Positions 1 to 64,000 of a stretch of 64,000 bases of DNA are shown here, in pieces. Under the pieces are notes generated by a model that saw only the letters and a program-made list of their open reading frames with translations, was not told where the DNA came from and ran no database searches. This DNA is from a phage. The number at the start of each line of letters is the position of its first letter. Within the stretch, counting starts at the first letter, position 1. Both the position numbers and the translations under genes were made by a program. The stretch lies in the sequence record PZ296772.1. The stretch is one strand, 5' to 3'.

Positions 1-1373
1 CCTTGATAAACAGATGCGCCAAATGGAGCTTCATGTCTTTGGTATTCTCCCCAACCACCAGCGTGTTTATGGTATGACATCTGCTGTGCTTGAACACCAC
101 CAACGTGCATTCCATCACATCCTACACCAAGTCTATCCTTCCCATAACCATCTTGTCCTCGTTGATTTAAAATGTGACCACCAGTACCCGCTCCTCTGAC
201 GAAAAGACCTCGCATATCAGGAATACCAGGATTATTCCAATCGCCGCCAAATCTCGTTCCGACCGTGTTTCTATAATCGGGATATTGATCTCCTGACACG
301 GTTCCACCATGACATAAAACCCAACCCGGAGGAGCGCTATCACCTGCGAACATTTGAATTGTTCCAACAGGAACACGTTCAGATGCATATCTCTCTGTTG
401 CAACTGGCTGGTCACCGTTTTTCCACATTCCGCCACGCGACCAAATTCCATTTGCTGTGAGGTGATCTAAATTTAAAGAACCATTAATAGTTTGCCCACC
501 GCGTGTATTAATTACATCTGCGTTCCATGCTAATGCTCCAGAGCCATCGCCTTCGGGTGCAACACCGGCCTGCGTCGTTAATTTTACGACTCCACGCATA
601 GAACCGGTAGCTCCTCTACCATTTAGCGTTTCACCTGTTACAGCAACATCTCCCAAATTACTATTAATTTCCGATTGTGTTCCTAGACGTATAACACCTT
701 TATATTCTTGTGTTGCAACAGAATTCATAAAGGTATACGGGGAAATTGCATATCCTTCGCGAAGAGTTCCTTGACGTGTTTGAGCCACCGTAGCTAAACG
801 CACAACACCGGTAATAGATTCTGAAGCCGGGTCGTTATTAGGAGCTATTTGAGAAATTAATTTTATTGCTAATTGCTGTGTTTTAAGCGGAGTCATTGCT
901 GTGGTGTCATCAGACCCGGCAAGTGCAGCGGTTTGAGTTGCAATTTTAATAACACCATTAGTTGTTTCTGTTGAATAACGAGTAGAGAATGTGTTATCAA
1001 TAGTTTGGTTTAATTTAAGCGGAGTAATAGAAACAGTGTCTAAAGTGCCAGCAATGGCCTCCTCTTGTGTTGCATATTTAGTTACGCCGTACTGTGTTTC
1101 TGACGCGTTCGGATACTGAAGTCTTGCATTTAATGTGGCGGGTGTAACGGCTTTAGTACTATTAAATCCATCAAGAACTTCTTGTTCTGTCGCTAATTGA
1201 ATTACACCTTTTTCTGCTTCGCTTGCGTCCGGAACACCTTTAACACCATATGCGCTAATTGAGGCTAAGGCTGCCTGGACATTGGTTATTGAACTATCAA
1301 AATTTGACCCTACCGGGTCAAATTCAACATATACCGATTCGTTCGAAACGTGTTGATATGTATTGTTACTCAT
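1..1373 (-). CDS. 12: Short tail fibre protein gp12, 5' part (C-terminus lies beyond window start)
   Basis: Minus-strand ORF from ATG at 1373 running off the edge; product [13 protein letters not shown]... with fibre-like G/T/S-rich repeats; ATGA overlap with gene 11 stop; T4 order 11-12. Confidence 0.9.
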
Positions 1374-2029
1374 GCGGTTCTCACAAAATAATAAAAGGTT
1401 GTAGGTGAAGTATGGTTGTCAAGAGTAATGGTTTGCGCACCTAGTAAATTCCAAGTGCCGTACCCGGACTTAGCCTGAGACACTATTTCTTGAGAAACCG
1501 TGATACCATAAGCGGAATACGTTGGGAGTACGTGTCTTTGGTTATCTAAATATGTTATTTGTAATTTAGTCCCAACATTAGGGTCATCTTTATACTCTGC
1601 AATAGCCAATTGGTCGGAAATCGCATTCCGGAGAGTAGTACGTAATTGTACAACAAATTCGTCGGCTGTCATACCTACAGTAGCATTAACAGGAAGCCCA
1701 TAAACTTTTACAATAACAGGGCTTCCATCGGGCAAACTAGGGTCAGTTACACTTCCACTAAAGGACCAATAATCTACCTGTGAAGTTCCTTCAGGAGATA
1801 CACCTGAGGTGTTAATTGTAACTGTTCCTACATCTGCTCTAGCAATATTATGAACATCGTTTATTGCAGATTCTACGTTATCATCATAGAATCCTTTTGC
1901 CAATTGAGAAATGGTTACAGAACCTACGCCTTGGTTGTTTAAAATATCAATTTGAGTAGGATTTTTTCTAAATCCTAAAAAATCTGCTTCGCGGGATATT
2001 ACTCCCGCTTTAGTATTAAGTATGGTCAT
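1370..2029 (-). CDS. 11: Baseplate wedge protein gp11 (short tail fibre attachment)
   Basis: 219-aa ORF starting [13 protein letters not shown] (ATG at 2029, TAATG overlap with gene 10 stop); size and synteny as T4 gp11. Confidence 0.9.
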
Positions 2030-3843
2030 TATGCAATCCTTACCCAACGATATACGGTAATTGACGGTTGAATATTATTTACGGCTTGAGGCGGTATGTG
2101 TGTACTATTCGTTGTGGCGTGGCCTTCACGGTATTTGGTGTATATAGGACCTTCTGCATCAGGGTCGTATTGACAACCACCAATAATAATTGTACCGTTC
2201 TCATCGGAAATAAGAACTTTCTCGTCAGTTTGAGTAGGAGGTAAATCAGAATTAGTTAGTGTGTTAGACGTTGTTCCGAGTGTTCCACCGGCGGTATGTG
2301 TAGGATTCCCGCTAGAATCAAGGTCGTTATTATTTAATGCAAAATTAGGATCGCTAATATCGTCGTTCCATCCAACTAATACTTTTCCTTGTCCCCATAA
2401 TTTCCAAGAGCCAAATCCTAAATACGTGGCTGGGTTATTAGGGTTCACTGCATTTTCGTAAATAGTACCGACAGGGTAAATGGTGTTAAAAATATTTGCA
2501 ATAGACGAGAATTCCCTGCTATATGCAGGAACAGATTCTACATTAGGCCATCCGATATTATTGAAATCGGTCAAAGCCACATCGCCGGTCACATTTACGG
2601 TTGCACCTTGTGCGACATACCTTTCATCAGTTGTATCTAAAATGTCATCGATACTTAATAAAGTGCCTAAATCGTTATTAAACCATGTAATATCAATAAT
2701 GTCTTGGTCTTCAAACTTACGGTCAAAGACTAAAGCACGTGCAATAGTTGCATCGTTATCATCGTATTCAATAGAATAATCGGTGTTAGATGTAACCCAA
2801 GTCCCACCTAAAGCTGAACACTCGGTAGAAGTTTCTGCATCAGCACCTTCACATCTGAACATAGGTAAACCAACAGTACCAGCTAATTCTTGAAGAATAC
2901 CGTTAAAACGAACTTCTAAAGAATTGGTATTGACCGGTTCTGAAGGATTAACTCCAAATGCCGAAAAAGGAATAGATTTCAAAGTTGACAAATCCGCGAC
3001 ATATACACTTCCTTCTAAGGAAGGACGGGTTGTTAATTTCGAATCTAAAATACGTATTTGGCGGCGAGAATAAGAACTACGTAATTGTGTAATCCCATCT
3101 AAAAAGGTTTCAATTTGTACGGTGTCGCCGATATTACATGGTTGTCTTAAACGGATGCTTTTACCATCTAATGCAACGATTTCTCCAGGATTAGCTCCTG
3201 GAGAACCAAAGTCACTATTGTCACTGAACACGTCACCATAGTATAATTCGTTACCACGATGTTTTACACGGATATTATTCACATTATAAGAAACAGGCCC
3301 AAATACATCAAGAAAATCAGTTTGACCTTGAACTTCGACTAAAAATTCTTTACGAGCTACACTACTAATATCAGAACTAGTAATTTTGTCTATTTGTTTA
3401 TTTTTAACGTATTCCCAGCGCCCGGGAGAACAGTAAACTAATTCTAAGTCTGAAAACTGTACATTGATTTCTACTGGGCTAGAAGAACCTTTAATAGTAT
3501 CACCGCTGGCAGCAATTAATGTTACAGGGTTAATATTCCATGTGGCGAATACATCACGGGCTCTAATTACTTTATTATAATCTTCTACTGTTCCTTTAGG
3601 TAAATTTATAGAAACACGCCCTGTTGAAGTATCAATTGCGTATGATTTACCCCATTCAGCAGCTAAATTAAGTCCATCTGAAGAATGGTATGTTTTCCAG
3701 GCACCAGCGGAATACGGAACTTCGCCGTCGCCTAATTCATAATACAACTCATCAAAGTTTTCATTAATTTTTGCACCACCACGACGAAGGTAATCGCCTT
3801 GTCCGTCATCAACGACGTTCCCAATTTTAATATTTTGTTTCAT
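2029..3843 (-). CDS. 10: Baseplate wedge protein gp10
   Basis: 604-aa [23 protein letters not shown]...; T4 gp10 length about 602 aa; position between 9 and 11. Confidence 0.92.
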
Positions 3844-4706
3844 TATTGAGCGACCCTAATTTTCTGAGTTGAAATAACTTTAGCTGCCACTCGAAGACCA
3901 TTTATATGTGAAGAAACTGTCATAGTGGCAAAATTGTTAATTATCGAAAAACTAATATTCGCAATTTCATCTTCTTCGTTATCATTACCAACGCGCATCA
4001 CTGCGTATTCGGTTGAAATAACTCTTGAATTAATTGTATCTATTAGAATATTTATTTCACATGATTTAATTTTTCTACCGTTGGCAGATTGGCATGTAAC
4101 CAAAAGTTTAGCAGCGTTATATTCAGTTTTATAAAATAGAGGAATATTGACATAGTCTGAAATAATATTCCATGTCCCGTCTACAGGAATTTCGGTATGA
4201 CTAAACATACTTTCTGTAGAATAATCCCATATTGAACCGCCTGCACCAGAAGAAATACAACGAAGAGTAACTTTAGTATAAGGTGTGGTTATAACTAAAT
4301 TACCTGCAACACCTTTAATAGAATCTAATGCTTGGATACTTAATGGGTTATTTACAGAAATTGACCCGTTTGAATTTATAAATTCCACGGAATCGCCGAG
4401 TTCACCTCTAGCAACAGTAACAATAACACCACCGGTAGAAGCATCTATGTCGTGTCTACTTCCTACTGGAACAGGGGTGAAATAATCAGTAGGGCCTCCT
4501 TTTTGGTAGTATCCAGTGGCATGGATTATTTGTCCATTCGGTCCTGTCCCATTAGCAGTTGCCATTTTTCGTTGGTCACCAAACGCATTGTAAATAGCAT
4601 TTATATCATTGTTTATTTTAACACCGCCGTCAAAAAGGATATCGCCTGTAGAAGCGTTACCAATTTCGCCAACGTCAATCAATTGTTTTGGAGTTTGAAT
4701 ATACAT
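3843..4706 (-). CDS. 9: Baseplate wedge protein gp9 (long tail fibre socket)
   Basis: 287-aa ORF; T4 gp9 is 288 aa; lies between 8 and 10; own late promoter upstream. Confidence 0.88.
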   Translation of the reverse strand: MYIQTPKQLIDVGEIGNASTGDILFDGGVKINNDINAIYNAFGDQRKMATANGTGPNGQIIHATGYYQKGGPTDYFTPVPVGSRHDIDASTGGVIVTVARGELGDSVEFINSNGSISVNNPLSIQALDSIKGVAGNLVITTPYTKVTLRCISSGAGGSIWDYSTESMFSHTEIPVDGTWNIISDYVNIPLFYKTEYNAAKLLVTCQSANGRKIKSCEINILIDTINSRVISTEYAVMRVGNDNEEDEIANISFSIINNFATMTVSSHINGLRVAAKVISTQKIRVAQ

Positions 4707-4731
4707 GTGGCTAATCCTTAATAGTTTATAC

Positions 4732-4739
4732 TATTTATA
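4732..4739 (-). promoter_or_regulatory. T4-type late promoter (TATAAATA) for gene 9
   Basis: Plus-strand TATTTATA = TATAAATA on coding strand, about 26 nt upstream of gene 9 ATG. Confidence 0.6.
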
Positions 4740-4746
4740 CACGAAA

Positions 4747-4764
4747 GGGAGACCGAAGTCTCCC
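4747..4764 (-). terminator. Stem-loop 3' of gene 8 (7-bp stem, UUCG loop)
   Basis: GGGAGAC-cgaa-GTCTCCC perfect inverted repeat directly after gene 8 stop; only a weak U-tract follows. Confidence 0.45.
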
Positions 4765-4768
4765 TAAA

Positions 4769-5773
4769 TTAGAACATAAACAAAATATTGATCTCTTCGG
4801 TTTGGTCCATTGCCATAATAATAGGTGGACGGTTTTCCATATAAATCATTTCACCAGAATGACGCTGTAAATCTCCGGGGTCATAATAATCCTTTTCAGC
4901 CTTTATATTAGGGTCATTAGGACGGAGTTTAGCTTCTAAGGGATTTGTGATAATAGAAATTTGTCTAAATCCTTTATTACCAGGCAGTGCTGCATTAGGG
5001 AAATAAACTGAGTCTAAATAGGCTTTAAAACGAATTATGTTTGCTTTAACTCTATACACAAGGCCAAAATCATCTTGTTGCCAGGTTAGATTGTTTTCAT
5101 ATCCCCAACGAGCAGGGTCTTCTTTAACTTCTTCCGGCCATGGAACGACTATATATTCATTAGTACATCGGTTTATAGACACATCAGGTGGAATCTCATA
5201 AAGATACTCCCATATATATCCATCACCAACTTCGATAATCCCTTCAGCATCTCCACGACCTTCAGGAGGAGTCATTGACCTAACAGAAGGTGTCCATTTA
5301 CCACCTAATTTAAGACATTCTTCTTTGTTGTCGAGAGACTCAATAGAACACATCCCAACATCAGGAACATCTACGCAACGATATACTAACCATCCGGCCC
5401 CGACTTCAGTAGCATTATAAGGGGCTGTATTACATACGACTATATCATTTATTTTGAATGTATAAGGGTCCGGATAACGAATATCTCCCCAGTCACGTCT
5501 AGGAATAACCGAGTCTAACATAGATGGGATAACTTTAACTAAACCCATCATGTTAGTCCACATATCTGTTACACCTAAAACCGAGTCTGTTGGATACGGT
5601 GGGGCGAAGCCCACCTCATTTTCATTAGCAGCCCATGGTTCAGACCGACCAAACGTTATAAAGATGGTGTTTTTATTATCACCATCACCTATTGAATTGT
5701 AGAAATTCAACATTTTTTCAGTTCTAAATTTTGAAGTAACTATCGCACGATAGACAACACTTGAATCATTCAT
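4769..5773 (-). CDS. 8: Baseplate wedge protein gp8
   Basis: 334-aa ORF, same length as T4 gp8; 8-nt overlap with gene 7. Confidence 0.9.
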   Translation of the reverse strand: MNDSSVVYRAIVTSKFRTEKMLNFYNSIGDGDNKNTIFITFGRSEPWAANENEVGFAPPYPTDSVLGVTDMWTNMMGLVKVIPSMLDSVIPRRDWGDIRYPDPYTFKINDIVVCNTAPYNATEVGAGWLVYRCVDVPDVGMCSIESLDNKEECLKLGGKWTPSVRSMTPPEGRGDAEGIIEVGDGYIWEYLYEIPPDVSINRCTNEYIVVPWPEEVKEDPARWGYENNLTWQQDDFGLVYRVKANIIRFKAYLDSVYFPNAALPGNKGFRQISIITNPLEAKLRPNDPNIKAEKDYYDPGDLQRHSGEMIYMENRPPIIMAMDQTEEINILFMF

Positions 5774-8700
5774 CTAATTTAACCTGTGGTGGATTAATCG
5801 GGTCTCTAGGATTTCCCACGTTATCTAACAATCTTTCATTAACAAGCTCTCTAAATCTAGAGAACGTTGTACCTGATGCATCAAATAATGGGCTCATTGG
5901 CTTGCGTCGTTCGGACGGTAATTGTCCTTGGAAAATAGAGTTATCATTTTCTTCGTTATAATTTGCAGGTAAAGGGTATTCGATACCGGCATAAGGTCCA
6001 GCATCATAAATTACTTCACCTGTAACAGGATTGAATTCTACATTACCTTGAGGGTCTAAACGAGCGACGCGGTCTGCATATTCCGTAGGCAGTCCGGAAT
6101 CCCACTTATAATTTTTATATTTATTAATAATAGTTTCAACATGTTTAAGCGTTAATCCTGTATTAATAAACATTGTTAATAAGGTTATTGCAATAAATCC
6201 AAATCCTACCGGATGTACAAAACGTAGTACGTCAGATTTCCAACGAGAGGACGGAAGATTTGACTTTATTTTCATGACGTAATAAGCTCTACCACGATTA
6301 AAATAATCGATAGTGTTTTGGGCAAGTTCTTTACCTTTAATACCGCGAACTATTTCACCTTCAAAATCTGCTAGTCTTTCGGCTTTTACTTCTTGACCGA
6401 CTAAAAGCCTACCTAAAAGGTTATGAATAGTCACAGTCCATTGTAATTTACCTTTAGAATAGCTTCTTTCTAAATATGTAACATTACATCTACCTGTAGC
6501 GGTGTATATAGTTTGTCCAACCAAATCTTCACTTATAGAATCAGATTGAATTATGATATCGTACTCTGTTCCAGCAGATGACTCAATTTCCACTTCAACG
6601 TCTTCGTTATAAAGAACTTTAAACAAAAACTTATACGACGCTTCAGTTCCTTTAGTAGAATAAAAATCATAACTTCTAGACTCAAAGAACCTAGAAACTA
6701 AATCACGTTTCTCAGCATTCAAATAAATGTTCCGTTTATAAATTTCGGACCAAAGATATTCCCATGCGTGTTCTTCTCGTGGGTATTTATTTTTAATCAA
6801 ATTCAATAAGTTATTATAATGAGTCCCGTATCCATCAGAAAGATATTGAATATACGCTTCACAAAATGCTTCAAAGTTTGTATTATCCAACAGATAAGAC
6901 TCTGGCATCATTGTAGTGAGTAATGGGCGTAAATCCGGGTCAGCTAGACCTGTCTCTTCAACAGGAACCCAAGAAGTTTCTTTTTCTTGGTTTTGTAATG
7001 AGGCGGTCAAGAATACGTTAGTGGGCTTCCAAATTATAGAAACGTTATCTCTAACACGATAACTAAAATCGTAATATGAAATTATTTCACCTGATGATTT
7101 ATAAAACAACATACCAGATGCGTATTTTTTAAATCCAGTGAATTCTATATTCGGCATAACAATCTTACAATCGCCATCATTCCAGTATTCATGAACTTTA
7201 CGATCAGGTGAAGTGCTAGGGTGGCTTTCAACTACCTTTGTGTAAAGCAAATCAGAATAAATCACTACCGCTCTATCAGAGTTATTAATCCAAGAACGTG
7301 TGCCTGATTTTCTAGAATAACTAAAGAAAGGTTCTGCATAATACTGCATAGGAGTTGGTGAAAAAGTTTCCCAATTACTTTCTTCGTTTGATGCGAAAAT
7401 CATCATATGGTAATGTTTATCTGCGAGCCATTCTCTAGGATATTCATACTTAACTGCTCTTAAAAGTTCATACTTAGATTGCGTTTCTGGGTCGTCAACA
7501 ATATCAGATTCTAAAAATTTAAAATTACTAGAAGAGATATAAAGCTCAACACCATCAGTAGACATATTGGTGAAAGCCGGTTCTATACGACGGCGTTCTT
7601 CTTCGGTATTACCAAATATCCTTTTAAATGTTCCAGCGTCATGGTCTAAAACGTATACACCTTTATCAACGGAATCCAAAATAGGCTTTGTTCTTGGGTC
7701 GTCATTAACATTTTCGACTTCACCAATAATAAGAGCGAATATTCTTCCACCAACAGAATCCATTTTATAACAAACTGCTTTAGGGTTGCCTGTTATTGTA
7801 AACGTCTCGGGTTCAAACAACCGTTCGGAATAGGTCGGAGATAATGGATCTGAATCAATAGGAGCGTTACTGGTTTTAACGAAGCGAACTTTATCTCTGG
7901 CCGCAATATAAACATAGTCGTCATTACAAGTAATAGCTTCTGCAATACGTGATACGTTTCCTGGTAATGACGCGTATGTACCGAAAATCTCTACATCAAA
8001 ACCTAAATTTAATCGGTCCCCGATTTTAGCAAATGTTACATCTTGTGAACTGAAACGAACATCATCAGCAGACCAACGAATATCGGATGATTTACGCCCG
8101 TAAAAAATCTTATCATAGCCGAGCAAATACGTCGTATATTCTGATTGGTAATATACAGTTCGTGAAAGTGGATATCCTACACGGTCATTAAGCAATTTAA
8201 CCGCTTTCCATGTTTGGCCTTTATCATTAGACACTTTTACAATAGGTTGGAATCTTTCAAAAAGGTAAAGAATTCCTTCAGATTCCATTAGATATACTCG
8301 ATTTATATCTTTACATACGTCCTGGATATGCCCCTGGATTTCATGATACTGATTTTCACCAATTATAAAATTTCTAATCGATGACACATCGGTGTATGCA
8401 GGACTAAATTGGAACGACTCGCTCATCAGTGCTGCCATGATCGTGTCATTATTAAAATCAACGTAGTTTGTATTATTTTTTGTAAATTTTTCAGAAATAA
8501 ACTCGTTAGCTAATTGCATTTCAATCATATGTTGGAATGTGTAAGCGTTTATTTCAAATGTTTCAAACTCTTCGGTGTATCTCCAATCAGACTGCTCAAA
8601 TCCCTCCGCTGCTGTAGCCACACGCATCATATATGTTGTTAATGAATTTAAACCAGACTCAAAGAAATTGTTATCAGCGGTATATCCTAAATTAGTCCAT

Positions 8701-8864
8701 CTATAGCTATTACGGGGAATTGCTTCCCCATTAGCTGTTTTGGTCTCAGCTATTTCCACAAAATAGTAGAAATTAGCGCCAACCTCATCCCAGCGAATTT
8801 GAACTTGGTTTGCGGACAATTTAGATAATCTGAGACTCGTGACTGCTGGCGCTTTTACTGTCAT
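5766..8864 (-). CDS. 7: Baseplate wedge protein gp7
   Basis: 1032-aa ORF, same length as T4 gp7; ATGA overlap with gene 6 stop. Confidence 0.92.
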   Translation of the reverse strand: MTVKAPAVTSLRLSKLSANQVQIRWDEVGANFYYFVEIAETKTANGEAIPRNSYRWTNLGYTADNNFFESGLNSLTTYMMRVATAAEGFEQSDWRYTEEFETFEINAYTFQHMIEMQLANEFISEKFTKNNTNYVDFNNDTIMAALMSESFQFSPAYTDVSSIRNFIIGENQYHEIQGHIQDVCKDINRVYLMESEGILYLFERFQPIVKVSNDKGQTWKAVKLLNDRVGYPLSRTVYYQSEYTTYLLGYDKIFYGRKSSDIRWSADDVRFSSQDVTFAKIGDRLNLGFDVEIFGTYASLPGNVSRIAEAITCNDDYVYIAARDKVRFVKTSNAPIDSDPLSPTYSERLFEPETFTITGNPKAVCYKMDSVGGRIFALIIGEVENVNDDPRTKPILDSVDKGVYVLDHDAGTFKRIFGNTEEERRRIEPAFTNMSTDGVELYISSSNFKFLESDIVDDPETQSKYELLRAVKYEYPREWLADKHYHMMIFASNEESNWETFSPTPMQYYAEPFFSYSRKSGTRSWINNSDRAVVIYSDLLYTKVVESHPSTSPDRKVHEYWNDGDCKIVMPNIEFTGFKKYASGMLFYKSSGEIISYYDFSYRVRDNVSIIWKPTNVFLTASLQNQEKETSWVPVEETGLADPDLRPLLTTMMPESYLLDNTNFEAFCEAYIQYLSDGYGTHYNNLLNLIKNKYPREEHAWEYLWSEIYKRNIYLNAEKRDLVSRFFESRSYDFYSTKGTEASYKFLFKVLYNEDVEVEIESSAGTEYDIIIQSDSISEDLVGQTIYTATGRCNVTYLERSYSKGKLQWTVTIHNLLGRLLVGQEVKAERLADFEGEIVRGIKGKELAQNTIDYFNRGRAYYVMKIKSNLPSSRWKSDVLRFVHPVGFGFIAITLLTMFINTGLTLKHVETIINKYKNYKWDSGLPTEYADRVARLDPQGNVEFNPVTGEVIYDAGPYAGIEYPLPANYNEENDNSIFQGQLPSERRKPMSPLFDASGTTFSRFRELVNERLLDNVGNPRDPINPPQVKLDE

Positions 8865-10831
8865 TGTGAAATAGGCTCCAAATCTATGGTTAAATATTGC
8901 GGACGTAAGTCATTTTCAAATACAATTAACGACCCGTCTTTAGTAAAGATAACATCATCAGCTGGGTCCGAATAGAGTTCAATAGTTTGAACTTCAAACC
9001 TATCAGAAGTTAAATCAATTTTAGCTATATTCCAATAAATTGAATCAGCCGGATAATTTACTTCACCTATAGAGTAATATTTGTTTCTTCCGTCCGTAAC
9101 ATGAAGTTTATTAAAATCGTCACCAGTATATGGTTGAATATAAGCATTTTCTATAACGTCGCCATCTGCAAACGGGCCAATGATAACTTGTCCAATGCCA
9201 CGGTCATTTCTATCTGAACCTACAATGCGAACGTCATATTTAATAGTAGCTTCCGTTTCAGGGTCAACGCGTAAACTATCAAATGAAAACACGTTAGATT
9301 CTAATGTTCTATCTTTAATCTGGTTATTGTATTTAATACCTGTTTCAGGTGTTTTGTAGAAGTTCTGTACCTCGCGAACCATTTGAATAGTCGCAGACGA
9401 ACCAATGATAGAAATATCTGCGTCATCGACATACGTTAGCATTTTAGATTTTGCGAATGACGAGTTAAAAATTTCCACGTCTTCAATATAATACCGGTCG
9501 ATTTTATTAATAATTTGGCCTTCTAACCATTGTTCAGATTCCTGTAATTTGTTCAATGCATACGTAACGCGAATATTCATTTTAATAAACAAATAATCAG
9601 GAGAAATAACAACAGGAGTTATCGTCCCTAAGTTATACTCATTAAGATAATTTTTAATATCGTCTCGTTGGACGGAAGTCAAATATAGCCCAGACTTAGG
9701 TTTAGCAGCAATAAATGCGTACCCAGGCTTAGATGAATCCGTAAATGTCTGAACCGCTTGAATAATAGAACCAAATCGTTCAGAGACGAATGTGTCGTAA
9801 TCAGTAGCGGTCACACATCGTTGTTGAGTTTCGCGTTTAATTGTACCTAATTCACGGATACGTTCAATATCTTCAGGGTCGCCACCACCATCCGCACCAA
9901 CGAAGTCAGGGTTATTACTTGGGTTTTCATTAATTCCAATAACTGTGATATTAGCTAATGTATCAGCATAAGAGAATCCTACTGCACCATTTGCTTCAGC
10001 ACCATTAGTAGAAATATATTCAATTACGATTTTAGAACCCTGGACGGGTTTAAGGCCACCAATGTAGTTGGATGTTAAAGCACCTTCTGATGTGTTAATA
10101 GAGATTTCACCTTCACCAAAATAAAATTCAGTGTTCCCGTCAACAGTTTCTCGCATATAATAAATGGTTGAAGTAGAACCAGCATGAACCATCGATTTGC
10201 GGGTCCAGTTAATCCATTCTGCTCCGTCAACATACAATTTAACCAAATTACGGTCAATGTTCTTATCACGAATAATGATAGGTTTTAATTTATCAAATGT
10301 TAATTCAGTACGAACAATACGTCCCTGAGCTAACCTAAGACGTGGGAAATATTGATTATTTTTGTCTTTAACTACAATGACGTCTTCGGTGGAAACAAAG
10401 TTATATGGATTTACAGAAGTACCTTTAGCATACGCCAGGAAACGAGTACCACGTGGAATAGTGATATAGTTTCTATTTAATGCATCCGTACATGTGAGCA
10501 TAATTTCTGTTTGTGCTGCTGATTTAGATGCAGGCAGATATCCATTATCCTGCGCCGCTTGTACAACAGAACTGCGCAAGTTAGCAGTACGCATAAAGCT
10601 TTCATACACTGCACTATTACTGAACTGTTGGATATAAAGAGTGTTATATGCTAAAAGGTCGCACAATACATTTAAGCGTGAACCTTCAAAATCATAATCA
10701 AGAAATTCATTCTGCCCATTGAGCCATTCGATAATGTTTTGTTTGATTTCGGCAAATGTACCACCGATAAAAATCTCGGGAATAGCATTCGCTGTTCTGG
10801 CTAATTGATAATTTACAGGAGTGTTTGCCAT
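8861..10831 (-). CDS. 6: Baseplate wedge protein gp6
   Basis: ORF with start taken at MANTPVNYQLARTANAIPEIF (656 aa; ORF-track start 19 codons upstream is probably an over-extension); T4 gp6 about 660 aa. Confidence 0.9.
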   Translation of the reverse strand: MANTPVNYQLARTANAIPEIFIGGTFAEIKQNIIEWLNGQNEFLDYDFEGSRLNVLCDLLAYNTLYIQQFSNSAVYESFMRTANLRSSVVQAAQDNGYLPASKSAAQTEIMLTCTDALNRNYITIPRGTRFLAYAKGTSVNPYNFVSTEDVIVVKDKNNQYFPRLRLAQGRIVRTELTFDKLKPIIIRDKNIDRNLVKLYVDGAEWINWTRKSMVHAGSTSTIYYMRETVDGNTEFYFGEGEISINTSEGALTSNYIGGLKPVQGSKIVIEYISTNGAEANGAVGFSYADTLANITVIGINENPSNNPDFVGADGGGDPEDIERIRELGTIKRETQQRCVTATDYDTFVSERFGSIIQAVQTFTDSSKPGYAFIAAKPKSGLYLTSVQRDDIKNYLNEYNLGTITPVVISPDYLFIKMNIRVTYALNKLQESEQWLEGQIINKIDRYYIEDVEIFNSSFAKSKMLTYVDDADISIIGSSATIQMVREVQNFYKTPETGIKYNNQIKDRTLESNVFSFDSLRVDPETEATIKYDVRIVGSDRNDRGIGQVIIGPFADGDVIENAYIQPYTGDDFNKLHVTDGRNKYYSIGEVNYPADSIYWNIAKIDLTSDRFEVQTIELYSDPADDVIFTKDGSLIVFENDLRPQYLTIDLEPISQ

Positions 10832-10839
10832 TTTAATTC

Positions 10840-11133
10840 CTATTTTATAAAGACTTTTGACGAGGCCTGAGAAACAGTATCCCCGCATGAAATTGGATCA
10901 GCCATTTGAACGGCCTTTTTACCGGTGATGTATACTTTAGATGTACGAGGTTCAGTAACACCTCCATGAGTCTCGTATGGTTTTTTAATTTCTGTATGAG
11001 GTGTTATTTGGTCTCCTGCCACAAGAACAGGAATACCGCCGGTGAACACTTTAGATTGGGAAGCATTTATTACAGTAGGAGGCCATGCTTCATGACCTGT
11101 TGTAACGCACTTGTCATAACTTAAGCCAGACAT
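10840..11133 (-). CDS. 5.4: PAAR-repeat tail spike tip protein gp5.4
   Basis: 97-aa product from [19 protein letters not shown]... with CxxxH and CGD motifs; sits between 5.1 and 6 as in T4. Confidence 0.85.
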
Positions 11134-11135
11134 TT

Positions 11136-11651
11136 TCACGGCCTCACATAAACATAGTTTCGTAATTGATGAGCCCATTTGCTCCAATTTCCTACTATAG
11201 TTTTTGTATAAACCTTAGTAAGAGTTTTTTGTACTGGAGCCGGTGGAGGTTCTGTACCAGAGTCACTTCTAGAACCGCCTGATGAACTTTCTTCTTGGTG
11301 GTTATAAATCATTTCAACCGTATAACTAAACACTTTACGAAGATTCTGAGGAGCTCTCCACAAATATAACTGTGTTGACTCATCTTTTGGTAAATCATCC
11401 CATGAAGATGCGGTTTCAAAATCATCATTTAATCGGTATTTCAATGCATCAGAAGAAAAGCTAAACACACTTTCATATGTTCCATATAAACGATTACCAT
11501 CTACCGTAATGCCTTGTGTCGGTTCATAATCTGTTATATTTATTGACACTAAAGTTTCGGTTGTTTCTAACTGTGGAGTAAAAAGGACGTCAATAGACGC
11601 CCCTTCCATGTCTTCTCCTAAGTCGGTATTTAAAGGAAGTATTTGTGCCAT
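11136..11651 (-). CDS. 5.1: Conserved hypothetical protein in gene 5.1 position
   Basis: 171-aa ORF directly downstream of gene 5 and upstream of 5.4; synteny with T4 5.1. Confidence 0.7.
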
Positions 11652-11654
11652 ATA

Positions 11655-13388
11655 TTACCCAATATCAATACGAGATCCGTCAACAGTATATTGTCCTGAA
11701 GCTATTGAGCTCATTGTAGTCATTGTCTCCGACCAATTTCCAGCAACAGTCATATCAACATTACCATTGACGGTCCATTTAACATTACCATTAACAGTAT
11801 AGTCATGATTCCCTTCAACTTGAGTCTTAGCATCACCTTTAACAAGAATATCTGCATTCCCGTCAACGACTATTTTGATATTGCCCTTAACGTAAAGAGT
11901 TCCATCGCCTTCAACAGTTTTAACTTGGTTGCCACGAATAAAGATTGTGTCATTGCCGTCTATTTGATGGAGGCGGTCCGCCATGTTATAATATATTTCA
12001 TTAGCACCAACGTTAACAAGCTTATCGCCAGAAATCAAGAAGTTCCCATCACCATTAGTGATGTCATAAAGGTCTTCTACAGTTTTACGAGTACGACGCC
12101 CGGACGGAGAAACTTCCTCATATGACCCTGTTGGATGAACTAAGCGATAACGTTCATTACCTGGAGTATCGTCAAATTCTTGGATATGACCACTTTCTGT
12201 TTCCATAGCATGAACATACGGGTATTCACCGCGATAACTTGATTCTGGTTCTTTAAAAAGGATGCGTGAATCTAATGGAACAGGAGGACCAGCCGGGTCT
12301 TCTGAATCGGTATTTCTAGTAACTAAATCGGCGCCAACACCAGGCGAAGGCGGTGTTTTAACAGGAACGCCATATGATTCCATGTTACCTGTTAAAATAA
12401 TTGTTGTTACACGTGAAGCGCGTCCTTTAGTCTGTTGGAACCATAATGAATCGCGTCCAGATTTGTATGCAGTTTTCCAATCACCTTCGGCCATTGCTTT
12501 AAGCATAGTATTGAATTTTGCTACACCACCAACGCCCATTTGGAAGCACATGTTTTCTAATGCCATTTGGCGAGATCTGTTCATTTTAGCATAAACAGGA
12601 CCTACTTTAGAATTAGAACGAATGTCTTTCTGCATCTTAGCAAGGTCCTTCTCAAATAACGCTGTTGCTTCTTCTAATGTAATAGTTCCCGGATTTCCTG
12701 TTACTTCACGCCCTACTTGATCGGATAACAATTTATTAATTCGAGACATGTCTCGGGTCTTTTCCATTACGATAAGGTGTCCAATACCTACTGTAGGATA
12801 CCCGAGATGGTCCCAATACACTTTATCACGAAGACCTTCGTCACGACGTAGCATTTCTGTTATTGTAAAATTAGGGTCATCATCTTCTGGAATATTTGCT
12901 AAATCTGTATCATCCGGGTTTATACCATAATCCAAGTTGTTGTCTTGAATTACGTTAGAATTCGAATAATAACCAGCTTCACCACCTTGGTTTAATACGT
13001 TCGTATCATTACCTAAACGTCGTGGATATTGACCTGTAGGGTCGGAAAAACCTTCGAGTCTATTAGGCTTTTCACGTACAATTCCGCCGTATGTACCAAG
13101 TACAATTCCGTTTGTTTTCCATTTGTCTAAGAAATGACCATATACTCGAGTTCCTTCAACAGGACCTGTAACAGAACCACCGATACCTGACATTGACGCA
13201 GACGTAATAGGTTGAATAACAGTCATCCATGGAAGTTTTTCTGTAGGAATACCTTGTACATCACCTTGTGCTCTCTGTGCCGGATGAAGACCAACTACTC
13301 GCACTCGAACTCGCCCTTGTTTTAATGGGTCCATTCTGTCCTCGACAACACCCACGAACCAATTAAGGCTACTGCTAATCATTTCCAT
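11655..13388 (-). CDS. 5: Baseplate hub / tail-associated lysozyme gp5
   Basis: 577-aa ORF with N-terminal OB domain, central lysozyme domain (EGLRDKVYWDHLGYPTVGIGHLI) and C-terminal VxGxxxxx beta-helix repeats. Confidence 0.95.
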   Translation of the reverse strand: MEMISSSLNWFVGVVEDRMDPLKQGRVRVRVVGLHPAQRAQGDVQGIPTEKLPWMTVIQPITSASMSGIGGSVTGPVEGTRVYGHFLDKWKTNGIVLGTYGGIVREKPNRLEGFSDPTGQYPRRLGNDTNVLNQGGEAGYYSNSNVIQDNNLDYGINPDDTDLANIPEDDDPNFTITEMLRRDEGLRDKVYWDHLGYPTVGIGHLIVMEKTRDMSRINKLLSDQVGREVTGNPGTITLEEATALFEKDLAKMQKDIRSNSKVGPVYAKMNRSRQMALENMCFQMGVGGVAKFNTMLKAMAEGDWKTAYKSGRDSLWFQQTKGRASRVTTIILTGNMESYGVPVKTPPSPGVGADLVTRNTDSEDPAGPPVPLDSRILFKEPESSYRGEYPYVHAMETESGHIQEFDDTPGNERYRLVHPTGSYEEVSPSGRRTRKTVEDLYDITNGDGNFLISGDKLVNVGANEIYYNMADRLHQIDGNDTIFIRGNQVKTVEGDGTLYVKGNIKIVVDGNADILVKGDAKTQVEGNHDYTVNGNVKWTVNGNVDMTVAGNWSETMTTMSSIASGQYTVDGSRIDIG

Positions 13389-13963
13389 TATGCAATCTCC
13401 ATCTCACGAATCAAATCTGTGATAAACGAGTTTATATCTTCTTTTGCAACAATTTTTATTTTACGAAGTTTTTCATTATCTAATACTGCCGCTTCATAAG
13501 TATCTACTGCAGCTAAAGGTCCTTTATATTGCGGATACTTACGAGCTTCATCACCTTTATCGTACCACACTAAAGGCTCGTCCGGATATGAAACCAAATT
13601 GTAAAATTTCTCACGATTTTCATTAATATGATAAAGAACTTGGTCGCCGCCCGCATTAGCATATTTCTGAATAGAAGCTTGATAAGCTGCTTCCTGAGAT
13701 GTAATCCAACCATAATACGGATCATAGTTATCATTACACATCAAAAGGACCCAGTATAATTGAGGGTTGCCATAAATGATATTCGCTAGTTCTTCAGGAC
13801 GCGGAGAGCCTTTAATATAATAAGAACGTAATCTATAATTGGCAGCAACACGTTTAAAGTACTCTTTATAGTTACGAAATATGTCTGTCATAGGAATAGT
13901 AGGTGCATTCTTATTAACTGTTTTAGCACTATATCCTATTGGGTCGAAGAATGTAAATAACAA
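13388..13963 (-). CDS. 53: Baseplate wedge protein gp53
   Basis: 191-aa ORF upstream of gene 5 (T4 gp53 about 196 aa); preceded by late promoter. Confidence 0.85.
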   Translation of the reverse strand: MLFTFFDPIGYSAKTVNKNAPTIPMTDIFRNYKEYFKRVAANYRLRSYYIKGSPRPEELANIIYGNPQLYWVLLMCNDNYDPYYGWITSQEAAYQASIQKYANAGGDQVLYHINENREKFYNLVSYPDEPLVWYDKGDEARKYPQYKGPLAAVDTYEAAVLDNEKLRKIKIVAKEDINSFITDLIREMEIA

Positions 13964-13990
13964 GATAGTCTCCTTCCAATATGAAATTGG

Positions 13991-13998
13991 TATAAATA
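13991..13998 (+). promoter_or_regulatory. T4-type late promoter TATAAATA for gene 4
   Basis: Exact TATAAATA 27 nt upstream of gene 4 ATG, in the divergent 53/4 intergenic region. Confidence 0.65.
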
Positions 13999-14005
13999 AT
14001 AATAC

Positions 14006-14013
14006 TATTTATA
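14006..14013 (-). promoter_or_regulatory. T4-type late promoter TATAAATA for gene 53 operon
   Basis: Plus-strand TATTTATA = TATAAATA on minus strand, 43 nt upstream of gene 53 ATG. Confidence 0.6.
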
Positions 14014-14024
14014 AGGAGGACAAC

Positions 14025-14474
14025 ATGGCCTACTCTGGTAAATGGGTCCCAAAAAATTTAAAAAAATACCGTGGAGACCATACCAAAATAACGTATCGTT
14101 CAAACTGGGAAAAATTCTTTTTCGAATGGTTGGATAAAAATCCAGAAATTATTGCATGGGGTAGTGAAACAGCAGTAATTCCATATTTTTGTAATGCTGA
14201 AGGTAAGAAACGTCGATACTATATGGACATATGGATGAAAGATGCATCAGGTCAAGAGTTTTTTGTAGAAATAAAACCAAAGAAAGAAACTCAACCACCT
14301 ATTAAACCGGTGAATCTTACAACTGCGGCTAAGAAACGTTATATGAATGAAATATATACCTGGTCTGTGAACTGTGACAAATGGAAAGCTGCCTCAGCTG
14401 TTGCTGAAAAGAGAAATATAAAATTTCGAGTTCTAACCGAAGATGGTCTTAGAAAACTCGGATACAAGGGGTAA
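14025..14474 (+). CDS. 4: Head completion protein gp4
   Basis: 149-aa product from [14 protein letters not shown] (internal ATG with GGAGG RBS; ORF-track start upstream lacks RBS); size and position as T4 gp4. Confidence 0.8.
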
Positions 14475-14476
14475 TT

Positions 14477-15298
14477 ATGAGCATATTCCAAATTATATCT
14501 GAAGGCGTACAAGCCCCTAAGATTGCTCAGTCTATGAATGAAAGAAAATGGATTGAGATAGGATTAGAATACAAGAAAGCTAAAGAGAAAGGAATCACTG
14601 CAAAAGCATTTGCAGAATCAAAAGGAATAAAATACTCGTCGTTTACATCTGCAATGTCTAGATATGCATCATCTATTAAGACTGCACAGAAAATTGAAAC
14701 GCTTGAATCTAAACCTAAAAATAAACTCAATAAGCAAGAACGTCAACTTCTGATGATAAACTCGTTTCGCAGTTCAATACGAGAAAAGATTAGAAATGAA
14801 GGCGCAGCAGTAAACAACAAATCATCTAAGTGGTTTGTTGAAACAATTAAGAAAAGTGTAAAAGGTCATAAAGTAGTCAAGCCTACGCCAGGCAAAATTT
14901 ATACTTACGTTTATGATGCTAAACATAAAGATACTCTGCCATACTGGGACCGATATCCTTTGATTATTTATTTAGGATTAGGTAAACATAATTTGATGTA
15001 TGGGTTAAACTTGCACTATATCCCACCTAAAGCACGTCAACAGTTTCTTGAAGAATTGCTGAAGCAATATGCTAGCACAACTACTATTACTAATAACACA
15101 AAGTTGAAGATAGACTGGAGCAAGGTGAAAGGATTTCAAGGTGCTGACAAAATGATTAAAGCATACCTGCCAGGCCACATTAGAGGAACAATAACAGAAA
15201 TAGCTCCTAAAGACTGGGCTAACATAATCATGTTACCTACTCAACAGTTTATGTCAAAAGGAAAACGTTTCTCTGCGAATACTGTTTGGAAATCTTAA
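14477..15298 (+). CDS. 2: DNA end protector protein gp2
   Basis: 273-aa ORF (T4 gp2 about 274 aa) immediately after gene 4. Confidence 0.75.
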
Positions 15299-15400
15299 TT
15301 CTATTCTCTTCCGTTCGTCTGATATTCTGTTGAATCGGATTAATGGAAGAGACCTAAAACCATTATACTGCATTTTTATTAAAGCGTTTTTGAGGTGCTT

Positions 15401-15985
15401 ATGACTCGTCCAGCGAGACAGATTTTTAACCAAACAAATATAACAAACTTTGTTGTGGATATCCCGGATAGTACACGAACTTCAGGTTTTGTGCTCAATG
15501 CCCAAACGGCTCCATTGCCAGGTGTGAGAATTCCTGTTGTTGAAACTGTGACAGGCACAATGGGGCTAGGACGTGCAATGCGTGCAGGCACCACATTTGA
15601 ATATGACCCTTTTATTGTACGATTTATAGTTGATGAAGACATGACGTCCTGGATGAACATGTATAAATGGATGCTCAGCACTAATAACTATATAACCGGC
15701 CATAATACGGCCCACTCTGATGGTCCTGAGTTTGTTACTTTGCACATTTTAAACAACAATAAGACCGAAGTAGTTTTGACGGCAAATTTCTATAAACCAT
15801 GGATTTCCGATTTGAGTGAAATTGAATTTAGTTACACTGAAGACTCTGACCCTGCCGTTACTTGCGTAGCAACTATTCATTACGCGTATATGACGATAGA
15901 AAAAGATGGCGAAGTCATTGTATCTCAACAACCACGTCAAGCGGTCGAATCTAAATCCATTTCTAGACACCCTTCCTTGCGTTAA
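15401..15985 (+). CDS. 3: Tail completion protein gp3 (by synteny)
   Basis: 194-aa ORF MTRPARQIFNQ... with GAGG RBS 5 nt upstream; lies between gene 2 and gene 1. Confidence 0.6.
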   Translation: MTRPARQIFNQTNITNFVVDIPDSTRTSGFVLNAQTAPLPGVRIPVVETVTGTMGLGRAMRAGTTFEYDPFIVRFIVDEDMTSWMNMYKWMLSTNNYITGHNTAHSDGPEFVTLHILNNNKTEVVLTANFYKPWISDLSEIEFSYTEDSDPAVTCVATIHYAYMTIEKDGEVIVSQQPRQAVESKSISRHPSLR

Positions 15986-16030
15986 TCGCTTCTAGCTCCG
16001 TATGTTATAATCACTCATAAATTATATGAG
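15980..16030 (+). promoter_or_regulatory. Promoter-like -10 (TATAAT 16006-16011) with flanking inverted repeat upstream of gene 1
   Basis: TATAAT followed by CTCATA...TATGAG inverted repeat overlapping the RBS; no clear -35. Confidence 0.35.
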
Positions 16031-16038
16031 GAAAACCT

Positions 16039-16773
16039 ATGGAGCTAATCTTTTTAAGTGGCATCAAACGTAGTGGTAAAGACACTACTGCTGATTACAT
16101 CAATTCAAACTTTAAATCCGTAAAATACCAATTGGCATATCCGATTAAAGACGCTCTAGCAATAGCCTGGGGACGTAGGCATGCTGAAAACCCTGATGTA
16201 TTCACAGAGTTGAAATACGAATACTTTGAAGGCATTGGATACGACCGTGAAACACCATTAAATCTCAATAAGTTGGATGTTATTGAATTATTGGAAGAAG
16301 CGCTAATTTATTTGCAAAGTCAATATTTACCAATTAATAATGTTAAAGTATTATCATCGTTAGAAGGTGGATATTCGTATCTAGATATTAAACCATATGA
16401 AGCCCTGCGTGAAGCTATAAATAATATCAACGACACATGGTCAATCCGCCGTCTTATGCAAGCCCTCGGTACGGATGTTGTCGTTAATTTATTTGACCGT
16501 ATGTATTGGGTTAAACTTTTTGCATTAAACTATATGGATTATATTGGAAGTGATTTCGATTACTATGTCGTAACCGATACACGTCAAGTCCATGAAATGG
16601 AAACCGCTAGAGCGATGGGTGCTACAGTTATTCATGTGGTTCGCTCTGGTACGGAATCCACTGATAAACATATTACAGAAGCTGGGTTGCCTATTGAAGA
16701 AGGCGATTTAGTTATTACAAACGACGGCTCTTTAGAAGAGCTTTATTCTAAAATTGAAAAAATCTTAAGGTAA
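16039..16773 (+). CDS. 1: Deoxynucleoside monophosphate kinase gp1
   Basis: 244-aa ORF with P-loop GIKRSGKDTT and strong T4 gp1-like sequence throughout. Confidence 0.93.
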   Translation: MELIFLSGIKRSGKDTTADYINSNFKSVKYQLAYPIKDALAIAWGRRHAENPDVFTELKYEYFEGIGYDRETPLNLNKLDVIELLEEALIYLQSQYLPINNVKVLSSLEGGYSYLDIKPYEALREAINNINDTWSIRRLMQALGTDVVVNLFDRMYWVKLFALNYMDYIGSDFDYYVVTDTRQVHEMETARAMGATVIHVVRSGTESTDKHITEAGLPIEEGDLVITNDGSLEELYSKIEKILR

Positions 16774-16777
16774 TAAA

Positions 16778-17463
<686 letters not shown>

Positions 17464-17476
17464 TTTTCACAAAACA

Positions 17477-17512
17477 GTTTACATAAGGATGATGGTGTGT
17501 TACTATCATCCT
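17477..17512 (+). promoter_or_regulatory. Early promoter cassette (GTTTAC -35, TACTAT -10, GGATGAT/ATCATCC inverted repeat)
   Basis: -35 17477-17482, -10 17501-17506, 18-bp spacer, 7-bp inverted repeat flanking the -10. Confidence 0.6.
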
Positions 17513-17540
17513 ATCAAATAAACAGCCTCAAGGAAATAAA

Positions 17541-17828
17541 ATGAAAACCTATAAAGAATTTATATCACCTGTTGCTAACGTTTCTACTCTGACCGAAGCA
17601 TCCCTTACTTCTGAAGTTATTAAAACAAATAAAGGACGTGAGGGTAAACCAATGATTAGTCTGGTTGACGGCGAAGAAGTAAAAGGTACTGTTTACTTAG
17701 GGGATGGATGGTCTGCTAAGAAAGATGGCGCTACTATTGTTATCTCTCCGGCTGAAGAGACTGCACTGTTTAAAGCTAAGCATATTTCTGTAGCTCAGCT
17801 TAAAATTATTGCAAAAACTCTTCTGTAA
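17541..17828 (+). CDS. Capsid-targeted internal protein candidate (IPI-like)
   Basis: 95-aa ORF starting MKTYKEFISPVANVSTLTE: T4 capsid-targeting-sequence-like leader with [LI]xE protease motifs; in ipI position next to 57B. Confidence 0.7.
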   Translation: MKTYKEFISPVANVSTLTEASLTSEVIKTNKGREGKPMISLVDGEEVKGTVYLGDGWSAKKDGATIVISPAEETALFKAKHISVAQLKIIAKTLL

Positions 17829-17831
17829 GTA

Positions 17832-17870
17832 GTTTACATGTTGATAGGACTATGTTATAGTAGTCCTATC
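17832..17870 (+). promoter_or_regulatory. Early promoter cassette (GTTTAC, TATAGT, GATAGGACTA/TAGTCCTATC inverted repeat)
   Basis: -35 17832-17837, -10 17856-17861, perfect 10-bp inverted repeat 17843-17852 / 17861-17870. Confidence 0.65.
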
Positions 17871-17893
17871 AAAACAACCAAATGGAACCTAAA

Positions 17894-18157
17894 ATGAAAA
17901 CTTTCAACGAATTCATCTCAGAATCGTCTGGTGTGAAAATTAACAAAGCGGTCAATCAGGTTATTGTTGATATTCTTAATTTGTATAACATTGACTTAAC
18001 TCCGCATATCACGCTTGGTAACAAACGAAACTTTTTCATATTTGACACGTCTGAACTTGATGAAAATCAGTTCAATAACATTCAACGTTTTGCGAATGAT
18101 AAAGGTCTTCGACACGAGCCTGGTGGCTATAAAAAATACGCAATATATTTGAAATAA
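17894..18157 (+). CDS. Capsid-targeted internal protein candidate
   Basis: 87-aa product from MKTFNEFISESSG (CTS-like leader, ISE at residues 8-10). Confidence 0.6.
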   Translation: MKTFNEFISESSGVKINKAVNQVIVDILNLYNIDLTPHITLGNKRNFFIFDTSELDENQFNNIQRFANDKGLRHEPGGYKKYAIYLK

Positions 18158-18160
18158 AGG

Positions 18161-18198
18161 TATACAAGCCTATAGGGATATGATATAGTAGTCCTATC
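18161..18198 (+). promoter_or_regulatory. Early promoter cassette (TATACA -35, TATAGT -10, partial inverted repeat)
   Basis: -35 18161-18166, -10 18184-18189, 17-bp spacer; right arm TAGTCCTATC as in other copies. Confidence 0.5.
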
Positions 18199-18226
18199 AA
18201 AACAAATGAGTAAATGGAGAAATAAA

Positions 18227-18412
18227 ATGAAACGCGCTGAACTGATTCGTAATGTTGCTGTAGTAATTGCTTCAATGGCCTTTAGTTTTTCGATGTTTGT
18301 AGGATTCATTTGTGGACTACTGACAACAACAGAAAATTCTATCTCATTGGTAGTAGCATTTCTAATCGGTTTAATCGCTATTGTTATGGATAAAATTGCA
18401 AAAGGTGAGTAA
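18227..18412 (+). CDS. Small membrane protein (2 predicted TM helices)
   Basis: 61-aa product MKRAELIRNVAVVIASMAFSFSMFVGFICGLL...; GGAG RBS; hydrophobic segments. Confidence 0.5.
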   Translation: MKRAELIRNVAVVIASMAFSFSMFVGFICGLLTTTENSISLVVAFLIGLIAIVMDKIAKGE

Positions 18413-18775
18413 ATGAAATATCATGTATATGCAGATTTTGAAGCAAATCCTTCTAAAGACCCTGATTGTCGTTTGATACGCAGACCATTTGATTCAGCAG
18501 CTCAAGCATGGGCTTGGATTAAAACTTGTACTCCTTCTTACACTTTCTTTGAAGTGGTAGACGATAACGGTGTTCTGCATCCAGAACCTACAGAAACTAT
18601 TAATTTCCTTCTGTTTGCTGGATATGACTGTTATCCTCTTGGCGGTATTGACGACCTTGTTGCTACAGGAAAAACTGTTGAGGCTCTTCGCGAAATTTAT
18701 AAAAACGCAGAAGAAAATTTTGACTGGTATCATATTGTTGATGCTCATACCTTTGAAGTGGTGGAACACTCATGA
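18413..18775 (+). CDS. Hypothetical protein
   Basis: 120-aa ORF, translationally coupled to neighbours; no recognised motif. Confidence 0.5.
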   Translation: MKYHVYADFEANPSKDPDCRLIRRPFDSAAQAWAWIKTCTPSYTFFEVVDDNGVLHPEPTETINFLLFAGYDCYPLGGIDDLVATGKTVEALREIYKNAEENFDWYHIVDAHTFEVVEHS

Positions 18776-19062
18776 TTCTTTATGCTAAAGTAAAATCTGT
18801 CGAGAATGGATATGAAAGCGATCAACGTGCAGCTAAAGCACTAGTTAATGACTATGGTATTCTGACTAACTTTGAGGTTGAAAAGGTTTATATCGACCGT
18901 TCATCTTCGCAAGTTAAATTACTCTGTGAAGATGATAAATTTAACACAGTTAACTTTGATTTCTTTATTGAAACAGAAAAAGGCCCTCTTGAATATGATA
19001 TTTTCAAGAATCCTTTGAAATTACGTTGCATTGAATATAATTACATTAATATGGTACGGTGA
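18772..19062 (+). CDS. Hypothetical protein
   Basis: 96-aa ORF with ATGA overlap to upstream ORF. Confidence 0.5.
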   Translation: MILYAKVKSVENGYESDQRAAKALVNDYGILTNFEVEKVYIDRSSSQVKLLCEDDKFNTVNFDFFIETEKGPLEYDIFKNPLKLRCIEYNYINMVR

Positions 19063-19066
19063 GTAA

Positions 19067-19582
19067 ATGAATATTTGTTTAGGCAGTACAATTCCTAAGG
19101 GTTACGTAATTGATGTCACTACTTATGAAAATGATGGTGACAACTATAAAACCAAAACATTGTTTGAAGTGGAAGAGCATGAGCTCCAACAGTTTAAATA
19201 TCTTTTGAAGAAATTTAAGAGTCGTCATTCCAGCACTAAAGCTGAACGTTACTGTGGTAATACACCATTCAGTGATTGCTCGCTTTTAATCTACGAATAC
19301 TTGGTTGAAGGACTGTTCTCAGACCAGCTTTATCCAGAATTCATTAAAAAGGTCTTTGATATTGAAGTCGACCTTGGTAATAAATCTGAAGAAGACGAAT
19401 CGCGTGTATTCGACCTGTTCCGTGAGAATGGATATTTAGTATCAGAAGGTCTCGTTGGTATTCTTGGTCATGCTTCTGAATATTATGATTATGATTTCTT
19501 GCGTGTAGTTGAATGTGTTGAATTTGCTTATATTGAAGAAGAAATCGTTTTGCCAACTGTTAAAATGATTGATTTGCTTTAA
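19067..19582 (+). CDS. Hypothetical acidic protein
   Basis: 171-aa ORF; no recognised motif. Confidence 0.5.
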   Translation: MNICLGSTIPKGYVIDVTTYENDGDNYKTKTLFEVEEHELQQFKYLLKKFKSRHSSTKAERYCGNTPFSDCSLLIYEYLVEGLFSDQLYPEFIKKVFDIEVDLGNKSEEDESRVFDLFRENGYLVSEGLVGILGHASEYYDYDFLRVVECVEFAYIEEEIVLPTVKMIDLL

Positions 19583-19661
19583 GAATTATGTGTTATTATT
19601 AATTCATACCATCTATTACCAAAGGTGCTCTAAAGTGCCTTTCATAATAGAAAGTTATTTA

Positions 19662-19735
19662 GGCCCTGTAGCTCAACGGTTAGCAGCAGTCCCCTCATAA
19701 GGGAAAGGTTACCAGTTCGAATCTGGTCTGGGTCA
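19662..19735 (+). tRNA. tRNA with anticodon CAU (Met or Ile2/lysidine type)
   Basis: Hand-folded cloverleaf: acceptor GGCCCUG/CUGGGUC (1 mismatch), T-arm ACCAG-UUCGAAU-CUGGU, anticodon loop CUCAUAA; CCA not encoded. Confidence 0.65.
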
Positions 19736-19741
19736 TATATT

Positions 19742-19818
<77 letters not shown>

Positions 19819-19836
19819 ACTTTAAGTGAGGAAAAT

Positions 19837-20181
19837 ATGAAAGGCAATGTTTATCTGGTAGTTCATGATTTAACGTTTTATTTTAACGAATATGATACAG
19901 TTATTTCTCATCGATTGATTAATTCGCTGTATCAGCATGCCGATTACATCTATGTTCAAAATGAATTTGGACATTGGAAGTTCATTAAAAACCGTTCTGG
20001 GTTAACTAGTTTTGAATACTTTGACCGTAAAGACCTTTTAAACGAAATCCCGTTGCAACATCGGTTCCAGAAACGTGAATCATTATATTATTGCCGTCAT
20101 ATACCAAACGCCGAATGTGTTAATGAAGCGATTAATCTATGGCGTCGGCGTCGAGAGCAAATTGATGATATGCCAAAATAA
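19837..20181 (+). CDS. Hypothetical protein
   Basis: 114-aa product from MKGNVYLVVHDL (ATG with GAGG RBS just after tRNA-Arg; the ORF-track start overlaps the tRNA). Confidence 0.5.
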   Translation: MKGNVYLVVHDLTFYFNEYDTVISHRLINSLYQHADYIYVQNEFGHWKFIKNRSGLTSFEYFDRKDLLNEIPLQHRFQKRESLYYCRHIPNAECVNEAINLWRRRREQIDDMPK

Positions 20182-20494
20182 GAAGCCGGGTCGCTACCGG
20201 CAAGTCGTCGGACTGATGTTCCCTGAATAAGACCCGACTTTAAGGCGTACATGAGTTGACATCTTAAAGTCCCTTATCTCACAGCAGAAACGGCGCACAG
20301 AATTATCGATTCGAGGAAATATCTTTGCCGTAAGCCGAGTAGCGTTTTTGACGGAACGTTCGGATATGGTCGAGATATGGCCTTTTAAAAATATTGAGTA
20401 GCGTCAACTACTTAATAACCGGGTTCGAATCCCGGCGTTTCGTACAAACACTTGCCTTAGCAGGTGGAACCCCGACAAGGTTGCCGCAAGGCTT
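20182..20494 (+). ncRNA. Candidate structured small RNA / tRNA-like remnant region
   Basis: 313-nt non-coding stretch after the tRNA pair, containing tRNA T-arm-like CCGGG-UUCGAAU-CCCGG (20419-20435) and ending at an intrinsic terminator; no canonical tRNA could be folded. Confidence 0.25.
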
Positions 20495-20522
20495 AGCCCC
20501 TTCCGAAAGGTTGGGGCTTTTT
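20495..20522 (+). terminator. Intrinsic terminator (repeat family copy 1)
   Basis: AGCCCCUUCC-GAAA-GGUUGGGGCU hairpin followed by UUUUU. Confidence 0.7.
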
Positions 20523-20567
20523 GGTATAATAATAAATAGATAAGTTAATTAACTTAGGAAAAGCAAC

Positions 20568-21032
20568 ATGAAATCATACGCTGAATTTTTGACTGAACAA
20601 TCTAGTTCAGATGTAAAAGCCGCTGCGATTGCAGCAATTCAAGCAGGTAAATATTCTTACAAAGACGCCTCCGATGAAGAACGTTTCCGTTTTATTAGAG
20701 ATTTTAAAGCCGAAGGTTTTACTAATGCTAATACTGTTAGCCGAGTTTTTAAAAGCCTAGCTGCATCAGGTGAATTGTTCCAGAAAGCTACAGGTAAAGC
20801 ACCTGCGCCAAAAGCGGACCCTAAAACAGCTCAAGAAAAAAATATCGCCAAAGGAATTATTTCTAAGTATGAAGCAATTCTTAAAGAGCTTTTAGTAATC
20901 AAAACAGAAGGCCAGAAACTGGCACGAGCACATAGTTTCAAAGATAATCCTCACGCTCATAGCCTTGAGTATGTTGAAGATATCCAAAAACTTATTAAAG
21001 ACCGTATCTGGTCTGCTAAACAAATTAAATAA
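20568..21032 (+). CDS. Capsid-targeted internal protein candidate
   Basis: 154-aa ORF starting MKSYAEFLTEQ (CTS-like, LTE at 8-10); Ala/Lys-rich. Confidence 0.6.
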   Translation: MKSYAEFLTEQSSSDVKAAAIAAIQAGKYSYKDASDEERFRFIRDFKAEGFTNANTVSRVFKSLAASGELFQKATGKAPAPKADPKTAQEKNIAKGIISKYEAILKELLVIKTEGQKLARAHSFKDNPHAHSLEYVEDIQKLIKDRIWSAKQIK

Positions 21033-21038
21033 TAGAAT

Positions 21039-21065
21039 GCCCCTTCCTTACGGTTGGGGCTTTTT
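21039..21065 (+). terminator. Intrinsic terminator (repeat family copy 2)
   Basis: GCCCCUUCC-UUAC-GGUUGGGGC hairpin followed by UUUUU. Confidence 0.7.
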
Positions 21066-21098
21066 GGTATCTAGGGCATAAAAATATTTCATAAAGAT

Positions 21099-21140
21099 GT
21101 TTACTTCTTCTAAGGACATGATACTATAGACTTATCAACC
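21099..21140 (+). promoter_or_regulatory. Early promoter cassette (GTTTAC -35, TACTAT -10)
   Basis: -35 21099-21104, -10 21122-21127, 17-bp spacer, followed by CTTATCAAC leader. Confidence 0.5.
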
Positions 21141-21155
21141 GCAGAGGAAAATGTT

Positions 21156-21461
21156 ATGAGTCTTTATACTGAACTGAATAAAAAATCTGAAGAATCTGCT
21201 GAAACTATTTTTAAAAACGTGCAAAAGCGTATTCTAGAAAAGATGTATAACACTGCAGCTAAAGGTGAAAAATCTTGCCGGTTCCCGATGAGGTGTTCTT
21301 CTGATTTATGCGCAAATACTATTGAATGGCTGGAAAGTGAAGGTCTTACGGTAGAGAAAAACCCGGCGACTTCTATTGATAGCGAATCATATATTAGTAT
21401 TTCTTGGGATAAACCTCGTACGAATGAAGGACACTACAAGTTGTTAAGTTGGAAAAATTAA
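21156..21461 (+). CDS. Hypothetical protein
   Basis: 101-aa ORF; no recognised motif. Confidence 0.5.
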   Translation: MSLYTELNKKSEESAETIFKNVQKRILEKMYNTAAKGEKSCRFPMRCSSDLCANTIEWLESEGLTVEKNPATSIDSESYISISWDKPRTNEGHYKLLSWKN

Positions 21462-21470
21462 AAATAACGA

Positions 21471-21510
21471 TGTACAAGCACCAAGGATGGTGATACTATA
21501 GACTTATCAA
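21471..21510 (+). promoter_or_regulatory. Early promoter cassette (TGTACA -35, CACCA/TGGTG inverted repeat, TACTAT -10)
   Basis: -35 21471-21476, inverted repeat 21479-21492, -10 21494-21499. Confidence 0.5.
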
Positions 21511-21529
21511 CTACAGAGGAGTAAACAAA

Positions 21530-21694
21530 ATGACTACTTTAATTATTTGGTTCGATGAAAATGAAGAAACATACTGTGTGAATATCGGTGAAAGTCCAAT
21601 GCCTGAATTTGAATCCTCAGATAAAAACTCTGTTGTATCTTGGGCTGAAGGTTATAAAGCCGCTAAAGGTGACGTTGAAATAATTTACATCTAA
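21530..21694 (+). CDS. Small hypothetical protein (54 aa, below ORF-track cutoff)
   Basis: ATG 8 nt after GAGGAG RBS; MTTLIIWFDENEETYCVNIG...; shares leader and first codons (ATGACTACTTT) with ORF at 26139. Confidence 0.5.
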   Translation: MTTLIIWFDENEETYCVNIGESPMPEFESSDKNSVVSWAEGYKAAKGDVEIIYI

Positions 21695-21720
21695 GTAAGT
21701 TTATGTTATAGTAATCACAT
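21684..21720 (+). promoter_or_regulatory. Early promoter-like element (TTTACA -35, TATAGT -10)
   Basis: -35 21684-21689, -10 21707-21712, 17-bp spacer, upstream of ORF 21741. Confidence 0.45.
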
Positions 21721-21740
21721 CAAATCAAGAGGAAAACAAA

Positions 21741-21968
21741 ATGGCTAAAGTTAGTATTGATGTCGTTGATTATGAATATACCGAAGAAGTTATTCGCAAC
21801 CGTCACCCTGAAGTTCGTATCGATTCAGCCCAAGATTCCAAGTTCTGGACAACTGAGCTTAATCTGAGTGGTCCTTATGAAGCTGTTAAGAAGTTCATGG
21901 TTGAAGAATACTGCGAAGGCATGCACCCGGAAGACGCCAAGTTTTATGTCAATTTGATTAAAAAATAA
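21741..21968 (+). CDS. Hypothetical protein
   Basis: 75-aa ORF. Confidence 0.5.
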   Translation: MAKVSIDVVDYEYTEEVIRNRHPEVRIDSAQDSKFWTTELNLSGPYEAVKKFMVEEYCEGMHPEDAKFYVNLIKK

Positions 21969-22005
21969 TTTACAAACTCTTGAGAGCAGAGTATAATGCT
22001 CTCAT
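21969..22005 (+). promoter_or_regulatory. Early promoter cassette (TTTACA, TATAAT, TGAGAGCA/TGCTCTCA inverted repeat)
   Basis: -35 21969-21974, -10 21992-21997, 8-bp inverted repeat flanking the -10; near-duplicate of cassette at 53512. Confidence 0.55.
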
Positions 22006-22038
22006 TGGATAATAAACCACCAATTGAAAGGTAATAAT

Positions 22039-22632
22039 ATGAACACACTGAAGAAACTTGTTGAATTCATCCGCACTAAACTGGGTACTGCTATGGCTAA
22101 AAATCTGACTGTCGAAGAACAGTATAATGCAGCTGCAGATAAGTTGATTACCCAAATCAGAGAACTAAAAACGGCTTCTGTTAAATCTATTAATGAAGAA
22201 AAACGTATTCGCGAACTTGTTATTGAAAAGAATAAGCAAGCCGCTTCTAAGGAACGTGAAATTCGTAAGCTCCTGGCTGAAGGACAAGATGTTACCATGC
22301 ATGCTAAGCTTGGTCTTCTGTATCGTCGAACTGCCGAACAACTTAATACAAAAGCTGACGGGTATGCCGCTATGCGAATTGAAATTGCTCGTAAGGTGGT
22401 TGAACTTGACGATGCTCGTCAGAATCTGGCAATCAAACTCGAATACATTCGTGAAACTCGAGCAGCCAATGCCCTTGGTATCTCTACGGCTGATGATGTA
22501 ATTGAAATCGCTGCACTGACTAAGGTTGATATCGAAGACACTCTGACTCGTGTTGAAACGTTCAATGGCACTCCAGCTGGTGTCGAAACCACTTCTGCCG
22601 ATGTACAAGAATATATTAACTCTTTGAAATAA
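22039..22632 (+). CDS. Coiled-coil protein
   Basis: 197-aa product from [16 protein letters not shown]; long heptad-rich helices; any PspA-like resemblance is compositional only. Confidence 0.5.
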
Positions 22633-22640
22633 AATAATAC

Positions 22641-22662
22641 GGAGGACTCAGGTCCTCCTTTT
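22641..22662 (+). terminator. Intrinsic terminator
   Basis: GGAGGAC-UCAG-GUCCUCC hairpin followed by UUUU. Confidence 0.65.
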
Positions 22663-22681
22663 GGATAATAAAGGAGTTAAC

Positions 22682-23278
22682 ATGCGAAACCAAAATAATG
22701 ATATTGACTCAATGTTCGAAGAGTTCCGAAATAAGGTAAATCCACCTACGTCTTTAGTTGATTCATTACGATATGTTGCAACTGGACGTAAATGGTACTG
22801 GTCGTCTTCTTATGAGACAACTGAATATGCAAATAACCGAAAATCTTTATTAGCCCCAGGTATTATGATTCATGATATCGGAGCTATTGCTAAACTAGTT
22901 GCAGACCATGATATTAGATTCACTGATTTCATTGCTCCTACATGGTCTGTTTGTTGTTTAAACACTGAACGGGACTATATCAGCGAACGCTCTGAAGATT
23001 ATTATGGTTTTAGAGATAAGCTCTTAAGGTCTAACATGTTTTATATCGATACTGAAGTTCTAGTCGATAATAAAAAATATTACTTTACGTTAATCGTCGA
23101 TTCTGAAACTATGTATGAAGGCAAGCCTTTGCTTAAAAGAGTTGATGCTTTAAGTGCTATTGATGCGCTTTATGAAACCATGGTTGTTAGTCCTAATTTC
23201 ACTAACAATTTAATCCTTGAGCAATTTATTATGGAATGTAGAGAATATGTCAAAGCCAACCCTATACATGCCAAGTAA
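22682..23278 (+). CDS. Hypothetical protein ending in FIMECR tail motif
   Basis: 198-aa product from MRNQNNDID (AAGGAG RBS); C-terminus ...EQFIMECREYVKANPIHAK. Confidence 0.55.
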   Translation: MRNQNNDIDSMFEEFRNKVNPPTSLVDSLRYVATGRKWYWSSSYETTEYANNRKSLLAPGIMIHDIGAIAKLVADHDIRFTDFIAPTWSVCCLNTERDYISERSEDYYGFRDKLLRSNMFYIDTEVLVDNKKYYFTLIVDSETMYEGKPLLKRVDALSAIDALYETMVVSPNFTNNLILEQFIMECREYVKANPIHAK

Positions 23279-23642
23279 GCCCTGGGCGTATGAATACAAG
23301 CGTAAATTAATCCCAAATGAAGTACTATTTGGCCCTATTTTAGCTTTAGCATTTTTAATCTTTATGATTATAGGAGCTGTTTTAGATTCTAGTGAAGTTA
23401 TATCGTCTGATGCAGCATTTTCATTAATGTTCGTCGCACCACTTATTGTACCATTTTTATTAATGCCTATTAACTGGGTAGGATATTGGCACCAAGGCCG
23501 TCATCACAGAGCTCGAGTTCGTGAGTGGAAAGTTCAGTGCGCAAAAGCCCAAGCTCAGTATGATGAAGCTGTTAAAAAGTATGAATATGAAGAAGCTATG
23601 GAATTCGTTAAGGAAATAAGATGCAAAAGCCTCAACTCTTAA
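23247..23642 (+). CDS. Membrane protein (2 TM) with basic/helical C-terminal tail
   Basis: Start chosen at MSKPTLYMPSK (alternatives 23217 or 23268); hydrophobic helices; tail ...EFVKEIRCKSLNS. Confidence 0.45.
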   Translation: MSKPTLYMPSKPWAYEYKRKLIPNEVLFGPILALAFLIFMIIGAVLDSSEVISSDAAFSLMFVAPLIVPFLLMPINWVGYWHQGRHHRARVREWKVQCAKAQAQYDEAVKKYEYEEAMEFVKEIRCKSLNS

Positions 23643-23980
23643 CCGTATGGCCTTCTCTTGGTGAGAATATTTTAATTTTTATCACGAGCGCCGGCATGGG
23701 ATTTGCCTTTGGATTAGTTGGATTTCTTATTGACGGCGTTGTGTTAGGATTTATAGGGAACACTGGTGGGTTCACAGACCAATGGCAGGACTTACGGTAT
23801 ACCCAAGCCTTTGCATCCATCGCATCCTTTTGTACTGTAGTCTATTTTTACTACGATTTTATAAACCATAACAAGAAAAATAAAAAGGTTTACGCTTCTC
23901 AAATGATTAGTTATAATGAACTCCTAGCTAGACGTGAAAATGAAACAATCGAAAACTTTATTAAGGAATGTAGAAAATGA
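23621..23980 (+). CDS. Membrane protein with C-terminal ENFIKECRK tail
   Basis: 119-aa ORF; 2-3 hydrophobic helices then Lys-rich linker and ENFIKECRK terminus. Confidence 0.55.
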   Translation: MQKPQLLTVWPSLGENILIFITSAGMGFAFGLVGFLIDGVVLGFIGNTGGFTDQWQDLRYTQAFASIASFCTVVYFYYDFINHNKKNKKVYASQMISYNELLARRENETIENFIKECRK

Positions 23981-24282
23981 GTAAGATTATTGAAATTAAA
24001 GTACCAGAGTTTAATGATGCCAAATCCGCTTCAGATGCAATTTATAAACTTCTGAATCAAGCTGAACGTATCGAAGAAGAAGCAACAAAGATCGCAGACC
24101 AATATTCTGTATCATTTTCTGTAGGTGATTATGGTAGCGGTCGTACTTATTATCCTAAGGGTGAAATCGTATCCCAGTGGATGAAAAATGAAATTGAAAA
24201 TAATGGCGGCGATGTTAAGCGTGAAGGTAATGGTTACGTTATTACTGAAGGTGCTTGGGTTTCGTCTTCTGCGTTGTGCTAA
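23977..24282 (+). CDS. Tandem paralog 1 of GWVSSSxxC family
   Basis: 101-aa ORF ending GAWVSSSALC; followed by two paralogs with near-identical spacers (TGCTAAGGAA..ATG). Confidence 0.55.
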   Translation: MSKIIEIKVPEFNDAKSASDAIYKLLNQAERIEEEATKIADQYSVSFSVGDYGSGRTYYPKGEIVSQWMKNEIENNGGDVKREGNGYVITEGAWVSSSALC

Positions 24283-24291
24283 GGAATCATT

Positions 24292-24564
24292 ATGTCTAAA
24301 GAACAAACCGAACTGGCTGAAGCCGTAGCAAAAATATATGCAGCTATTGAGGCTGCCAAAGAAATTGCTGATAAACAAAACACAACATTCGACTTGTATC
24401 CAGCTTATGGTATGGGTGGAACCTATCATTCACCAGGACATCTTAAAGCCGATCTTGAACGTTGTACAAAAAACGGTTATGCTGAATGGGCTGATGTTTA
24501 TCAATACGACTACAACCTGAGCCTTGAAGATGGTGGTTGGGTTGCATCTTCACACACTTGCTAA
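24292..24564 (+). CDS. Tandem paralog 2 of GWVSSSxxC family
   Basis: 90-aa ORF ending GGWVASSHTC. Confidence 0.55.
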   Translation: MSKEQTELAEAVAKIYAAIEAAKEIADKQNTTFDLYPAYGMGGTYHSPGHLKADLERCTKNGYAEWADVYQYDYNLSLEDGGWVASSHTC

Positions 24565-24573
24565 GGAAACCAT

Positions 24574-24771
24574 ATGTCTCGTGAATTAGATTGTGCTGTA
24601 CGTACCGCGGTAGCTGCTCTAGAAAACCTGTTCCAAATTGCAACAGAAGAACGCGAAGAAGTTACATTATGGATTGAAGATAACGCAGGTCTGAATCTCC
24701 AGGACGCGATCTCATTATCTAATAATAGCATTACTGTTCAAGGCTGGGTATCGTCTAGTTATTCTTGCTAA
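24574..24771 (+). CDS. Tandem paralog 3 of GWVSSSxxC family
   Basis: 65-aa ORF ending QGWVSSSYSC. Confidence 0.55.
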   Translation: MSRELDCAVRTAVAALENLFQIATEEREEVTLWIEDNAGLNLQDAISLSNNSITVQGWVSSSYSC

Positions 24772-24775
24772 AACA

Positions 24776-24814
24776 GTTTACAATAAGATAGGACTATGTT
24801 ATAGTAGTCCTATC
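24776..24814 (+). promoter_or_regulatory. Early promoter cassette (GTTTAC, TATAGT, GATAGGACTA/TAGTCCTATC inverted repeat)
   Basis: -35 24776-24781, -10 24800-24805, perfect 10-bp inverted repeat 24787-24796 / 24805-24814. Confidence 0.65.
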
Positions 24815-24833
24815 AAATTAAATGGAGTCCGCA

Positions 24834-25073
24834 ATGATTTATTACGAAAGTATCGGAACCAAAGTGGTTGGTAAAACCATTACTCGTGAAAAGTTTGCAA
24901 AGATATTCGATATGCGTTATAAAAAATCTGAACACAAAGGCATCCGATTCGAAGATGCGCACTGTGCAATTTGCCCTTATAATGAAGACGTAAATGGTAC
25001 AATCGTTCCATTGGTAGAGGCTTCACATGATGACCTCTGGGATGAATATAATATCGCATGTCGTGAAATTTAA
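24834..25073 (+). CDS. Hypothetical protein
   Basis: 79-aa product from MIYYESIGTK (GGAG RBS); ends ...YNIACREI. Confidence 0.5.
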   Translation: MIYYESIGTKVVGKTITREKFAKIFDMRYKKSEHKGIRFEDAHCAICPYNEDVNGTIVPLVEASHDDLWDEYNIACREI

Positions 25074-25101
25074 GTTAATGAATTAATCCGAGGAAAATAT
25101 T

Positions 25102-26058
25102 ATGATGTTAGTTATTGGTTCTCGTGCACTTCACTATCATGGTCTTATTGATTCTAGCGCTATCAAAAATAGTGATTGGGACTTTATTGCAGACCAAGGT
25201 TCTTGGAATGCATTCAAAAATCAAATGATGGGTGTATATGTTCATCAAGATAACCCTGATGTCCAAGTTTTCAAATGCTTCCATAATGGACGCGAAACTC
25301 ATTTTGAAGCATATATTGTTCCGGCAATCACTAATGTCCGTGAATTAGTCGGTGAACTCACTCCTGAAGATTTCACGTCTTCTTATGACCTTTTAAAATA
25401 CGCCAAGAAAAATTTGACTAAAGACCGTTTGACCGGGTTTTACTGGGCAACTCCTGAGATATGTCTTGCAATTAAAATGTCTCATCGTTTCAAGAAAAAT
25501 AATCCATTCTTTTTAAAGACTATGAACCATATTCAGTATCTTCGCGGTAAAGGTGTTACACTGAACGATGAACTTACTGAAATTATGCTGAAACGCCAGA
25601 AAGAAACTTTGAACTATGCTCACCCGGTTCTTGACACTTCTAAAAGTGCGTTCTTTAAAGATGACATCTATACATATGACCATGATACTATTCATGAAGC
25701 CATTGCACTAACTGACCAGCCTGCTTATAAGTTTTATATGAAAGAAGGCTCAGAAGTTATGACATCACGCGAGAAGTTCGAATCATTACCAGAAATGGTT
25801 AAATTAGCCGGTGTATATGAAGAAGCTTGTGTATTAGCTCTTGAACGTTCACAGATTCCTAACGACTTTAAAATCCATCCGAGTGATAGTTTTATGATGG
25901 CCCTTGAAAAGGTCTGTACATCAATCACATCAGGATGGTTCCGTGAGTTCGCTTGGGAAAATTATAGCAAAGTAGTAAGTATGTACCAAAGCTTAGGACA
26001 TGACGATTACGTCAAGCGTTTCAAACAAAACTTTCATATGGTAAAACCTTTCAAATAA
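25102..26058 (+). CDS. Hypothetical protein, possible nucleotidyltransferase-like N-terminus (weak)
   Basis: 318-aa ORF; N-terminal VIGSRA...(17 aa)...SDWDFI loosely resembles hG[GS]...DxD of Pol-beta-type NTases but spacing is long. Confidence 0.5.
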   Translation: MMLVIGSRALHYHGLIDSSAIKNSDWDFIADQGSWNAFKNQMMGVYVHQDNPDVQVFKCFHNGRETHFEAYIVPAITNVRELVGELTPEDFTSSYDLLKYAKKNLTKDRLTGFYWATPEICLAIKMSHRFKKNNPFFLKTMNHIQYLRGKGVTLNDELTEIMLKRQKETLNYAHPVLDTSKSAFFKDDIYTYDHDTIHEAIALTDQPAYKFYMKEGSEVMTSREKFESLPEMVKLAGVYEEACVLALERSQIPNDFKIHPSDSFMMALEKVCTSITSGWFREFAWENYSKVVSMYQSLGHDDYVKRFKQNFHMVKPFK

Positions 26059-26070
26059 TTTCACAAAACA

Positions 26071-26106
26071 GTTTACAAGGTCTGTAGTTGTTGATACTAT
26101 AGACCT
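26071..26106 (+). promoter_or_regulatory. Early promoter cassette (GTTTAC, TACTAT, AGGTCTGTAG/CTATAGACCT inverted repeat)
   Basis: -35 26071-26076, -10 26095-26100, inverted repeat with one mismatch. Confidence 0.6.
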
Positions 26107-26138
26107 ATCAAAACAAATGAGTGAATGGAGATATAAAA

Positions 26139-26339
26139 ATGACTACTTTGAATAAACGTTTCGGTAAAGCTAAACCTGGTTGTGCAGCAGAACGTCGTTA
26201 TGTTTTCGCTCAGTTAGAAGATGTAGAGTATCAGATTAATCAAGTTCACATTACTGGTATCGAGCCTATGTGTGGCCTTGAAGCTCTTCGTGAAGTTCGT
26301 GATGGGTATCGTCGTGACATCGAAGAAATGTCAAAATAA
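26139..26339 (+). CDS. Hypothetical protein
   Basis: 66-aa product from MTTLNKRFGKAKPG (GGAG RBS). Confidence 0.5.
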   Translation: MTTLNKRFGKAKPGCAAERRYVFAQLEDVEYQINQVHITGIEPMCGLEALREVRDGYRRDIEEMSK

Positions 26340-26340
26340 G

Positions 26341-26378
26341 TGTACAAACTGATAGGGCTATGTTATAGTAGTCCTATC
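26341..26378 (+). promoter_or_regulatory. Early promoter cassette (TGTACA, TATAGT, GATAGGGCTA/TAGTCCTATC inverted repeat)
   Basis: -35 26341-26346, -10 26364-26369, imperfect 10-bp inverted repeat. Confidence 0.55.
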
Positions 26379-26395
26379 AACTTGAGGAGAATATT

Positions 26396-26701
26396 ATGAA
26401 ATTAACAGAAACCAACCGAATCGGTCTTTTTACAATATTTGCATCGCTTTTTTACGCAGCTCTTTCTGTTGCAGTATTACAAAAGGCTTACGATATGGAT
26501 GGTGTTCCTGGTTGTATATTTTTATCACCGTTTTTATTATTCGTCGGAGCTTTGATATTATATGCCACGTCCGGTTTAGACCATAATGTCTGGGTCAATT
26601 ATAAACGTAAATTGTCCGAAGAAGAACACGCAGAAGCTCGTAAAAAAGCTATTGAATCTACCAATCTAGAAAATTTCATTAAAGAATGTCGAGGAAAATA
26701 A
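26396..26701 (+). CDS. Membrane protein (2 TM) with C-terminal ENFIKECRGK tail
   Basis: 101-aa ORF; two hydrophobic helices, charged helical linker, ENFIKECRGK terminus. Confidence 0.6.
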   Translation: MKLTETNRIGLFTIFASLFYAALSVAVLQKAYDMDGVPGCIFLSPFLLFVGALILYATSGLDHNVWVNYKRKLSEEEHAEARKKAIESTNLENFIKECRGK

Positions 26702-26702
26702 T

Positions 26703-27389
26703 ATGAATAGTTCTAAAGTGTTTAATAGTCAAGCTCGTGCAGTAGGTGGTTTTGCCGGCGGTATTTCTAATGATAAAATCAAGAACGAGCCTATGTTCTT
26801 CAACTGTAGTTTAGAATTTGCTTATAATAACGGCGGTCCTATTACTCGCTCTTTCATTATGAACTTGCCGGATGATTGGAACACCGACCAGGTTGTATTT
26901 GATTCACGAGTCCACATGCTGATGCCTGGTTGGTATCCTGCAATCCCAGGCTATCACCATGATGACGTACCACGCCCAGATATTCCAGTTGGTCAACACT
27001 TTATTACTGCAGGACAACCTGACTATGACAACCCTCGTTACCATTCTGAACATATTCTTGGTCTTGTTAACGCTGATGTGTGTCCTACTCATTTTGCAAC
27101 AGGAACTGCGGAGTTCAGTCAGATTCCTGATGGCGAACTTATCTATCGCCAGTGGCACAAAGAAGTCCTCGAAAAAATTGAAAAAGGTGAACTAGAGAAA
27201 TGGGAAGCTCCGGACCGTACTCTTCTTCAGTTTGATTGGCAAACATGGCACACTGGTTCTCGTGCAATTAGTAATGGATGGCGTTGGTTCGGACGTGTAT
27301 CTCGTAATACAGACAGAGTTAAAAAGATTACCAATGAAATTCGTGTCAATGCCCAAGTTTATCTGGAATTCCCTATGGAAGGCTGGTAA
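26703..27389 (+). CDS. Hypothetical protein (His-rich, possible metal-binding)
   Basis: 228-aa ORF with YHHDD and HSEH clusters; function not assignable from sequence. Confidence 0.5.
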   Translation: MNSSKVFNSQARAVGGFAGGISNDKIKNEPMFFNCSLEFAYNNGGPITRSFIMNLPDDWNTDQVVFDSRVHMLMPGWYPAIPGYHHDDVPRPDIPVGQHFITAGQPDYDNPRYHSEHILGLVNADVCPTHFATGTAEFSQIPDGELIYRQWHKEVLEKIEKGELEKWEAPDRTLLQFDWQTWHTGSRAISNGWRWFGRVSRNTDRVKKITNEIRVNAQVYLEFPMEGW

Positions 27390-27880
27390 TGATACATAAA
27401 ATTCACTGGGCAAACATGGACGATGGCGATGAAGGTATTTCATATTATTCTATAGATTGGACAGGATGTCCATCCTACTTAGTGAAACATATTTGTCAAG
27501 AATTTAAAATCGACCAGCCAGCAGGTATTATCGTGAACAGATACATTAATGGATATCAACCTATCGATGAAGTAATACGAACAACTCAAGCTGAGCTTGA
27601 AAAGTTTTTCAATAAGTGCCAATGGATAACAGGATGGATTATATTTGTACCGTCTATATGGTTTTTCAGTACTAAGGTGAGTTCTTTCGGTTTTGTTGAT
27701 ACTATTGCTATCTTATTAGCATCTAGTATCATAAGTGTTGTTGGTGGCATCATTGGCGGCGGTACCGCCGCCATCATTATTAATCTTGTTAAAAGTAGTT
27801 TACAAGAACATAAAGACAAGATAAAAGCCAAGAATAATGAAGTTGAACGTTTTATTACCGAATGCAGGAATTTGAGATGA
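27389..27880 (+). CDS. Membrane protein with C-terminal ERFITECRNLR tail
   Basis: 163-aa ORF; soluble N-domain, two hydrophobic helices (res. about 85-135), Lys-rich linker and FITECR terminus. Confidence 0.6.
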   Translation: MIHKIHWANMDDGDEGISYYSIDWTGCPSYLVKHICQEFKIDQPAGIIVNRYINGYQPIDEVIRTTQAELEKFFNKCQWITGWIIFVPSIWFFSTKVSSFGFVDTIAILLASSIISVVGGIIGGGTAAIIINLVKSSLQEHKDKIKAKNNEVERFITECRNLR

Positions 27881-28113
27881 GTATAGCAATTTACATTAAA
27901 TCAGAATCATGTGATTCTTATCTGTATTCCTATGATACCGGAACGTCAGAAGAGAAAATCAAAGAAGATTTAGAAAGCGACTTGGATATGTTCCGACCTA
28001 TTTCTGATTATATGGTCCAAATATCTGATAGTGAAAGTCCGTCAACAGAAACATGTGTTGAAATTATTATACGAGATATCTTTAAACAATCACGGGACCG
28101 AGATGATGAGTAA
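27877..28113 (+). CDS. Hypothetical acidic protein
   Basis: 78-aa product from MSIAIYIKSES. Confidence 0.45.
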   Translation: MSIAIYIKSESCDSYLYSYDTGTSEEKIKEDLESDLDMFRPISDYMVQISDSESPSTETCVEIIIRDIFKQSRDRDDE

Positions 28114-28561
28114 GAAAAATAAAGTGAAAGAACTATCAGCCGGTATTATTTTCCTTACCGAAGATAAAGAATTATTCATGGGGCGTGTAACTGGTTCTCG
28201 TCCTAAAGGTTCTTTAGCTCATCGGTGGGATATTCCTAAAGGTCGTGTCGAGCCCGGTGAATCTCCTATCGAAGCCGCTATTCGTGAATGCGAAGAAGAA
28301 ACTGGGTTTACACAATATGACCCTGCCTTCCTGAAAGACCTAGGTGAACATCATTACTCAGACAATAAGAATATTCATCTGTTCCTATATACCATCCCTG
28401 TAGAGCACGAGCAATTCAGAAACAGTGTTTGTAATTCCTATCATACATTCCCAGATGGACGACAGATTCCTGAATTTGATGCATTCGCTTTAATTAAACC
28501 TTCTCAATGGGAATATGTAATGGGCAAATCATTATATAAGGTGCTCACTACCCTCTTATAA
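28103..28561 (+). CDS. nudE: Nudix hydrolase NudE
   Basis: Nudix box GRVEPGESPIEAAIRECEEETG; 152 aa; immediately upstream of lysozyme e as in T4. Confidence 0.9.
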   Translation: MMSKKNKVKELSAGIIFLTEDKELFMGRVTGSRPKGSLAHRWDIPKGRVEPGESPIEAAIRECEEETGFTQYDPAFLKDLGEHHYSDNKNIHLFLYTIPVEHEQFRNSVCNSYHTFPDGRQIPEFDAFALIKPSQWEYVMGKSLYKVLTTLL

Positions 28562-28569
28562 GTAATAAA

Positions 28570-28593
28570 TACCTCCTATAAACGTGGGAGGTA
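28570..28593 (+). promoter_or_regulatory. Stem-loop sequestering the Shine-Dalgarno of gene e
   Basis: TACCTCC-tataaacgtg-GGAGGTA: 3' arm contains GGAGG 5 nt before the e start codon; loop contains late-promoter-like TATAAACG. Confidence 0.6.
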
Positions 28594-28595
28594 TT

Positions 28596-29084
28596 ATGAA
28601 TATATTTGAAATGCTTCGTAATGACGAAGGTCTTAGACTGACTTTATACAAAGACACTGAAGGCTTTTGGACTATTGGCATAGGCCATTTAGTAACAAAG
28701 AACCCGTCTTTAGCCGTAGCTAAAGCTGAACTTGACAGAATGATCGGTCGTAAATGCAACGGTACAATTACACTTGATGAGGCTGAAAAGCTATTTAATG
28801 AAGACGTTGATAAAGCCGTTCGCGGAGTCTTGGGTAATGCTAAACTTAAACCGGTATATGATTCTTTAGATGCGGTTCGTCGATGTGCATTGGTCAATAT
28901 GGTCTTCCAAATGGGTGTAGCAGGCGTCGCCGGTTTTACTAATTCTCTTCGTATGCTTCAACAGAAACGTTGGGACGAGGCGGCAGTAAATCTAGCCCAA
29001 TCTAAATGGTATCGTCAGACACCTAATCGCGCGAAACGCGTAATCTCAACATTTAAAACAGGAACTTGGAAAGCGTATATATGA
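28596..29084 (+). CDS. e: Endolysin (T4 lysozyme e)
   Basis: 162-aa product [32 protein letters not shown]... about 80% identical to T4 lysozyme from memory; catalytic Glu/Asp/Thr context conserved. Confidence 0.97.
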
Positions 29085-29362
29085 AAACATATAGTGAATT
29101 TTTATCAGAATCTATTCTTAGCGAAGCTACTGACACATTTGCAACTAAGCTAGGTGCAGCTTTGGTTGAAGCTGAAAGTCTATTAGCACGTATTTCTGAA
29201 CTTGCTAGTAAGATAGATACTCGCAAATTTGAGCGCACCAGTGATATCGTTAAGCTTGAAGCATTGTTGCGCATGTGTGATAAACCAGAAGAAATCGCTA
29301 AGAACGGTTCGCTGATGAAACAACGTCTTGAAAAATATATTTCAGGCGCTTCAGAAAAATAG
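29081..29362 (+). CDS. Capsid-targeted internal protein candidate (IPIII/IPII position)
   Basis: 93-aa product from [15 protein letters not shown] (CTS-like, LSE at 8-10 and 13-15). Confidence 0.65.
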
Positions 29363-29363
29363 T

Positions 29364-29416
29364 GTTTACTTCCTCCAAGGTCTTTGATACTATACATTCA
29401 TCAACTACTTGGAGGA
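29364..29416 (+). promoter_or_regulatory. Early promoter cassette upstream of denV (GTTTAC, TACTAT, 9-bp inverted repeat containing the denV RBS)
   Basis: -35 29364-29369, -10 29388-29393, TCCTCCAAG (29371-29379) / CTTGGAGGA (29408-29416). Confidence 0.6.
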
Positions 29417-29420
29417 AATT

Positions 29421-29834
29421 ATGACTCGTATCAATTTAACACTTGTTTCTGAACTGGCCGACCAACATCTTATGGCTGAGTATCGTGAATTACCACGCGT
29501 ATTTGGTGCAGTCCGTAAACATGTCCAAAATGGTAAACGTGTAAAGGATTTTAAAATCTCTCCAACATTTATCTTAGGCACAGGTCACGTAACATTCTTT
29601 TACGACAAACTCGAATTTTTACGTTTACGTCAAATCGAGCTAATCGCTGAATGTTTGAAACGCGGTTTCAAAATAAAGGACACGACGGTCCAGGATATTT
29701 CCGACATACCTGCCGAATTTCGTAATAATTATGTCCCGTCCGAAGCGTCCATTGCGATAAGTCAAGCACGCTTAGATGAAAAAATTGCTCAACGTCCGAC
29801 TTGGTACAAATACTATGGTAAATCAATTTACTAA
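29421..29834 (+). CDS. denV: Endonuclease V (pyrimidine dimer DNA glycosylase)
   Basis: 137-aa product [34 protein letters not shown]..., very close to T4 endo V from memory. Confidence 0.95.
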
Positions 29835-29840
29835 GGAAAA

Positions 29841-30101
29841 ATGAAAATGTATCAAGAATTTATCTTTGAAGCAGATGCCAAAGGTCCTAAATTTAAAGTT
29901 AAAGCTTTCATTGGTGATGCGGAAGACTTTGGCTCGTTAAAACGTAATGGATATTCTTTCTTAGGTGGCGATGGTAAAGAAATCAACACCTATGCAAAAC
30001 GTAGTGAAATTGCTTATGTTGTAGCAAGCCCTAAAGTAGACGTTGGCGATATTGGATATGATTTTAACAACTTCGGAATTATTTCTGGCGGTAAAGCTTA
30101 A
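29841..30101 (+). CDS. Capsid-targeted internal protein candidate
   Basis: 86-aa ORF starting MKMYQEFIFEADAKG (CTS-like, IFE at 8-10). Confidence 0.65.
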   Translation: MKMYQEFIFEADAKGPKFKVKAFIGDAEDFGSLKRNGYSFLGGDGKEINTYAKRSEIAYVVASPKVDVGDIGYDFNNFGIISGGKA

Positions 30102-30104
30102 ACG

Positions 30105-30145
30105 GTTTACGCTTAAGTATTAATATGGTATAATTGCTCTATCAA
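30105..30145 (+). promoter_or_regulatory. Early promoter cassette (GTTTAC -35, TATAAT -10)
   Basis: -35 30105-30110, -10 30129-30134, 18-bp spacer, CTATCAAAAC leader. Confidence 0.5.
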
Positions 30146-30164
30146 AACAAACAAGGAAACAAAA

Positions 30165-30494
30165 ATGAAAACGTATAAAGAATTTATCACTGAAGTTACA
30201 TTATCTGCGGAACAGAAAGCTGCTATCGAAGAAGGTAAAAATCCCAAAGTAACATATAAAGTAAATAGTAAAGGCGTTTTTGATGGTTTGGTTCAAGACC
30301 CTGAATTGAAAAAAGCTCTTTCTAAAACTAATGCGTACTTTGCTCCTAAATTTAACACAGCCGGTGTACTTATTGGATTGGATGTATTCAACTCTAAAGG
30401 TGTTCTATCTAATGCCTTTGGTTATGCCGCTAACAAAATTACCAAAGCTGCATGGGAATCCAATACCAAACAAGCTCAAAAGCCTAGAGTATAA
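30165..30494 (+). CDS. Capsid-targeted internal protein candidate
   Basis: 109-aa ORF starting MKTYKEFITEVTLSAEQ (CTS-like, ITE at 8-10). Confidence 0.65.
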   Translation: MKTYKEFITEVTLSAEQKAAIEEGKNPKVTYKVNSKGVFDGLVQDPELKKALSKTNAYFAPKFNTAGVLIGLDVFNSKGVLSNAFGYAANKITKAAWESNTKQAQKPRV

Positions 30495-30666
30495 TTCTTG
30501 CCTAATAAAGGGAAACGCAACCTCTCCTCATGAACGTCGAGTCCTCTGAGTGATGTACCTTTTCCAACCTGTAATAAGGCCGAGCGCAATGCGGTAATGG
30601 GTTTACATAGCGAGTCGAAGGACCTAACATGTGCCACGGAACGGCCCCAACCTTAAGAGAAACTAA

Positions 30667-31206
30667 ATGAGAACATTTTTAACCGGACCTTATCTATCCC
30701 TGATGAATGCTTTTACACACCATTCTGATGCTAGAGTAGAAGAAATTTGTAAGAACGGTTATGTCCCACCATTTGAAGACGTACTCAAGCAGTACTGTAC
30801 ACTTCGTTTAGACGGCGGCAGACAATCAGGTAAATCAATTGCTGTGACTAACTTTGCTGCTAATTGGCTGTATGATGGCGGAACAGTTATTGTTCTTTCT
30901 AATACTTCAGCTTATGCTAAAATTTCTGCCGGCAACATTGAAAAAGAATTTTCTCGTTATTCTAGCGACGATATTCGATTCCGTTTATTTACTGATTCTG
31001 TTCGTAGTTTTATTGGCAATGAAGGTTCTAAATTCCGTGGATTAACGCTTTCTCGTATTCTGTATATAATTGACGAGCCTATTAAAGCTCCTGATATGGA
31101 TAAGATTTACAATGTCCATATTAAAACAGTCCAACACTGTTGCAAAAGCAAATATTGCATCGGCGGTAATGCTCGTCCTCAATTTTTTGTGATTGGAATG
31201 CAATGA
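30667..31206 (+). CDS. Small P-loop NTPase
   Basis: 179-aa ORF with Walker A GGRQSGKS and Walker B-like ILYIIDEP. Confidence 0.6.
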   Translation: MRTFLTGPYLSLMNAFTHHSDARVEEICKNGYVPPFEDVLKQYCTLRLDGGRQSGKSIAVTNFAANWLYDGGTVIVLSNTSAYAKISAGNIEKEFSRYSSDDIRFRLFTDSVRSFIGNEGSKFRGLTLSRILYIIDEPIKAPDMDKIYNVHIKTVQHCCKSKYCIGGNARPQFFVIGMQ

Positions 31207-31511
31207 TGACCACTATTGAAGTTTTTGAATATTGTTATAACAGTCCAGTATGCAATAAAAGGGCTCTTGTAGAAAATTACGAGATTTACCATTTTAAACC
31301 TAAACGATACCGTTTGACTAAAGGACTGTTTGCAGGGCAGCAGGTTCTTTGTACTGCTCCTAATGCACGGTTGATGACTAGTATTCCGCATTTCAAAATG
31401 GAATTTATTGATGGGCCATTTAAGGGATTAATCACTCAAAGTTTAATGGCGTTTAATTCCGACCCGTTTTTGATTAAAGAAAAAACTTGGATAAATTTAT
31501 TTTCTAATTGA
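31203..31511 (+). CDS. Hypothetical protein (coupled to P-loop NTPase)
   Basis: 102-aa ORF overlapping upstream stop (ATGATG). Confidence 0.5.
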   Translation: MMTTIEVFEYCYNSPVCNKRALVENYEIYHFKPKRYRLTKGLFAGQQVLCTAPNARLMTSIPHFKMEFIDGPFKGLITQSLMAFNSDPFLIKEKTWINLFSN

Positions 31512-31517
31512 GGTTAT

Positions 31518-31880
31518 ATGAAAGCATATCAAATTCTTGAAGGTGCACATAAAGGCACTATTTATTTTGAAGACGGCACTCAAGCCCGGATTATTGTCTC
31601 TAAGACTTTTAAAGAAGACGCTATTGTAGACCCGGAAATTTTCTACGGTTTGATTGCCCGTGAAATTGAAATTGAACATCAACCTAAAGTTAAAATTGAA
31701 GGTGGTCAACACCTGAACGTTAATGTTCTGCGTCGTGAAACTCTGGAAGATGCAGTTAAGCATCCAGAAAAATATCCGCAGTTGACCATCCGTGTATCCG
31801 GTTATGCAGTTCGCTTTAACTCTCTGACTCCGGAACAGCAGCGCGACGTTATCGCTCGTACCTTTACTGAGAGTCTATAA
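31518..31880 (+). CDS. grcA: Autonomous glycyl radical cofactor (GrcA/YfiD-like)
   Basis: 120-aa ORF whose C-terminal 60 aa carry the glycyl-radical motif [25 protein letters not shown], near-identical to the enterobacterial GrcA/PFL C-terminus. Confidence 0.9.
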
Positions 31881-31888
31881 TAGCTAAA

Positions 31889-32104
31889 TTGATTATAGAA
31901 GGGTCTGAAGATGTTTTAAAATGTTTTGCCGCCTGGTTTAGTTGCTCAGGCGAGCAATCATTCATTGAAGCATTTAGAATGGGTGATATTACTGGAAACT
32001 ATCCGGCAACTGATATCACTGTACGTGGATATGGTATTAATGAGCCTATCCAATTGGTCGAATATGACCTTGCCACCGATGAGGAAATTCCTTATGTCGA
32101 TTGA
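31889..32104 (+). CDS. Hypothetical protein
   Basis: 71-aa ORF. Confidence 0.45.
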   Translation: MIIEGSEDVLKCFAAWFSCSGEQSFIEAFRMGDITGNYPATDITVRGYGINEPIQLVEYDLATDEEIPYVD

Positions 32105-32360
32105 AGATATTAAAGGCTACAAGCCGCATACCGACGATAAAATCGGTAAAGTGAACGCTATTAAAGATGCAGAAGTCCGTCTTGGATTGTTGTTTGATGC
32201 TCTGATTGAAGAAGCATATATCTTGAAAGAAAATGAAACAGAGCAACAAACCAAAGAAGATATGGATGCAGTACAGGCTCTTAAGTATGCTAAGCAACAT
32301 CTAAAAGAAGCCAGCATGTGGGCCTGTCGTGCAGTATTTCGACCTGAGGAAAAATACTAA
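32094..32360 (+). CDS. Hypothetical protein
   Basis: 88-aa product from MSIEDIKGYKPHTDDK (GAGGA RBS); the longer ORF-track start overlaps upstream gene out of frame. Confidence 0.5.
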   Translation: MSIEDIKGYKPHTDDKIGKVNAIKDAEVRLGLLFDALIEEAYILKENETEQQTKEDMDAVQALKYAKQHLKEASMWACRAVFRPEEKY

Positions 32361-32575
32361 TGGCTTCTACTATTACCGGGTTATTGGACTTTCAAGAAAA
32401 AGTCAACAAAATTTGTAGTGAATACTTAAAGTATCTTGAAGAAGACCTTGAAGATTGTAAGGAAGAAGGCGAAGAAGACTATGCTGACCAACGTCGTCGC
32501 CAAATCGAAGAGATGAGGCATTTCGCCAATATGGTATCTAAAGAATCTTGGGCTTTAACTCCATTTTATCAATAA
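32360..32575 (+). CDS. Hypothetical acidic protein
   Basis: 71-aa ORF. Confidence 0.45.
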   Translation: MASTITGLLDFQEKVNKICSEYLKYLEEDLEDCKEEGEEDYADQRRRQIEEMRHFANMVSKESWALTPFYQ

Positions 32576-32579
32576 AGTA

Positions 32580-32630
32580 GTTTACTTCTCCTCTAGTTGT
32601 GTTACTATAGACATGTCAACTAGAGGAGAA
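32580..32630 (+). promoter_or_regulatory. Early promoter cassette with 14-bp perfect inverted repeat
   Basis: -35 GTTTAC 32580-32585, -10 TACTAT 32603-32608, TTCTCCTCTAGTTG (32586-32599) / CAACTAGAGGAGAA (32617-32630); right arm contains the RBS. Confidence 0.65.
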
Positions 32631-32636
32631 ATCAAA

Positions 32637-33095
32637 ATGACTATCAATTCAGACGTTTTTATCCGCCGTAATAAACTCCGTCGAATCTTTGAAACGGAGT
32701 TCCGCAAAATAAATGCCGGTATAAAAGATGCTGCAAAGTCTCTTGGGCTACCCGGCTTTCATATCAAGTATTCTCAACATCTCTTAGATCGTGCCATCCA
32801 GAGAGAAATAGATGAGAATTACGTTTTTGAATTATTTCGTAAAGTAAAAAATCATGTTAAAGAAGTTGCAGAATTTTTATCAATGCCGGCACGTCCAGAT
32901 GTTGATGAAGATTTTGTCGAAGGTGTCGAATATCGCCCGGGCCGTTTAGAAATAACTGATGGAAATCTTTGGTTAGGACTTACAGTTTGTCGCGAAAATC
33001 CAGCGTTCAAAATGAAGACTCTTCAATGCAGAATGGCTATTATTAACAGTAAACGACTACCAGGAAAAGCTTCTAAAGCAGTGATTAAAATCTAG
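32637..33095 (+). CDS. Hypothetical protein
   Basis: 152-aa product from MTINSDVFIRRNK. Confidence 0.5.
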   Translation: MTINSDVFIRRNKLRRIFETEFRKINAGIKDAAKSLGLPGFHIKYSQHLLDRAIQREIDENYVFELFRKVKNHVKEVAEFLSMPARPDVDEDFVEGVEYRPGRLEITDGNLWLGLTVCRENPAFKMKTLQCRMAIINSKRLPGKASKAVIKI

Positions 33096-33103
33096 AGGTA
33101 AAC

Positions 33104-33646
33104 ATGAGAAAAGCACTACTCGCTGGTCTATTTGCTCTTTCATTATCAGCACATAGCTCCGAGCATACTTTTAGTAATGTCCAACTCGATAACTTGAATT
33201 ATGCTTATCAGTTTGGGGAGCAGTTTTCTAAGGATGGAAAATTTAAAACGCATGAAAATATGCATAAGAAAGGACTTGGATACATAATGGCCGCAATACT
33301 ATGGCAGGAATCATCTGCTGGTATTAATCTTAAAGATAAGAAAGGTCACCATGCGTATGGAATGTTCCAAAACTATCTACCAACAATGAGGGCAAGAATT
33401 AACCAGCTTGGTTATAATATGACTGATGCCCAAATTAAGAAAATGCTATCTAAGCGGTCTAATTCAACCAGATGGGCTTATATCGAATTTTCTTATTGGT
33501 TAAATATACATAACGGGGATATAAGAAAAGCTATATCCTCATACAATGCGGGATGGAAGACAAGTGCTGGAAGTAAATATGCTTCTGAAGTCCTAGAAAA
33601 GGCTAATTACCTTAAATCAAATAAACTACTGGAAATAAAAGAATGA
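33104..33646 (+). CDS. Secreted lytic transglycosylase-like protein (SLT domain)
   Basis: 180-aa ORF with N-terminal signal peptide (MRKALLAGLFALSLSAHS), catalytic-type WQESS and SYNAG motifs. Confidence 0.6.
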   Translation: MRKALLAGLFALSLSAHSSEHTFSNVQLDNLNYAYQFGEQFSKDGKFKTHENMHKKGLGYIMAAILWQESSAGINLKDKKGHHAYGMFQNYLPTMRARINQLGYNMTDAQIKKMLSKRSNSTRWAYIEFSYWLNIHNGDIRKAISSYNAGWKTSAGSKYASEVLEKANYLKSNKLLEIKE

Positions 33647-33990
33647 CCAAAATGTTGGCTTTAATAGTTGGCTTGGTTTCATTTAACGCTCTTGCTAATA
33701 CTACATATACTGATGTAACGGAGTATACAAACAGAACGGCGTCTGATTATTGTGGTAAAAGTCAAGAGTGTAAAGTAGATTTTTCACAAAAATTGTTATA
33801 TGCGTATAAAGACGGAGAAAAAGATGGGGCGTCTAGTAGGTTCAAGGCGTCTACCTTAATTAAACGATATCATAAAAAATGGCAAATATTAGAATGCTCG
33901 GTGGCGGAACCTAAAGATAAGGCAGCATGCAATTCTATGGTAGACCGCCTAGTTGACTCTTATACTAGAGGACTTGCAGCAAGTGATTAA
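33643..33990 (+). CDS. Secreted/periplasmic small protein
   Basis: 115-aa ORF with signal peptide MTKMLALIVGLVSFNALA and 4 Cys. Confidence 0.5.
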   Translation: MTKMLALIVGLVSFNALANTTYTDVTEYTNRTASDYCGKSQECKVDFSQKLLYAYKDGEKDGASSRFKASTLIKRYHKKWQILECSVAEPKDKAACNSMVDRLVDSYTRGLAASD

Positions 33991-34450
33991 AAACTATATC
34001 AAGGGCGATATTGTCGCCCTGTTTTCTAAAGGTAATAATATTGCTCATGGGTGTAATTGTTTTCATACAATGGGCGCCGGTGTAGCAGGACAATTAGCAA
34101 AGGCTTATCCAAAAATTCTGGAAGCCGATAAACTTCAAACTGTATATGGAGATGAGTCTAAACTCGGGACTTATTCAGTTTATGAAAAATATTTTAAGAC
34201 CCATAAAGCTTATTGCTTTAATCTTTATACACAGTTTGAGCCGGGACCTAATTTTGAGTGCTCTGCTTTAATGAATTGTATAATAGAATTAAATGAATTC
34301 GGAAAGAATAAGATAACAAAGCCTGTAATTTATATGCCAAGAATTGGTGCAGGTATCGGTGGTGGAAACTGGGATGTCATCGAAGAGATTTTAGATACAT
34401 ATTCCACTAAACTAGAAATTGTGATTGTTGATTGGGAACCATTGTTATGA
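33983..34450 (+). CDS. Macro-domain-like protein (ADP-ribose binding/hydrolase fold); start uncertain, no in-frame ATG
   Basis: Motifs NNIAHGCNCFHTMGAGVAGQL and PRIGAGIGGGNW resemble macro-domain signatures; first in-frame starts are TTG 33953 or GTG 33983 (GAGGA 11 nt upstream of GTG). Confidence 0.5.
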   Translation: MIKNYIKGDIVALFSKGNNIAHGCNCFHTMGAGVAGQLAKAYPKILEADKLQTVYGDESKLGTYSVYEKYFKTHKAYCFNLYTQFEPGPNFECSALMNCIIELNEFGKNKITKPVIYMPRIGAGIGGGNWDVIEEILDTYSTKLEIVIVDWEPLL

Positions 34451-34659
34451 ATATACACTATCCACATCCATATGACCCAAAGAATAAGACAGTAATTATT
34501 CGTCAATGGGAACGCATTTGTCGTACTAAATGTCCAATTAATAGTCCACATGATGTAGATAAAGACTACATCGGAACATTCGTTGAATATACCTTTATTG
34601 ATAAGAAAGGCCGTAAACAACATGTAGAAGAATATTGCTTAAAGGTGACATGGCTATGA
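34447..34659 (+). CDS. Hypothetical protein
   Basis: 70-aa product from MNIHYPHPYDPK. Confidence 0.45.
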   Translation: MNIHYPHPYDPKNKTVIIRQWERICRTKCPINSPHDVDKDYIGTFVEYTFIDKKGRKQHVEEYCLKVTWL

Positions 34660-34862
34660 GTCAAACAAAAATTCTTACAGGTGCTAAATGCGAAAAATGC
34701 GAATGGCCTGTAGTTTTTGCTTTATGCAATGACGAAATGGCTTGTGATTTTGATTATTGGTGTTACTGTTCGAACAAAGGTTGTAGCAATCATAAAGGTG
34801 AAGGGTTTTACTCAGGATTTTACCCTTACCCGGATTTCGTTAAAGAAGGTGAACCTAAATGA
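34656..34862 (+). CDS. Cys-rich small protein (possible zinc ribbon)
   Basis: 68-aa product with CEKCEW...CNDEMACD...CYCSNKGC. Confidence 0.45.
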   Translation: MSQTKILTGAKCEKCEWPVVFALCNDEMACDFDYWCYCSNKGCSNHKGEGFYSGFYPYPDFVKEGEPK

Positions 34863-35041
34863 AATTGACTAAAGAAGAGAAAACTAAACTGTTCGAACTT
34901 ATCCATGACCTATTGGATGAACAAGCAGCCACCAGTGCGTATGATGAATACGCTCCTTTGACAGACGAAGAATATCAAGCATTGATGGAATCATTTGACA
35001 GGAAAGAACAAGAACTCATTGACTATGTGAATTCACTATAA
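34859..35041 (+). CDS. Hypothetical acidic protein
   Basis: 60-aa ORF. Confidence 0.4.
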   Translation: MKLTKEEKTKLFELIHDLLDEQAATSAYDEYAPLTDEEYQALMESFDRKEQELIDYVNSL

Positions 35042-35050
35042 GGGACTCTT

Positions 35051-35632
35051 ATGGCTAGTTTAATTTTTACATATGCAGCAATGAACGCAGGTAAGTCTGC
35101 TTCATTACTTACTGCCGCACATAACTATAAAGAACGTGGCATGGGTGTATTAGTTCTTAAACCGGCTATTGATACTCGTGATTCAAAAGGTGAAATAGTC
35201 TCTCGCATTGGTATTCGTCAGGATGCCAATATAATTACAAAAGACATGGATATCTTTGAATTTTATAAATGGGCTGCAGCACAAAAGGATATTCACTGTG
35301 TATTTGTTGACGAAGCTCAGTTCTTAACTACTGAAAAGGTGTATCAACTTAGTCGTATTGTTGACGTATACAATGTGCCGGTAATGGCATATGGACTACG
35401 AACAGATTTTAAAGGTAATCTATTTGAAGGTTCTCAAGCATTAATGGCTATCGCCGATAAGCTTGTTGAACTTAAAGGTGTCTGTCATTGCGGTAAAAAG
35501 GCCACAATGGTAGCTAGAGTCGCGGAAGACGGACTTCCAATTACAGATGGCAGTCAAATTGAAATTGGTGATACTGATAGATATGTGTCATTATGCCGGA
35601 AGCATTGGAATGATTTGACAGGGTTGTTATAA
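35051..35632 (+). CDS. tk: Thymidine kinase
   Basis: 193-aa ORF with P-loop AAMNAGKSASLLT and C-terminal Zn-binding CHCGKKA...C motif; T4 tk is 193 aa. Confidence 0.93.
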   Translation: MASLIFTYAAMNAGKSASLLTAAHNYKERGMGVLVLKPAIDTRDSKGEIVSRIGIRQDANIITKDMDIFEFYKWAAAQKDIHCVFVDEAQFLTTEKVYQLSRIVDVYNVPVMAYGLRTDFKGNLFEGSQALMAIADKLVELKGVCHCGKKATMVARVAEDGLPITDGSQIEIGDTDRYVSLCRKHWNDLTGLL

Positions 35633-35659
35633 ATACTAATATCTAACCAAGAGGTATAT

Positions 35660-35872
35660 ATGCAGCAATTAAACGAAAGACAACTTCGTAATCTTACTGT
35701 AACCCAATTGGATGAAATCCGAAGAGAATTAGGACATTCTATTTCTCATTTAAACGAGGATATCCGTCAAACTGGTTCTAAAGCTGATTATACACGCAAG
35801 CGCAAGCTGGAAAAATACCTCGCAGATGTTAAGGCCGTCCAAAGGCGAAAAATAAATACTGGCCAAAATTAA
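35660..35872 (+). CDS. Hypothetical protein
   Basis: 70-aa basic ORF. Confidence 0.45.
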
Positions 35873-35884
35873 CAGGAGGCCTAT

Positions 35885-36187
35885 ATGGCCTTAAGAGCGA
35901 TAGCCATTGTGGCGATGCTGGGGTTTTTTGCAGCAACGACTCCTATTGTTGGCACTGCATATGTTGACCCGTACTTTGATAACTTTATGGAATCAGGGAT
36001 TAAAAACGTATATACTTTGTTCGAAATTCAAAATGTCGAGAATTCTGAAAAATTCTATAAGTATATGGCAAAGCATTACAAAAATAGCCCCTGTGATGAT
36101 GCATTTGAATGCCAGGAACAAGGCATAAAAACTGCCAGACAATTTGCCGAGTTCATGAAAATAAAATTAGAGCCTACATCTATCTAA
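35885..36187 (+). CDS. Hypothetical protein with N-terminal hydrophobic segment
   Basis: 100-aa ORF; possible signal anchor MALRAIAIVAMLGFFAATTPIVG. Confidence 0.5.
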   Translation: MALRAIAIVAMLGFFAATTPIVGTAYVDPYFDNFMESGIKNVYTLFEIQNVENSEKFYKYMAKHYKNSPCDDAFECQEQGIKTARQFAEFMKIKLEPTSI

Positions 36188-36191
36188 TCAA

Positions 36192-36219
36192 AGCCCCTTC
36201 CGAAAGGTTGGGGCTTTTT
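36192..36219 (+). terminator. Intrinsic terminator (repeat family copy 3; part of 36-bp direct repeat)
   Basis: AGCCCCUUCC-GAAA-GGUUGGGGCU + UUUUU; 36184-36219 is identical to 36807-36842. Confidence 0.7.
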
Positions 36220-36220
36220 G

Positions 36221-36228
36221 TATAAATA
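36221..36228 (+). promoter_or_regulatory. T4-type late promoter TATAAATA
   Basis: Exact TATAAATA immediately after the terminator, 25 nt upstream of ORF 36253. Confidence 0.55.
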
Positions 36229-36252
36229 TCCTTGTAAACTAAGAGAGGATAT

Positions 36253-36810
36253 ATGAAATTTTTAAAATACATAAGTTGGGTTGTTCTTGTTCCTATAGAT
36301 TGGATCGCAGCGATTTTAGCAATTATTCTAGCACCATTTGTAGTTCCATTCCATAGTGAAAAAACAGGTAAACTACCTTATGGCTTTGACTGGATGATGA
36401 CTTACGATAATCCTATCGATGGTGACCGTGGTCATGTTGAACGTTGGTCTAAAATACGTAAAATTCCTGTTATAGGTAAATATGCTCAACGCGTAGCTTG
36501 GTTATGGCGCAACAAAGCATATAATTTTTCGTATCATGTTTTAGGTCGCGAAGCTTCATCAGAATGGCACTATAAAGGCAACGCTGAAACTAAATCTGGA
36601 TCTCCTGATCCGGCACATCATGGATATCTTTTAGTTTGGAACGAGTCTGCATGGGGATTATTCGCTGCTATACCTTATCTTAAGGTTGGTGGTATTACAT
36701 TTTATCTGCGTGTTTACTGTGGTTGGAAACTTAAGAGTCTTTTGAGTCGTCCTATTCCACGCGCAATGCTTTCATTCCATATCAACCCTTTACGATATTA
36801 CAAAAACTAA
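36253..36810 (+). CDS. Membrane-anchored protein expressed from a late promoter
   Basis: 185-aa ORF with N-terminal TM segment; bracketed by identical terminator repeats; preceded by TATAAATA. Confidence 0.6.
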   Translation: MKFLKYISWVVLVPIDWIAAILAIILAPFVVPFHSEKTGKLPYGFDWMMTYDNPIDGDRGHVERWSKIRKIPVIGKYAQRVAWLWRNKAYNFSYHVLGREASSEWHYKGNAETKSGSPDPAHHGYLLVWNESAWGLFAAIPYLKVGGITFYLRVYCGWKLKSLLSRPIPRAMLSFHINPLRYYKN

Positions 36811-36814
36811 TCAA

Positions 36815-36843
36815 AGCCCCTTCCGAAAGGTTGGGGCTTTTTT
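36815..36843 (+). terminator. Intrinsic terminator (repeat family copy 4; part of 36-bp direct repeat)
   Basis: AGCCCCUUCC-GAAA-GGUUGGGGCU + UUUUUU. Confidence 0.7.
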
Positions 36844-36853
36844 GCATTTAACA

Positions 36854-36905
36854 GTTTACTTCTCCTCAGGTTGTGTTATAGTAGACCTTACTTACTAGAG
36901 GAGAA
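36854..36905 (+). promoter_or_regulatory. Early promoter cassette (GTTTAC, TATAGT, TTCTCCTC/GAGGAGAA inverted repeat)
   Basis: -35 36854-36859, -10 36877-36882, 8-bp inverted repeat 36860-36867 / 36898-36905 including the RBS. Confidence 0.6.
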
Positions 36906-36909
36906 CGTT

Positions 36910-37089
36910 ATGTCACGTAAAGAAAAAATTTCTAAGTTAATGTTTTTGATTGAAGAGTATGCTAACGCTGTATCTGATTGGGAAAATGCCCATGGGTGTG
37001 AAGACGGTGATATCGACATTAACAGAGCTATGAAAAAGATGGCTGATACGCACACCGAATTGCAAATGTATGTTAACGAGATTATGTGA
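36910..37089 (+). CDS. Hypothetical protein
   Basis: 59-aa product from MSRKEKISKLMFLIEEY. Confidence 0.45.
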   Translation: MSRKEKISKLMFLIEEYANAVSDWENAHGCEDGDIDINRAMKKMADTHTELQMYVNEIM

Positions 37090-37096
37090 GGATATT

Positions 37097-37303
37097 ATGC
37101 TTTACGATTATACTGGAAAATCTGAAGACGGTGTACTTGAACTTTTACCTGAAAGCGCTGAAGATGATGATACGGTGGTGATGTTTTGTAAAAATGGTCC
37201 TGGGGATAAGGGATGGATTTATCTTCGTCAAGAAAATGACTTAATTGTTTTGGACCCTAAACAAGTTGAAGAACTTTATCAACATTTAAAACACAATCGG
37301 TAG
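37097..37303 (+). CDS. Hypothetical protein
   Basis: 68-aa product from MLYDYTGKSEDGVLE (GAGGA RBS). Confidence 0.45.
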   Translation: MLYDYTGKSEDGVLELLPESAEDDDTVVMFCKNGPGDKGWIYLRQENDLIVLDPKQVEELYQHLKHNR

Positions 37304-37341
37304 TTTACATCTTGGTAGGACTGTGTTATAGTAGTCCTACC
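37303..37341 (+). promoter_or_regulatory. Early promoter cassette (GTTTAC, TATAGT, GGTAGGACT/AGTCCTACC inverted repeat)
   Basis: -35 37303-37308, -10 37327-37332, 9-bp perfect inverted repeat. Confidence 0.65.
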
Positions 37342-37361
37342 AAAAACAAATGGAGAACAAA

Positions 37362-37472
37362 ATGAAACTTTTGCTTATCGCTTATGTTGTAGTACAATAC
37401 AATTATCCAATGTTTACTTATAACATGGTAAACGGCATAGTGAATCTTATTGAAGCGAGTATGGTAAAATGA
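37362..37472 (+). CDS. Small hydrophobic peptide (36 aa)
   Basis: MKLLLIAYVVVQYNYPMFTYNMVNGIVNLIEASMVK; GGAG RBS 8 nt upstream; stop overlaps next start (ATGA). Confidence 0.3.
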   Translation: MKLLLIAYVVVQYNYPMFTYNMVNGIVNLIEASMVK

Positions 37473-37648
37473 CCCGTGAACAAGCTAATAAATTGATGGA
37501 CCTTATCCGTGACTTACGTGAAGCCGATTCAGATTTGAATGATGTAGCTTATCACGCGGTAAATGATAACGTAGACTTTTATGAAAATCAGGTTGATGCT
37601 TGTCAGAATGATTTGGTGAATTTTGTTGAAACTTTAATTGGTGAATAA
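37469..37648 (+). CDS. Small acidic protein (59 aa)
   Basis: MTREQANKLMDLIRDLREADSDLNDV...; coupled to up- and downstream ORFs. Confidence 0.45.
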   Translation: MTREQANKLMDLIRDLREADSDLNDVAYHAVNDNVDFYENQVDACQNDLVNFVETLIGE

Positions 37649-37649
37649 T

Positions 37650-38180
37650 ATGAAAACTGTAATTGAAACGACTGAGTTGTTTGGTGATTTATGTATTGAA
37701 AAACGCGGGTATGCTTACGTTCTGACACAAGAAGATGATGCGGTTACTATTCTTCCTATGGAACTGGACAAGATTTTGAAACTCAATCCACCAGGCCATG
37801 CATCTGTAATTAACATTAACGAAGACCTTCAAGTTAGTTTTTATCATGGACTTTATAGTGGGGTTAATATCGAAACAGAAGACGAATGTTTTTCTATTAA
37901 TAATTGGAAAACATTCGTCACTAAAGTGAAAGAATTCATGGAATCTGAAACAGCCAAAAAGGCCAAACTTCAATGGGCTAAATGCCGTAATGCTTTTATT
38001 ACAAATCCGGACAACCCTGACTATACAACAGTCCTGAGTGTTAATCCTTCTTATGAAGATGGTGATGTTGTAGTTATTCGCCAAATTGATGACCTTCGTC
38101 AACATATCGTTGCATTAGACAAAGATGAAGCAGTTGCTCTTAAAGCTTATCTTGATTCTATTATCCCAACTTTGAAATAA
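37650..38180 (+). CDS. Hypothetical protein
   Basis: 176-aa product from MKTVIETTELFGD. Confidence 0.5.
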   Translation: MKTVIETTELFGDLCIEKRGYAYVLTQEDDAVTILPMELDKILKLNPPGHASVININEDLQVSFYHGLYSGVNIETEDECFSINNWKTFVTKVKEFMESETAKKAKLQWAKCRNAFITNPDNPDYTTVLSVNPSYEDGDVVVIRQIDDLRQHIVALDKDEAVALKAYLDSIIPTLK

Positions 38181-38189
38181 GGAATTATT

Positions 38190-38663
38190 ATGATTATCAA
38201 TGAAAACTCTTGGCACTATAAAATTTATGCCGCATTCAATAGTACATGGAATCGTCCGAAAACATTATGTGCTTATTTTTGGAAAACGTTTATTCCGGTA
38301 TTAGCTGTTTCGATTATTGGATTTGCGATTTTAGCAGCAGCCACAATCATTGGCCAGGAAATTTTAACTAAATTCTTTGTTTTTAGCAGTCTATGGACAT
38401 TAGTTCCAGCCTCAATTGGTATAGGCATTTTAACAATATCAGTAATGGTTCTTATTGCTGTCGGGGCGGTAATTGGTCCATCTTGGTTGTTAGACAAATA
38501 TAACGACAGAAAATATTATAAAGAAATTGAGCTCATTGCACAAAACCAAGAACGAATTAAAAATGGACTTGGGCCTATTGAACGTAAGAAATCATTAATA
38601 GGTGAATACCTTAAAGCTCGTAAAGAAAAAGTCTGTCCTACCCTTGAATATAAGGCTAAATGA
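38190..38663 (+). CDS. Membrane protein (3 predicted TM)
   Basis: 157-aa ORF with hydrophobic helices and charged C-terminal tail. Confidence 0.55.
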   Translation: MIINENSWHYKIYAAFNSTWNRPKTLCAYFWKTFIPVLAVSIIGFAILAAATIIGQEILTKFFVFSSLWTLVPASIGIGILTISVMVLIAVGAVIGPSWLLDKYNDRKYYKEIELIAQNQERIKNGLGPIERKKSLIGEYLKARKEKVCPTLEYKAK

Positions 38664-39649
38664 TGAAAACAATTATGAAAGGCTACTTTGGTAGCCACCT
38701 TTATGGAACGTCTACTCCTGAATCTGACGTCGATTTTAAAGAAATTTATGTCCCTCACGCTCGTGATATCTTGACCGGTAATGTTAAAGAACACATGAGC
38801 AAGAACACGAATAACACATCATCTAAAAACACTAAAGATGATATTGACCACGAGTTGTATAGTCTCAAATATTTCTTTAAACTAGCTGCAGATGGTGAAA
38901 CCGTCGCATTAGATATGCTTCACACTCCACCAAGTCTAGTAGTTAAATCTGATTTGCCTGATGTATGGAAGTATATTCAAGATAACAGGTCTCGTTTCTA
39001 TACCACTAACATGAAATCTTATTTAGGGTACGTCCGTAAGCAAGCTTCTAAATACGGTGTCAAGGGTTCTCGTCTGGCTGTTCTCCGCCAAGCCCTTAAA
39101 CGTTCTAATGAATGGGGACAATACTTTGATAATGGTGCAGTAATTCGTTTATCACATATGAAGAATGTTCTGCCTGTAGGTGAATTTGCTTCATGGGTTG
39201 AAACTGAAAACGAGAAAACAGGTAAGCAAACATTCTATAGTCTGTTGGACCGTAAATTCCAAGATACGTTAACCAATAAAGAGTTCAATGCCATCCTGGT
39301 TAAACTTGAAGAGAACTACGGTGAACGTGCTCGTAAGGCAGAAGCCAATGAAGGTATTGATTGGAAAGCATTGAGTCATGCATGCCGTGGTGGACTTCAG
39401 CTCTTAGAAATTTACAAAACCGGCGACCTGGTTTACCCGCTTAAGGATGCTCCATTTATTCTCGATGTTAAGCTTGGTAAACATACATTTAAAACTGTAC
39501 AAGAATTCCTAGAAGATATCGTTGACCAAGTTGAACATGCGGCAGAACAAGCTGCTAAGAACGGTATGCAGCAAAAAGTAGATATGAGTTTCTGGGATGA
39601 CTTCCTTGAGCAAGTCTACTTAGAAAACCACAATTCATACTATAAATGA
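38660..39649 (+). CDS. Nucleotidyltransferase-fold protein (Pol-beta superfamily)
   Basis: 329-aa ORF; N-terminal FGSHLYGTSTPESDVDF fits hG[GS]x(9-13)Dh[DE]h, third acidic residue candidate in VALDMLH. Confidence 0.6.
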   Translation: MMKTIMKGYFGSHLYGTSTPESDVDFKEIYVPHARDILTGNVKEHMSKNTNNTSSKNTKDDIDHELYSLKYFFKLAADGETVALDMLHTPPSLVVKSDLPDVWKYIQDNRSRFYTTNMKSYLGYVRKQASKYGVKGSRLAVLRQALKRSNEWGQYFDNGAVIRLSHMKNVLPVGEFASWVETENEKTGKQTFYSLLDRKFQDTLTNKEFNAILVKLEENYGERARKAEANEGIDWKALSHACRGGLQLLEIYKTGDLVYPLKDAPFILDVKLGKHTFKTVQEFLEDIVDQVEHAAEQAAKNGMQQKVDMSFWDDFLEQVYLENHNSYYK

Positions 39650-39650
39650 T

Positions 39651-39669
39651 AAGGGCCTTCGGGCCCTTT
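39651..39669 (+). terminator. Stem-loop after NTase gene
   Basis: AAGGGCC-UUCG-GGCCCUU hairpin; weak U-tract. Confidence 0.4.
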
Positions 39670-39696
39670 AGGGGGTCAAAATATTTTTAAAAAGTA

Positions 39697-39733
39697 GTGT
39701 ACATGCTTTTAGGATATGTTATTATAGACCTAT
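39697..39733 (+). promoter_or_regulatory. Early promoter cassette (GTGTAC -35, TATTAT -10)
   Basis: -35 39697-39702, -10 39720-39725, CTATCGAAAC leader. Confidence 0.5.
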
Positions 39734-39763
39734 CGAAACGAAATGAGTAAATTGGAGAATAAA

Positions 39764-40744
39764 ATGTTCAACGTTCAAATCAAAAAAGGTATCTATCGTA
39801 ATAACGAAATCTCCGGTTCTTATGTTGCCACAAAGACCTGGTTCCCGGCAAAGCTTAATCCTGAATGTTCCCACTTAGGTGACGGTAAAATTTTCGTTAT
39901 GATTGATGGTTCTGAACGTGGAGTATGGGTCTTCAAATCAGATATCGTAATGGAAGGAGCTGAGACATCACCAGTTGCAGTTGTTGAAAGCACTGAAGAT
40001 ATGAAAACTCGTATCAACAAACGCTTTAAAGTAATGAACATGATGACGAATGGCATTATCGATGGCAAAATTCGTTCACTCATTATTTCAGGTGCAGCCG
40101 GTATTGGTAAGACGTATTCTCTGGATAGAGCGCTTAATAATGCTAATGATAACGGTTTCATCAAATACAAAAGCATTAATGGTAAAATCTCAGGTATTGG
40201 CCTTTACGAACAACTTTGGCTCAACCGTGATGCAGACAGCGTTCTCTTAATCGACGACGTTGACGTATTCTCGGATATGGATATCTTGAACCTTCTTAAA
40301 GCAGCATTAGATACTGGTGATAAACGCAAAGTTTGCTGGAGCACTGCATCATCTTATCTTGATGATAAGGGTATTGATAAAGAATTTGAGTTTGAAGGTA
40401 CTATCGTTTTCATTACAAACGTTGATATCGATAAAGAGTTAGAACGTGGTTCGAAACTTGCTCCACACCTTCAAGCTTTAGTATCTCGTTCAGTGTATCT
40501 TGACCTTGGAGTACACTCTAATGAAGAGATTATGGTTCGAGTTGAAGATGTAATATTATCTACTGACATGATGCAGAAACGTGGTCTGACGGATGCAGAA
40601 ACGTATAAAGCATTGTCCTGGATGAAGGCTAACATATCTCGTCTTCGCAATGTGTCATTACGTACGGCTCTTTATGTAGCAGATTTTATTTCAACTGATA
40701 AAGATGGTTGGGAGGAAATCTCTGAAGTAACTTTACTGAAATAA
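39764..40744 (+). CDS. AAA+/P-loop ATPase
   Basis: 326-aa product from MFNVQIKKGIY; Walker A ISGAAGIGKTY, Walker B LLIDDVDVF; about 110-aa N-terminal domain. Confidence 0.6.
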   Translation: MFNVQIKKGIYRNNEISGSYVATKTWFPAKLNPECSHLGDGKIFVMIDGSERGVWVFKSDIVMEGAETSPVAVVESTEDMKTRINKRFKVMNMMTNGIIDGKIRSLIISGAAGIGKTYSLDRALNNANDNGFIKYKSINGKISGIGLYEQLWLNRDADSVLLIDDVDVFSDMDILNLLKAALDTGDKRKVCWSTASSYLDDKGIDKEFEFEGTIVFITNVDIDKELERGSKLAPHLQALVSRSVYLDLGVHSNEEIMVRVEDVILSTDMMQKRGLTDAETYKALSWMKANISRLRNVSLRTALYVADFISTDKDGWEEISEVTLLK

Positions 40745-40882
40745 GCTTATAGGAAGTTCTGAGGTAACAAAAGCCATAAAGATGAATAATCATATGGCTT
40801 ACCTCAAAGAAGGACACCAGGAACCTACTGAGGGCATAGAAATATTTAAAAATAATGATGTACAAATCAAAGAGGATATGTT

Positions 40883-41170
40883 ATGGATTTTATGCAAAAA
40901 ATTAAAGCCGCAGTCGAACTCTATGCTCATCGTATGGTTAGTTCTACAATGCAATATAGCGAGGAGGTTCGCCAGGACTCTTCCTTGAAAGGAAAAACTA
41001 AAGCCTTAATTACCTTAGATCGTTTGCAAAAGAATGCCATAGAGATGCTCCAGTACGATAAGGATGTGTATAAGAAAGAACAGGAAGAGAAACTTAAATC
41101 TGAAAAATTACAAAAAATCCCGAAGTCGGTTTGGTTCAGTGGAAAAAATACCGAAAAAAGTTTCTTTTAG
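40883..41170 (+). CDS. Hypothetical protein
   Basis: 95-aa ORF with AGAGGA RBS. Confidence 0.5.
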   Translation: MDFMQKIKAAVELYAHRMVSSTMQYSEEVRQDSSLKGKTKALITLDRLQKNAIEMLQYDKDVYKKEQEEKLKSEKLQKIPKSVWFSGKNTEKSFF

Positions 41171-41172
41171 TT

Positions 41173-41207
41173 GTTTACAAGGTCTATGATTATGTTATTA
41201 TAGACCT
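41173..41207 (+). promoter_or_regulatory. Early promoter cassette (GTTTAC, TATTAT, AGGTCTAT/ATAGACCT inverted repeat)
   Basis: -35 41173-41178, -10 41196-41201, 8-bp inverted repeat. Confidence 0.6.
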
Positions 41208-41228
41208 ATCAACTACTGGAGGTAAAAC

Positions 41229-41756
41229 ATGAACGCTAAAGATATTTTCAACCTGGTAAATTATAACGACGGTAAATTTAAATCTGAAGCACAAAGCAAG
41301 TTCTTTAATGACGTTGCTTATGGTAACGAGATTACCGTGGACGGAGGTCAGATTTTCAAATCTCGCTGGAATTGGATTGTTATCATCGATTCGGTTGGAA
41401 TTGTGGAAGTCTACAAAAACACTAACAAAAAACGTACATTATTCTGGTCTCGTGAAACTAACGAGCAGTACAAAAAGGATAAAGCATCTCGTTTATCCAA
41501 AGTAACCCAGGAAGATATCGAGTTTATCAAGAAAGATATCGAGATGTACGAAAATTTAATCGCTGAAGACCAGGCAGTACTCGATAAGTTTGATGAAATT
41601 AAAGCTTCTCGTGAAATCCCTGACTTCATGAAAGAAACAGTAAACGAACGATACGCTCTCACTTCAGAACGTATTGCAAACTATACAAAACAGAAAGCAG
41701 AACGTATTAGTACTCTTCGGAAATTTGAAGAACGTTTAAAGTCGGTTCACGCATAA
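41229..41756 (+). CDS. Hypothetical protein
   Basis: 175-aa ORF. Confidence 0.5.
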   Translation: MNAKDIFNLVNYNDGKFKSEAQSKFFNDVAYGNEITVDGGQIFKSRWNWIVIIDSVGIVEVYKNTNKKRTLFWSRETNEQYKKDKASRLSKVTQEDIEFIKKDIEMYENLIAEDQAVLDKFDEIKASREIPDFMKETVNERYALTSERIANYTKQKAERISTLRKFEERLKSVHA

Positions 41757-41758
41757 AC

Positions 41759-41790
41759 GCTTTACCCAAGGACGGGTTATAATGGTTTTG
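41759..41790 (+). promoter_or_regulatory. Middle-promoter-like element (MotA-box-like CGCTTTA + TATAAT)
   Basis: aaaCGCTTTAc about 12 bp upstream of TATAAT 41778-41783; resembles cassette at 59204. Confidence 0.4.
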
Positions 41791-41818
41791 AGTTCCAATT
41801 CAATCTGAGGAAATAGTT

Positions 41819-42814
41819 ATGAGCATTACATCTGATGCGGTAAAACATGAAATTAACGGTTTATGTGCTTCACAGATTAAAGTGTGGTTTAAAGACCATA
41901 ACGATCGCAGAGCACTTAATTATGAGCAAATTGCTATCCAAGTTCATCAATTACTGACAAGTAAATTTGATTTTCATATGCCGTCTGAAATCTATACTAA
42001 TCTGCCGCGAGCACTTATTAAAGCGTGTAAAGGTTATGGAAAATCAATGGCTGACGGAATATTCAGCGCGCTGAATAAACTTAACGTTCTGTCGATGATT
42101 AACTCTAACAACATCCTGCGTAATCTAGGACGTACTGATTTGTTCGGTCGTGAACAGTGTAAAATGCCTTTGAAATGGATTGTTGCCCATCTTAACGAGA
42201 ACCAAACACGTTTTATGGCTGTAACAGCACGTTTACAAATGGGCCTAGATCGTCAGATGAACTTTAAAACTCATCCACGTTATTCAGGTTCAACAAACTT
42301 TTATAAATGTGAGCTTCAAAAGGTTGGTGGCAAAACTGTCTTAGTAGTTCGTGTAACGTTTGAAGGACGTCGTCAAGGATATTTTGACATAATCGGCTCT
42401 GGACTTAAACATTGTGGATTTATCGACGAAGTTGATATCAAGCGAGACGGCATTGGATACCGTATTGGGTATGTTTGTACTCTTAAAGAAGAGATTTCAG
42501 GACCAGCACCAGGACTAAAAGACGTTAGATATAAAGACGAGCTCGTTGAAGAAATAAAAGAAGTTGAATATGATATCAACCAAGAAGATGCTCTTAAAGA
42601 CCTTATTGATGAACTGAACCAAGACGTTATTCCGGTTCAGAAATTTGAATCAAAACATGCTGAGCAAATCAAATACTTTGAAGCTTTGATTAACGAACTT
42701 AATGTAACTATTCAACAGACTGATGATGAAATCTCACGATTAGCGGGCTTAAACGGTAAAAATAAAACAGAACGAGCTAATCTTATTCAAGTAGTAAAAC
42801 TTCTTAAGGAATGA
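41819..42814 (+). CDS. Hypothetical protein with C-terminal coiled coil (1 of 3 tandem)
   Basis: 331-aa ORF; about 230-aa N-domain then heptad-rich C-terminus. Confidence 0.5.
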   Translation: MSITSDAVKHEINGLCASQIKVWFKDHNDRRALNYEQIAIQVHQLLTSKFDFHMPSEIYTNLPRALIKACKGYGKSMADGIFSALNKLNVLSMINSNNILRNLGRTDLFGREQCKMPLKWIVAHLNENQTRFMAVTARLQMGLDRQMNFKTHPRYSGSTNFYKCELQKVGGKTVLVVRVTFEGRRQGYFDIIGSGLKHCGFIDEVDIKRDGIGYRIGYVCTLKEEISGPAPGLKDVRYKDELVEEIKEVEYDINQEDALKDLIDELNQDVIPVQKFESKHAEQIKYFEALINELNVTIQQTDDEISRLAGLNGKNKTERANLIQVVKLLKE

Positions 42815-42845
42815 TGTACAACCAAGGATGGTTGGAGTATAATAA
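42815..42845 (+). promoter_or_regulatory. Early promoter cassette (TGTACA, CAACCA/TGGTTG inverted repeat, TATAAT)
   Basis: -35 42815-42820, -10 42838-42843, inverted repeat 42819-42834. Confidence 0.55.
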
Positions 42846-42869
42846 ATTTTTCAACATGAGGAATATAAA

Positions 42870-43829
42870 ATGGCTTTTATTACACGTAGAGAACTTATCA
42901 AAGAATTTACCTCGAACGCATATACTCCAGGACCTAATCCTATCCGTATGCCTGTAAAGACTCCTGAAGAGATTGAGGAAATCTGTTCATATTATGGGAT
43001 TAATTCTCGTATGTTTACTCAATTTGAATGCGTTACTAACACACCCGTTAAAGAGTTCATTAAAAATGGTGAGTTCAGCCGTTTATTAGCCAAACAGAAA
43101 CTTCGTAATTTTTGTATCGGCGGCTGCGGACAATATTTTGCTAAACAGTTCCGAAATAACCTTAACAATCTGATGGCCATTGCTTCTCGTATTCGTCCTC
43201 AAGCAATTAACATGAAACATTTGAAATATACTTACGATAAGTTAGAAATCATGGTTATCAGTGAGAATGAGTTCACTCTTACATATAAACCTAAGAATGA
43301 TAACGTTGCTCGTGTATTCCACCAAGCGCTAGAAGTGTTAGGCGATAATATCCATGAGATTAAAGCAATTTATTCTCGTGAGCTTAATATTATCGACCCT
43401 ATCAAGAATAAGGGCCATATCGCTATCCAGGCTCGTGTATCTATTGGTAAAAAGGTTCCTGCGCCATGGTGGCACAAAGACTCTGAATACTATCAAAATC
43501 TTAAAAAGGAAAATGCATTGTTTGAAGGCAATATTACAGCAACACCAGTCGGTAATGCAGAGGTTCTAGGCGCATATTCTCCAGCACAATCTGGTATGTT
43601 TAAAGGTTTGCCAAATGTGTGCAAACTGTCGGCAGTAAAACTAAATGTTTCTAATGACCTTCTTCCGGCAGAAGATTATCATTACAACCAAATCAAGGCT
43701 ACTGTAGACCAACTGTCCGTTGAACTTGACAAAGCACAAGCTAAGCTTCGTGATGCTCAAAGTGTTGTAACGAATCTCCAGTTGCAGTATTCTAAACTTT
43801 TTAATGCAATGAATGCATTAAAATCATAA
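42870..43829 (+). CDS. Hypothetical protein with C-terminal coiled coil (2 of 3 tandem)
   Basis: 319-aa ORF. Confidence 0.5.
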   Translation: MAFITRRELIKEFTSNAYTPGPNPIRMPVKTPEEIEEICSYYGINSRMFTQFECVTNTPVKEFIKNGEFSRLLAKQKLRNFCIGGCGQYFAKQFRNNLNNLMAIASRIRPQAINMKHLKYTYDKLEIMVISENEFTLTYKPKNDNVARVFHQALEVLGDNIHEIKAIYSRELNIIDPIKNKGHIAIQARVSIGKKVPAPWWHKDSEYYQNLKKENALFEGNITATPVGNAEVLGAYSPAQSGMFKGLPNVCKLSAVKLNVSNDLLPAEDYHYNQIKATVDQLSVELDKAQAKLRDAQSVVTNLQLQYSKLFNAMNALKS

Positions 43830-43833
43830 AACG

Positions 43834-43865
43834 GTTTACAACCAAGGATGGTTGGAATATAATGA
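43834..43865 (+). promoter_or_regulatory. Early promoter cassette (GTTTAC, CAACCA/TGGTTG, TATAAT)
   Basis: -35 43834-43839, -10 43858-43863; near-identical core to cassette at 42815. Confidence 0.6.
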
Positions 43866-43891
43866 ATCTATCTTAACGAGAGGAAAATATT

Positions 43892-44842
43892 ATGACACGT
43901 TCACATTACATTGAATACTTTGCCGGGCTTATCGCTAACGTTCATGCCCAGCGCGCTTCTGGTGCACTAGGATTTGATGTTCCACACCGAGATGTAGTAA
44001 GTGGTATTCTTCGTGATTTTGGTACATACACAGGTCAAGAAAATCATATCTGTAAAGATACTCAAAATGCATATTCTCATTCATTAGGGACACTGCTTCA
44101 ATGGTTCAAACGTTCTCGTTTATTATCTTCTACTGTAGCTCGTGATAACATCAAAAACTTTATGAAGCCGAGCTTTATTAAATCTGTGACATCTAAAACC
44201 GATTTGGTTGAATTCACTATTGTTAATGATGTTAAAAAGACTCATTTGGCTGATTGGTTATCTACCATTCCTGAAACTAAATTTGCTGATAAATTTGCTT
44301 GTGAATTCAATAACCAAGTGAATATGCTTTTTAAACATTCTCGTAAATTATTCACGGGCGGTGATGGTCGTACAAATAAAGTTCATGTTAAAGATTGGGT
44401 TACTGCAGTATTCAAACCAACCGGTAATGGTAACGCATCATTATCAATTGATATCCAGGTTCCTTATTACTACTCACGTAATCTCGGTACCATGAAAGCT
44501 GAAGAAATTAATAAGCATAACAAAACCGTTCGTTCGTTGTCTTATAAACTTATTACATTGTTAGAGACTATGGATGTTGTTGAAACGTTCGACGAGTCCG
44601 AAGATAACGGTTCAATGTTATACAGTTCTCGCACCCGAATTAAGCTGAGGAACCCTAACGAGTATAAACTTAAGACTATTAAAGAACCTAAAGTAGAAAA
44701 AGTTGACAACTTGAGCGAAGAACGTGAGTACCTCAAATCTCGTCTGAAAGAAGTCGAAGCCCAGATTAAAGAACAGACTAAATCGTTAAAAGCTCTGAAT
44801 GCGAAAGCGGATGGTTTACGAAATGCCATTGAGGTGTTATAA
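43892..44842 (+). CDS. Hypothetical protein with C-terminal coiled coil (3 of 3 tandem)
   Basis: 316-aa ORF. Confidence 0.5.
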   Translation: MTRSHYIEYFAGLIANVHAQRASGALGFDVPHRDVVSGILRDFGTYTGQENHICKDTQNAYSHSLGTLLQWFKRSRLLSSTVARDNIKNFMKPSFIKSVTSKTDLVEFTIVNDVKKTHLADWLSTIPETKFADKFACEFNNQVNMLFKHSRKLFTGGDGRTNKVHVKDWVTAVFKPTGNGNASLSIDIQVPYYYSRNLGTMKAEEINKHNKTVRSLSYKLITLLETMDVVETFDESEDNGSMLYSSRTRIKLRNPNEYKLKTIKEPKVEKVDNLSEEREYLKSRLKEVEAQIKEQTKSLKALNAKADGLRNAIEVL

Positions 44843-45147
44843 TGAATCTACGTCTTCTAGAGGATATTGATATGAGCACTAATCATGGCTTAGTTAAGTT
44901 TATTGATGATAGTTCAAAGATTGAATTTGTTCAGCGAGATAAAATCCTCGGTGAAGAAGAGTTCGTTCCTCCGGCATGGAACGAAATAATGAAAATGGTT
45001 GAACGACGTGAAAATGCTGCCAAATCGGCAGCAAAACATCCATGCCCAGAATGTGGAACTATCCAGGTCCAACTGGTTAACTGGACCACTGATAACTTGA
45101 AATTGAAATGCCGTAAATGCTTCCACAAATTTGAGAGAACAATATAA
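44842..45147 (+). CDS. Zinc-ribbon protein
   Basis: 101-aa ORF with CPECG...(16)...CRKC. Confidence 0.5.
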   Translation: MNLRLLEDIDMSTNHGLVKFIDDSSKIEFVQRDKILGEEEFVPPAWNEIMKMVERRENAAKSAAKHPCPECGTIQVQLVNWTTDNLKLKCRKCFHKFERTI

Positions 45148-45560
45148 TGAGATATAGCCTTCGTTGTTTTATCGCAGCTTTAGTTTTTGCCATTATTCCA
45201 TTCATTTGGAACAGCCAGAATACTTACATGGAAACTAAAGTAATTCCTGTGGAGGTAGTGGAATTAATCTCAGGCCAATCTACAGGAAAATATTCTAAAT
45301 TAGAATTTATTGCAGTCTATAAAGATGAGCAAGGACGAGTTTTTGACAGGCATGTATCACCATCGTTTTATACGCTTCTGAATAAAGGTGATACGATAGC
45401 TATAGAAATTCGTGAGATGGATATTCAGCAAAATACTCGAGATAACATCATTTGGTTCTTTGGTACAGTGCTGATGTTTTCTATCGGTATCACAGGTTTT
45501 ATTACATGTATTGTATTTGGCATTGCATATTTAATCGATGAAAGGAAAAATAATGTTTAA
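45147..45560 (+). CDS. Membrane protein (N- and C-terminal TM helices)
   Basis: 137-aa ORF. Confidence 0.5.
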   Translation: MRYSLRCFIAALVFAIIPFIWNSQNTYMETKVIPVEVVELISGQSTGKYSKLEFIAVYKDEQGRVFDRHVSPSFYTLLNKGDTIAIEIREMDIQQNTRDNIIWFFGTVLMFSIGITGFITCIVFGIAYLIDERKNNV

Positions 45561-45816
45561 AGTGTACGGGTATGACTCTACTATTCATAAATGCATTTAT
45601 TGTGATAATGCGAAACGATTGCTGACTGTTAAGAAACAGCCATTCGAATTCATTAATGTTATGCCAGAAAAAGGTGTGTTCGATGATGAGAAAATTGCTG
45701 AGCTTCTGGTTAAGCTTGGACGTGAATCACAAGTCGGATTGACTATGCCACAGATATTTGCTCCTGATGGAAGTCATATTGGTGGATTTGACCAACTGCG
45801 AGAATATTTTAAATGA
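45553..45816 (+). CDS. nrdC: Glutaredoxin/thioredoxin NrdC
   Basis: 87-aa product MFKVYGYDSTIHKCIYCDNAKRLL... with CxxC active site; close to T4 NrdC from memory. Confidence 0.9.
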   Translation: MFKVYGYDSTIHKCIYCDNAKRLLTVKKQPFEFINVMPEKGVFDDEKIAELLVKLGRESQVGLTMPQIFAPDGSHIGGFDQLREYFK

Positions 45817-46109
45817 GTATTGATTTAACTTTCCCGGGCTCTTATGACCAGGGTAAATTAGAAGCTTTGTTATATCAAGAAATGTGTTCTCGTGCTAAGA
45901 ACGATATCCAATATGCTATCGATAATCCATGGGGTGAATTTCGTATATTAATGGGTAATCGAATCATAGGTGTTCAATGGCGATTCGTTGGTCTTGAACC
46001 TGAAGACTACGAAGAAAACGAGCACGGTGACTGGATTCCTGTTGGTGAATATCACTGGGAATACGGTGGTCCTGATTTCGAAGTTTCCTGTGCCTGGGTA
46101 GAACAATAA
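45813..46109 (+). CDS. Hypothetical protein
   Basis: 98-aa ORF. Confidence 0.5.
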   Translation: MSIDLTFPGSYDQGKLEALLYQEMCSRAKNDIQYAIDNPWGEFRILMGNRIIGVQWRFVGLEPEDYEENEHGDWIPVGEYHWEYGGPDFEVSCAWVEQ

Positions 46110-46127
46110 ACTGCGAGAATATTTTAA

Positions 46128-46484
46128 ATGACATATTCATTAAATCTTAAAGATTTCCAAGATGCATACGAAGTTTGTGTATCAGAGCTTGGTCCTGAAT
46201 CTCCATCTATTATTGAAGTTTTAAATGTGCTCCCTTCATCATTAGCGTATGAAGCCAAATCATGGGGATGGAATGATACTATTGTTCGTGATGACTTGTA
46301 TGTCCTGATGAATGACATGATGGTTAAAAAGGCAGAACCGGTTGCACCAATGGTTACCATTACCGTTGAAGAATATAATCGCCTGCAAGCCATTGAAGAG
46401 CTTCTGTGGAACATTGAATGTGACCTGCCGTCAGGGCTAGAATCCTGGATTGATTATGAAGAGCTCAATAAACTCCGGGGTTAA
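46128..46484 (+). CDS. Hypothetical protein
   Basis: 118-aa ORF. Confidence 0.5.
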   Translation: MTYSLNLKDFQDAYEVCVSELGPESPSIIEVLNVLPSSLAYEAKSWGWNDTIVRDDLYVLMNDMMVKKAEPVAPMVTITVEEYNRLQAIEELLWNIECDLPSGLESWIDYEELNKLRG

Positions 46485-46612
46485 ACCGTGGTATTCTGCT
46501 CGATGGGAGACTGTCGAGCCAGACGTCGAAACGGTTTACAACGACGAAGAACCATGTTATGATGAACCTTCAATAAATGAATTAATTGATATGGAAATGG
46601 GAAGAGATTATT

Positions 46613-46783
46613 ATGCAAGTTAAATTATTGTACCGTTTATTAAAAAACGGCAAGCATGATTGGTATTTGCTTATTAAAACCGATCCGAATTTTTTCTCTG
46701 GACAACCATTTACAGTTCGTCCTACTAAACGTCAGCTTCGCAAAGCTAAACGTTCTCATCGTAACTTTTATAGAGAATATTGA
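46613..46783 (+). CDS. Small basic protein
   Basis: 56-aa product from MQVKLLYRLLKNGKHDWY. Confidence 0.4.
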   Translation: MQVKLLYRLLKNGKHDWYLLIKTDPNFFSGQPFTVRPTKRQLRKAKRSHRNFYREY

Positions 46784-46784
46784 T

Positions 46785-47198
46785 ATGAATATTTCTGAAA
46801 CTCGCGGTAAATGGTTCAAGATTGTTAAAGAAGACGAAGAACTACAAGACAAGTTTCCTGAATTAAAGAAAGGAACAATCCTCAAGGTAATTGGTACTAC
46901 TACCGAAGATGGTTATGGCGACCATGGCATTATCGAAGTGATGTTGAACACAGGTGAGAAACTTTGCATCTATGACCGTGATACTTCTCTTTGGTGCTTC
47001 TGGGAATCCCATTCAATAGATGAACTCGAAGAAATTGACCAAGTAGTTTGTGATGGTGGACTTGGCGAATTCGAAGGTGAACGTATTTCTTATGCTTTAG
47101 CTAAATTAGCTGGTCAAGAAAATAATGACGGTTATGAAGGTAATCTGATGCAAGCCGCAGCGGAATACATTGAATATTTAGAAAGACGTTTAAGTTAA
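46785..47198 (+). CDS. Hypothetical acidic protein
   Basis: 137-aa product from MNISETRGKWFKIVKEDEE; ATG abuts upstream stop. Confidence 0.5.
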   Translation: MNISETRGKWFKIVKEDEELQDKFPELKKGTILKVIGTTTEDGYGDHGIIEVMLNTGEKLCIYDRDTSLWCFWESHSIDELEEIDQVVCDGGLGEFEGERISYALAKLAGQENNDGYEGNLMQAAAEYIEYLERRLS

Positions 47199-47203
47199 TA
47201 AAT

Positions 47204-47228
47204 ACCCTTATCTATTTAAGGTAAGGGT
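47204..47228 (+). promoter_or_regulatory. Stem-loop sequestering the gene 49 Shine-Dalgarno
   Basis: ACCCTTA-(11 nt loop)-TAAGGGT; 3' arm contains AAGGG 6 nt before the gene 49 ATG. Confidence 0.5.
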
Positions 47229-47233
47229 TTATC

Positions 47234-47707
47234 ATGTTATTATCAGGCGCAAAATATAAAGAAGAAAAACAAAAATTTTATGATGCACAGAATGGTAAGT
47301 GTCCTATTTGCCACCGTGAATTAGACCCTGATGTTCAAGGTAACCATCTTGACCACGACCATGAATTAAACGGGCCAAAAGCTGGTAAGGTTCGTGGTTT
47401 ACTATGTAACCTGTGCAATGCAGCAGAAGGTCAAATGAAGCATAAGTTCAACCGTTCTGGTCTTAAAGGTCAAAACGTTGATTACCTCGAATGGCTTGAA
47501 GCTCTTCTTGCTTATTTGAAACAAGATTATTCTGATAATAATATCCATCCTAATTTTGTTCCAGACAAAACTAAAGAGTTCTCAAGACTAGGTAAAGAGG
47601 AAATGATGACTGAGATGCTTCAAAGAGGATTTGAATATAATGAATCTGATACTAAAACACAATTAATAGCTTCATTCAAAAAGCAGCTTAGAAAGAGTTT
47701 AAAATGA
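47234..47707 (+). CDS. 49: Recombination endonuclease VII (Holliday junction resolvase)
   Basis: 157-aa ORF with Zn-binding CPICHRELD...CNLCN; size as T4 gp49. Confidence 0.93.
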   Translation: MLLSGAKYKEEKQKFYDAQNGKCPICHRELDPDVQGNHLDHDHELNGPKAGKVRGLLCNLCNAAEGQMKHKFNRSGLKGQNVDYLEWLEALLAYLKQDYSDNNIHPNFVPDKTKEFSRLGKEEMMTEMLQRGFEYNESDTKTQLIASFKKQLRKSLK

Positions 47708-48241
47708 CGATTGAAAAAGAAATTGAAGGACTAATTCATAAAACTAATAAAGACCTTTTAAACGAGAATGCTAATAAAGATTCTCGTGTTTTTCCAACTC
47801 AACGGGACCTTATGGCTGGTATTGTGTCTAAACACATTGCCAAAAATATGGTCCCGTCTTTTATTATGAAAGCGCATGAAAGCGGAATTATCCATTTCCA
47901 CGATATTGATTATTCCCCTGCTCTTCCATTTACTAATTGCTGTTTAGTAGATTTAAAAGGAATGCTTGAGAACGGATTTAAGCTCGGTAATGCACAGATT
48001 GAAACTCCTAAATCAATCGGCGTTGCTACTGCAATTATGGCGCAAATTACTGCACAGGTTGCTTCCCACCAATATGGCGGAACGACTTTTGCGAATGTAG
48101 ATAAAGTACTTTCTCCTTATGTTAAACGCACCTATGCAAAACATATTGAGGATGCAGAAAAATGGCAAATCGCTGATGCGTTGAATTATGCTCAATCTAA
48201 AACAGAAAAAGATGTATATGACGCGTTTCAGGCGTATGAGT
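47704..48241 (+). CDS. nrdD: Anaerobic ribonucleotide reductase NrdD, exon 1 (3' boundary approximate)
   Basis: Reading frame MTIEKEIEGLIHKTNKDLL... stops 3 codons after ...DAFQAYE; the NrdD frame resumes about 1 kb downstream. Confidence 0.85.
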
Positions 48242-48452
48242 TAATTTAATTCAGGCTCATGTAAAACCGGTCTAAACGGGGAACCTCTCTAGTAGACAAT
48301 CCCGTGCTAAATGTTCTTTTGAACTAAATGCCTAACGACTAACCGTGATGAATGTAGCGGTGTAGAATAGAAGCTAATGCTATTCGAAACGGCCGGCATC
48401 GAAAGATGAAGATATAGTCTAATCTGCATGGCGACATGCAGCAGTCATCTTG

Positions 48453-48460
48453 TATAAATA
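48453..48460 (+). promoter_or_regulatory. T4-type late promoter TATAAATA inside intron, upstream of endonuclease ORF
   Basis: Exact TATAAATA 30 nt upstream of ATG 48490. Confidence 0.5.
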
Positions 48461-48489
48461 AGATTATCTTATGAATACGAGGTGAAACA

Positions 48490-49260
48490 ATGAAATGGAT
48501 AAAAAGACGTTGTACTAAAATAAAAGATAAAGACGCATTTACATACTTAGTTAAGTTTTCTAATGGCGACATTTATATCGGTTATAAAAAATTTAGAACA
48601 ATTAAAAACAAGCCCACAAACTGGAAAACTTACACAACGTCATCTAAGTATATAAATGAACGCTTAAAAACTGATACACCTACTAAATGGATAATTTTAA
48701 AAACATTTGATAGTTATAAAGATGCATTAAAACATGAAGAAGAGGTCATACGTAAATATTTTTATAGCAAAAAATGTTTAAATAAATCCATAGGCGGTAA
48801 AAAGTTTTATAAGCATCCGGATACTGAAGAACATATTCAAAAATTAAGAGATGCTCATAAGGGTAAAGTGTTATCCGAATCTCATAAAAACAATATAAAA
48901 TCTTCTGTGGCTGAATATTATGCTAAAAACAGAAGATCTAAGGAACATGTGCAAAATAATATCAATAGTCGAAAAAGTAAAAAACAAGTATCGATAAAGC
49001 TTAAAAATAAAACTTTTAGAAGTTTTAAAAAAGCAGCGGAATATTTAAATTGCACTGAAAGTGAAGTCGAAACTCATCCTCTTGTTTTGAGTATTAAGAC
49101 TACTATTCATAAAGTTCCTGAATATGTGGTTGTTGACGGTATTAAGTATACGTCTTATATAGAAGCAGCTAAAGCGCTAAATTTTCATCCTAGCACTATA
49201 AAAGAACGTTGCATATCTATGGACTATCCAAATTTTGTTGTTTCATATAAACGGGCATGA
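48490..49260 (+). CDS. Intron-encoded homing endonuclease (GIY-YIG-like N-terminus)
   Basis: 256-aa basic ORF; N-terminal TYLVKFSNGDIYIGY resembles GIY-(x9-11)-YIG; C-terminal repeated helix-turn-helix-like segments (AAEYLNCTESEV, AAKALNFHPSTI). Confidence 0.7.
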   Translation: MKWIKRRCTKIKDKDAFTYLVKFSNGDIYIGYKKFRTIKNKPTNWKTYTTSSKYINERLKTDTPTKWIILKTFDSYKDALKHEEEVIRKYFYSKKCLNKSIGGKKFYKHPDTEEHIQKLRDAHKGKVLSESHKNNIKSSVAEYYAKNRRSKEHVQNNINSRKSKKQVSIKLKNKTFRSFKKAAEYLNCTESEVETHPLVLSIKTTIHKVPEYVVVDGIKYTSYIEAAKALNFHPSTIKERCISMDYPNFVVSYKRA

Positions 49261-49274
49261 ATTTGCGACTCATG

Positions 49275-50566
49275 CTGAATATAATGATGAAGTAAATACA
49301 CTTTTCAGCTCTAATGGTCAAACGCCTTTTGTAACAATTACATTTGGTACGGGAACTGACTGGACTGAACGAATGATTCAGAAAGCAATTCTGAAAAATC
49401 GTATTAAAGGTCTTGGTCGTGATGGGATAACTCCTATTTTCCCTAAGCTTGTTATGTTCGTTGAAGAAGGTGTTAATCTTTATAAAGATGATCCGAACTA
49501 TGATATTAAGCAGCTTGCTTTAGAGTGTGCAAGCAAAAGGATGTATCCTGATATTATTTCAGCTAAGAACAATAAAGCTATCACTGGTTCATCTGTTCCT
49601 GTTTCTCCAATGGGTTGCCGTAGTTTCTTGAGCGTATGGAAAGATTCGACTGGTAATGAAATTCTTGATGGACGTAATAATCTTGGTGTTGTAACACTGA
49701 ATCTTCCTCGCATCGCGTTAGATTCTTATATTGGAACACAGTTCAATGAACAGAAATTTATCGAATTGTTCAATGAACGAATGGATTTATGTTTTGAAGC
49801 TTTGATGTGTAGAATTAGTTCCTTAAAAGGAATTAAAGCTACTGTTGCTCCTATTCTTTACCAAGAAGGTGCATTCGGGGTTCGTCTTAAACCCGATGAC
49901 GATATAATTGAGTTATTTAAAAACGGTAGAAGTTCAGTGTCTTTAGGATACATTGGTATTCACGAATTGAATATTCTTATCGGTCGTGATATTGGACAAG
50001 AAATTTTAACTAAAATGAATGCTCATCTTAAACAGTGGACTGAAAGAACTGGGTTTGCTTTTAGTTTGTATTCTACTCCTGCTGAAAACCTTTGCTATCG
50101 CTTCTGTAAACTTGATACAGAAAAATATGGAAGTGTAAAGGATGTTACTGATAAAGGTTGGTACACTAACAGTTTCCATGTTTCAGTAGAAGAAAATGTT
50201 ACTCCGTTTGAAAAGATTTCTCGTGAAGCGCCATATCATTTCATTGCGACAGGTGGTCACATTTCTTATGTTGAACTTCCTGATATGAAAAATAACTTAA
50301 AAGGTCTTGAGGCTGTATGGGATTATGCCGCACAACATTTAGATTATTTTGGTGTTAATATGCCAGTAGATAAATGTTTTACATGTGGAAGTACCCATGA
50401 AATGACTCCTACTGAAAACGGATTTGTTTGTTCTATTTGCGGAGAAACTGATCCTAAAAAGATGAATACCATAAGAAGAACATGTGGTTATTTGGGAAAT
50501 CCGAACGAACGCGGATTTAATCTCGGTAAAAATAAAGAAATCATGCATAGGGTTAAACACCAATGA
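49275..50566 (+). CDS. nrdD: Anaerobic ribonucleotide reductase NrdD, exon 2 (5' boundary approximate)
   Basis: Frame ...EYNDEVNTLFSSNGQ... to C-terminal glycyl-radical region with Zn-binding CFTCGSTHEM...CSICGE and RRTCGYLG. Confidence 0.85.
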
Positions 50567-51033
50567 ATTATGATAGATTTTATCCCTGTGATTTTGTGAA
50601 TGGCCCTGGATGCAGGGTCGTTCTTTTCGTCACAGGTTGTTTGCATAAATGCGAAGGGTGTTATAATAAATCAACATGGAATGCTAGAAATGGTATTCCA
50701 TTCACTGGTGAAACACTGGAACAATTAATTGAATGTTTGAATAATGATTATACAGAAGGATTAACTATAACTGGGGGAGACCCTCTTTATCCTGATAACA
50801 GAGATGTGATTCATTGCATTGTTCAAACAGTAAAAAATCTTTATCCCAGTAAAAGCATTTGGTTGTGGACAGGATATAAGTTTGAAGATATTAAACAACT
50901 AGAAATGCTTAAATATGTTGATGTTATTATTGATGGGAAGTATGAGAAAAATCTTCCGACCAAAAAGCTGTGGCGAGGATCAGATAATCAGCGACTTTGG
51001 TCAAATACCGATGGGGTGTGGAAACATGATTAA
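50563..51033 (+). CDS. nrdG: Anaerobic RNR activating enzyme NrdG (radical SAM)
   Basis: 156-aa ORF with CLHKCEGCYN radical-SAM cluster motif; ATGA overlap with nrdD. Confidence 0.92.
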   Translation: MNYDRFYPCDFVNGPGCRVVLFVTGCLHKCEGCYNKSTWNARNGIPFTGETLEQLIECLNNDYTEGLTITGGDPLYPDNRDVIHCIVQTVKNLYPSKSIWLWTGYKFEDIKQLEMLKYVDVIIDGKYEKNLPTKKLWRGSDNQRLWSNTDGVWKHD

Positions 51034-51148
51034 ATTGAATTACATTATGGATACTATAAATGATATGATTTTTCATTTTGGTCCAGAATTTTATTCCCAA
51101 TATAGTTTAGTGCTTATCAATGCTTGGTTAATTAATTAAGGATAAAAT

Positions 51149-51364
51149 ATGTATAAATTTCGTAAAGGTTTAGCTGATTTTCTTACAACTGTAACATTCT
51201 TTCTGTTTATGGCAGTTGGAGCTATTTTTCTTATTCCTTTTACTGGTGTATTTTTCGTGATTAGTTTAATTTCTCCAGAAAAGGGCTTATCTTCTAATGA
51301 GTTCAATGAGCGTCTGGATAAAATTACTAACAAACTGAATTCTGTTCTTGATAAAAAGGCTTAA
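51149..51364 (+). CDS. Small membrane protein
   Basis: 71-aa ORF with two hydrophobic helices. Confidence 0.5.
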   Translation: MYKFRKGLADFLTTVTFFLFMAVGAIFLIPFTGVFFVISLISPEKGLSSNEFNERLDKITNKLNSVLDKKA

Positions 51365-51366
51365 TT

Positions 51367-51684
51367 ATGATTAGTTTTGAGCGGTACGTGGTAGAGAGTT
51401 GGAATGGGTTTGATATGTTCGGTAATGACTATTATTTTTACGAATGTAATCTAAATCCTAGTTTTTGGGCTGGACGTGAACGAGATCTCGAAGAAATTAA
51501 TGCTCGTGCCGAATTGTTAGGTGAACTGCCTACAGTTTATTTTACATTTGATGAATCCGGCTTCGTTATCCAGGTTTATTTTCCTGAAGAAAACTCGGGT
51601 GAGGATTCTGTTAATCCTCCTTATTGGGCTTACCAAGGAATTATTTCTCGTGGAACAAAACTCGAACTTAAAGAACAAGATTGA
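51367..51684 (+). CDS. Hypothetical protein
   Basis: 105-aa ORF MISFERYVVESWNGFDMF... Confidence 0.5.
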   Translation: MISFERYVVESWNGFDMFGNDYYFYECNLNPSFWAGRERDLEEINARAELLGELPTVYFTFDESGFVIQVYFPEENSGEDSVNPPYWAYQGIISRGTKLELKEQD

Positions 51685-51973
51685 AATTTATGGCATCCCT
51701 GAAGAAGTTGGACGTTGTCCAGGATGTTATACTGTTACAAAACTTTTAAAGGAGCTCAATGTTCCTTATACATTTTATAAAGTCCTCACTAATAATGGTA
51801 AGATTGAATACGACCGTCCTTTAATCGTATCTCTTGCTAAACGTGCAGGATTCACTTCACTTAATATTCGTTATCCTGTCATATTTTTAAATGATAAGAA
51901 ACAAAAGAATATTGCAGAGTTTAAAAAGTCCTTGATTTCATTAGGATACGACTCTGATATCATAGAAGATTGA
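51680..51973 (+). CDS. Glutaredoxin-like protein (CPGC) lacking an in-frame ATG near its N-terminus
   Basis: Thioredoxin-fold-like frame IEIYGIPEEVGRCPGCYTVTKLL... in +1 frame relative to upstream ORF; only ATGs in frame are more than 40 codons upstream inside the other gene. Confidence 0.45.
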   Translation: MEIYGIPEEVGRCPGCYTVTKLLKELNVPYTFYKVLTNNGKIEYDRPLIVSLAKRAGFTSLNIRYPVIFLNDKKQKNIAEFKKSLISLGYDSDIIED

Positions 51974-51996
51974 CCAGGTGCCGCCTGGTCTTCTTT
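51972..51996 (+). terminator. Intrinsic terminator
   Basis: GACCAGG-UGCCG-CCUGGUC hairpin followed by UUCUUU. Confidence 0.55.
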
Positions 51997-52082
51997 ATCC
52001 TATTTCTAATATAATCCATTGGAATCTTCACTTCACTATCTCCTTGTGCCCCTCTCAAATCAAAAATATTTTTCATAAAACA

Positions 52083-52131
52083 GTTTACATCCTCGATAGA
52101 TGTGTTAAGATTAAACCAACTGCTATAGAGG
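52083..52131 (+). promoter_or_regulatory. Early promoter-like cassette (GTTTAC -35, weak -10, imperfect inverted repeat)
   Basis: -35 52083-52088; CCTCGATAG / CTATAGAGG arms. Confidence 0.4.
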
Positions 52132-52139
52132 AAAACAAA

Positions 52140-52322
52140 ATGACAATTGAAGATAAAGAAATTAAGGTTGACCAGTACTATTCTGTCAACGGTAACGCAG
52201 TACAGATAACCGGAGTTTCAAGCCTGGATGTTTGGTACCGTTCAATCAAATATCCAGAAATTGGTGAAATGCTTTGTGACCGTAGTATCTTCTGTTCAAT
52301 TGCGAAGGAAATTAAGCCATGA
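52140..52322 (+). CDS. Hypothetical protein
   Basis: 60-aa product from MTIEDKEIKVDQYY (GAGG RBS). Confidence 0.45.
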   Translation: MTIEDKEIKVDQYYSVNGNAVQITGVSSLDVWYRSIKYPEIGEMLCDRSIFCSIAKEIKP

Positions 52323-52567
52323 TTAGTTTAGATTCAAAGAAGGTTGTTCTAACCCTTAAAGTTAATGACGAGCATCCGGTATTCATTACCATTTCCGATT
52401 TGCATGTTGAAATTGCTAATGGCGTTCGTACTTATCAAGCAAATAAAACTCATTGGGACTATATCCCAATGTTGACGCTTACTCAGCGTTTAGAATCAAT
52501 CGGTCTTAAAGACCTTTCAGTAAGTGAAGTGAATTTTATCAAACGCATTGTATCAATCAACCTCTGA
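52319..52567 (+). CDS. Hypothetical protein
   Basis: 82-aa ORF with ATGA overlap. Confidence 0.5.
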   Translation: MISLDSKKVVLTLKVNDEHPVFITISDLHVEIANGVRTYQANKTHWDYIPMLTLTQRLESIGLKDLSVSEVNFIKRIVSINL

Positions 52568-52574
52568 GGTACTT

Positions 52575-52868
52575 ATGGGTAAAACATATCGTCGTAAAGA
52601 TTTGAAAGTTCGCGATTACGACTATTTTGGTAAGCGTAAAGCTCCTGACGGTGTTAGCCACAAAGACATGGTTGAAAACATCTTCCGCTCAGATAAATGG
52701 AAACGTATGAAAGGTGTTGATTCTGAAGTCAAGAACGAAATGAATCGACAACTCCGCAAAGAAGTTCGTAAGTTGAAAAAAGATGTTTACAGTAAAGAAG
52801 ATTATGATTATAATACTTCTCATACTGAAGCCAAACGTAAAGCTAACGAATGTTATCGTTACAGTTGA
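52575..52868 (+). CDS. Hypothetical basic protein
   Basis: 97-aa product from MGKTYRRKDLKVRDYDYFGKRK. Confidence 0.5.
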   Translation: MGKTYRRKDLKVRDYDYFGKRKAPDGVSHKDMVENIFRSDKWKRMKGVDSEVKNEMNRQLRKEVRKLKKDVYSKEDYDYNTSHTEAKRKANECYRYS

Positions 52869-52875
52869 GGAAATT

Positions 52876-53007
52876 ATGAATATCAAACGCTGGCTTTTTA
52901 AGCAAGGGTTCTACACTTTAAATTCTGCTCCAAAAGGCGATACAACTAAGTGGTCAGTAAATGACTGGATTAAATTTATTGATGAAAACGGTAACTGGAA
53001 AATTTAA
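52876..53007 (+). CDS. Small protein (43 aa)
   Basis: MNIKRWLFKQGFYTLNSAPKGD...; GAGG RBS; abuts next start. Confidence 0.35.
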   Translation: MNIKRWLFKQGFYTLNSAPKGDTTKWSVNDWIKFIDENGNWKI

Positions 53008-53208
53008 ATGAATCCTGAAAATATTGTGTCATGGCAACTTCGTGAAGAACGTGCAGAATTCTTTGCCAATATGAAACTCAACGGCGTTGAGGATGAAGAC
53101 TTCTTACGTTGGTTCTGGATTTACAAATACAAAGAATGCCAGCACGCTGTACTACTGACTTGTGCAGTTATGTACGAAGGCTGGAAAGGCGCTAAAAAGT
53201 TCGGTTAA
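53008..53208 (+). CDS. Hypothetical protein
   Basis: 66-aa ORF. Confidence 0.45.
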   Translation: MNPENIVSWQLREERAEFFANMKLNGVEDEDFLRWFWIYKYKECQHAVLLTCAVMYEGWKGAKKFG

Positions 53209-53211
53209 TAA

Positions 53212-53248
53212 TGTACAACGATAGGAAGACATGTTATTATCTTCCTAT
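53212..53248 (+). promoter_or_regulatory. Early promoter cassette (TGTACA, TATTAT, ATAGGAAGA/TCTTCCTAT inverted repeat)
   Basis: -35 53212-53217, -10 53235-53240, 9-bp perfect inverted repeat. Confidence 0.55.
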
Positions 53249-53271
53249 CGTCTTAAAATGAGGAAAATATC

Positions 53272-53511
53272 ATGGCCCAAGAATTAGATTTTATCAAATT
53301 CAAAAAACACCTCGACGTTAAAATTGGGGATTCAATTGTTAGGATTGAGTATGACATTTTAACAGATGCTATTACTGTTAGTTGTGATGGAAATAGTTTC
53401 AGCTTCGATACAACCGAAAACAAATACCCAATCTATAAAGGCATCTTTGATATGGGTGTTGATATCACTCCACGTGATACAAATTACTTACTTTTCATGC
53501 TTAAAAAATAA
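53272..53511 (+). CDS. Hypothetical protein
   Basis: 79-aa ORF. Confidence 0.5.
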   Translation: MAQELDFIKFKKHLDVKIGDSIVRIEYDILTDAITVSCDGNSFSFDTTENKYPIYKGIFDMGVDITPRDTNYLLFMLKK

Positions 53512-53545
53512 TATACAACTCTTGAGAGATGAGTATAATTCTCTA
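53512..53545 (+). promoter_or_regulatory. Early promoter cassette (TATACA, TATAAT, AGAGA/TCTCT inverted repeat)
   Basis: -35 53512-53517, -10 53534-53539; near-duplicate of cassette at 21969 including downstream TTGGATAATAAA. Confidence 0.55.
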
Positions 53546-53576
53546 GTTGGATAATAAAATAACCGAGGAAAATAAT

Positions 53577-53909
53577 ATGTCTACTAAAATCAAAAACGTA
53601 GTTAATTCTTTCGCTTTCGATAAAGTTGTTGCTCTTCTGGAATCCGGCAATATTGTTACTCCTCAAGTTCTTGACGCGTGGGAATTCCGTCTTTATGAAA
53701 TCATGCAAAAACATGGCCAGAAAATTGGACGTAATTCTATTCGCGAAATTCTAGTACAATATATTCTTTCTGAATTTGACGTTGCTGCATTTGGTGTTGA
53801 ATCTAAAGCTTATCAGAAACATGAAATCTCTGAAAAGACTATCCGTCGTATGAAAAATCAACGTAAGAAAAAATTCGTTGACCTGAAAATTGTTAAGGCG
53901 GTAAAATGA
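53577..53909 (+). CDS. Hypothetical protein
   Basis: 110-aa product from MSTKIKNVVNSFAFDK. Confidence 0.5.
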   Translation: MSTKIKNVVNSFAFDKVVALLESGNIVTPQVLDAWEFRLYEIMQKHGQKIGRNSIREILVQYILSEFDVAAFGVESKAYQKHEISEKTIRRMKNQRKKKFVDLKIVKAVK

Positions 53910-54133
53910 GCGTATTAACAGAAACTTTGATTAATGACCTGCGTCTAGCTGGTTACGAAGTTGGTACAAATAGCCTAGGTCTTCCTCAGATTGAAGGTCC
54001 TGGATTTATTCTAGAATATGAATTCAAACAATGGTGGTTATATGCTACGGTTGACGATGCGTTGAATATTGATTTCGTTGACCAATTTGATTCGCTGGAT
54101 GCTGCTCTTGAAGCAGCAAAGGAACTAGAATGA
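53906..54133 (+). CDS. Hypothetical protein
   Basis: 75-aa ORF, ATGA-coupled. Confidence 0.5.
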   Translation: MSVLTETLINDLRLAGYEVGTNSLGLPQIEGPGFILEYEFKQWWLYATVDDALNIDFVDQFDSLDAALEAAKELE

Positions 54134-54399
54134 AATTAACTCGAATCAGTATAACTGAAGAAAAGCTTGGCGAATTTTATGTTGACGAATACATGAAAGT
54201 CACGTATTTTCCATTCGTTAAAGGTGTTGGTTTTTGGGAAACTCATGTATCTCAATTAAACGAAGGCGACTATAACGAAACACATGAGAACTTTTTAGAT
54301 TTTCTTTATAATGCCGGTCTTACTGAGCTTTATATCGATATCCATGAGTTCAAACGTTTAATGGAAAAAGTGTTTCAGGCTTATTGTTTGCTCCGATAG
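54130..54399 (+). CDS. Hypothetical protein
   Basis: 89-aa ORF, ATGA-coupled. Confidence 0.5.
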   Translation: MKLTRISITEEKLGEFYVDEYMKVTYFPFVKGVGFWETHVSQLNEGDYNETHENFLDFLYNAGLTELYIDIHEFKRLMEKVFQAYCLLR

Positions 54400-54406
54400 T
54401 ATCTCG

Positions 54407-54450
54407 TGCTTTAAGATAGGTCTCTAAATATTATGATATAATAGACCTAT
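54407..54450 (+). promoter_or_regulatory. Promoter-like element upstream of gene 55 (TGCTTTA box, -10-like TATTAT/TATAAT, inverted repeat)
   Basis: TGCTTTA 54407-54413; TATAAT 54437-54442; GATAGGTCTC / ATAGACCTAT arms. Confidence 0.4.
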
Positions 54451-54471
54451 GAATTGAGCCAAGAGGTACTT

Positions 54472-55029
54472 ATGACTGAACAAAAACCTAAAAATAACTA
54501 TGTGAATAATAAAGAGCTTCTCGCCGCTATAATCGAGTGGAAAAAGGAGCTCTTAAATAATAAAGACCCAAACAAAATTATTCGTCAGAATGATACCATC
54601 GGTTTAGCAATTATGCTTATCGCCGAAGGCCTGTCCAAACGTTTCAACTTTTCAGGATATACCCAGTCTTGGAAGCAGGAGATGATTGCAGATGGGATTG
54701 AAGCCTCTATTAAGGGACTTCATAATTTCGACGAAACTAAGTACAATAACCCACATGCATACATAACTCGAGCTTGTTTTAATGCTTTTGTCCAACGTAT
54801 CAAAAAAGAACGTAAGGAAGTTGCAAAGAAATATAGTTACTTCGTTCATAATGTCTACGACAGTCATGACGATGATATGGTAGCGTTGGTAGATGAAACG
54901 TTTATTCAAGACATCTACGATAAAATGACGCATTATGAAGAATCCGCTTATAAAGCTCCTGGGGCTGAAAAGAAGGAAGTTGTTAGCGATTCGCCTAGTT
55001 TGGATTTTTTATATGAGGATGACAATTGA
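54472..55029 (+). CDS. 55: Late transcription sigma factor gp55
   Basis: 185-aa product [27 protein letters not shown]...; close to T4 gp55 from memory. Confidence 0.93.
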
Positions 55030-55228
55030 CATCTCTAACTACTTAGAAGAACCTTTTGACGAAGCAATCCCTTATTTGGTAAAACTGTTGGGTCGTGAAT
55101 TTAAAATTAATTTTGACATCGACCCTTTGAACCCACATGACGTGTCATTTTCGATAAATGGGACTCCGGTTGAGTATGAGTTCTGTATTGAAGAGGATGG
55201 ACGTTTTTATTTTAATTTAATGAGATAA
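55019..55228 (+). CDS. Hypothetical protein
   Basis: 69-aa product from [15 protein letters not shown], start overlapping gene 55 stop. Confidence 0.45.
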
Positions 55229-55229
55229 T

Positions 55230-55553
55230 ATGACTACCGAGATTATTGAAAATAAAGAAGCAGAAGATGCAGTAGCTAAAATGCTACAAGAAATCCAAAA
55301 GAAAAATGAAGCTGAAGCACGTAAAAAATCCGAAAAGATTCTTAAAAAGAATCGTTTTGAACTAAACCGTCTTTATGCTCATGCTCAAGAAGCAGCAATT
55401 CAAAACAACTTCGAAGCTTACGAATATGCTATTAAGAAATCTCGGGATATTCTACGACAACCATATAATGACAAGTTAATTAAAATCCAGTGGGTTACTA
55501 CTCGTCAGGCTATTGAGGACATCATTAATGGCGCTAGTTCAAACAAAGTTTAA
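55230..55553 (+). CDS. Hypothetical coiled-coil protein
   Basis: 107-aa ORF. Confidence 0.5.
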   Translation: MTTEIIENKEAEDAVAKMLQEIQKKNEAEARKKSEKILKKNRFELNRLYAHAQEAAIQNNFEAYEYAIKKSRDILRQPYNDKLIKIQWVTTRQAIEDIINGASSNKV

Positions 55554-55945
55554 ACGATTGAAGCTGAACGCAGGGTTCACCCTTAAATTGGGAGGTCCTC
55601 TTTGTGTTAAAATCTCTGAAAAGGAATATCACGACAGTTCTATTACAGAAATTTGTCCACCTATTGTAAAGGCAGACCCAAAACAACTCGTGTGGGTTGA
55701 TTCATTTCAAGTTAAGAAATGGTGGAAACGATGAGAGAAATCGATTTAGGCATTTTCTGAGAGGTGATTATGCATGACGAACATCCCGACTTCTGAAAAT
55801 TTCGATAAAATCCGTAAAGGCAAAGCAGAAAGAATGAGACGTTTTAAAGAGTCTTATGATAAAGCTAAAGCCGAAGGAACTATTACGTACAAGCCCATTC
55901 GATTTAAAAGTTCAAATGAGCCTCTGTACGGTGTACTATGTGGAT

Positions 55946-55970
55946 AGGAACTCTTCGGAGTTCCTTTTTT
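55946..55970 (+). terminator. Intrinsic terminator
   Basis: AGGAACUC-UUCG-GAGUUCCU hairpin followed by UUUUU. Confidence 0.7.
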
Positions 55971-56016
55971 GCTTTATAAACGGATGATAGAATGAATTAA
56001 CTAATGAGGAAATAAT

Positions 56017-57036
56017 ATGAAAATTTTGCACTTAGGCGACTTCCATATCGGAGTCAAACAAGACGACCCATGGGTTCAAGATATTCAACGTGATGGTATT
56101 CGTCAAGCAATTGAATACTCTAAGAAACACGGGATTAAAACTTGGATTCAGTACGGCGATTGGTTTGACGTCCGTAAAGCAATAACACATCGTACAATGG
56201 AATTCAATCGTGAAATCGTTGATATGATTTCTAAAGCAGGCATTCACGTTCATGTCACGATAGGAAACCATGACATGGCGTTTAAGAATACAATAACACC
56301 TAACACTGTTTCTGAATTGTTAACTCAATTTGAAAACTTTACTATTTACGAGCGTCCGACTACTGTAGATTTTGACGGATGTCTGATTGATATCGTTCCA
56401 TGGATGTGTGAAGAAAATACAGGTGAAATCTTAGAGCACATCAAGACTTCTTCCGCAGCGTATTGTGTTGGGCACTGGGAACTGAACGGCTTTTATTTCT
56501 ATAAAGGAATGAAGTCTCATGGGCTTGAACCTGATTTCTTAAAGACCTATAAACAAGTCTGGTCCGGCCACTTCCACACAATCTCTGAAGCTGCTAACGT
56601 CAAATATATTGGGACACCATGGACCCTTACTGCAGGCGATGAGAACGACCCACGCGGATTCTGGGTATTTGACACTGATGTTGAACGTATGGAATTTATT
56701 CCTAATGAAACAACATGGCATCGACGAATCACTTATCCGTTTAAAGGCAAAATCAATTATTCTGATTATACTAATCTAGCCGTACGTGTTATAGTATCAG
56801 AAATTGATTCAGAGTTGACTAAGTTTGAATCTGAACTTGAAAAAGTAGTTCACTCTCTTCGTATGGTTTCTAAAGTTGATAACAGTGTTGAATCTGATGA
56901 TGACCAGGAAATCGAGATTAAATCACTTCAAGATATCATTAAAGAATATATTGACGCGATTCCAGATATCTCAGACGAAGACAGAGAAGCGCTGGTCAAA
57001 TATTCCAACGAACTTTATATTGAGGCAACACAATGA
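56017..57036 (+). CDS. 47: Recombination endonuclease subunit gp47 (Mre11-like)
   Basis: 339-aa ORF with phosphoesterase motifs LHLGDFH, GDWFD, GNHD; same length as T4 gp47. Confidence 0.93.
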   Translation: MKILHLGDFHIGVKQDDPWVQDIQRDGIRQAIEYSKKHGIKTWIQYGDWFDVRKAITHRTMEFNREIVDMISKAGIHVHVTIGNHDMAFKNTITPNTVSELLTQFENFTIYERPTTVDFDGCLIDIVPWMCEENTGEILEHIKTSSAAYCVGHWELNGFYFYKGMKSHGLEPDFLKTYKQVWSGHFHTISEAANVKYIGTPWTLTAGDENDPRGFWVFDTDVERMEFIPNETTWHRRITYPFKGKINYSDYTNLAVRVIVSEIDSELTKFESELEKVVHSLRMVSKVDNSVESDDDQEIEIKSLQDIIKEYIDAIPDISDEDREALVKYSNELYIEATQ

Positions 57037-57290
57037 CTTTAGATGAATTTAACAATGCTGGGCTCGGGCTTGAAGTTGAAATAGACGTTAAAGATGATGA
57101 TGGATTCGAGAACACCATCAAGTATTGGATTGAGCCATTACGCGTTGAAGGCAATGAAGTTAAAGCAGTTCATGTCTGCACCGACTGGGCTATTGAATTT
57201 AGCTTTAATATAATGGACAACGATACTCCCGGCTCTATTCTTAAAATGGCTGAAGCGTGTATCGAGGATGCGTATAATGACGAAGACTGA
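57033..57290 (+). CDS. Hypothetical acidic protein
   Basis: 85-aa ORF, ATGA-coupled to gene 47. Confidence 0.5.
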   Translation: MTLDEFNNAGLGLEVEIDVKDDDGFENTIKYWIEPLRVEGNEVKAVHVCTDWAIEFSFNIMDNDTPGSILKMAEACIEDAYNDED

Positions 57291-57516
57291 TTATAAAATC
57301 CATCGTCATGAATTTAGTATTGGTGACGGTTATATTGGTATCGTTGAATGGACTGAGAATTACGAGGAATCAACTCCTCGTTTCTTTGGAACAATGTATG
57401 TTACCTGTGAGTACGCACCAGGTGTTGTTATGTATGCAGAACTAGATGAATATTTTGCTGATAGAGATGACATGTTAAAATATGTAGAGGACTTCATTCG
57501 AAGAGAATACATATGA
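57277..57516 (+). CDS. Hypothetical protein
   Basis: 79-aa product from MTKTDYKIHRHEF. Confidence 0.5.
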   Translation: MTKTDYKIHRHEFSIGDGYIGIVEWTENYEESTPRFFGTMYVTCEYAPGVVMYAELDEYFADRDDMLKYVEDFIRREYI

Positions 57517-59201
57517 AATCATTTAAATTAAATCGTGTTCGTTATCAAAACATCATGTCGGTAGGTGGGAATCCTATTGATATCCAATTAGATAAAGTCC
57601 AAAAGACATTAATCACCGGTAAAAACGGCGGTGGTAAATCTACGATGTTAGAAGCCATTACTTTCGGACTTTTCGGTAAACCATTTCGTGATGTTAAGAA
57701 AGGACAAATCATTAACAGCACGAATAAGAAAGAGCTCTTAGTTGAGCTTTGGATGGAATTCGATGATAAAAAATACTTCATTAAACGCGGCCAAAAGCCC
57801 AATATTTTCGAAATCTCCGTTGACGGTGTTCGTCTTGATGAATCTGCCAGCAGTCGGGACTTCCAAGAAGAATTTGAACGTAGCATCGGAATGTCATACG
57901 CGTCTTTTAAACAAATCGTTGTGCTTGGGACGGCAGGGTATACCCCTTTCATGGCTCTTAGCACCCCTGCTCGTAGAAAACTTGTCGAAGACCTTTTAGA
58001 AGTCGGCACACTCGCTGAAATGGATAAAATCAATAAGTCTCAAGTTCGAGAACTTAATTCCCAGGGACAAGTTCTAGATGCCAAGAAAGATGGTATTATC
58101 CAACAAATTAAGATTTATAACGAGAATATTGAACGTCAAAAGAAATTATCTGGTGATAATGTAGCGCGTCTACAGAATATGTATGACGATCTAGCCAAAG
58201 AAGCTCGTTCATTAAAAGCAGAAATCGAAGAAGCTAATGAGCGACTACTTAATATCGTTCTTGATGAAGACCCTACTGAGGCATTCAACAAGATCGGACA
58301 AGAAGCATTCTTGATTAAATCTAAAATTGACTCATATAACAAAGTTATTAAGATGTATCATGATGGCGGTACATGTCCTACTTGTGCATCACAGTTGCAC
58401 CAGGGTGATCCTATTGTCTCTAAGATTACCGATAAGCTTCACGAATGTAATCACTCATTCGAGCAACTTACATGTCACAGAGATAATCTGAGTGTCCTAG
58501 TGGACGAATATAGAGCTAATGTTAAGACTAAACAGGACCTTGCATCTGATATTCGTACCAAGAAACAAGCAATGATTGCCACTATTGATAAAGCTAAGAA
58601 AGTTAAAGCTGCAATAGAGCAAGCCTCAGCAGAATTTATCGACCATGCTGATGAGATAGCTTTGCTTCAAAAAGAACTTGATAAAATCATTAAAACAAAA
58701 TCAGACATCGTTCTTGAAAAATACCATCGTGGTATTATCACAGATATGTTAAAAGATTCTGGTATTAAAGGTGCTATCATTAAAAAATATGTGCCTTTGT
58801 TCAACAAGCAGATTAACCATTATCTTAAAATCATGGAAGCTGATTACGTGTTTTCTATTGACGAAGAATTCAATGAATCTATAAAATCACGTGGTCGTGA
58901 AGACTTTAGTTATGCTTCATTTAGTCAAGGTGAAAAGGCCCGTATCGATATCGCACTGTTGTTTACATGGCGAGATATTGCTGAAAAGGTCTCTGGTGTT
59001 AAAATCAACACTCTGATTCTTGATGAGGTTTTTGATGGTGCTGTCGATTCTGAGGCTGTTAAGGCTATAGATACCATCCTTGGTAGTTTACAAAATACTA
59101 ATGTGTTCATTATCTCTCATCGAGATCATGACCCTCAACGTTATGGACAACATCTTCAAATGAGCAAAGTTGGACGATTTACTGTAATGACTGTTTCATA
59201 A
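57513..59201 (+). CDS. 46: Recombination endonuclease subunit gp46 (Rad50-like ATPase)
   Basis: 562-aa ORF: Walker A GKNGGGKST, central coiled coil with zinc hook CPTC, signature FSQGEKARIDIALL, Walker B LILDEVFDG. Confidence 0.95.
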   Translation: MKSFKLNRVRYQNIMSVGGNPIDIQLDKVQKTLITGKNGGGKSTMLEAITFGLFGKPFRDVKKGQIINSTNKKELLVELWMEFDDKKYFIKRGQKPNIFEISVDGVRLDESASSRDFQEEFERSIGMSYASFKQIVVLGTAGYTPFMALSTPARRKLVEDLLEVGTLAEMDKINKSQVRELNSQGQVLDAKKDGIIQQIKIYNENIERQKKLSGDNVARLQNMYDDLAKEARSLKAEIEEANERLLNIVLDEDPTEAFNKIGQEAFLIKSKIDSYNKVIKMYHDGGTCPTCASQLHQGDPIVSKITDKLHECNHSFEQLTCHRDNLSVLVDEYRANVKTKQDLASDIRTKKQAMIATIDKAKKVKAAIEQASAEFIDHADEIALLQKELDKIIKTKSDIVLEKYHRGIITDMLKDSGIKGAIIKKYVPLFNKQINHYLKIMEADYVFSIDEEFNESIKSRGREDFSYASFSQGEKARIDIALLFTWRDIAEKVSGVKINTLILDEVFDGAVDSEAVKAIDTILGSLQNTNVFIISHRDHDPQRYGQHLQMSKVGRFTVMTVS

Positions 59202-59203
59202 AC

Positions 59204-59236
59204 GCTTTAACACGATGTGGTTATAATGACCACATC
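59204..59236 (+). promoter_or_regulatory. Middle-promoter-like element (CGCTTTA box + TATAAT with GATGTGGT/ACCACATC inverted repeat)
   Basis: Box 59204-59210, -10 59222-59227, 8-bp inverted repeat flanking the -10. Confidence 0.45.
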
Positions 59237-59255
59237 AAATTAAATGGAGAACAAC

Positions 59256-59444
59256 ATGGAGTATTCAACTGGCCAACATCTTCTCGTTGTCCCTGAAATT
59301 AAAAAATATGTTTTGACCAATACGTTTTCAGGTGAAGAACATATTGTTACTGAACAAATGCTCAAATCTGCTTTTAAAGATGAGTATAATAAAATAATGT
59401 CTAATCGCAATTCCGCCTGGACAGTTACCGACTTCTACGAATAA
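59256..59444 (+). CDS. Small protein in gene 45.2 position
   Basis: 62-aa product from MEYSTGQHLLVVPEIKK; position between 46 and rpbA. Confidence 0.5.
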   Translation: MEYSTGQHLLVVPEIKKYVLTNTFSGEEHIVTEQMLKSAFKDEYNKIMSNRNSAWTVTDFYE

Positions 59445-59456
59445 GAGAGAAATAAT

Positions 59457-59873
59457 ATGTTTACTACTGCTAAAGGTTTCACTGCTGCTGATCTGAAAGT
59501 TACTTCTATCCGTACTGACGTTAACCCACATAACCATAATCGTGTTCGTAAAGCATGGGTCCTGCATTGTGATGACGCAAGTGCTAAAAAACTTCAATCT
59601 TTGCCACAAGAAACTCGTTTTATGATTTATGGTTTTATTGATAACGATGTATCTGATATGTGGATTCATCTGATGCGTAAGCACTATAAAGATTCTATTG
59701 AAGCTGGCGGAAAAATCGTTCTTGATAAAGACGGTTCTGAGCGTCTGGAAGATTTATATTGTGTTGATGCAGACGAACAACTAATTGCAGCTGGCGAAAT
59801 TGTTGCTTCTAAAATTCCAGAATATATTGAATCATTGCCTGAAGCTATTAAAAAGCAGATGGTTGCTGCATAA
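59457..59873 (+). CDS. rpbA: RNA polymerase binding protein RpbA (by synteny)
   Basis: 138-aa ORF immediately upstream of gene 45. Confidence 0.65.
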   Translation: MFTTAKGFTAADLKVTSIRTDVNPHNHNRVRKAWVLHCDDASAKKLQSLPQETRFMIYGFIDNDVSDMWIHLMRKHYKDSIEAGGKIVLDKDGSERLEDLYCVDADEQLIAAGEIVASKIPEYIESLPEAIKKQMVAA

Positions 59874-59915
59874 TAAATTTGTTATAAACTTTGAATTGTC
59901 TTGAAAGGAAATAAA

Positions 59916-60602
59916 ATGAAACTGTCTAAAGATACTATTGCTATTCTGAAAAACTTTGCCTCTATTAACTCCGGTATTCTGCTGAGTCAAGGTAAATTTA
60001 TTATGACTCGTGCAGTTAATGGCACTACTTATGCGGAAGCAAATATCTCTGATGAAATTGATTTTGACGTAGCACTTTATGATTTGAATAGCTTCTTAAG
60101 CATTTTGAGTCTAGTGTCTGATGATGCTGAAATTTCAATGCACACTGATGGTAATATTAAAATTGCAGATACACGTTCCACAGTTTATTGGCCTGCCGCT
60201 GACAAGAGCACTATTGTTTTTCCTAATAAGCCAATTCAATTCCCAGTGGCTTCTGTGATTACTGAAATTAAAGCCGAAGACCTTCAACAATTGCTTCGAG
60301 TTTCACGTGGTCTTCAGATTGATACAATTGCTATTACAAATAAAGATGGTAAAATTGTTATCAATGGCTATAATAAAGTTGAAGATTCAGGACTAACTCG
60401 TCCTAAGTATTCTTTGACTCTTACCGATTATGATGGTTCTAACAACTTTAACTTCGTAATCAATATGGCTAATATGAAAATCCAGCCAGGTAACTATAAA
60501 GTAATGCTGTGGGGAGCCGGTGATAAAGTTGCAGCCAAGTTTGAAAGCTCTCAAGTAAGTTATATTATTGCGATGGAAGCCGATTCTACCCACGACTTCT
60601 AA
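59916..60602 (+). CDS. 45: Sliding clamp gp45
   Basis: 228-aa product MKLSKDTIAILKNFASINSGILL...; same length as T4 gp45. Confidence 0.95.
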   Translation: MKLSKDTIAILKNFASINSGILLSQGKFIMTRAVNGTTYAEANISDEIDFDVALYDLNSFLSILSLVSDDAEISMHTDGNIKIADTRSTVYWPAADKSTIVFPNKPIQFPVASVITEIKAEDLQQLLRVSRGLQIDTIAITNKDGKIVINGYNKVEDSGLTRPKYSLTLTDYDGSNNFNFVINMANMKIQPGNYKVMLWGAGDKVAAKFESSQVSYIIAMEADSTHDF

Positions 60603-60677
60603 GTCAAAGCTTTACGTTTAATGTAGTACGATTATGGAGGAGAAATCCTCCAGTTTAATGATAATGAGGAAAATTAC

Positions 60678-61640
60678 ATGATTACTATCAATTCCAAAGA
60701 ACACATTCTAGAACAGAAATATCGTCCTTCTTCCATTGACGAATGTATTCTGCCTGCGTATGACCATGAAACATTCAAGTCTTTAGTATCTAAAGGAAAA
60801 CTTCCTCATATTATTTTGCACTCTCCTTCTCCTGGTACAGGTAAAACAACTGTAGCAAAAGCATTATGTAATGATATCAATGCCGAAATGATGTTCGTCA
60901 ACGGTTCTGATTGTAAGATTGATTTTGTGCGTGGCCCGTTAACTGCATTCGCTCGTTCAGTCTCAATGGAAGGCAAGCCTAAAGTTATTGTTATTGATGA
61001 ATTCGACCGTAGTGGTCTCGCCGAATCACAACGTCACCTTCGTACGTTTATGGAAGAATTCTCTAGTAACTGCTCTATTGTTATTACTGCTAACAACATC
61101 GATGGAATTATTGAACCATTACGTAGTCGTTGTCGAGTTATCGAATTCGGACGTCCAACCGAAGAAGATAAAATCTCGATGATGAAGAAAATGATTCATC
61201 GTATGGTTGAAATCTGTAAGAATGAAAATATCGAAATCGCTGATATGAAAGTTGTTGCAGCTCTGGTTAAAAAGAACTTCCCGGACTTTCGTCGTACAAT
61301 TGGTCAATTAGACCAGTACTCGTCTAAAGGTGTTCTTGATGCAGGTATTCTGTCTATCGTAACTAATGACCGTGGCACAGTCTCTGACGTTATCGAAGCA
61401 ATGAAGAATAAAGATATCAAACAGCTTCGTGCATTAGCTCCAAAATATGCTGCAGATTATTCATGGTTCATCGATAAATTAGTTTCAGAATGTTATGACC
61501 AAGTTGCACCTGGTAAAAGTATTATTTCGCTTTACGAAATTGCAGGCGAAAATAATAAGTTTCATGGACTAGCAAGTAATATTGAATTACATGTTATGTA
61601 TATGCTTCTTCAACTGACCTGCGAACTGACTTGGAAATAA
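60678..61640 (+). CDS. 44: Clamp loader large subunit gp44
   Basis: 320-aa ORF with Walker [11 protein letters not shown], Walker [12 protein letters not shown] motif. Confidence 0.95.
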
Positions 61641-61641
61641 T

Positions 61642-62205
61642 ATGAACTTATTTGATGATGACGTCCAGCTTAACGAGCACCAAATTGCATGGAAGTCTAA
61701 TGACGCTGATGCGATCCAAAAATGTGCTGATATGTTTAAAGAAAAACCTGAGAATGAATTCTTTAAAATCATTAATGCTATTAATGAAAAGAAACCTATG
61801 TCAATTGCTCAGGTCGACTACTCAAAATTTATGGTTGAGAACTCATTATCCCAGTTCCCAGAATGTATGCCAGCTGTTTACATGATGAACTTAGTCGGTT
61901 CTGAATTAAGTGATGAAGCGCACTTCAACTATATGATGGCGGCAATTCCGCGTGGTCGACGATTCTCTAAATGGGCTAAACTAGTAGAAGACACTTCAGA
62001 GTTACTAGTTATCAAACTGTTGATGAAACATTACACAATCAACATGAATGATGCTACCGAGTATAAGCGGCTCCTTGAAAAAAATAACAAGTTGCCAATA
62101 GTCCTTAAAGAACTGAAGGCCATGGTCACTGATGAATTTCTCAAAGAAGTTACCAAAAACGTGAAAGAACAAAAACAATTTAAAAAATTAGCATTGGAAT
62201 GGTAA
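61642..62205 (+). CDS. 62: Clamp loader small subunit gp62
   Basis: 187-aa ORF following gene 44 with 1-nt gap; same length as T4 gp62. Confidence 0.9.
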
Positions 62206-62207
62206 AA

Positions 62208-62576
62208 ATGATTGAAATTAAATTGAAGAACCCCGAAGATTTTCTGAAAGTCAAAGAGACTTTGACCCGTATGGGCATCGCTAATAACAAGGATAAAGTT
62301 CTTTATCAGTCCTGTCATATCCTCCAAAAGCAAGGTAAGTACTATATCGTCCACTTTAAAGAAATGTTGCGTATGGATGGACGTCAGGTTGATATCGACG
62401 GTGAAGACTATCAGCGACGTGATTCGATTGCCCAGTTGCTTGAAGACTGGGGATTGATTATTATTGAAGACTCTGCTCGTGAAGATCTATTTAGTCTGAC
62501 TAATAACTTCCGAGTTATCTCTTTTAAACAGAAAGATGACTGGACTTTGAAAGCAAAATATACAATTGGTAATTAA
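62208..62576 (+). CDS. regA: Translational repressor RegA
   Basis: 122-aa product MIEIKLKNPEDFLKVKETLTRMGIANNKDKVLYQSCHIL... Confidence 0.93.
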   Translation: MIEIKLKNPEDFLKVKETLTRMGIANNKDKVLYQSCHILQKQGKYYIVHFKEMLRMDGRQVDIDGEDYQRRDSIAQLLEDWGLIIIEDSAREDLFSLTNNFRVISFKQKDDWTLKAKYTIGN

Positions 62577-62580
62577 AGCA

Positions 62581-62600
62581 ATGGGACTTCGGTCCCATTT
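62581..62600 (+). terminator. Stem-loop after regA
   Basis: AUGGGAC-UUCG-GUCCCAU hairpin; followed by UUGG and a TATAAT (62605-62610). Confidence 0.45.
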
Positions 62601-62657
62601 GGAGTATAATAAGTTCATCAACAAACAAAAGACAATAACTCGTCTAAAGGAAATTAA

Positions 62658-64000
62658 ATGAAAGAATTTTACTTAACGGTTGAACAGATTGGTGATTCAA
62701 TTTTTGAACGTTACATCGATTCTAATGGCCGTGAACGTACTCGTGAAGTAGAATATAAACCATCACTGTTTGCTCATTGTCCAGAAAGTCAGGCTACGAA
62801 ATATTTCGATATCTACGGTAAGCCGTGTACTCGTAAGTTGTTCGCTAATATGCGTGATGCCTCCCAATGGATTAAACGCATGGAAGATATCGGACTTGAA
62901 GCACTTGGCATGGACGATTTCAAATTGGCGTATTTGTCTGACACTTATAACTATGAAATCAAATACGACCATACAAAAATTCGTGTGGCTAACTTCGACA
63001 TCGAAGTAACATCTCCGGATGGGTTCCCTGAGCCGTCACAAGCAAAACATCCAATTGATGCTATCACCCATTATGACTCAATTGATGACAGGTTTTATGT
63101 ATTTGACCTTTTGAATTCTCCATACGGTAATGTGGAAGAATGGTCTATCGAAATTGCGGCTAAGCTTCAAGAACAAGGTGGTGATGAAGTTCCATCCGAA
63201 ATTATCGATAAAATCATTTATATGCCGTTCGATAACGAAAAAGAATTGTTGATGGAATATCTCAACTTCTGGCAACAGAAAACTCCTGTCATTTTGACTG
63301 GATGGAACGTTGAGTCATTTGATATTCCATATGTGTATAACCGAATCAAGAATATTTTTGGCGAATCAACTGCGAAACGTTTATCACCACATCGTAAAAC
63401 TCGTGTTAAAGTTATCGAAAACATGTATGGTTCTCGTGAAATCATTACATTGTTCGGTATCTCTGTTCTTGATTACATTGACCTTTACAAAAAATTCTCT
63501 TTTACCAATCAACCGTCATATTCTCTGGATTACATTTCAGAATTTGAATTGAACGTTGGTAAACTGAAATACGACGGCCCTATTTCTAAGCTTCGTGAAA
63601 GCAATCACCAACGATATATTTCTTATAACATTATCGACGTGTATCGTGTATTGCAAATTGATGCTAAGCGTCAGTTCATCAACTTGAGCTTGGACATGGG
63701 TTATTATGCTAAAATTCAGATTCAATCCGTGTTCAGTCCAATTAAAACTTGGGACGCTATTATTTTTAATAGCCTTAAAGAACAAAACAAGGTGATTCCA
63801 CAAGGTCGTTCGCATCCAGTTCAACCTTACCCAGGTGCTTTTGTTAAGGAACCTATTCCAAATCGATACAAATATGTTATGAGCTTCGACCTCACATCTC
63901 TGTATCCAAGTATTATTCGCCAAGTGAATATTAGTCCGGAAACAATAGCAGGAACGTTTAAAGTAGCTCCATTGCATGATTATATTAACGCTGTTGCTGA
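62658..64000 (+). CDS. 43: DNA polymerase gp43, N-terminal part (continues beyond window end)
   Basis: Open frame from ATG 62658 to window edge (not in ORF track because no stop); MKEFYLTVEQIGDSIFERYID... with exonuclease motifs FDIEV and YNIIDV. Confidence 0.93.
   Translation, partial: MKEFYLTVEQIGDSIFERYIDSNGRERTREVEYKPSLFAHCPESQATKYFDIYGKPCTRKLFANMRDASQWIKRMEDIGLEALGMDDFKLAYLSDTYNYEIKYDHTKIRVANFDIEVTSPDGFPEPSQAKHPIDAITHYDSIDDRFYVFDLLNSPYGNVEEWSIEIAAKLQEQGGDEVPSEIIDKIIYMPFDNEKELLMEYLNFWQQKTPVILTGWNVESFDIPYVYNRIKNIFGESTAKRLSPHRKTRVKVIENMYGSREIITLFGISVLDYIDLYKKFSFTNQPSYSLDYISEFELNVGKLKYDGPISKLRESNHQRYISYNIIDVYRVLQIDAKRQFINLSLDMGYYAKIQIQSVFSPIKTWDAIIFNSLKEQNKVIPQGRSHPVQPYPGAFVKEPIPNRYKYVMSFDLTSLYPSIIRQVNISPETIAGTFKVAPLHDYINAVA

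Follow-up and report, generated by a model that had tools for sequence, protein, structure and literature searches.

Inverted repeats at the early promoters of a T4-type phage look more like elements that fold read-through RNA than terminators

The window, a 64,000-nucleotide stretch of phage DNA (PZ296772.1), is by its sequence the early region of a Mosigvirus, an RB69-like T4-type coliphage, being 95–99% identical to Mosigvirus genomes with genes in the order 57B-ipI-tRNA-e-denV-regB-tk-nrdC.x-49-nrdD-55-47-46-45. Its intergenic spaces hold 21 early-promoter modules of the form GTTTAC-N17/18-TAnnnT followed by a leader, a Shine-Dalgarno sequence (SD) and ATG, and two MotA-type middle promoters (modules 54407 and 59200; modules are named by their first coordinate, Table 1); a further 3–4 matches to the early consensus fall inside ORFs. 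The repeated cassettes are its early promoters, probably of the sigma-70/Alt type, plus the two MotA middle promoters. They are compact and intercistronic, running from an A/T-rich upstream region through −35, spacer, −10, start region and leader to SD and ATG. The consensus of the original prediction (GTTTAC/TGTACA-type −35, TATCAA start region) was recovered, with GTTTAC or xTGTAC at −35, a spacer of 17–18 bp, TATAAT, TATAGT, TACTAT or TATTAT at −10, and CTATC and ATCAA each present in 11 of the 21 early modules. The putative start sites of the early promoters are placed 7 nt after the −10.

Some two thirds of the modules carry a hairpin-forming inverted repeat around the promoter, in one of two geometries. 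Type A (~10 copies, the majority of hairpins) is a tight hairpin of 8–13 bp whose loop holds the −10. In type B, found at denV, regB and three ORFans (orf21156, orf36910 and orf52140), an anti-SD that immediately follows the −35 pairs across a 17–33 nt loop with the gene's own SD, the partner arm lying 30–45 nt away. The original prediction had the arms bracket the −10, which is true of type A but merges two geometries and overlooks both the modules that have no repeat and modules 42814 and 43834, whose 5-bp hairpin is confined to the spacer; its claim that the right arm contains the downstream SD in several copies holds for five. Its count of about 25 copies fits promoter-like modules (21 early, 2 middle, 3–4 in ORFs) but not repeats, which span the −10 or SD in only ~15–16 modules. 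The copy at 59214–59236, listed as an early promoter, is a MotA-box middle promoter, as is that at 54416–54450 (MotA-box consensus as quoted in PMC1524935). Repeats are degenerate in modules 18160 and 53511, and ~5 modules have no inverted repeat or none that is significant (as at 21683, 30105 and 39697). Because this helix-free share is about a quarter, the helix is not essential for the promoter.

Table 1. Promoter modules of the window, with repeat arms (left/right) and fold z-scores
Module	Strand	Upstream of	Type	Arms or box	Arm coordinates	z	Remarks
17477..17540	+	ipI	A	AGGATGAT/ATCATCCT	17486-93/17505-12	−4.57	−35 17477-82, −10 17501-06
17832..17893	+	IP-like ORF 17894-18157	A	TTGATAGGACTA/TAGTCCTATCAA	17841-52/17861-72	−6.23	TATAGT −10 in loop
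18160..18226	+	trna.4		ATAGG/CCTAT only			right arm that of 17832; left arm decayed
21099..21155	+	orf21156	weak B	TTCTTCT/AGAGGAA	21105-11/21143-49	−2.36	one G.U pair
21683..21740	+	frd.3-like ORF				+1.17	no inverted repeat
21968..22038	+	e.6	A	TGAGAGCA/TGCTCTCA	21981-88/21997-22004	−4.0	
24776..24833	+	orf24834	A	GATAGGACTA/TAGTCCTATC	24787-24796/24805-24814	−6.52	
26071..26138	+	orf26139	A	AGGTCTGTAG/CTATAGACCT	26078-87/26097-26106	−5.18	one G.T position
26340..26395	+	orf26396	A	TGATAGGGCTA/TAGTCCTATCA	26350-60/26369-79	−6.11	one G.T position
29364..29420	+	denV	B	TTCCTCCAAG/CTTGGAGGAA	29370-79/29408-17	−5.36	anti-SD after −35; right arm contains SD
30105..30164	+	IP-like orf30165				+0.30	no inverted repeat
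32580..32636	+	regB	B	TTCTCCTCTAGTTG/CAACTAGAGGAGAA	32586-32599/32617-32630	−6.29	left arm anti-SD; −23.8 kcal/mol
36854..36909	+	orf36910 (DUF7438)	B	TTCTCCTC/GAGGAGAA	36860-67/36898-36905	only −1.15	
37303..37361	+	mobD.2	A	TTGGTAGGACT/AGTCCTACCAA	37312-22/37333-43	−4.96	
39697..39763	+	nrdC.10				+0.53	no significant repeat
41173..41228	+	nrdC.8	A	AGGTCTAT/ATAGACCT	41180-87/41200-07	−4.92	
42814..42869	+	nrdC.5		AACCA/TGGTT	42820-24/42829-33		5-bp hairpin in spacer; −10 not bracketed
43834..43891	+	nrdC.3					near-duplicate of 42814; identical spacer-internal hairpin
52083..52139	+	orf52140	B	TCCTC-g-ATAG/CTAT-a-GAGGA	52090-99/52123-32	−2.46	
53211..53271	+	orf53272	A	ACGATAGGAAGA/TCTTCCTATCGT	53218-29/53240-51	−5.65	
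53511..53576	+	orf53577		CAACT..AGAGA/TCTCT AGTTG		−1.07	weak bipartite helix
54407..54471	+	gene 55	middle-like	ATAGGTCT/AGACCTAT	54416-23/54443-50	−2.84	MotA box TGCTTTA; −10 assignment ambiguous
59200..59256	+	45.2	middle	GATGTGGT/ACCACATC	59214-59221/59229-59236	−4.58	MotA box aaaCGCTTTA, 12-nt spacer, TATAAT 59222-27

All arms of the original prediction were recovered where it had placed them, including GATAGGACTA/TAGTCCTATC in module 17832 (17843–17852/17861–17870) and ATAGGAAGA/TCTTCCTAT in module 53211 (within 53218–53229/53240–53251). A perfect inverted repeat of ≥8 bp lies across the −10 in 10 of the 21 early modules, against 0.19 expected when the left arm is shuffled, and at 1.2% of random positions; the fold z-score is ≤ −4 for 12 of 23 hairpins. 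A wider set comprised 364 unique modules; of these, 137 contain a perfect repeat of ≥7 bp where 10.6 are expected, an enrichment of ~13-fold over shuffles that is confined to promoters. Arm sequences had been predicted to differ between copies while complementarity is kept, and this was borne out: arms pair with their own partner over a mean of 7.2 bp, versus 5.0 bp for a left arm with another copy's right arm, and none of 20,000 permutations of the window modules reaches the self-pairing value. The covariation test proposed with the prediction gave a score of 0.493, against 0.239 ± 0.024 for shuffles (0 of 500 reaching 0.493) and 0.06–0.28 at slid registers; changes occur on both sides in 9 of 12 pairs of this family, whose 19 members share one helix register and were selected for the seed helix, so that the percentage paired is inflated. 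Compared with module 17832, for example, module 37303 carries a compensatory A-T to G-C change and module 53211 double compensatory changes. Helix mismatches are G.T in 11 cases and A.C in 3 where composition predicts 1:1, an asymmetry that is only suggestive (14 collapsed helices, p about 0.06). Complementarity is thus copy-specific and covarying, as the predicted selection on a nucleic-acid structure, not on a protein site, would have it.

The helices are also kept at orthologous sites of T4 and many T4-like contigs, with unrelated arm sequences, including genera with only 55–80% protein identity. In T4 the arrangement recurs with other arms at ipI (TGATGAGGTA/TACCTCATCA), ipII, ipIII, denV, regB, mobD.2 (AGTTGACAAGATTA/TAATCTTGTCAACT) and nrdC.8; at the last, T4-type orthologs have a type B helix (GTTCCTC/GAGGAAC), whereas the window has type A. 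Orthologs of the e.6 module carry ATTAGA/TCTAAT or GTGTAGGAG/CTCCTACAC, those of regB also differ in their arms, and those of denV have at least eight different arm sequences and a second topology, in which the anti-SD stretches from the −10 element to ~+1 and remains upstream of the start. For regB, denV and nrdC.8 together, the upstream sites yielded 19 arm haplotypes in ~10 independent families, with a mean self-pairing of 10.2 bp versus 6.1 bp for chimeras (observed value reached by 0 of 20,000 permutations).

Module cores coincide with indel breakpoints relative to a close relative (L002, 95–97% identical), in agreement with the cassette mobility and the match to gene-content breakpoints that had been anticipated, though 3 of the 9 breakpoints examined lack a module. 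With 23 modules for ~95 plus-strand genes as well, the statement that cassettes bound nearly all blocks of unrecognised ORFs was too strong. Modules 17832 (left) and 18160 (right) flank an indel, and the single module of L002 joins the left part of 17832 to the 18160 leader through a crossover inside their shared 22 bp; module 21099 is the right breakpoint against L002, in which an extra gene is flanked by duplicate copies of the leader and first codons of orf30165. Near-duplicate pairs do occur, but not at the predicted 10–30 kb: 42815/43834 are 1 kb apart (58 of 73 positions match between modules 42814 and 43834), and 21968/53511 are 31.5 kb apart with only a 62-bp core in common (54 of 62 identical). 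Modules 24776 and 17832 likewise have only a 43-bp core in common. Quite apart from the helix, these shared cores of 43–62 bp act as patches of homology at which cassettes are inserted and deleted.

The 5′ arm lies at ~−30 to −13, always upstream of the promoter's own putative start. RNA from that promoter would therefore lack the arm and stay open, and the helix would form only in RNA reading through from an upstream promoter, where both arms are present. Such a promoter leaves only the spacer and the stretch from ~−6 onward free to vary, and in roughly two of every three copies these have probably been shaped into mutual complementarity. In type B the anti-SD arm would sequester the SD of the five genes: the calculated accessibility of the SD-AUG window in read-through RNA is 0.42–0.56 of the own-transcript value (0.50 for orf21156, 0.51 for orf52140), and the helices (−10 to −24 kcal/mol) are comparable to the hairpins of e (−16.3) and 49 (−13.5) in the same genome. 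Folding thus predicts a translational consequence, in which type B genes would be translated mainly from their own short-lived early transcripts and not from read-through RNA. Terminator-like hairpins stand just upstream of modules 36854 and 52083, so read-through is limited there. For type A the ratio is 0.8–1.06; the SD is not masked, and in-silico analysis gave no support for a role as insulators. Type A hairpins most likely act as RNA-level punctuation of polycistronic transcripts, be it a decay barrier, a processing signal or a weak attenuator. We infer that RNA is the selected molecule; the excess of G.T over A.C (only suggestive), the variable register of the helix relative to the −10 (−5 to +7) and the recurrence of the arrangement at middle and late promoters (as in the e and 49 hairpins) are suggestive of RNA over DNA. 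Early promoters in cassettes with a helix formed in read-through RNA are our best explanation overall, one that we consider reasonably likely.

The published PeSL model holds that the stem-loop terminates or attenuates upstream RNA, leaving cassettes transcriptionally isolated, with stems that may also be recombination targets. One RB49 stem-loop was shown experimentally to lower downstream lacZ to much the same degree as rrnB T1 (Arbiol 2010, PMC2839356), the terminator/promoter label has been extended to T4/PST elements (Comeau 2014, PMC4122927), and in the window hairpins sit just after the upstream stop codon and indels are located at modules. We nevertheless judge the model unlikely here, as none of the module hairpins falls on a terminator-like site of the plus strand or has a U-tract, the right arms being followed by AAAACAA-type A-runs; the stems are AT-rich and type B loops long enough (see above) to count against it. 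Classical GC-stem and T-run terminators occur elsewhere in the genome, and the two directly upstream of modules 36854 (immediately 5′) and 39697 (a separate GGGCC-UUCG-GGCCC hairpin with T-run, 39651–39668) would be redundant were the module stems themselves terminators. Termination also leaves the pairing of anti-SD arms with the SD unexplained.

A function in DNA, with cruciform or hairpin extrusion from supercoiled or single-stranded DNA modulating open complexes or early shut-off, or creating a recombination hotspot (e.g. for endonuclease VII), would suit the centring of type A repeats on the −10, the mechanistically unexplained shut-off of early promoters and the unexplained extra consensus of T4 early promoters (PMC2988021; PMC3014915), and the mapping of RB49 mini-circle crossovers to within the stem-loop (PMC2839356). 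It is rather improbable given the unfixed register, the suggestive G.T bias favouring one RNA strand, a type B partner arm that is the SD and makes sense only in RNA, and the presence of the arrangement at middle and late promoters too, where other forms of the holoenzyme initiate. Stems of 8–12 bp with 8–30 nt loops, moreover, extrude poorly. Complementarity could also arise without selection, through cassette duplication and quasi-palindrome 'correction' by template-switch mutagenesis; templated quasi-palindrome mutation was reportedly first described in T4 (by Ripley in 1982), several near-duplicates have only the cassette core in common, and some copies are decaying (18160, 53511). We hold this to be similarly improbable, in view of the promoter-confined enrichment, the helices with unrelated arms in distant genera, the specific targeting of the SD by type B arms and the tolerance of G.T but not A.C. 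That the palindrome is an operator for a dimeric protein regulating early promoters is very unlikely: its dyad symmetry overlaps the −10 and many type A arms share an AGG...CCT core (compare AGNA-loop-TCNT in PMC4122927), but the distinct arm sequences number 59 in type A and 31 in type B, many without a common half-site (TGAGAGCA, GATGTGGT, AGTTGACAAGATTA, AATTGTGA), the register varies, and covariation keeps pairing, not sequence.

The element class is already described, as PeSLs (PMC2839356, PMC4122927) and as an IP-locus promoter with an overlapping inverted repeat; the window copies add members, and the original prediction of PeSL-like early-promoter cassettes named exactly this class. 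Its match to the RB49 group stands as to kind, but the window sequences are T-even-type (GTTTAC, AT-rich stems), which Arbiol et al. called analogs, not homologs, of RB49 PeSLs, and the anatomy does not support the published terminator function. Taken as a whole, its observation was partly confirmed and its interpretation is supported. The elements look more like devices that fold read-through RNA than terminators, five of them hiding the next gene's ribosome-binding site. SD-sequestering hairpins are known from T4 e, soc, 49 and I-TevI (PMC3014915, section 29), where the masking logic is established with late promoters; the type B modules of the window have early promoters, and SD masking there would extend the known e/49/soc logic to early promoters.

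By megablast the window is 95-99% identical to APCEc01, phiC120, vB_Eco_mar005P1 and many others, and on that similarity it is an RB69-like T4-type coliphage of the genus Mosigvirus; gene names were transferred from the annotation of mar005P1. Baseplate genes occupy the minus strand up to ~13.9 kb and are followed by genes 4-2-3-1-57A-57B. The plus strand holds the whole early region, with ipI, trna.x, two tRNAs, e.x, nudE, e, denV, vs.x, regB, vs, tk, rI, mobD.x, nrdC.x, pin, 49, nrdD, nrdG, 55, 47, 46, 45.2, 45, 44, 62 and regA; this transferred gene order identifies 17464-59236 as the classic T4-type hyperplastic early region. The tRNA genes are the same as in mar005P1, compared with eight in T4, and are the only known RNA families that Rfam yields in the window. 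An unusually G+C-rich non-coding stretch of ~170 nt upstream of vs.8, with one GTTTAC-N18-TAACAT match and a predicted folding energy of -29.8 kcal/mol, gives no Rfam match.

A scan for a GTTTAC-like -35, a 17/18-bp spacer and a TAnnnT -10, followed by a Shine-Dalgarno sequence (SD) and ATG, returned 21 intergenic early promoter modules, named here by their start coordinate, as well as three or four sites within ORF ends that match the consensus perfectly; in two further modules a MotA box stands in place of the -35. The original prediction of about 25 copies is therefore correct as a count of promoter modules, and every repeat arm it quoted is present where it was placed. TTTACW is matched by 14 of the 21 early modules and TAYWAT by 13, the remaining -10 boxes being mostly TATAGT, while SD and ATG lie downstream in all 21, within 16-40 nt of the -10. 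A+T content is 73% over the 25 nt preceding the -35, compared with 63% in the whole window. Three perfect GTTTAC-N18-TATAAT matches in ORF 3' ends, which have homologous sites in T4 (e.g. ahead of 55.4), sit 30-60 nt ahead of the next gene; all three lack an inverted repeat, as would fit a spacer under coding constraint.

Coordinates of features in the window
Feature	Position	Description
tRNA genes	19662-19818	two only, Met-CAT and Arg-TCT
Non-coding stretch	30495-30666	upstream of vs.8
Promoter match in ORF 3' end	23888-23917	GTTTAC-N18-TATAAT
Promoter match in ORF 3' end	44814-44843	GTTTAC-N18-TATAAT
Promoter match in ORF 3' end	52785-52814	GTTTAC-N18-TATAAT
MotA-box module	54407	upstream of gene 55
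MotA-box module	59200	upstream of 45.2
Classical terminator	22641-22658	GC stem and T-run
Classical terminator	55946-55965	GC stem and T-run
Classical terminator	39651-39668	GC stem and T-run
Classical terminator	36809-36842	GC stem and T-run; 34-bp copy of AATCAAAGCCCCTTCCGAAAGGTTGGGGCTTTTT
Intrinsic-terminator copy	36186-36219	34-bp copy of AATCAAAGCCCCTTCCGAAAGGTTGGGGCTTTTT
Late promoter	36221	TATAAATA, near DUF7338 gene
DUF7338 ORF	36253-36810	185 aa, missing from mar005P1
SD-masking hairpin, e	28563-28597	ATACCTCC...GGAGGTAT
SD-masking hairpin, gene 49	47196-47234	
ipI	17541 (start)	MKT(Y/F)xEFI leader
orf17894	17894-18157	extra IP-like ORF, MKT(Y/F)xEFI leader
orf30165	30165 (start)	MKT(Y/F)xEFI leader
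Breakpoint	30141-30187	extra IP-like gene in mar005P1 instead
ORF	45813-46109	98 aa, no Pfam match, missing from mar005P1
Insertion	48239-49280	~1 kb relative to mar005P1, beside or within nrdD
Late-promoter motif	48453	TATAAATA, within GIY-YIG insertion
ORF in insertion	48490-49260	GIY-YIG (SegE-like) and NUMOD1

Taking for each module the longest perfect complementarity between the spacer and the stretch from the -10 to the ATG, we found a perfect repeat of at least 8 bp in 10 of the 21. Over 2000 shuffles of the left region the mean was 0.19 such modules and the maximum 3, and 1.2% of random positions of identical geometry reached 8 bp. The prediction that arm complementarity exceeds dinucleotide-shuffled controls was borne out with ViennaRNA, the z-score being -4 or lower in 12 modules and -2.4 to -2.8 in three further ones; the scores of modules 36854 and 53511 are not significant, and by the same scores 21683, 30105 and 39697 show no structure at all. 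Pairing is moreover specific to each copy: the best helix between a left arm and another copy's right arm averages 5.0 bp, compared to 7.2 bp for self-pairing, a mean that 20,000 permutations never reached. Hence a common palindromic consensus does not by itself account for the repeat.

The repeats and arms that had been predicted thus stand, but the single module type does not, as it merged two arrangements. The commoner geometry, type A, is a hairpin with the -10 in its loop and comprises the modules of ipI, orf17894, e.6, orf24834, orf26139, orf26396, mobD.2, nrdC.8, orf53272 and the 45.2 middle promoter, with 18160 and 53511 as degenerate examples. Its left arm spans ~-25 to -16 and its right arm runs from -7/-8 to ~+5, enclosing a loop of 8-12 nt that is essentially TGn plus the -10 element, with a stability of -14 to -19 kcal/mol; AGGA...TCCT is present in modules 17477, 17832, 24776, 37303 and 53211. 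In type B (denV, regB, orf36910, orf52140 and orf21156) the left arm begins one or two bases past the -35 and is an anti-SD (TTCTCCTC, TTCCTCC or TTCTTCT), the right arm is the gene's own SD with flanking bases, and the loop of 17-33 nt holds the -10 and the start site. Assuming that sigma-70 RNA polymerase starts ~7 nt after the -10, left arms lie at ~-30 to -13 relative to the start. As the 5' arm is upstream of this inferred start, RNA begun at the module's own promoter should be unable to form the helix, and only read-through RNA from a promoter farther upstream could do so.

Orthologous promoters in T4 have the same arrangement with different arms, namely TGATGAGGTA/TACCTCATCA at ipI, a helix of 14 bp at ipII, AATTGTGA/TCACAATT at ipIII, TCTCCTGTAG/CTACAGGAGA at denV, TCCTCTT/AAGAGGA at regB (where two G.U pairs can extend the helix), AGTTGACAAGATTA/TAATCTTGTCAACT at mobD.2 and GTTCCTC/GAGGAAC at nrdC.8. 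We collected further upstream regions from IMG/VR contigs using regB, denV, nrdC.8, 57B, e.6 and tk as anchors; mobD.1 returned a single locus and was dropped. The regions upstream of regB, denV and nrdC.8 yielded 19 left-arm haplotypes, which group into about ten unrelated families. Every haplotype is complementary to the SD flank of its own sequence, and self-pairing averages 10.2 bp against 6.1 bp for chimeras (0 of 20,000 permutations as high). There is also a second denV topology, in which the anti-SD runs from the 3' end of the -10 to ~+1 (e.g. ATGTCCTCCTA/TAGGAGGACAT), at -9 to +1 and again upstream of the inferred start. Type A sites are also kept among relatives with unrelated arms (AGGTCTATAG, GTGTAGG, GTGTAGGAG, TAGTGT and others). 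In the pooled set of 364 unique modules, which holds 59 distinct left arms of type A and 31 of type B, a perfect repeat of 7 bp or longer is present in 137, compared to 10.6 expected.

We discarded a column-by-column covariation count on MAFFT alignments of the sequences upstream of regB and denV, because arm positions move by 1-2 nt from one haplotype to another; we therefore relied on arm-anchored tests of self against chimeric pairing and on a family with a single register. One covariance model for all copies was likewise rejected, as the helix register relative to the -10 spans -5 to +7. The family (A3) is the largest one-register group, 19 distinct sequences from the window, T4, mar005P1 and IMG/VR contigs. 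Changes on both sides occur at 9 of 12 helix positions (34 cells), compensatory counts such as these being less affected than the percentage paired, which is inflated by admitting members for a seed helix. The predicted covariation of the arms is seen in a score of 0.493 against 0.239 +/- 0.024 after shuffling (0 of 500 reach it) and against 0.06-0.28 with the partner shifted by 1-3 columns.

How, then, might the helices act? In the legend of PMC4122927 (Comeau, Arbiol & Krisch 2014) the stems of promoter-early stem-loops (PeSLs) are labelled terminators and placed "just upstream of the promoter", whereas the arms here lie on either side of the -10 or extend to the SD and show no terminator features. 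No U-tract follows the module hairpins, whose right arms are followed by A-runs, and no plus-strand terminator-scan match coincides with one; on this sequence signature we rejected intrinsic termination by the module stems. A consensus scan did detect classical terminators elsewhere in the region, the tabulated four among others, including immediately upstream of modules 36854 and 39697, where termination by the module stems would make them superfluous. Reading the palindrome as a protein operator fails on the diversity of arm sequences, and the variable helix register argues against a fixed protein-DNA geometry. Single mismatches in otherwise perfect helices, with related sequences collapsed, are G.T in 11 cases and A.C in 3, where composition predicts 1:1; this is the direction expected of plus-sense RNA and not of a cruciform, and at p about 0.06 it is only suggestive.

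Masking of the SD was assessed from its accessibility in partition-function folds (window -14 to +2), comparing read-through RNA with the module's own transcript. For the five type B genes the predicted ratio of read-through to own-transcript accessibility is 0.42-0.56; for most type A genes it is 0.8-1.06, i.e. unchanged. Type B helices have stabilities of -10 to -24 kcal/mol, to be set beside -16.3 and -13.5 kcal/mol for the hairpins of e and 49, our internal positive control. These two T4-type SD-masking hairpins each carry a late-promoter-like AATAAATA within the 5' arm. The folds thus predict an SD sequestered in a stable read-through helix for the five type B modules only, not for type A. 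An insulator role for type A gained no support, since scrambling the left arm shifts predicted SD accessibility by a mean of only +0.04.

The modules share the intergenic composite of the T4/PST PeSL consensus (PMC4122927), described as an AT-rich region, TTTACW-N17-TAYWAT, a stem-loop often of the form AGNA-loop-TCNT, SD and ATG. Here too a T4-type early promoter lies between an AT-rich region and the SD and ATG, with stem-loops such as AGGA...TCCT, and modules cluster in hyperplastic regions beside indels; middle-promoter versions occur in both, that work covering T4/PST and nt-1/KVP40. The differences are a -10 that is often TATAGT and a Mosigvirus host genome, outside that analysis. With the RB49/phi1 cassettes (PMC2839356, Arbiol et al. 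2010), whose stems lie most commonly "between the -35 and -10 or overlapping the -10", the modules have in common a stem-loop overlapping an early promoter, ~100-bp cassettes ending in SD and ATG, and the flanking of ORFan indels as recombination substrates. In RB49 elements, however, the sigma-70 consensus is perfect (TTGACA-N17-TATAAT) and the stems are G-run/C-run, while here a GTTTAC or xTGTAC -35 is combined with AT-rich stems. The authors of PMC2839356 regard T-even elements as analogs, not homologs, of RB49 PeSLs, and terminator activity and encapsidated mini-circles, formed by recombination between flanking copies, were demonstrated for RB49/phi1 only. As relayed in PMC2839356, Repoila et al. 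(1994) described in T-even phages T4-early-promoter-based analogs with AT-rich stem-loops of variable size, which flank the shuffled internal-protein genes of the IP loci. The genes ipI, orf17894 and orf30165 lie behind such modules here; in that account two IP loci are covered, whereas the elements here and in T4 extend over the whole early region (denV, regB, mobD.2, nrdC.x, e.6). Judged by sequence, the modules have the defining features of the T-even-type PeSL and lack those of the RB49 type and of a terminator. They are further PeSL members, in a genus outside both analyses.

With the assumed start sites, the type B arm arrangement would be that of T4 e, soc, 49 and I-TevI, in which a 5' arm upstream of the proximal promoter's start holds the SD, so that long read-through transcripts are silent and proximal-promoter transcripts are translated (PMC3014915, section 29). 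The known proximal promoter is late (TATAAATA) and delays expression, whereas those here are early (GTTTAC-N17/18-TAnnnT) or MotA-type and would instead confine translation to the immediate-early burst. The 2010 reviews give hairpin masking for e, soc, 49 and I-TevI only and describe regB control without a hairpin; such masking at early promoters may already be on record in older T4 papers. The word "translation" is absent from the 2010 PeSL paper (PMC2839356), and a full-text literature search for genome-wide 3'-end or start-site data in T4-type phages had no relevant dataset among the 15 matches listed.

Comparison with mar005P1 (95-97% identical) gave nine breakpoints, six of them at or beside a module, as had been expected of mobile cassettes, and two with module sequence on both flanks. 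At 17832/18160 the window has two modules around an extra IP-like ORF, and mar005P1 has one, whose left part is that of 17832 and whose leader is that of 18160, the crossover lying in TATAGTAGTCCTATCAAAACAA, which both modules share. At 30141-30187 the duplicated segment comprises the module's leader together with the conserved MKTYxEFI leader codons. Modules 21099, 32580 and 36854 form the right-hand end of three more replacements or insertions; the breakpoints that lack a module are an indel within a gene, ORF 45813-46109 and the insertion of a GIY-YIG endonuclease. Near-duplicate module pairs have 43-73 bp of core in common and not their flanking genes. From these alignments, module-linked breakpoints and core-only duplicates match the recombination part of the PeSL model. 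The MKT(Y/F)xEFI ORFs, which begin with the conserved leader of encapsidated internal proteins, vary in number relative to mar005P1, and one crossover falls inside the leader-coding sequence. The DUF7338 gene, flanked by two identical terminator copies, is a different kind of cassette, terminator-flanked rather than promoter-flanked; ORF 45813-46109 has ~39 bp of homology in common at its breakpoints and no promoter module, and ORF 48490-49260 probably encodes a homing endonuclease.

Our analysis adds a quantitative demonstration of copy-specific, covarying complementarity, its division into two geometries, and evidence that type B is an anti-SD/SD helix of wide conservation. Such a helix would restrict translation to promoter-proximal transcripts, which would extend the e/soc/49/I-TevI principle to early promoters. 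We tentatively postulate, as a reading that may well prove wrong, that the free positions of Tevenvirinae early and middle promoters are systematically used as 5' arms of RNA helices, so that every such promoter also senses transcript origin, and that PeSL stems are primarily post-transcriptional elements and not terminators. RNA from the module's own promoter would be open and read-through RNA folded, masking the SD at regB, denV, nrdC.8-type and several ORFan genes and elsewhere punctuating the RNA with hairpins; the stems would act on translation, RegB access and decay, and such insulation could allow cassettes to be shuffled without disturbing their neighbours.

This would reassign the likely function of a widespread, little-studied phage element. 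For annotation, about 95 poorly characterised genes gain transcription-unit boundaries from the modules. Should the stems gate translation according to the promoter of origin, RegB nuclease and DenV timing would come under a third layer of control, beside promoter shut-off and RegB cleavage, and RNA-seq abundance would mispredict protein output for genes within long early transcripts. The cassettes would then be self-contained expression units, usable as compact parts for phage engineering, which would help to account for the plasticity of the hyperplastic regions of T4-type phages.

Follow-up and report, generated by a model that had tools for sequence, protein, structure and literature searches.

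Six genes in a 64,000-nucleotide stretch of phage DNA (record PZ296772.1; hereafter the window) encode small proteins that share an N-terminal leader of the phage T4 capsid-targeting type (Table 1). The source phage is an RB69-like (Mosigvirus) T-even coliphage, and we hold with good confidence that the six are Mosigvirus ip genes whose products would be packaged, cleaved and ejected by the mechanism proposed below. Very probably they are packaged in the capsid, enter the host together with the DNA and counteract restriction there.

Table 1. Features of the three ip loci, with positions in the window.
Feature	Position	Strand	Details
Gene 57B (Acb1, anti-CBASS 2H phosphoesterase)	17008..17463	+	Directly upstream of ipI; Pfam Acb1 1e-58; synteny with T4 and RB69
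Early promoter and stem-loop cassette before ipI	17472..17527	+	GTTTACA ... TACTAT within hairpin; repeat family D2; promoter scan
ORF1, ipI (Ip1)	17541..17828	+	95-aa precursor; leader MKTYKEFISPVANVSTLTE; predicted cut after Glu19, A next; 76-aa mature part
Early promoter and stem-loop cassette before Ip9 gene	17827..17882	+	Families D1, D2; TTTACA-17-TATAGT, upstream TG
ORF2, Ip9-family gene	17894..18157	+	87 aa; leader MKTFNEFISE then S; mature part ~77 aa
tRNA-Met(CAT) and tRNA-Arg(TCT), landmark of third locus	19662..19818	+	ARAGORN; Rfam tRNA
32-nt direct repeat, left copy	20496..20527	+	Terminator-like hairpin GCCCCTTCC..GGTTGGGGCTTTTT then GGTAT; flanks ORF3; family D8
ORF3, unnamed leader gene	20568..21032	+	154 aa; leader MKSYAEFLTE then Q; mature part ~144 aa
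32-nt direct repeat, right copy	21039..21070	+	Flanks ORF3; family D8
Gene e, endolysin	28584..29084	+	Pfam Phage_lysozyme; annotations in relatives
ORF4, Ip5-like gene	29081..29362	+	93 aa; predicted cut after Glu10, S next; second site LSE14 then A
denV, endonuclease V	29409..29834	+	Pfam Pyr_excise; annotations in relatives
ORF5, RB69p125-family internal protein gene	29841..30101	+	86 aa; leader MKMYQEFIFE then A
Early-type promoter before ORF6	30106..30134	+	TTTACG-17-TATAAT, upstream TG
ORF6, unnamed leader gene, RB69ORF123c family	30165..30494	+	109 aa; leader MKTYKEFITE then V

The shared leader

A six-frame scan of the window for the leader MK[TSM][YF]xEF[IL] recovered the six ORFs named in the original prediction, all on the plus strand, while none of 200 mononucleotide shuffles of the window contained a match; six-frame scans with that motif and with a looser one revealed no further leader ORF in the 64 kb. 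Any two of the leaders are identical at 5 to 8 of 10 residues. The mature parts, as had been claimed, are unrelated to one another (pairwise BLASTP, all E > 1), but the length given for them, 86–154 aa, is that of the precursors, the predicted mature parts measuring 76–144 aa. The starts at 17894 and 29081 fall within longer mechanical ORFs opening at 17882 and 29066, and each is likely the true start because a GGAA Shine-Dalgarno sequence lies 5–13 nt upstream and homologues agree with it.

In the T4 capsid targeting sequence, which has been defined experimentally, residues 4 and 7 are required for targeting and residues 8 and 10 for processing, and propeptides measure 10–19 residues, according to PMC9026906 (section 2.6), which relays Mullaney and Black 1996. 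The six leaders agree with T4 at these positions, which bears out the T4-type reading, as do the relationship of ORF1 to T4 IPI and the membership of ORF2, ORF4 and ORF5 in families of internal head proteins. IPII and IPIII of T4 have the same kind of leader (MKTYQEFIAE then A), as does T4 IPI (MKTFKEFTSTTTPVSTITE then A). The [LI]xE expected at residues 8–10 is present in five of the six; ORF1 instead has ISP there and LTE at 17–19, homologous to the ITE of T4 IPI that ends at Glu19 and precedes Ala, and its predicted cleavage site is thus Glu19, as in T4 IPI, rather than Glu10. AF2 models of ORF2 and ORF3 place a disordered leader before a folded body.

Alternatively, the common 5' end could be a nucleic-acid element with the peptide incidental to it: a conserved region that initiates translation or regulates the gene, or else a recombination 'handle' whose similarity among cassettes is maintained by gene conversion. 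The leaders do end repeated cassettes of promoter and 5'UTR, DNA similarity extends for 40–70 nt across the RBS and leader (repeat families D3 and D6), A and T predominate in the leader, whose second codon is AAA, and ip content varies between near-identical phages, so that recombination at these ends clearly happens. However, the residues are kept despite synonymous codons: all four Thr codons (ACC, ACT, ACA and ACG) are used at Thr3, and the Tyr (TAT/TAC), Phe (TTT/TTC) and Ile/Leu (ATA/ATC/TTG/TTA) codons vary as well, which argues for constraint on the protein, not the DNA. The leader has at least 120 matches in IMG/VR, a number that falls to 2 and 1 when codon order is scrambled at the same composition. 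Moreover, an exhaustive profile search of the ORF3 family yielded just 10 proteins, of which the distant members (opening MLKFNEFLAE, MLEYSEFLKE and MISFNEFVDGNLITE) retain the aromatic residue at position 4, E6, F7 and [LIV]xE amid differing residues, and the T4 leader has been used experimentally to direct foreign proteins (PMC9026906, PMC3012670). We consider it very improbable that the 5' end acts as nucleic acid with an incidental peptide; a DNA role in cassette exchange and a protein role can nevertheless go together.

Three loci and their genes

The placement of the ORFs by 57B and around e and denV was correctly foreseen, except that ORF3 adjoins neither and sits after the tRNA genes. 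At the 57B locus, alignments mark ORF1 as a clear orthologue of T4 IPI, with 86% identity, a Pfam IPI_T4 match (2.6e-49) over residues 20–95 and an alignment to PDB 2JUB covering the same residues; an Ip1 annotation is present in ATK47, RB69 and ChristianSchoenbein. Its product is predicted to be an inhibitor of type IV restriction (GmrSD) of the IPI* type. ORF2 matches the 'internal head protein' family phrog_7673 (2.6e-48) and is 70–72% identical to Ip9 of RB15, RB32 and VR5. Its AF2 model (pLDDT 84) has residues 1–12 disordered and a predicted alpha-beta-beta-alpha-beta-beta fold in the mature part, for which comparison with the PDB returned no significant match and no functional clue. The Ip9 body is also found without a leader in Kagunavirus siphophages; in a siphovirus it stands free as the first gene of an early operon.

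ORF3 belongs to phrog_2280 ('unknown function') and has matches in 512 phage records; among those listed, every annotation under the match reads 'hypothetical protein'. In the AF2 model (pLDDT 75) of its mature part, a disordered Pro/Lys linker connects two helical domains; fold searches with ORF3 gave no functional clue. The leader is kept in its homologues from Tequatrovirus and Klebsiella phages, the latter opening MKFKEFLAE, and in more distant ones. The third locus of ChristianSchoenbein and RB69 holds another, unrelated leader ORF that has only the leader in common with ORF3 (9/10 residues); in RB69 this is a frameshifted cassette (ORF149c). The polymorphic third ip locus beside the tRNA genes, marked by ORF3, adds modestly to what is known of this gene family, as do the leaderless Ip9 body and the frequency of the leader in uncultivated viral contigs.

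Gene e and ORF4 share an ATGA, in which the stop codon of the former overlaps the ATG of the latter. The product of ORF4 matches phrog_3499, 'internal head protein' (3.5e-46), corresponds to RB69p127, which bears the same annotation, and is 47.6% identical to Ip5 of T2 and RB32; it might be cut into smaller pieces, since further [LIV]xE sites lie at residues 13–15, 28–30 and 38–40. ORF5 starts 7 nt past denV and matches phrog_2667, likewise 'internal head protein' (6e-20), as RB69p125 is annotated. ORF6 falls in phrog_3966, of 'unknown function', with matches in 91 phage records, and every annotation under the match among those listed is hypothetical. Beside denV in Dhakavirus AnYang lies an ORF6 homologue of 36% overall identity, in which 9 of the 10 leader residues are the same (MKTYQEFITE).

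With regard to expression, three of the genes have their own early promoter and stem-loop and two ride on e and denV; the remaining gene is bracketed by the direct repeat, whose copies are 91% identical. The GTTTAC promoters with hairpin have the architecture seen upstream of T4 ipI, ipII and ipIII, and the canonical late promoter TATAAATA is absent upstream of all six ORFs, as it is from the T4 ip genes.

Proposed packaging, processing and action in the host

In the mechanism that we propose, each gene would give a small precursor whose N-terminal ~10 residues (19 in Ip1) serve as capsid targeting sequence and anchor it to the scaffolding core of gp22 while the head assembles. A gp21-type prohead serine protease would cut after the Glu of [LI]-x-E (Glu10 in five, Glu19 in Ip1), and the freed mature proteins, mostly basic, would remain with the DNA in the head and be ejected into the cell on infection. 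There they would most likely inhibit first-line nucleases stoichiometrically, each blocking, by analogy with T4 Ip1, Ip2 and Ip3, a different GmrSD-type type IV variant that attacks sugar-modified hmC DNA, which in RB69-like phages is arabinosyl-hmC. Neither the protease gene nor the scaffold gene falls within the window. Both were sought in one relative, MZ234025, the closest that has been sequenced (96.7% identical), where a Peptidase_S77 (2.9e-107) and a T4 scaffold protein are encoded. Sequence analysis establishes the leaders, the orthology or family membership, the synteny and, in that relative, these two genes; we infer packaging, cleavage and ejection, as well as the anti-restriction function of all but Ip1. 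Our literature search turned up neither virion proteomics nor N-terminal data for phage PZ296772.1 or close relatives. The suggestion in the original prediction that such proteins may inhibit host defences fits, by analogy, published work that identifies Ip1, Ip2 and Ip3 as specific inhibitors, each of its own GmrSD type IV enzyme (Bair & Black 2007; Silas et al. 2025, PMC12373910). In addition, IPIII that lacks its leader is active in the cytoplasm (PMC9391042) and RB69 IPI protects against GmrSD (PMC6024577). The relevant nucleases may differ because RB69-type DNA contains arabinosyl-hmC, not glucosyl-hmC (PMC6024577).

Packaged proteins could also be mainly structural or charge-neutralising components of the head core, in line with the classical view of T4 internal proteins as basic and associated with DNA, rather than specific anti-defence effectors. 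Consistent with this, basic pI values (9.0–9.7) are predicted for four of the six mature parts, ~1000 IP molecules are embedded in packaged T4 DNA (PMC3012670), and neither Ip9 nor ORF3 has a fold or family match suggestive of an inhibitor. However, the mature parts of ORF4 (pI 6.3) and ORF5 (pI 8.2) are not strongly basic, and ip genes are dispensable and differ widely among near-identical phages, the signature of an arms race. Specific GmrSD targets have been assigned to all three T4 Ips, a siphovirus with the Ip9 body in an early operon cannot employ a T4-type head component, and the locus includes a known anti-defence gene, Acb1. We therefore regard a mainly structural role as improbable and favour that of injected inhibitors.

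The set might also be functional only in part, with ORF3 and/or ORF6 encoding cytoplasmic early proteins that owe a leader-like N-terminus to descent or recombination and are neither packaged nor processed. Besides their hypothetical annotations and PHROGs without assigned function, ORF3 and ORF6 have an unusual residue past the predicted cut (Gln and Val, respectively, where the T4 IPI, IPII and IPIII sites have Ala), which makes their processing less certain. Neither classical ip locus contains ORF3, Glu10 is replaced by Ala in ORF123c, the RB69 counterpart of ORF6, and some viruses with the leader possibly lack a gp21-type protease. Yet no part of the ORF3 and ORF6 families is better conserved across distant homologues than the leader, the exchange of leader ORFs at the third locus mirrors the polymorphism of the classical loci, and a residue other than Glu at position 10 stops processing but not targeting, according to PMC9026906. 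We thus think it unlikely that ORF3 or ORF6 stands apart from packaged internal proteins. Not every copy need be functional, since in RB69 the leaders of both ORF123c and p127 (MKTYMNFYQN) are impaired, and possession of the leader may not by itself establish gp21-dependent packaging, as the same leader is present on a contig carrying a T7-type portal. Among uncultivated viral contigs the leader is common.

The ip repertoire among T-even phages

The 1994 work of Repoila and colleagues (EMBO J 13:4181, cited in PMC12373910 and PMC3012670) reportedly recognised at least ten Ips in T-even phages and named Ip9 (ORF2) and Ip5 (the relative of ORF4); both names also occur in the annotations of RB32, T2 and RB15. 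The novelty that the original prediction implied finds no support, because T-even phages were reported as early as 1994 to possess a variable, expanded set of Ips, part of which the RB69 annotation already includes (four of its seven leader ORFs are named internal proteins); the finding is correct but largely ordinary. The number of leader ORFs is five in ATK47, seven in ChristianSchoenbein and seven in RB69. MZ234025 has five, a different mix, all within the same three loci, and none elsewhere across its 168,667 bp.

The homologous loci of T4 hold three ip genes, as against the six in the window, as predicted. The two phages share the cleavage motif, the early promoter with hairpin, the small and mostly basic mature proteins, and the neighbourhoods, with ipI by 57B and ip genes between e and denV. 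IPII and IPIII are, however, absent from the window, T4 has no ip gene by its tRNA genes, and the order is e-ip-denV-ip-ip in the window but e-ipIII-ipII-denV in T4. The Ip5-like gene lies by e in the window, whereas Ip5 of T2 and RB32 lies by 57B. RB69 (NC_004928), of the same genus, has the same three loci, and its ipI, p127, p125 and ORF123c are homologues of the 97–100% class of ORF1, ORF4, ORF5 and ORF6; it differs in having Ip7 (RB69p156) at the Ip9 position and an additional 90-aa leader ORF (ORF124c).

The ip genes of this phage behave like cassettes that can be exchanged, and they occupy three hyperplastic loci (57B-tRNA.4, tRNA-e.8 and e-denV-vs.8). As in the polymorphic ip genes of other T-even phages (Ip4–Ip12 and others), the leader is shared, the mature parts are unrelated and cassettes are exchanged between close relatives. 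ORF1 alone is homologous to one of the characterised GmrSD inhibitors Ip1–Ip3; what the whole set likely shares with them is the mode of action, in which each protein is injected and blocks a single nuclease variant by binding it, and the gathering of several non-homologous inhibitors in hotspots.

Phage identity and the six leader-bearing ORFs

Positions 17,000-31,000 of the window matched 996 phage records by megablast, headed by MZ234025 (Escherichia phage vB_EcoM-172859UKE1; identity 96.7%, query coverage 97%) and then by APCEc01, ATK47, SF and others, and the annotated relatives all belong to Mosigvirus, the genus of RB69-like T-even phages. The plus strand follows the T4/RB69 gene order in reverse (3, 1, 57A, 57B, ipI, ..., tRNA.4/.3/.2, tRNAs, ..., e.6-e.2, nudE, e, denV, vs.8), with Pfam recognizing e as phage lysozyme, denV as Pyr_excise and nudE as NUDIX. 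Rfam reported two tRNAs only between 17 and 31 kb, and no Rfam family matched the rnaC-like stretch preceding ORF3. The product of 57B, directly upstream of ipI, matches Acb1, an anti-CBASS phosphodiesterase (Pfam, 1e-58), so that the ipI locus belongs to a wider anti-defence island.

A six-frame scan of the 64 kb recovered exactly six leader ORFs (ORF1-ORF6, all on the plus strand and all where they had been predicted), both with the motif originally claimed and with a relaxed version able to detect T4 IPI as well; in 200 shuffles of the window the leader motif had no match. What makes the T4-type internal proteins a family is the leader rather than the body. Each of the six begins M-K-x-[YF]-x-E-F-[ILV] and thus has both targeting determinants of the T4 capsid targeting sequence, an aromatic residue in position 4 and a Phe in position 7 (PMC9026906 section 2.6). 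In all six, [LI]-x-E closes a predicted propeptide of 10-19 residues, and published propeptides are likewise 10-19 residues long (PMC9026906 section 2.6). The original prediction had placed this tripeptide at residues 8-10 throughout, which holds for ORF2 to ORF6 (ISE, LTE, LSE, IFE and ITE, respectively) but not for ORF1, which has ISP at that position and LTE at residues 17-19. The ORF1 leader reads MKTYKEFISPVANVSTLTE/A (the slash marks the predicted cut), its LTE being homologous to the T4 IPI site MKTFKEFTSTTTPVSTITE/A, and ORF1 residues 20-95 align with the known structure of the 76-residue IPI* (2JUB). Two features call for caution: the predicted cut is followed by Gln in ORF3 and by Val in ORF6, and ORF4 contains additional [LIV]xE sites.

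The leaders are identical to one another at 5-8 of 10 positions, while outside them the six proteins lack mutual similarity (all E > 1), bearing out the claim of unrelated mature parts. Thr3 is encoded by ACC, ACT, ACA and ACG, and the codons of Tyr/Phe4, Phe7 and Ile/Leu8 vary too; because this variation is synonymous, the leader is conserved at the level of protein. A GGAA-type Shine-Dalgarno sequence lies 5-13 nt upstream of every start.

In T4, the leader attaches the precursor to the scaffolding core, the prohead protease gp21 cuts after Glu, and the mature internal proteins (Ips) stay with the DNA and are then injected (PMC9026906, PMC5694885, PMC3012670). Genes for a gp21-type protease (Peptidase_S77, 2.9e-107) and a gp22 scaffold (T4_CASP, 1.5e-89) lie outside the window and were read, using Pfam, in MZ234025 only. 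By homology and motif, the six proteins would bind the scaffold through their leaders, be cut after Glu by the gp21-type enzyme, be retained with the DNA and be injected, and it is on the same grounds that we infer their function. A literature search for virion proteomics naming these proteins in Tequatrovirus or Mosigvirus phages found nothing usable.

Coordinates of the features discussed (window positions unless an extracted comparison locus, L-number, is given; ORF1-ORF6 by start)
Feature	Location	Identity	Remarks
ORF1	17541	Ip1	Pfam IPI_T4, 2.6e-49; 86% identity to T4 IPI
ORF2	17894	Ip9	phrog_7673, 'internal head protein'; 70-72% to RB15, RB32 and VR5 Ip9
ORF3	20568	unnamed	phrog_2280, 'unknown function'
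ORF4	29081	Ip5-like	phrog_3499; equals RB69p127, 'internal head protein'
ORF5	29841	RB69p125 family	phrog_2667, 'internal head protein'
ORF6	30165	RB69ORF123c family	phrog_3966, 'unknown function'
57B	17008-17463	Acb1	
Ip9 body	17939-18154		residues 16-87
Direct repeat around ORF3	20496-20527; 21039-21070		32 nt, terminator-like hairpin
Promoter/stem-loop cassettes	17472-17527; 17827-17882; 18144-18208; 21454-21518; 21678-21733; 24771-24826; 26055-26119; 26335-26390		
Tandem ORF	23977-24282		101 aa
Tandem ORF	24292-24564		90 aa
Tandem ORF	24574-24771		65 aa
F-I-x-E-C-R protein	22661-23278	e.5 position	
F-I-x-E-C-R protein	23217-23642	e.4 position	
F-I-x-E-C-R protein	23621-23980	e.3 position	
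F-I-x-E-C-R protein	26396-26701	RB69ORF133c position	
F-I-x-E-C-R protein	27389-27880	e.2 position	
RB69 p127	L003:3423-3704		
RB69 ORF123c	L003:1950-2279		
RB69 ORF149c	L003:12051-12491		
JSSK01 72-aa protein	L005:3007-3222		
IMG/VR leader loci (L013-L132), examples	L027:10272-10697 (minus strand); L117:3497-4851; L013:3988-4524; L074:754-1311		
S-TIM4 ORF_115	L133:3281-4378		
Syn9 gp114	L137:4479-5810		

Gene identities and the locus beside the tRNA genes

Pfam recognizes Ip1 alone among the six, NCBIfam models cover none of them, and Ip1 is also the only one with a characterized orthologue. ORF1 passes the IPI/IPI* model PF11634 over residues 20-95 (165.5 bits, cut-off 25), matches PDB 2JUB at E 7.4e-41 and shares all but 6 of the 76 mature residues with T4 IPI*; RB69 IPI has been reported to prevent GmrSD-type restriction (PMC6024577). 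ORF2 is homologous to named Ip9 proteins over its full length (phrog_7673, 2.6e-48, residues 1-87). ORF4 matches phrog_3499 at 3.5e-46 and is best named Ip5-like, since it is just 47.6% identical to the Ip5 of T2 and RB32, across 90% of its length. Among the annotated records listed, none gives the ORF3 family a functional name (512 records matched) and all those for the ORF6 family are hypothetical (91 matched), and a literature search on Ip5, Ip7 and Ip9 turned up nothing relevant.

AlphaFold2 modelled Ip9 confidently as an alpha-beta-beta-alpha-beta-beta body with a disordered leader (pLDDT 84), and ORF3 as two helical domains with a disordered Pro/Lys linker between them (pLDDT 75); neither model matched a PDB entry at E < 0.001, and in BFVD the Ip9 model had one match, an unnamed protein of 535 aa. 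The idea that Ip9 shares the IPI* fold is unsupported by the model, whose PDB matches do not include 2JUB.

All six genes had been placed in the classical ip loci, next to 57B or around e/denV. Five do lie there (57B to tRNA.4; e/denV), but ORF3 sits in a third locus beside the tRNA genes, between the tRNA/rnaC region and e.8, where other T-even phages carry leader ORFs too; two ip loci have been described (PMC12373910). The leader is the best-conserved region in both the ORF3 and the ORF6 families. An ORF6 homologue in Dhakavirus AnYang, adjoining denV and only 36% identical overall, starts MKTYQEFITE. Tequatrovirus homologues of ORF3 start MKSYAQFLNEVVLNE/A or MKTYNEFLNESVLTE/A, and one in a Klebsiella T4-like phage, likewise located after tRNA genes, starts MKFKEFLAE. 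A profile search with the ORF3 family, run exhaustively over 1.84 billion representatives, returned only ten proteins, and the distant homologues (starting MLKFNEFLAE/G, MLEYSEFLKE and MISFNEFVDGNLITE/S) retain the aromatic residue at 4, E6, F7, [LIV]8 and [LI]xE, the pattern known from T4 mutagenesis. In phage ChristianSchoenbein the third locus holds a second leader ORF of 187 aa, frameshifted in RB69 (ORF149c), whose product has 9 of 10 leader residues in common with ORF3 and nothing beyond, and ORF3 itself is flanked by a direct repeat. Given the leader kept in homologues, the 187-aa leader ORF and the flanking repeat, we take ORF3 to mark a third polymorphic ip locus.

Regulation and exchange of ip cassettes

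ORF1, ORF2 and ORF6 are each preceded by a GTTTAC -35 element, a -10 element within a hairpin and a common 'ctatcaaaa' 5'UTR, an arrangement identical to that of T4 ipI, ipII and ipIII. Similar promoter/stem-loop cassettes occur in at least eight copies between 17.4 and 26.4 kb and are not ip-specific: the unit of ~56-65 nt (GTTTACA, -10 in a hairpin, 'CTATCAA') heads many small genes of the hyperplastic region besides ip. These cassettes resemble the PeSL cassettes of T4-type phages (PMC2839356, PMC4122927). The canonical late promoter TATAAATA is found upstream of none of the six ORFs, an absence that is uninformative because T4 ip genes also lack one. The ORF4 ATG overlaps the e stop codon, and ORF5 starts 7 nt past denV.

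Two further motifs recur among small genes of the region. Three tandem ORFs end in a common G-W-V-x-S-S-x-x-C (GAWVSSSALC, GGWVASSHTC and QGWVSSSYSC) and look like a local paralogue family. Five proteins, including several predicted to lie in the membrane, carry F-I-x-E-C-R at or near the C-terminus (FIMECRE, FVKEIRC, FIKECRK, FIKECRGK and FITECRNLR), a feature visible also as DNA repeat D11.

The ip set varies between near-identical phages. The window carries Ip1, Ip9, ORF3, the Ip5-like gene, ORF5 and ORF6; MZ234025 has five leader ORFs, lacking Ip9 and ORF5 and adding a 104-aa type, all in the same three loci and none elsewhere across its 168,667 bp. ATK47 also has five (Ip7 replacing Ip9); ChristianSchoenbein and RB69 have seven each, of which two in RB69 have damaged leaders; and T4 has three. 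Three RB69 genes look impaired: p127 starts with a scrambled leader, MKTYMNFYQNLSLNE; in ORF123c, Ala replaces Glu10; and ORF149c is a truncated, frameshifted form of the ChristianSchoenbein 187-aa protein. The 'ip7 protein' of Escherichia phage OLB35 (P0029) is a chimera, Ip7-like in its N-terminal part and ending in the last ~33 residues of the window's Ip9, which indicates recombination between adjacent ip cassettes.

Leader ORFs in environmental sequences and the wider meaning

The DNA pattern for MKTYxEFIxE matched at least 120 stretches in IMG/VR, compared with 2 and 1 for two codon-order scrambles used as controls. Each match listed stands at the start of an ORF 52 aa or more in length; complete ORFs number 132 and fall into at least 48 clusters with unrelated bodies. 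About half of the matches listed lie on enterobacterial T-even genomes and the remainder on environmental contigs with GC of 0.24-0.43. One environmental leader ORF adjoins a T7-type portal gene (PF12236, 1.7e-121), the bodies include a 2H/Acb1-like phosphoesterase and a cytidylyltransferase-like protein, and other ORFs are stand-alone modules of Syn9 gp114 and S-TIM4 ORF_115. The cyanophage matches of two environmental leader families fall in internal modules of these two proteins and not at the N-terminus, and so are no evidence for use of the leader by cultured cyanomyoviruses. Both are multi-domain, Lys-rich proteins encoded a few genes downstream of gp16. The environmental 'LNKFEKFLLKQG' family had no tblastn match in cultured phages, and a literature search linking 'capsid targeting' with cyanophages found one review and nothing further.

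The body of Ip9 is 58% identical to a leaderless 72-aa protein of Kagunavirus JSSK01, a 44-kb siphovirus in which the gene heads an operon opposite helicase/HTH genes, and similar matches occur in phages EC3-1 and KS_A3. This suggests that a small gene already in existence acquired the leader.

Many unrelated T-even internal proteins with only the leader in common were reportedly described by Repoila et al. in 1994. Since that literature exists and four of the six genes carry an internal-protein annotation in RefSeq relatives, we rate the finding as already known. The additions, a third locus and two unannotated families, are small and their value incremental. It is a tentative proposition, and one rather unlikely to hold as a whole, that there is a third ip locus with ORF3 and 187-aa cassettes which, with ORF6, encode unrecognized injected proteins, and also that the leader extends beyond the T-even phages of enterobacteria.

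Among the means by which phages counter host defence, injected internal proteins come first, being already in place as the DNA enters the cell. As of 2025, each of the three T4 Ips is known to block a GmrSD type IV restriction enzyme of its own, from strain CT596 (Ip1), ECOR21 (Ip2) or ECOR17 (Ip3); none protects against another's target, and the authors suggest that all ip-locus genes target GmrSD variants (PMC12373910). IPIII is active in the cytoplasm without its leader (PMC9391042), and the DNA of RB69-like phages carries arabinosyl-hmC (PMC6024577). The five proteins other than Ip1, being without a known target, are thus ready-made candidates for new inhibitors and for determinants of host range in therapeutic Mosigvirus phages; two of the six were missed by annotation pipelines, and the leader marks both unambiguously. 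If the environmental proteins are head-targeted too, the leader would be a widespread, portable 'inject me' tag, by which simply searching sequences would yield hundreds of candidate injected effectors.

Follow-up and report, generated by a model that had tools for sequence, protein, structure and literature searches.

The cassette gene adjacent to rI

The sequence analysed is a 64,000-nt window of record PZ296772.1; coordinates refer to this whole window, and all features described are on the + strand. The window is from a Mosigvirus (RB69-like), a T4-like coliphage, and is 100% identical to phage vB-Eco-KMB38. It carries a gene (36253–36810) for a 185-aa protein (DUF7338/phrog_2143) with a predicted N-terminal transmembrane helix and a compact domain. 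The gene is located between rI (35885–36187; Pfam Antiholin, E=5.7e-24; phrog_1246; also identified by annotations), which codes for the antiholin that regulates lysis inhibition, and a DUF7438 gene (36910–37089), a mobD.2a homologue according to the RB69 annotation. The N-terminal membrane segment proposed in an earlier note on this DNA has a counterpart in the AlphaFold model, where residues 9–33 form a hydrophobic helix, while membrane location is a prediction. An envelope-associated accessory function of the protein is a low-confidence guess.

The gene is bracketed by two direct repeats of 36 bp (36184–36219 and 36807–36842; repeat family D7) which are 100% identical. Just as the earlier note had described, both start at the stop codon of the upstream gene: each begins with C followed by TAA, which ends rI in the left repeat and the 185-aa ORF in the right one. 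The left repeat continues with a TCAA spacer, a hairpin (copy 3, 36192–36215), and T5, and is the predicted terminator of rI; the right repeat continues with a TCAA spacer, a hairpin (copy 4, 36815–36838), and a T-run.

The cassette gene also has its own late-promoter motif, as had been claimed. The motif TATAAATA (36221–36228) abuts the T-run of the left hairpin, is found 24 nt upstream of the ATG, and is predicted to drive the gene. The word occurs 7 times in the window (9.3 expected) and is not over-represented, so that its significance rests on position and conservation; the stretch gtataaatatccttgtaaactaagagaggatatATG is unchanged in all carriers of the cassette. Late expression is predicted from this promoter motif. 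The earlier note had placed the gene in an otherwise early region; this region is not purely early, as a second TATAAATA (35628–35635) precedes rI.1/rI. Downstream of the cassette, a resident T4-type early promoter (GTTTAC-17-TATAGT, 36854–36882; family D5) serves the next genes.

Copies and predicted fold of the hairpin

Exact copies of the hairpin AGCCCCTTCC-GAAA-GGTTGGGGCT plus T5 are located at 20495, 36192, and 36815, and a copy with a variant loop at 21039. The exact 24-mer AGCCCCTTCCGAAAGGTTGGGGCT is found at 20495–20518, 36192–36215, and 36815–36838, all on the same strand, and had no match in 100 dinucleotide-preserving shuffles. The relaxed pattern GCCCCTTCC-N3-5-GGTTGGGGC yielded four matches where none is expected by chance, adding the copy with a TTAC loop (21039–21060). 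The number of copies given in the earlier note, three exact and one variant, is thus confirmed. Each copy folds into a stem of 6–8 pairs, a 2x2 UU/UU internal loop, two further pairs, and a GAAA tetraloop, followed by U5–6. Free energies range from −16 to −18 kcal/mol; relative to shuffles, the z-scores are −2.3 to −4.3. Compensatory or perfecting stem variants occur in T4 (GA), ECO111 (AA), and the metagenome contig L041 (GGCCC/GGGCC); we count them as support for a probable selection for stem pairing. We infer that all four hairpins belong, as copies, to a single family of intrinsic terminators.

The same hairpin is used as a terminator by the unrelated T5-like phage GSW6, which indicates that it can be retained for terminator function alone. 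The repeats may accordingly be passive: small transcription units all require a strong terminator, and one good design would have been reused without the hairpins being sites of exchange; the cassette would then have entered a single time, by illegitimate recombination or moron-type accretion, and would have spread only via crossovers in the flanks. We consider this unlikely, for reasons that emerge from the comparison with related genomes.

Occupied and empty sites at rI

We surveyed 160 Mosigvirus records for presence or absence of the cassette at rI and inspected the junctions of 21 carrier alleles. The DUF7338 cassette is found in about 23 of the 160 records, and these 23 match over the whole locus. 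The remaining records at Mosigvirus level (listed or read) have a two-piece match spanning about 1376–1382 nt as compared to 2001 nt, i.e., their matched span is shorter by ~623 bp, with one hairpin at exactly the same place. Ten empty sites were read directly (SF, NHEP10, phiC120, APCEc01, UKE1, moskry, RB69, Av-05, phiE142, and an IMG/VR contig). All ten have the order rI-TAA-TTTACT-hairpin-T5/6-early promoter, the latter being equivalent to that at 36854–36882. The hairpin is present on both sides of the cassette in 21 of 21 carrier alleles. The earlier note had expected relatives without the gene to keep one repeat copy, as is observed here; the arrangement which it considered contradictory, the gene in the same context without flanking repeats, is not among the 21 alleles, because all keep both hairpins. 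The presence/absence comparison sets no polarity, and gain versus loss is not fixed by it for any lineage.

The two hairpin copies of the carriers differ in character. In 19 of 21 carrier alleles, the spacer of the left copy is the resident TTTACT or TTTACCT, and its loop is GAAA, TAAA, TTAT, or TTAC, with TTAT occurring also in empty-site hairpins. The right copy is constant in all carriers (TCAA(A/T) spacer and GAAA loop), and is followed by one of the resident haplotypes GCATTTAGCA, GCATCTATCA, or GTATCTATCA, which are also found in empty genomes. The cassette promoter is located 3′ of the left copy. As the left copy is of the resident type and the right copy of the cassette type, the exchange points are placed inside the hairpin or its T-run. 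A left loop that tracks the resident allele, combined with a right copy of the cassette type, is what a reciprocal exchange within the hairpin would leave behind, and argues against passive repeats. The perfect 36-bp repeat is restricted to the KMB38/PTK lineage; other carriers share only ~29 bp of hairpin and T-run between both sides, sometimes with a different loop. In KMB38/PTK, the left-copy spacer was probably converted later to that of the cassette, which would have extended the repeat from ~29 to 36 bp.

Closely related pairs differ in occupancy: over the 1.15-kb left flank, the carrier NHEP29 is 0.9% apart from the empty NHEP10, LF82-1 is 1.0% apart from the empty UKE1, and TH58 is 1.0% apart from the empty moskry. 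The carriers thus do not appear to form one clade, which we count as support for exchange. However, the Mosigvirus flanks are 96%–99% identical, so that crossovers in the flanks must be frequent and, where the flanks agree at 97%–98%, may also spread presence/absence alleles; scattered occupancy alone is therefore no proof of repeated events at the hairpin. Passive repeats are further favored by the cassette diversity (0.3%–3.3%), which is comparable to that of the flanks and would be as old, and by the deletion products: an exact product of the window's allele, a single hairpin with a TCAA spacer, is found in no database genome.

A typical outcome of replication slippage is the loss of DNA between short direct repeats with palindromes in or next to them. 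Fork slippage or a template switch at a cruciform or hairpin, i.e., a recombinase-independent copy choice, could thus have deleted or duplicated the DNA between the repeats. These are short (24–36 bp) and strongly structured (about −18 kcal/mol), and the junctions fit such a process as well as they fit strand exchange. We nevertheless regard it as improbable: slippage accounts for loss and tandem duplication but neither for a replacement by unrelated cargo (LF82-33, see below) nor for a transfer between loci and genera, both of which require that different molecules exchange DNA.

A second cassette at the rnaC locus

The tRNA cluster ends with an rnaC-like stable RNA (20306–20444, start approximate), a homologue of species 1 RNA. 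It is nearly identical to the 3′ part of annotated T4 rnaC by alignment and was detected neither by ARAGORN nor by Rfam. Hairpin copy 1 with its T-run (20495–20522; GAAA loop) is the predicted terminator after rnaC and the left edge of a hypervariable slot. It is kept in place in T4, Tequatrovirus KAW1E185, Gaprivervirus RZ, other Mosigviruses, and a metagenome contig, and similarity stops right after its T-run in a seven-genome alignment. Then follow a late-promoter-like motif with one mismatch (AATAAATA, 20531–20538), a 154-aa gene (phrog_2280; 20568–21032), and hairpin copy 2 with a TTAC loop and T5 (21039–21065), its predicted terminator. Many Tequatrovirus alignments stop just past hairpin 1 or hairpin 2. 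A T4-type early promoter (GTTTAC-17-TACTAT, 21099–21127; families D3/D5) is found 3′ of hairpin 2 and, by analogy, makes this pair a PeSL-type composite.

Both the window and KAW1E185 have the order hairpin, 154/157-aa gene, hairpin. The 154-aa gene is carried by PhAPEC2 and is missing in Mosigvirus PHB12 and in T4, where one hairpin is left and the flanks are identical. From these comparisons, the hairpins at 20495 and 21039 are seen to bracket a second cassette, polymorphic in Mosigvirus and in T4 relatives. At the place of AATAAATA, KAW1E185 and L041 have an exact TATAAATA. In LF82-33, an unrelated 208-aa gene is located behind the same hairpin and TATAAATA. The junction of hairpin, T-run, and (G)GTATAAATA seen at the rI cassette recurs 5′ of unrelated cargo genes in LF82-33, KAW1E185, and L041, with TATAAATC at this position in RZ.

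The DUF7338 gene is found at this locus in other genera, behind the same hairpin. Gaprivervirus RZ has the order rnaC, identical hairpin, TATAAATC, and a DUF7338 gene (77% aa sequence identity) with a different terminator downstream; a unit therefore does not need two identical copies. In the contig L041, two genes (157 aa and DUF7338) form a unit between two hairpin copies which have the same compensatory variant, GGCCC…GGGCC. Passive repeats do not readily explain that this rare variant is common to both flanking copies, that three unrelated cargo genes follow the same hairpin and late promoter, that DUF7338 occurs at different hairpin-marked loci in different genera, and that the breakpoints coincide precisely with the hairpin, at two loci and in three or more genera.

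Comparison with known systems

The closest parallels are the promoter-early and promoter-middle stem-loops (PeSL/PmSL; Arbiol et al., 2010, PMC2839356; Comeau et al., 2014, PMC4122927), and the present cassettes match the “modular shuffling” of the PeSL type. These elements combine an intergenic terminator stem-loop with a promoter, fill the space from the stop codon of one gene to the start codon of the following one, and are repeated in hyperplastic regions where they flank single non-essential ORFs. Such ORFs are present or absent between close relatives, the empty site keeps one element, and the module is plugged in without disturbing its neighbors. In RB49 and phi1, PeSL-flanked ORFs have been deleted, and mini-circles arise via recombination between the flanking elements (same papers). 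The PST/T4-type layout of a PeSL is matched by copies 2 and 4, where GTTTAC-17-TAYWRT comes after the hairpin. However, the part repeated here is a G+C-rich terminator of 24–36 bp whereas a PeSL is a promoter-centred motif of about 100 bp, and the hairpin, being the rnaC terminator conserved across several genera, is set apart from both element types. The left module couples it to a late promoter, TATAAATA, unlike PeSL/PmSL; the term “late promoter” is absent from the text of Arbiol et al. (2010), and Comeau et al. (2014), as excerpted, describe early and middle versions only. Mini-circles are a feature of PeSL, whereas the present cassettes are known from genome comparison. Neither Mosigvirus nor RB69 is named in PMC2839356 or PMC4122927.

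The cassette also resembles morons (Hendrix et al., 2000, as presented in PMC2839356) in being one additional gene that has a promoter and a factor-independent terminator of its own and is located between two genes which are adjacent in related phages. Morons, as described there, are defined without conserved flanking sequences, are assumed to enter by illegitimate recombination, and often have opposite orientation and deviant composition. The cassette, unlike morons, is co-oriented with its neighbors, and the repeats at its edges pre-exist at the empty site; its G+C content is 0.38 as compared to 0.37 for the surroundings.

The hairpin after T4 rnaC (GCCCCGACC-GAAA-GGTTGGGGC-T5) has its direct homologue in copy 1, and the DNA behind it is known to be hypervariable among T-even genomes (Repoila et al., 1994, as cited in PMC2839356 and PMC4122927). 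In Mosigvirus, unlike in T4, the hairpin has also been recruited to terminate rI, at a distance of about 15.7 kb, and further copies form the edges of cassettes. The published accounts consulted on the T4 tRNA/rnaC region do not present the hairpin as a boundary of shuffling.

Endpoints of spontaneous T4 deletions have been reported at GGGC motifs, which sometimes form inverted repeats with GCCC (Mosig, Colowick and Pietz, 1998, as described in PMC2839356). These deletions likewise remove small non-essential ORFs, and the present hairpin reads GCCCC…GGGGC; unlike the hairpin loci, they are laboratory events in the 56-dda region. The account that Arbiol et al. (2010) give of Mosig et al. might suggest that the hairpin is a recognition site for a sequence- or structure-specific nuclease or recombinase, with the cassettes being true site-specific mobile elements. 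It is conserved base for base across genera while adjacent sequence diverges. We consider such a site highly improbable: no nuclease, integrase, or homing endonuclease is encoded in the cassette or its immediate neighbors, the cargo matching only DUF7338 and the neighbors being rI and DUF7438, and the toleration of stem variants when pairing is kept fits better to a terminator.

Proposed exchange mechanism

We thus think it probable that the hairpin copies serve as portable homology for the exchange of single-gene cassettes. The family would be the terminator after the stable RNA rnaC in T4-type phages, terminating also rI in Mosigvirus. In order, a unit comprises a hairpin and its T-run, to which a late-promoter motif is directly joined, then a ribosome-binding site, the cargo gene, and a second hairpin, with the resident early promoter beyond. 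The copies could act as homology at the unit edges since they are direct repeats, about 24–36 bp long and identical in sequence. An exchange within the hairpin would delete the unit, leaving one hairpin; a unit could also be inserted, or swapped for another, by an exchange of this kind. The route would be the phage's own homologous recombination, which could join two copies of a single genome or copies from different genomes that co-infect a cell. We count against this that 24–36 bp of homology is short for efficient homologous recombination.

The cassette reading of the earlier note is supported with respect to presence and absence; recombination, excision, and insertion, their direction, and late transcription are deduced from sequence. 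All products would keep a terminator upstream and a promoter downstream, and the transcription of neighboring genes would therefore be undisturbed. The DUF7338 cassette at rI would have been an optional part of the Mosigvirus gene pool for a long time, its most likely source being the tRNA/rnaC slot, where other genera keep DUF7338. The hairpin-bounded cassettes are a clear new example of the way of shuffling genes which the PeSL model already describes for T4-type phages.

A conserved hairpin with terminator character

The 24-mer AGCCCCTTCCGAAAGGTTGGGGCT occurs in three exact copies on the plus strand of the window, at 20495, 36192, and 36815 (0 matches in 100 shuffles). A relaxed hairpin pattern gave four matches (0 expected), the added one being the copy with a TTAC loop at 21039. 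The copies at 36192 and 36815 (left and right copy) belong to identical 36-bp repeats (36184-36219 and 36807-36842). Both repeats begin with C plus TAA, where TAA terminates the ORF at 35885-36187 on the left and that at 36253-36810 on the right. The four copies of one family and the two perfect repeats reported in the earlier note are confirmed.

All copies have a stem that is interrupted by a 2x2 U/U internal loop, capped by a GAAA (or UUAC) loop, and followed by a U5-6 tail; the free energies (-16 to -18 kcal/mol) are clearly better than those of shuffles. The distance of the copies is 0-8 nt from the preceding stop codon, or about 50 nt from rnaC, and 33-95 nt to the next start. Their layout is that of an intrinsic terminator, with a G+C-rich stem-loop and, directly behind it, a U-run on the coding strand where a transcription unit ends. 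Among eight strong terminator-like hairpins found by script on the plus strand of the 64-kb window, three are of the GCCCC...GGGGC family; with the TTAC-loop copy at 21039 counted as the ninth, the family provides four of about nine.

Among homologues, the loop varies freely (GAAA, TAAA, TTAT, TTAC, TTTC). Pairing is kept by a compensatory change from GCCCC/GGGGC to GGCCC/GGGCC in L041 (metagenome scaffold MUNK18-1), and the internal loop is closed by TT to GA in T4 and by TT to AA in ECO111 5-P. As judged from these variants, the stem tolerates changes which keep or improve pairing. In ECO111 5-P, TT to AA is located in the right-hand copy (L018, at about 4310) and results in a perfect stem. 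The 3' arm reads GGTCGGGGC in three metagenome alleles (L037-L039, 3064-3085).

The identical 22-nt hairpin with AAA/TTTT flanks, about 29 nt of identity, was also encountered in Salmonella phage GSW6 (Epseptimavirus, T5-like; L040, 2005-2033). There it is intergenic, downstream of an annotated hypothetical gene and inside an unannotated cysteine-rich reading frame. This identity exceeds the length expected by chance and therefore points to horizontal exchange of the terminator or to strong convergence.

The cassette gene and its neighborhood at rI

The window belongs to an RB69-like Mosigvirus (Tevenvirinae). Over the test stretch it matches Escherichia phage vB-Eco-KMB38 at 100% identity and phage PTK at 99.8%. 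The genes run in the order tk, rI.1, rI (Pfam Antiholin), 185-aa gene (36253-36810), and DUF7438 gene (RB69 mobD.2a), continuing towards nrdC.11. The 185-aa protein is assigned to Pfam DUF7338 (E=5e-62) and phrog_2143, neither of which has an assigned function. In its alignment-based AlphaFold model, which is very confident (pLDDT 95.4), a hydrophobic helix at the N terminus (residues 9-33) is combined with a compact alpha/beta domain. Some homologues are annotated as "holin"; this reading was rejected for want of sequence or fold similarity to a known holin.

A late-type motif, TATAAATA (36221-36228, plus strand), abuts the T-run of the left hairpin, and a match to a T4-type early promoter (GTTTAC-17-TATAGT, 36854-36882) is located 3' of the right one. 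The earlier note placed the unit in an otherwise early region. Because a second motif match to TATAAATA, at 35628, precedes rI.1/rI, the surroundings are not purely early and this description has to be corrected.

The G+C content of the cassette is 0.38 compared to 0.37 in the flanks, and the signature of foreign origin expected for a moron (an extra phage gene with its own promoter and terminator) was rejected on this basis. Endonuclease or integrase families were absent within about 2.5 kb in all 10 contexts of the cassette. A mobile element driven by a homing endonuclease or integrase was likewise rejected: the cargo matches only DUF7338 and its neighbors are Antiholin and DUF7438.

Occupied and empty alleles

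The whole locus is present in 23 of about 160 Mosigvirus-level database records (about 12-13 of these 23 represent a single LF82 isolate series), while the cassette is absent from about 137 of the 160. In the other records, listed or read, the match is split in two pieces with a combined span that is shorter by about 623 bp. All 10 empty-site genomes examined directly, RB69 included, carry rI-TAA-TTTACT-hairpin-T5/6 followed by the same early promoter. The earlier note had proposed that relatives might lack the gene with a single repeat left behind, and this is the state of these 10 genomes. Presence/absence polymorphism with a single hairpin at the empty sites supports the interpretation of the unit as a cassette. 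An IMG/VR scan with rI returned three loci; alleles were gathered singly from GenBank phages and from contigs encoding the protein.

Judged by the left flank (1.15 kb), the carriers are not grouped in one clade. The nearest empty-site genome differs by 0.9% for NHEP29 (NHEP10) and by 1.0% for both LF82-1 (UKE1) and TH58 (moskry). Diversity within the cassette (0.3-3.3%) is similar to that of the flanks (about 1-4%). Because of this similarity and the equal G+C content, we regard the cassette as an old, segregating optional gene of the Mosigvirus population and not as a recent foreign arrival.

Scattered occupancy alone does not prove repeated events at the hairpin, since the flanks recombine freely. 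This free recombination is the main weakness of the case for exchange at the hairpin. It could by itself scatter the cassette among genomes, the repeats being passive, which we rate as a small though real possibility.

Chimeric junctions

Evidence on the site of exchange comes from 21 carrier alleles, of which 11 are from GenBank phages and 10 from other assemblies or metagenome contigs. At the right, the junction is constant: the gene with TAA-TCAA(A/T), the hairpin with a GAAA loop, and then one of the haplotypes GCATTTAGCA, GCATCTATCA, or GTATCTATCA, which occur also behind the single hairpin of empty genomes. At the left junction, the resident rI spacer (TTTACT or TTTACCT) is followed by a hairpin with a GAAA, TAAA, TTAT, or TTAC loop, the TTAT loop being found also in empty-site hairpins; the invariant cassette head TTTTTGTATAAATATCC... 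comes next. Based on these spacers and loops, the left copy is resident at its 5' side and cassette-derived at its 3' side, and the right copy is the reverse. Such chimeric copies have the pattern of a putative reciprocal exchange inside the hairpin or T-run. In PTE-Eco05 (left loop TTAT, right loop GAAA), one exchange would be set 3' of the loop. That replication slippage alone underlies these junctions is, in our estimate, quite unlikely.

For TTTACT-type alleles, gain and loss predict the same junctions, so that polarity is not fixed by them. The TAAA loop in the left copy of AV109 (L012) and AV114 (L030) resembles a hybrid of the resident TTAT and the cassette GAAA, and could stem from a point mutation or from a crossover between the four loop bases.

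The usual repeat among carriers is the hairpin plus T-run of about 29 bp. Only KMB38 (the window) and PTK carry the TCAA spacer on the left also. This makes the perfect 36-bp repeat a derived state, for which the simplest explanation is a putative gene conversion with the right copy as donor and the left as recipient. No database record has the exact deletion product expected from such a TCAA/TCAA allele (rI-TAATCAA-hairpin-T6-GCATTT); the best full-length matches are empty sites with the TTTACT spacer (93%).

A second cassette behind rnaC

A homologue of rnaC (species 1 RNA), near-identical to the 3' part of T4 rnaC, is located at about 20306-20444, between tRNA-Arg and the hairpin at 20495, from which it is separated by a conserved 50-nt tail. 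It was reported by neither ARAGORN nor Rfam (Rfam found only two tRNAs in 19500-21200), and rnaC is apparently not modelled in Rfam. A 154-aa gene (phrog_2280, 20568-21032) lies between this hairpin and the one at 21039, with a match to an early promoter (GTTTAC-17-TACTAT, 21099-21127) 3' of the latter. The late-type motif between the first hairpin and the gene reads AATAAATA in the window and is an exact TATAAATA in relatives. At 20523-20540, the window has six extra bases (GGTATAATAATAAATAGATAAG) compared to its relatives (GGTATAAATAGATAAG). These turn TATAAATA into AATAAATA and possibly weaken the late promoter of the 154-aa gene.

The site behind the rnaC hairpin is polymorphic as well. 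In PHB12 (Mosigvirus) there is no gene, with a single hairpin and both flanks identical to the window, and T4 has the same empty state. It is occupied by a 157-aa homologue in KAW1E185 (Tequatrovirus), PhAPEC2 (Mosigvirus) has both copies with a GAAA loop in each, and in LF82-33 the same hairpin is followed by TTTTTTGTATAAATA and an unrelated 208-aa gene. Many Tequatrovirus alignments end at most 10 nt past one or the other hairpin, and in a seven-genome alignment near-complete identity through rnaC, hairpin, and T-run is lost directly thereafter.

The two loci are connected by DUF7338. Homologues with 60-77% amino acid identity occur in Gaprivervirus, Gelderlandvirus, Karamvirus, RB16-like, Klebsiella T4-like, and Felixounavirus phages. 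In all four T4-like genomes inspected, the gene is located in the tRNA/internal-protein region and not at rI. Gaprivervirus RZ has rnaC, the identical hairpin, TTTTTTATAAATC, and DUF7338, followed by a different terminator. In L041, a two-gene unit (157-aa gene and DUF7338) is found behind rnaC between two hairpin copies (806-827 and 1953-1974) which have the GGCCC...GGGCC variant in common. This suggests that flanking copies may evolve in concert or may stem from one exchange event. The Mosigvirus-type DUF7338 protein was at rI in all 10 contexts found, so that none of them is a donor locus more than 95% identical to it. Since the donor was not found, we can only infer that the rnaC slot is the home of DUF7338 and that the gene moved to the rI terminator via the common hairpin, which would be the most economical explanation.

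Proposed mechanism

Repeats, their fold, compensatory stem variants (T4, ECO111, L041), indels at two loci, and chimeric junctions are observed in the sequences. We consider it probable that they reflect exchange at the hairpin. The hairpins would terminate the rI, rnaC, and cargo transcripts, and the late promoter abutting the left copy would make the cargo autonomous. The phage recombination machinery or replication slippage would exchange DNA within hairpin copies, by which units may be deleted, inserted, or replaced, all products retaining the upstream terminator and the downstream promoter. A 623-bp deletion would leave the junction ...ATCTAATCAA-hairpin-TTTTTTGCATTTAACAG, and the excised circle would carry ...AAAAACTAATCAA-hairpin-TTTTTGTATAAATA. 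That a site-specific factor acts on the hairpin we regard as highly improbable.

Comparison with known systems

In RB49/phi1, cassettes of a stem-loop and an early promoter (promoter-early stem-loops, PeSLs) flank variable ORFs, act as terminators and promoters, and recombine to give mini-circles, as shown by Arbiol et al. (2010; PMC2839356). Comeau et al. (2014; PMC4122927) extended the model to T4/PST and KVP40/nt-1 and added a middle-promoter version. The model is based on three phage pairs. As in PeSLs, all four copies are stable putative terminator stem-loops between an upstream stop and a downstream start, and at both loci they flank ORFs differing between close relatives, empty sites retaining just one element. 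Early promoter motifs are contiguous with the copies at 21039 (21099-21127) and 36815 (36854-36882), which match the PST/T4-type PeSL layout; the copies at 20495 and 36192 abut AATAAATA and TATAAATA, respectively. By analogy, we take the logic of the locus to be PeSL-mediated modular shuffling.

What is shared here, unlike in PeSLs, is the G+C-rich terminator as such; in the left module a terminator is coupled to a late promoter, and several genera conserve this hairpin as their rnaC terminator. A late-promoter version was not found in the sections considered of Arbiol et al. (2010; PMC2839356) and Comeau et al. (2014; PMC4122927), and in the literature searched no paper applies PeSLs to Mosigvirus or RB69 or mentions DUF7338. 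At 17474-39744, repeat families D1-D5 comprise many T4-type early promoter cassettes (GTTTAC...GTTATAGTAGTCCTATCAAA) with the -10 region inside the inverted repeat ATAGGACTA...TAGTCCTAT. In appearance they are PeSL-type elements of the classical kind, which would mark the region as hyperplastic.

The cassette resembles a moron in being an autonomous unit of TATAAATA, a ribosome-binding site, the 185-aa ORF, and a hairpin, and in the same neighbors being found without it in relatives. It differs in being bounded by repeats which pre-exist at the empty site and in its composition, which is not deviant.

About half of 13 mapped T4 deletions involved GGGC motifs, in some cases paired with GCCC to give inverted repeats (Mosig et al., 1998, as summarized by Arbiol et al., 2010; PMC2839356). 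The GCCCC...GGGGC hairpin contains the same GGGC/GCCC pair, which is a lead and not a test. It is unlikely, in our view, that the hairpin is a dedicated, attachment-like exchange site for late-gene cassettes in Tevenvirinae, recognized by a structure- or sequence-specific phage or host factor. If it were, this would be the pathway put forward by Mosig in 1998 to account for deletion endpoints at GGGC/GCCC. Single genes headed by a terminator and a late promoter could then move between the slots at rnaC and rI and from genus to genus, perhaps also into T5-like phages with the same hairpin.

Implications

Small optional genes are believed to hold much of the host adaptation of T4-type phages, which are mosaic, and the PeSL model accounts for the shuffling of such genes. 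As a test case provided by nature, the rI locus is unusually clean, with dozens of carrier and empty alleles from the well-sampled RB69 group and with spacer and loop differences which are diagnostic, locating the putative exchange inside the 22-nt hairpin. The example is very clean and easy to read out by experiment, but it introduces no new principle and demonstrates no event. A 623-bp excision would be detectable by PCR, and alleles with 36-bp (KMB38), 29-bp (NHEP29, ESh27), or loop-mismatched repeats (PTE-Eco05, AV109) are available. A further use suggested by the locus is as a neutral, self-insulated landing site when therapeutic Mosigviruses are engineered. Exchange at the hairpin would widen the PeSL idea, so far one of early and middle promoters, to include a module of terminator and late promoter, and a terminator alone may act as portable homology.
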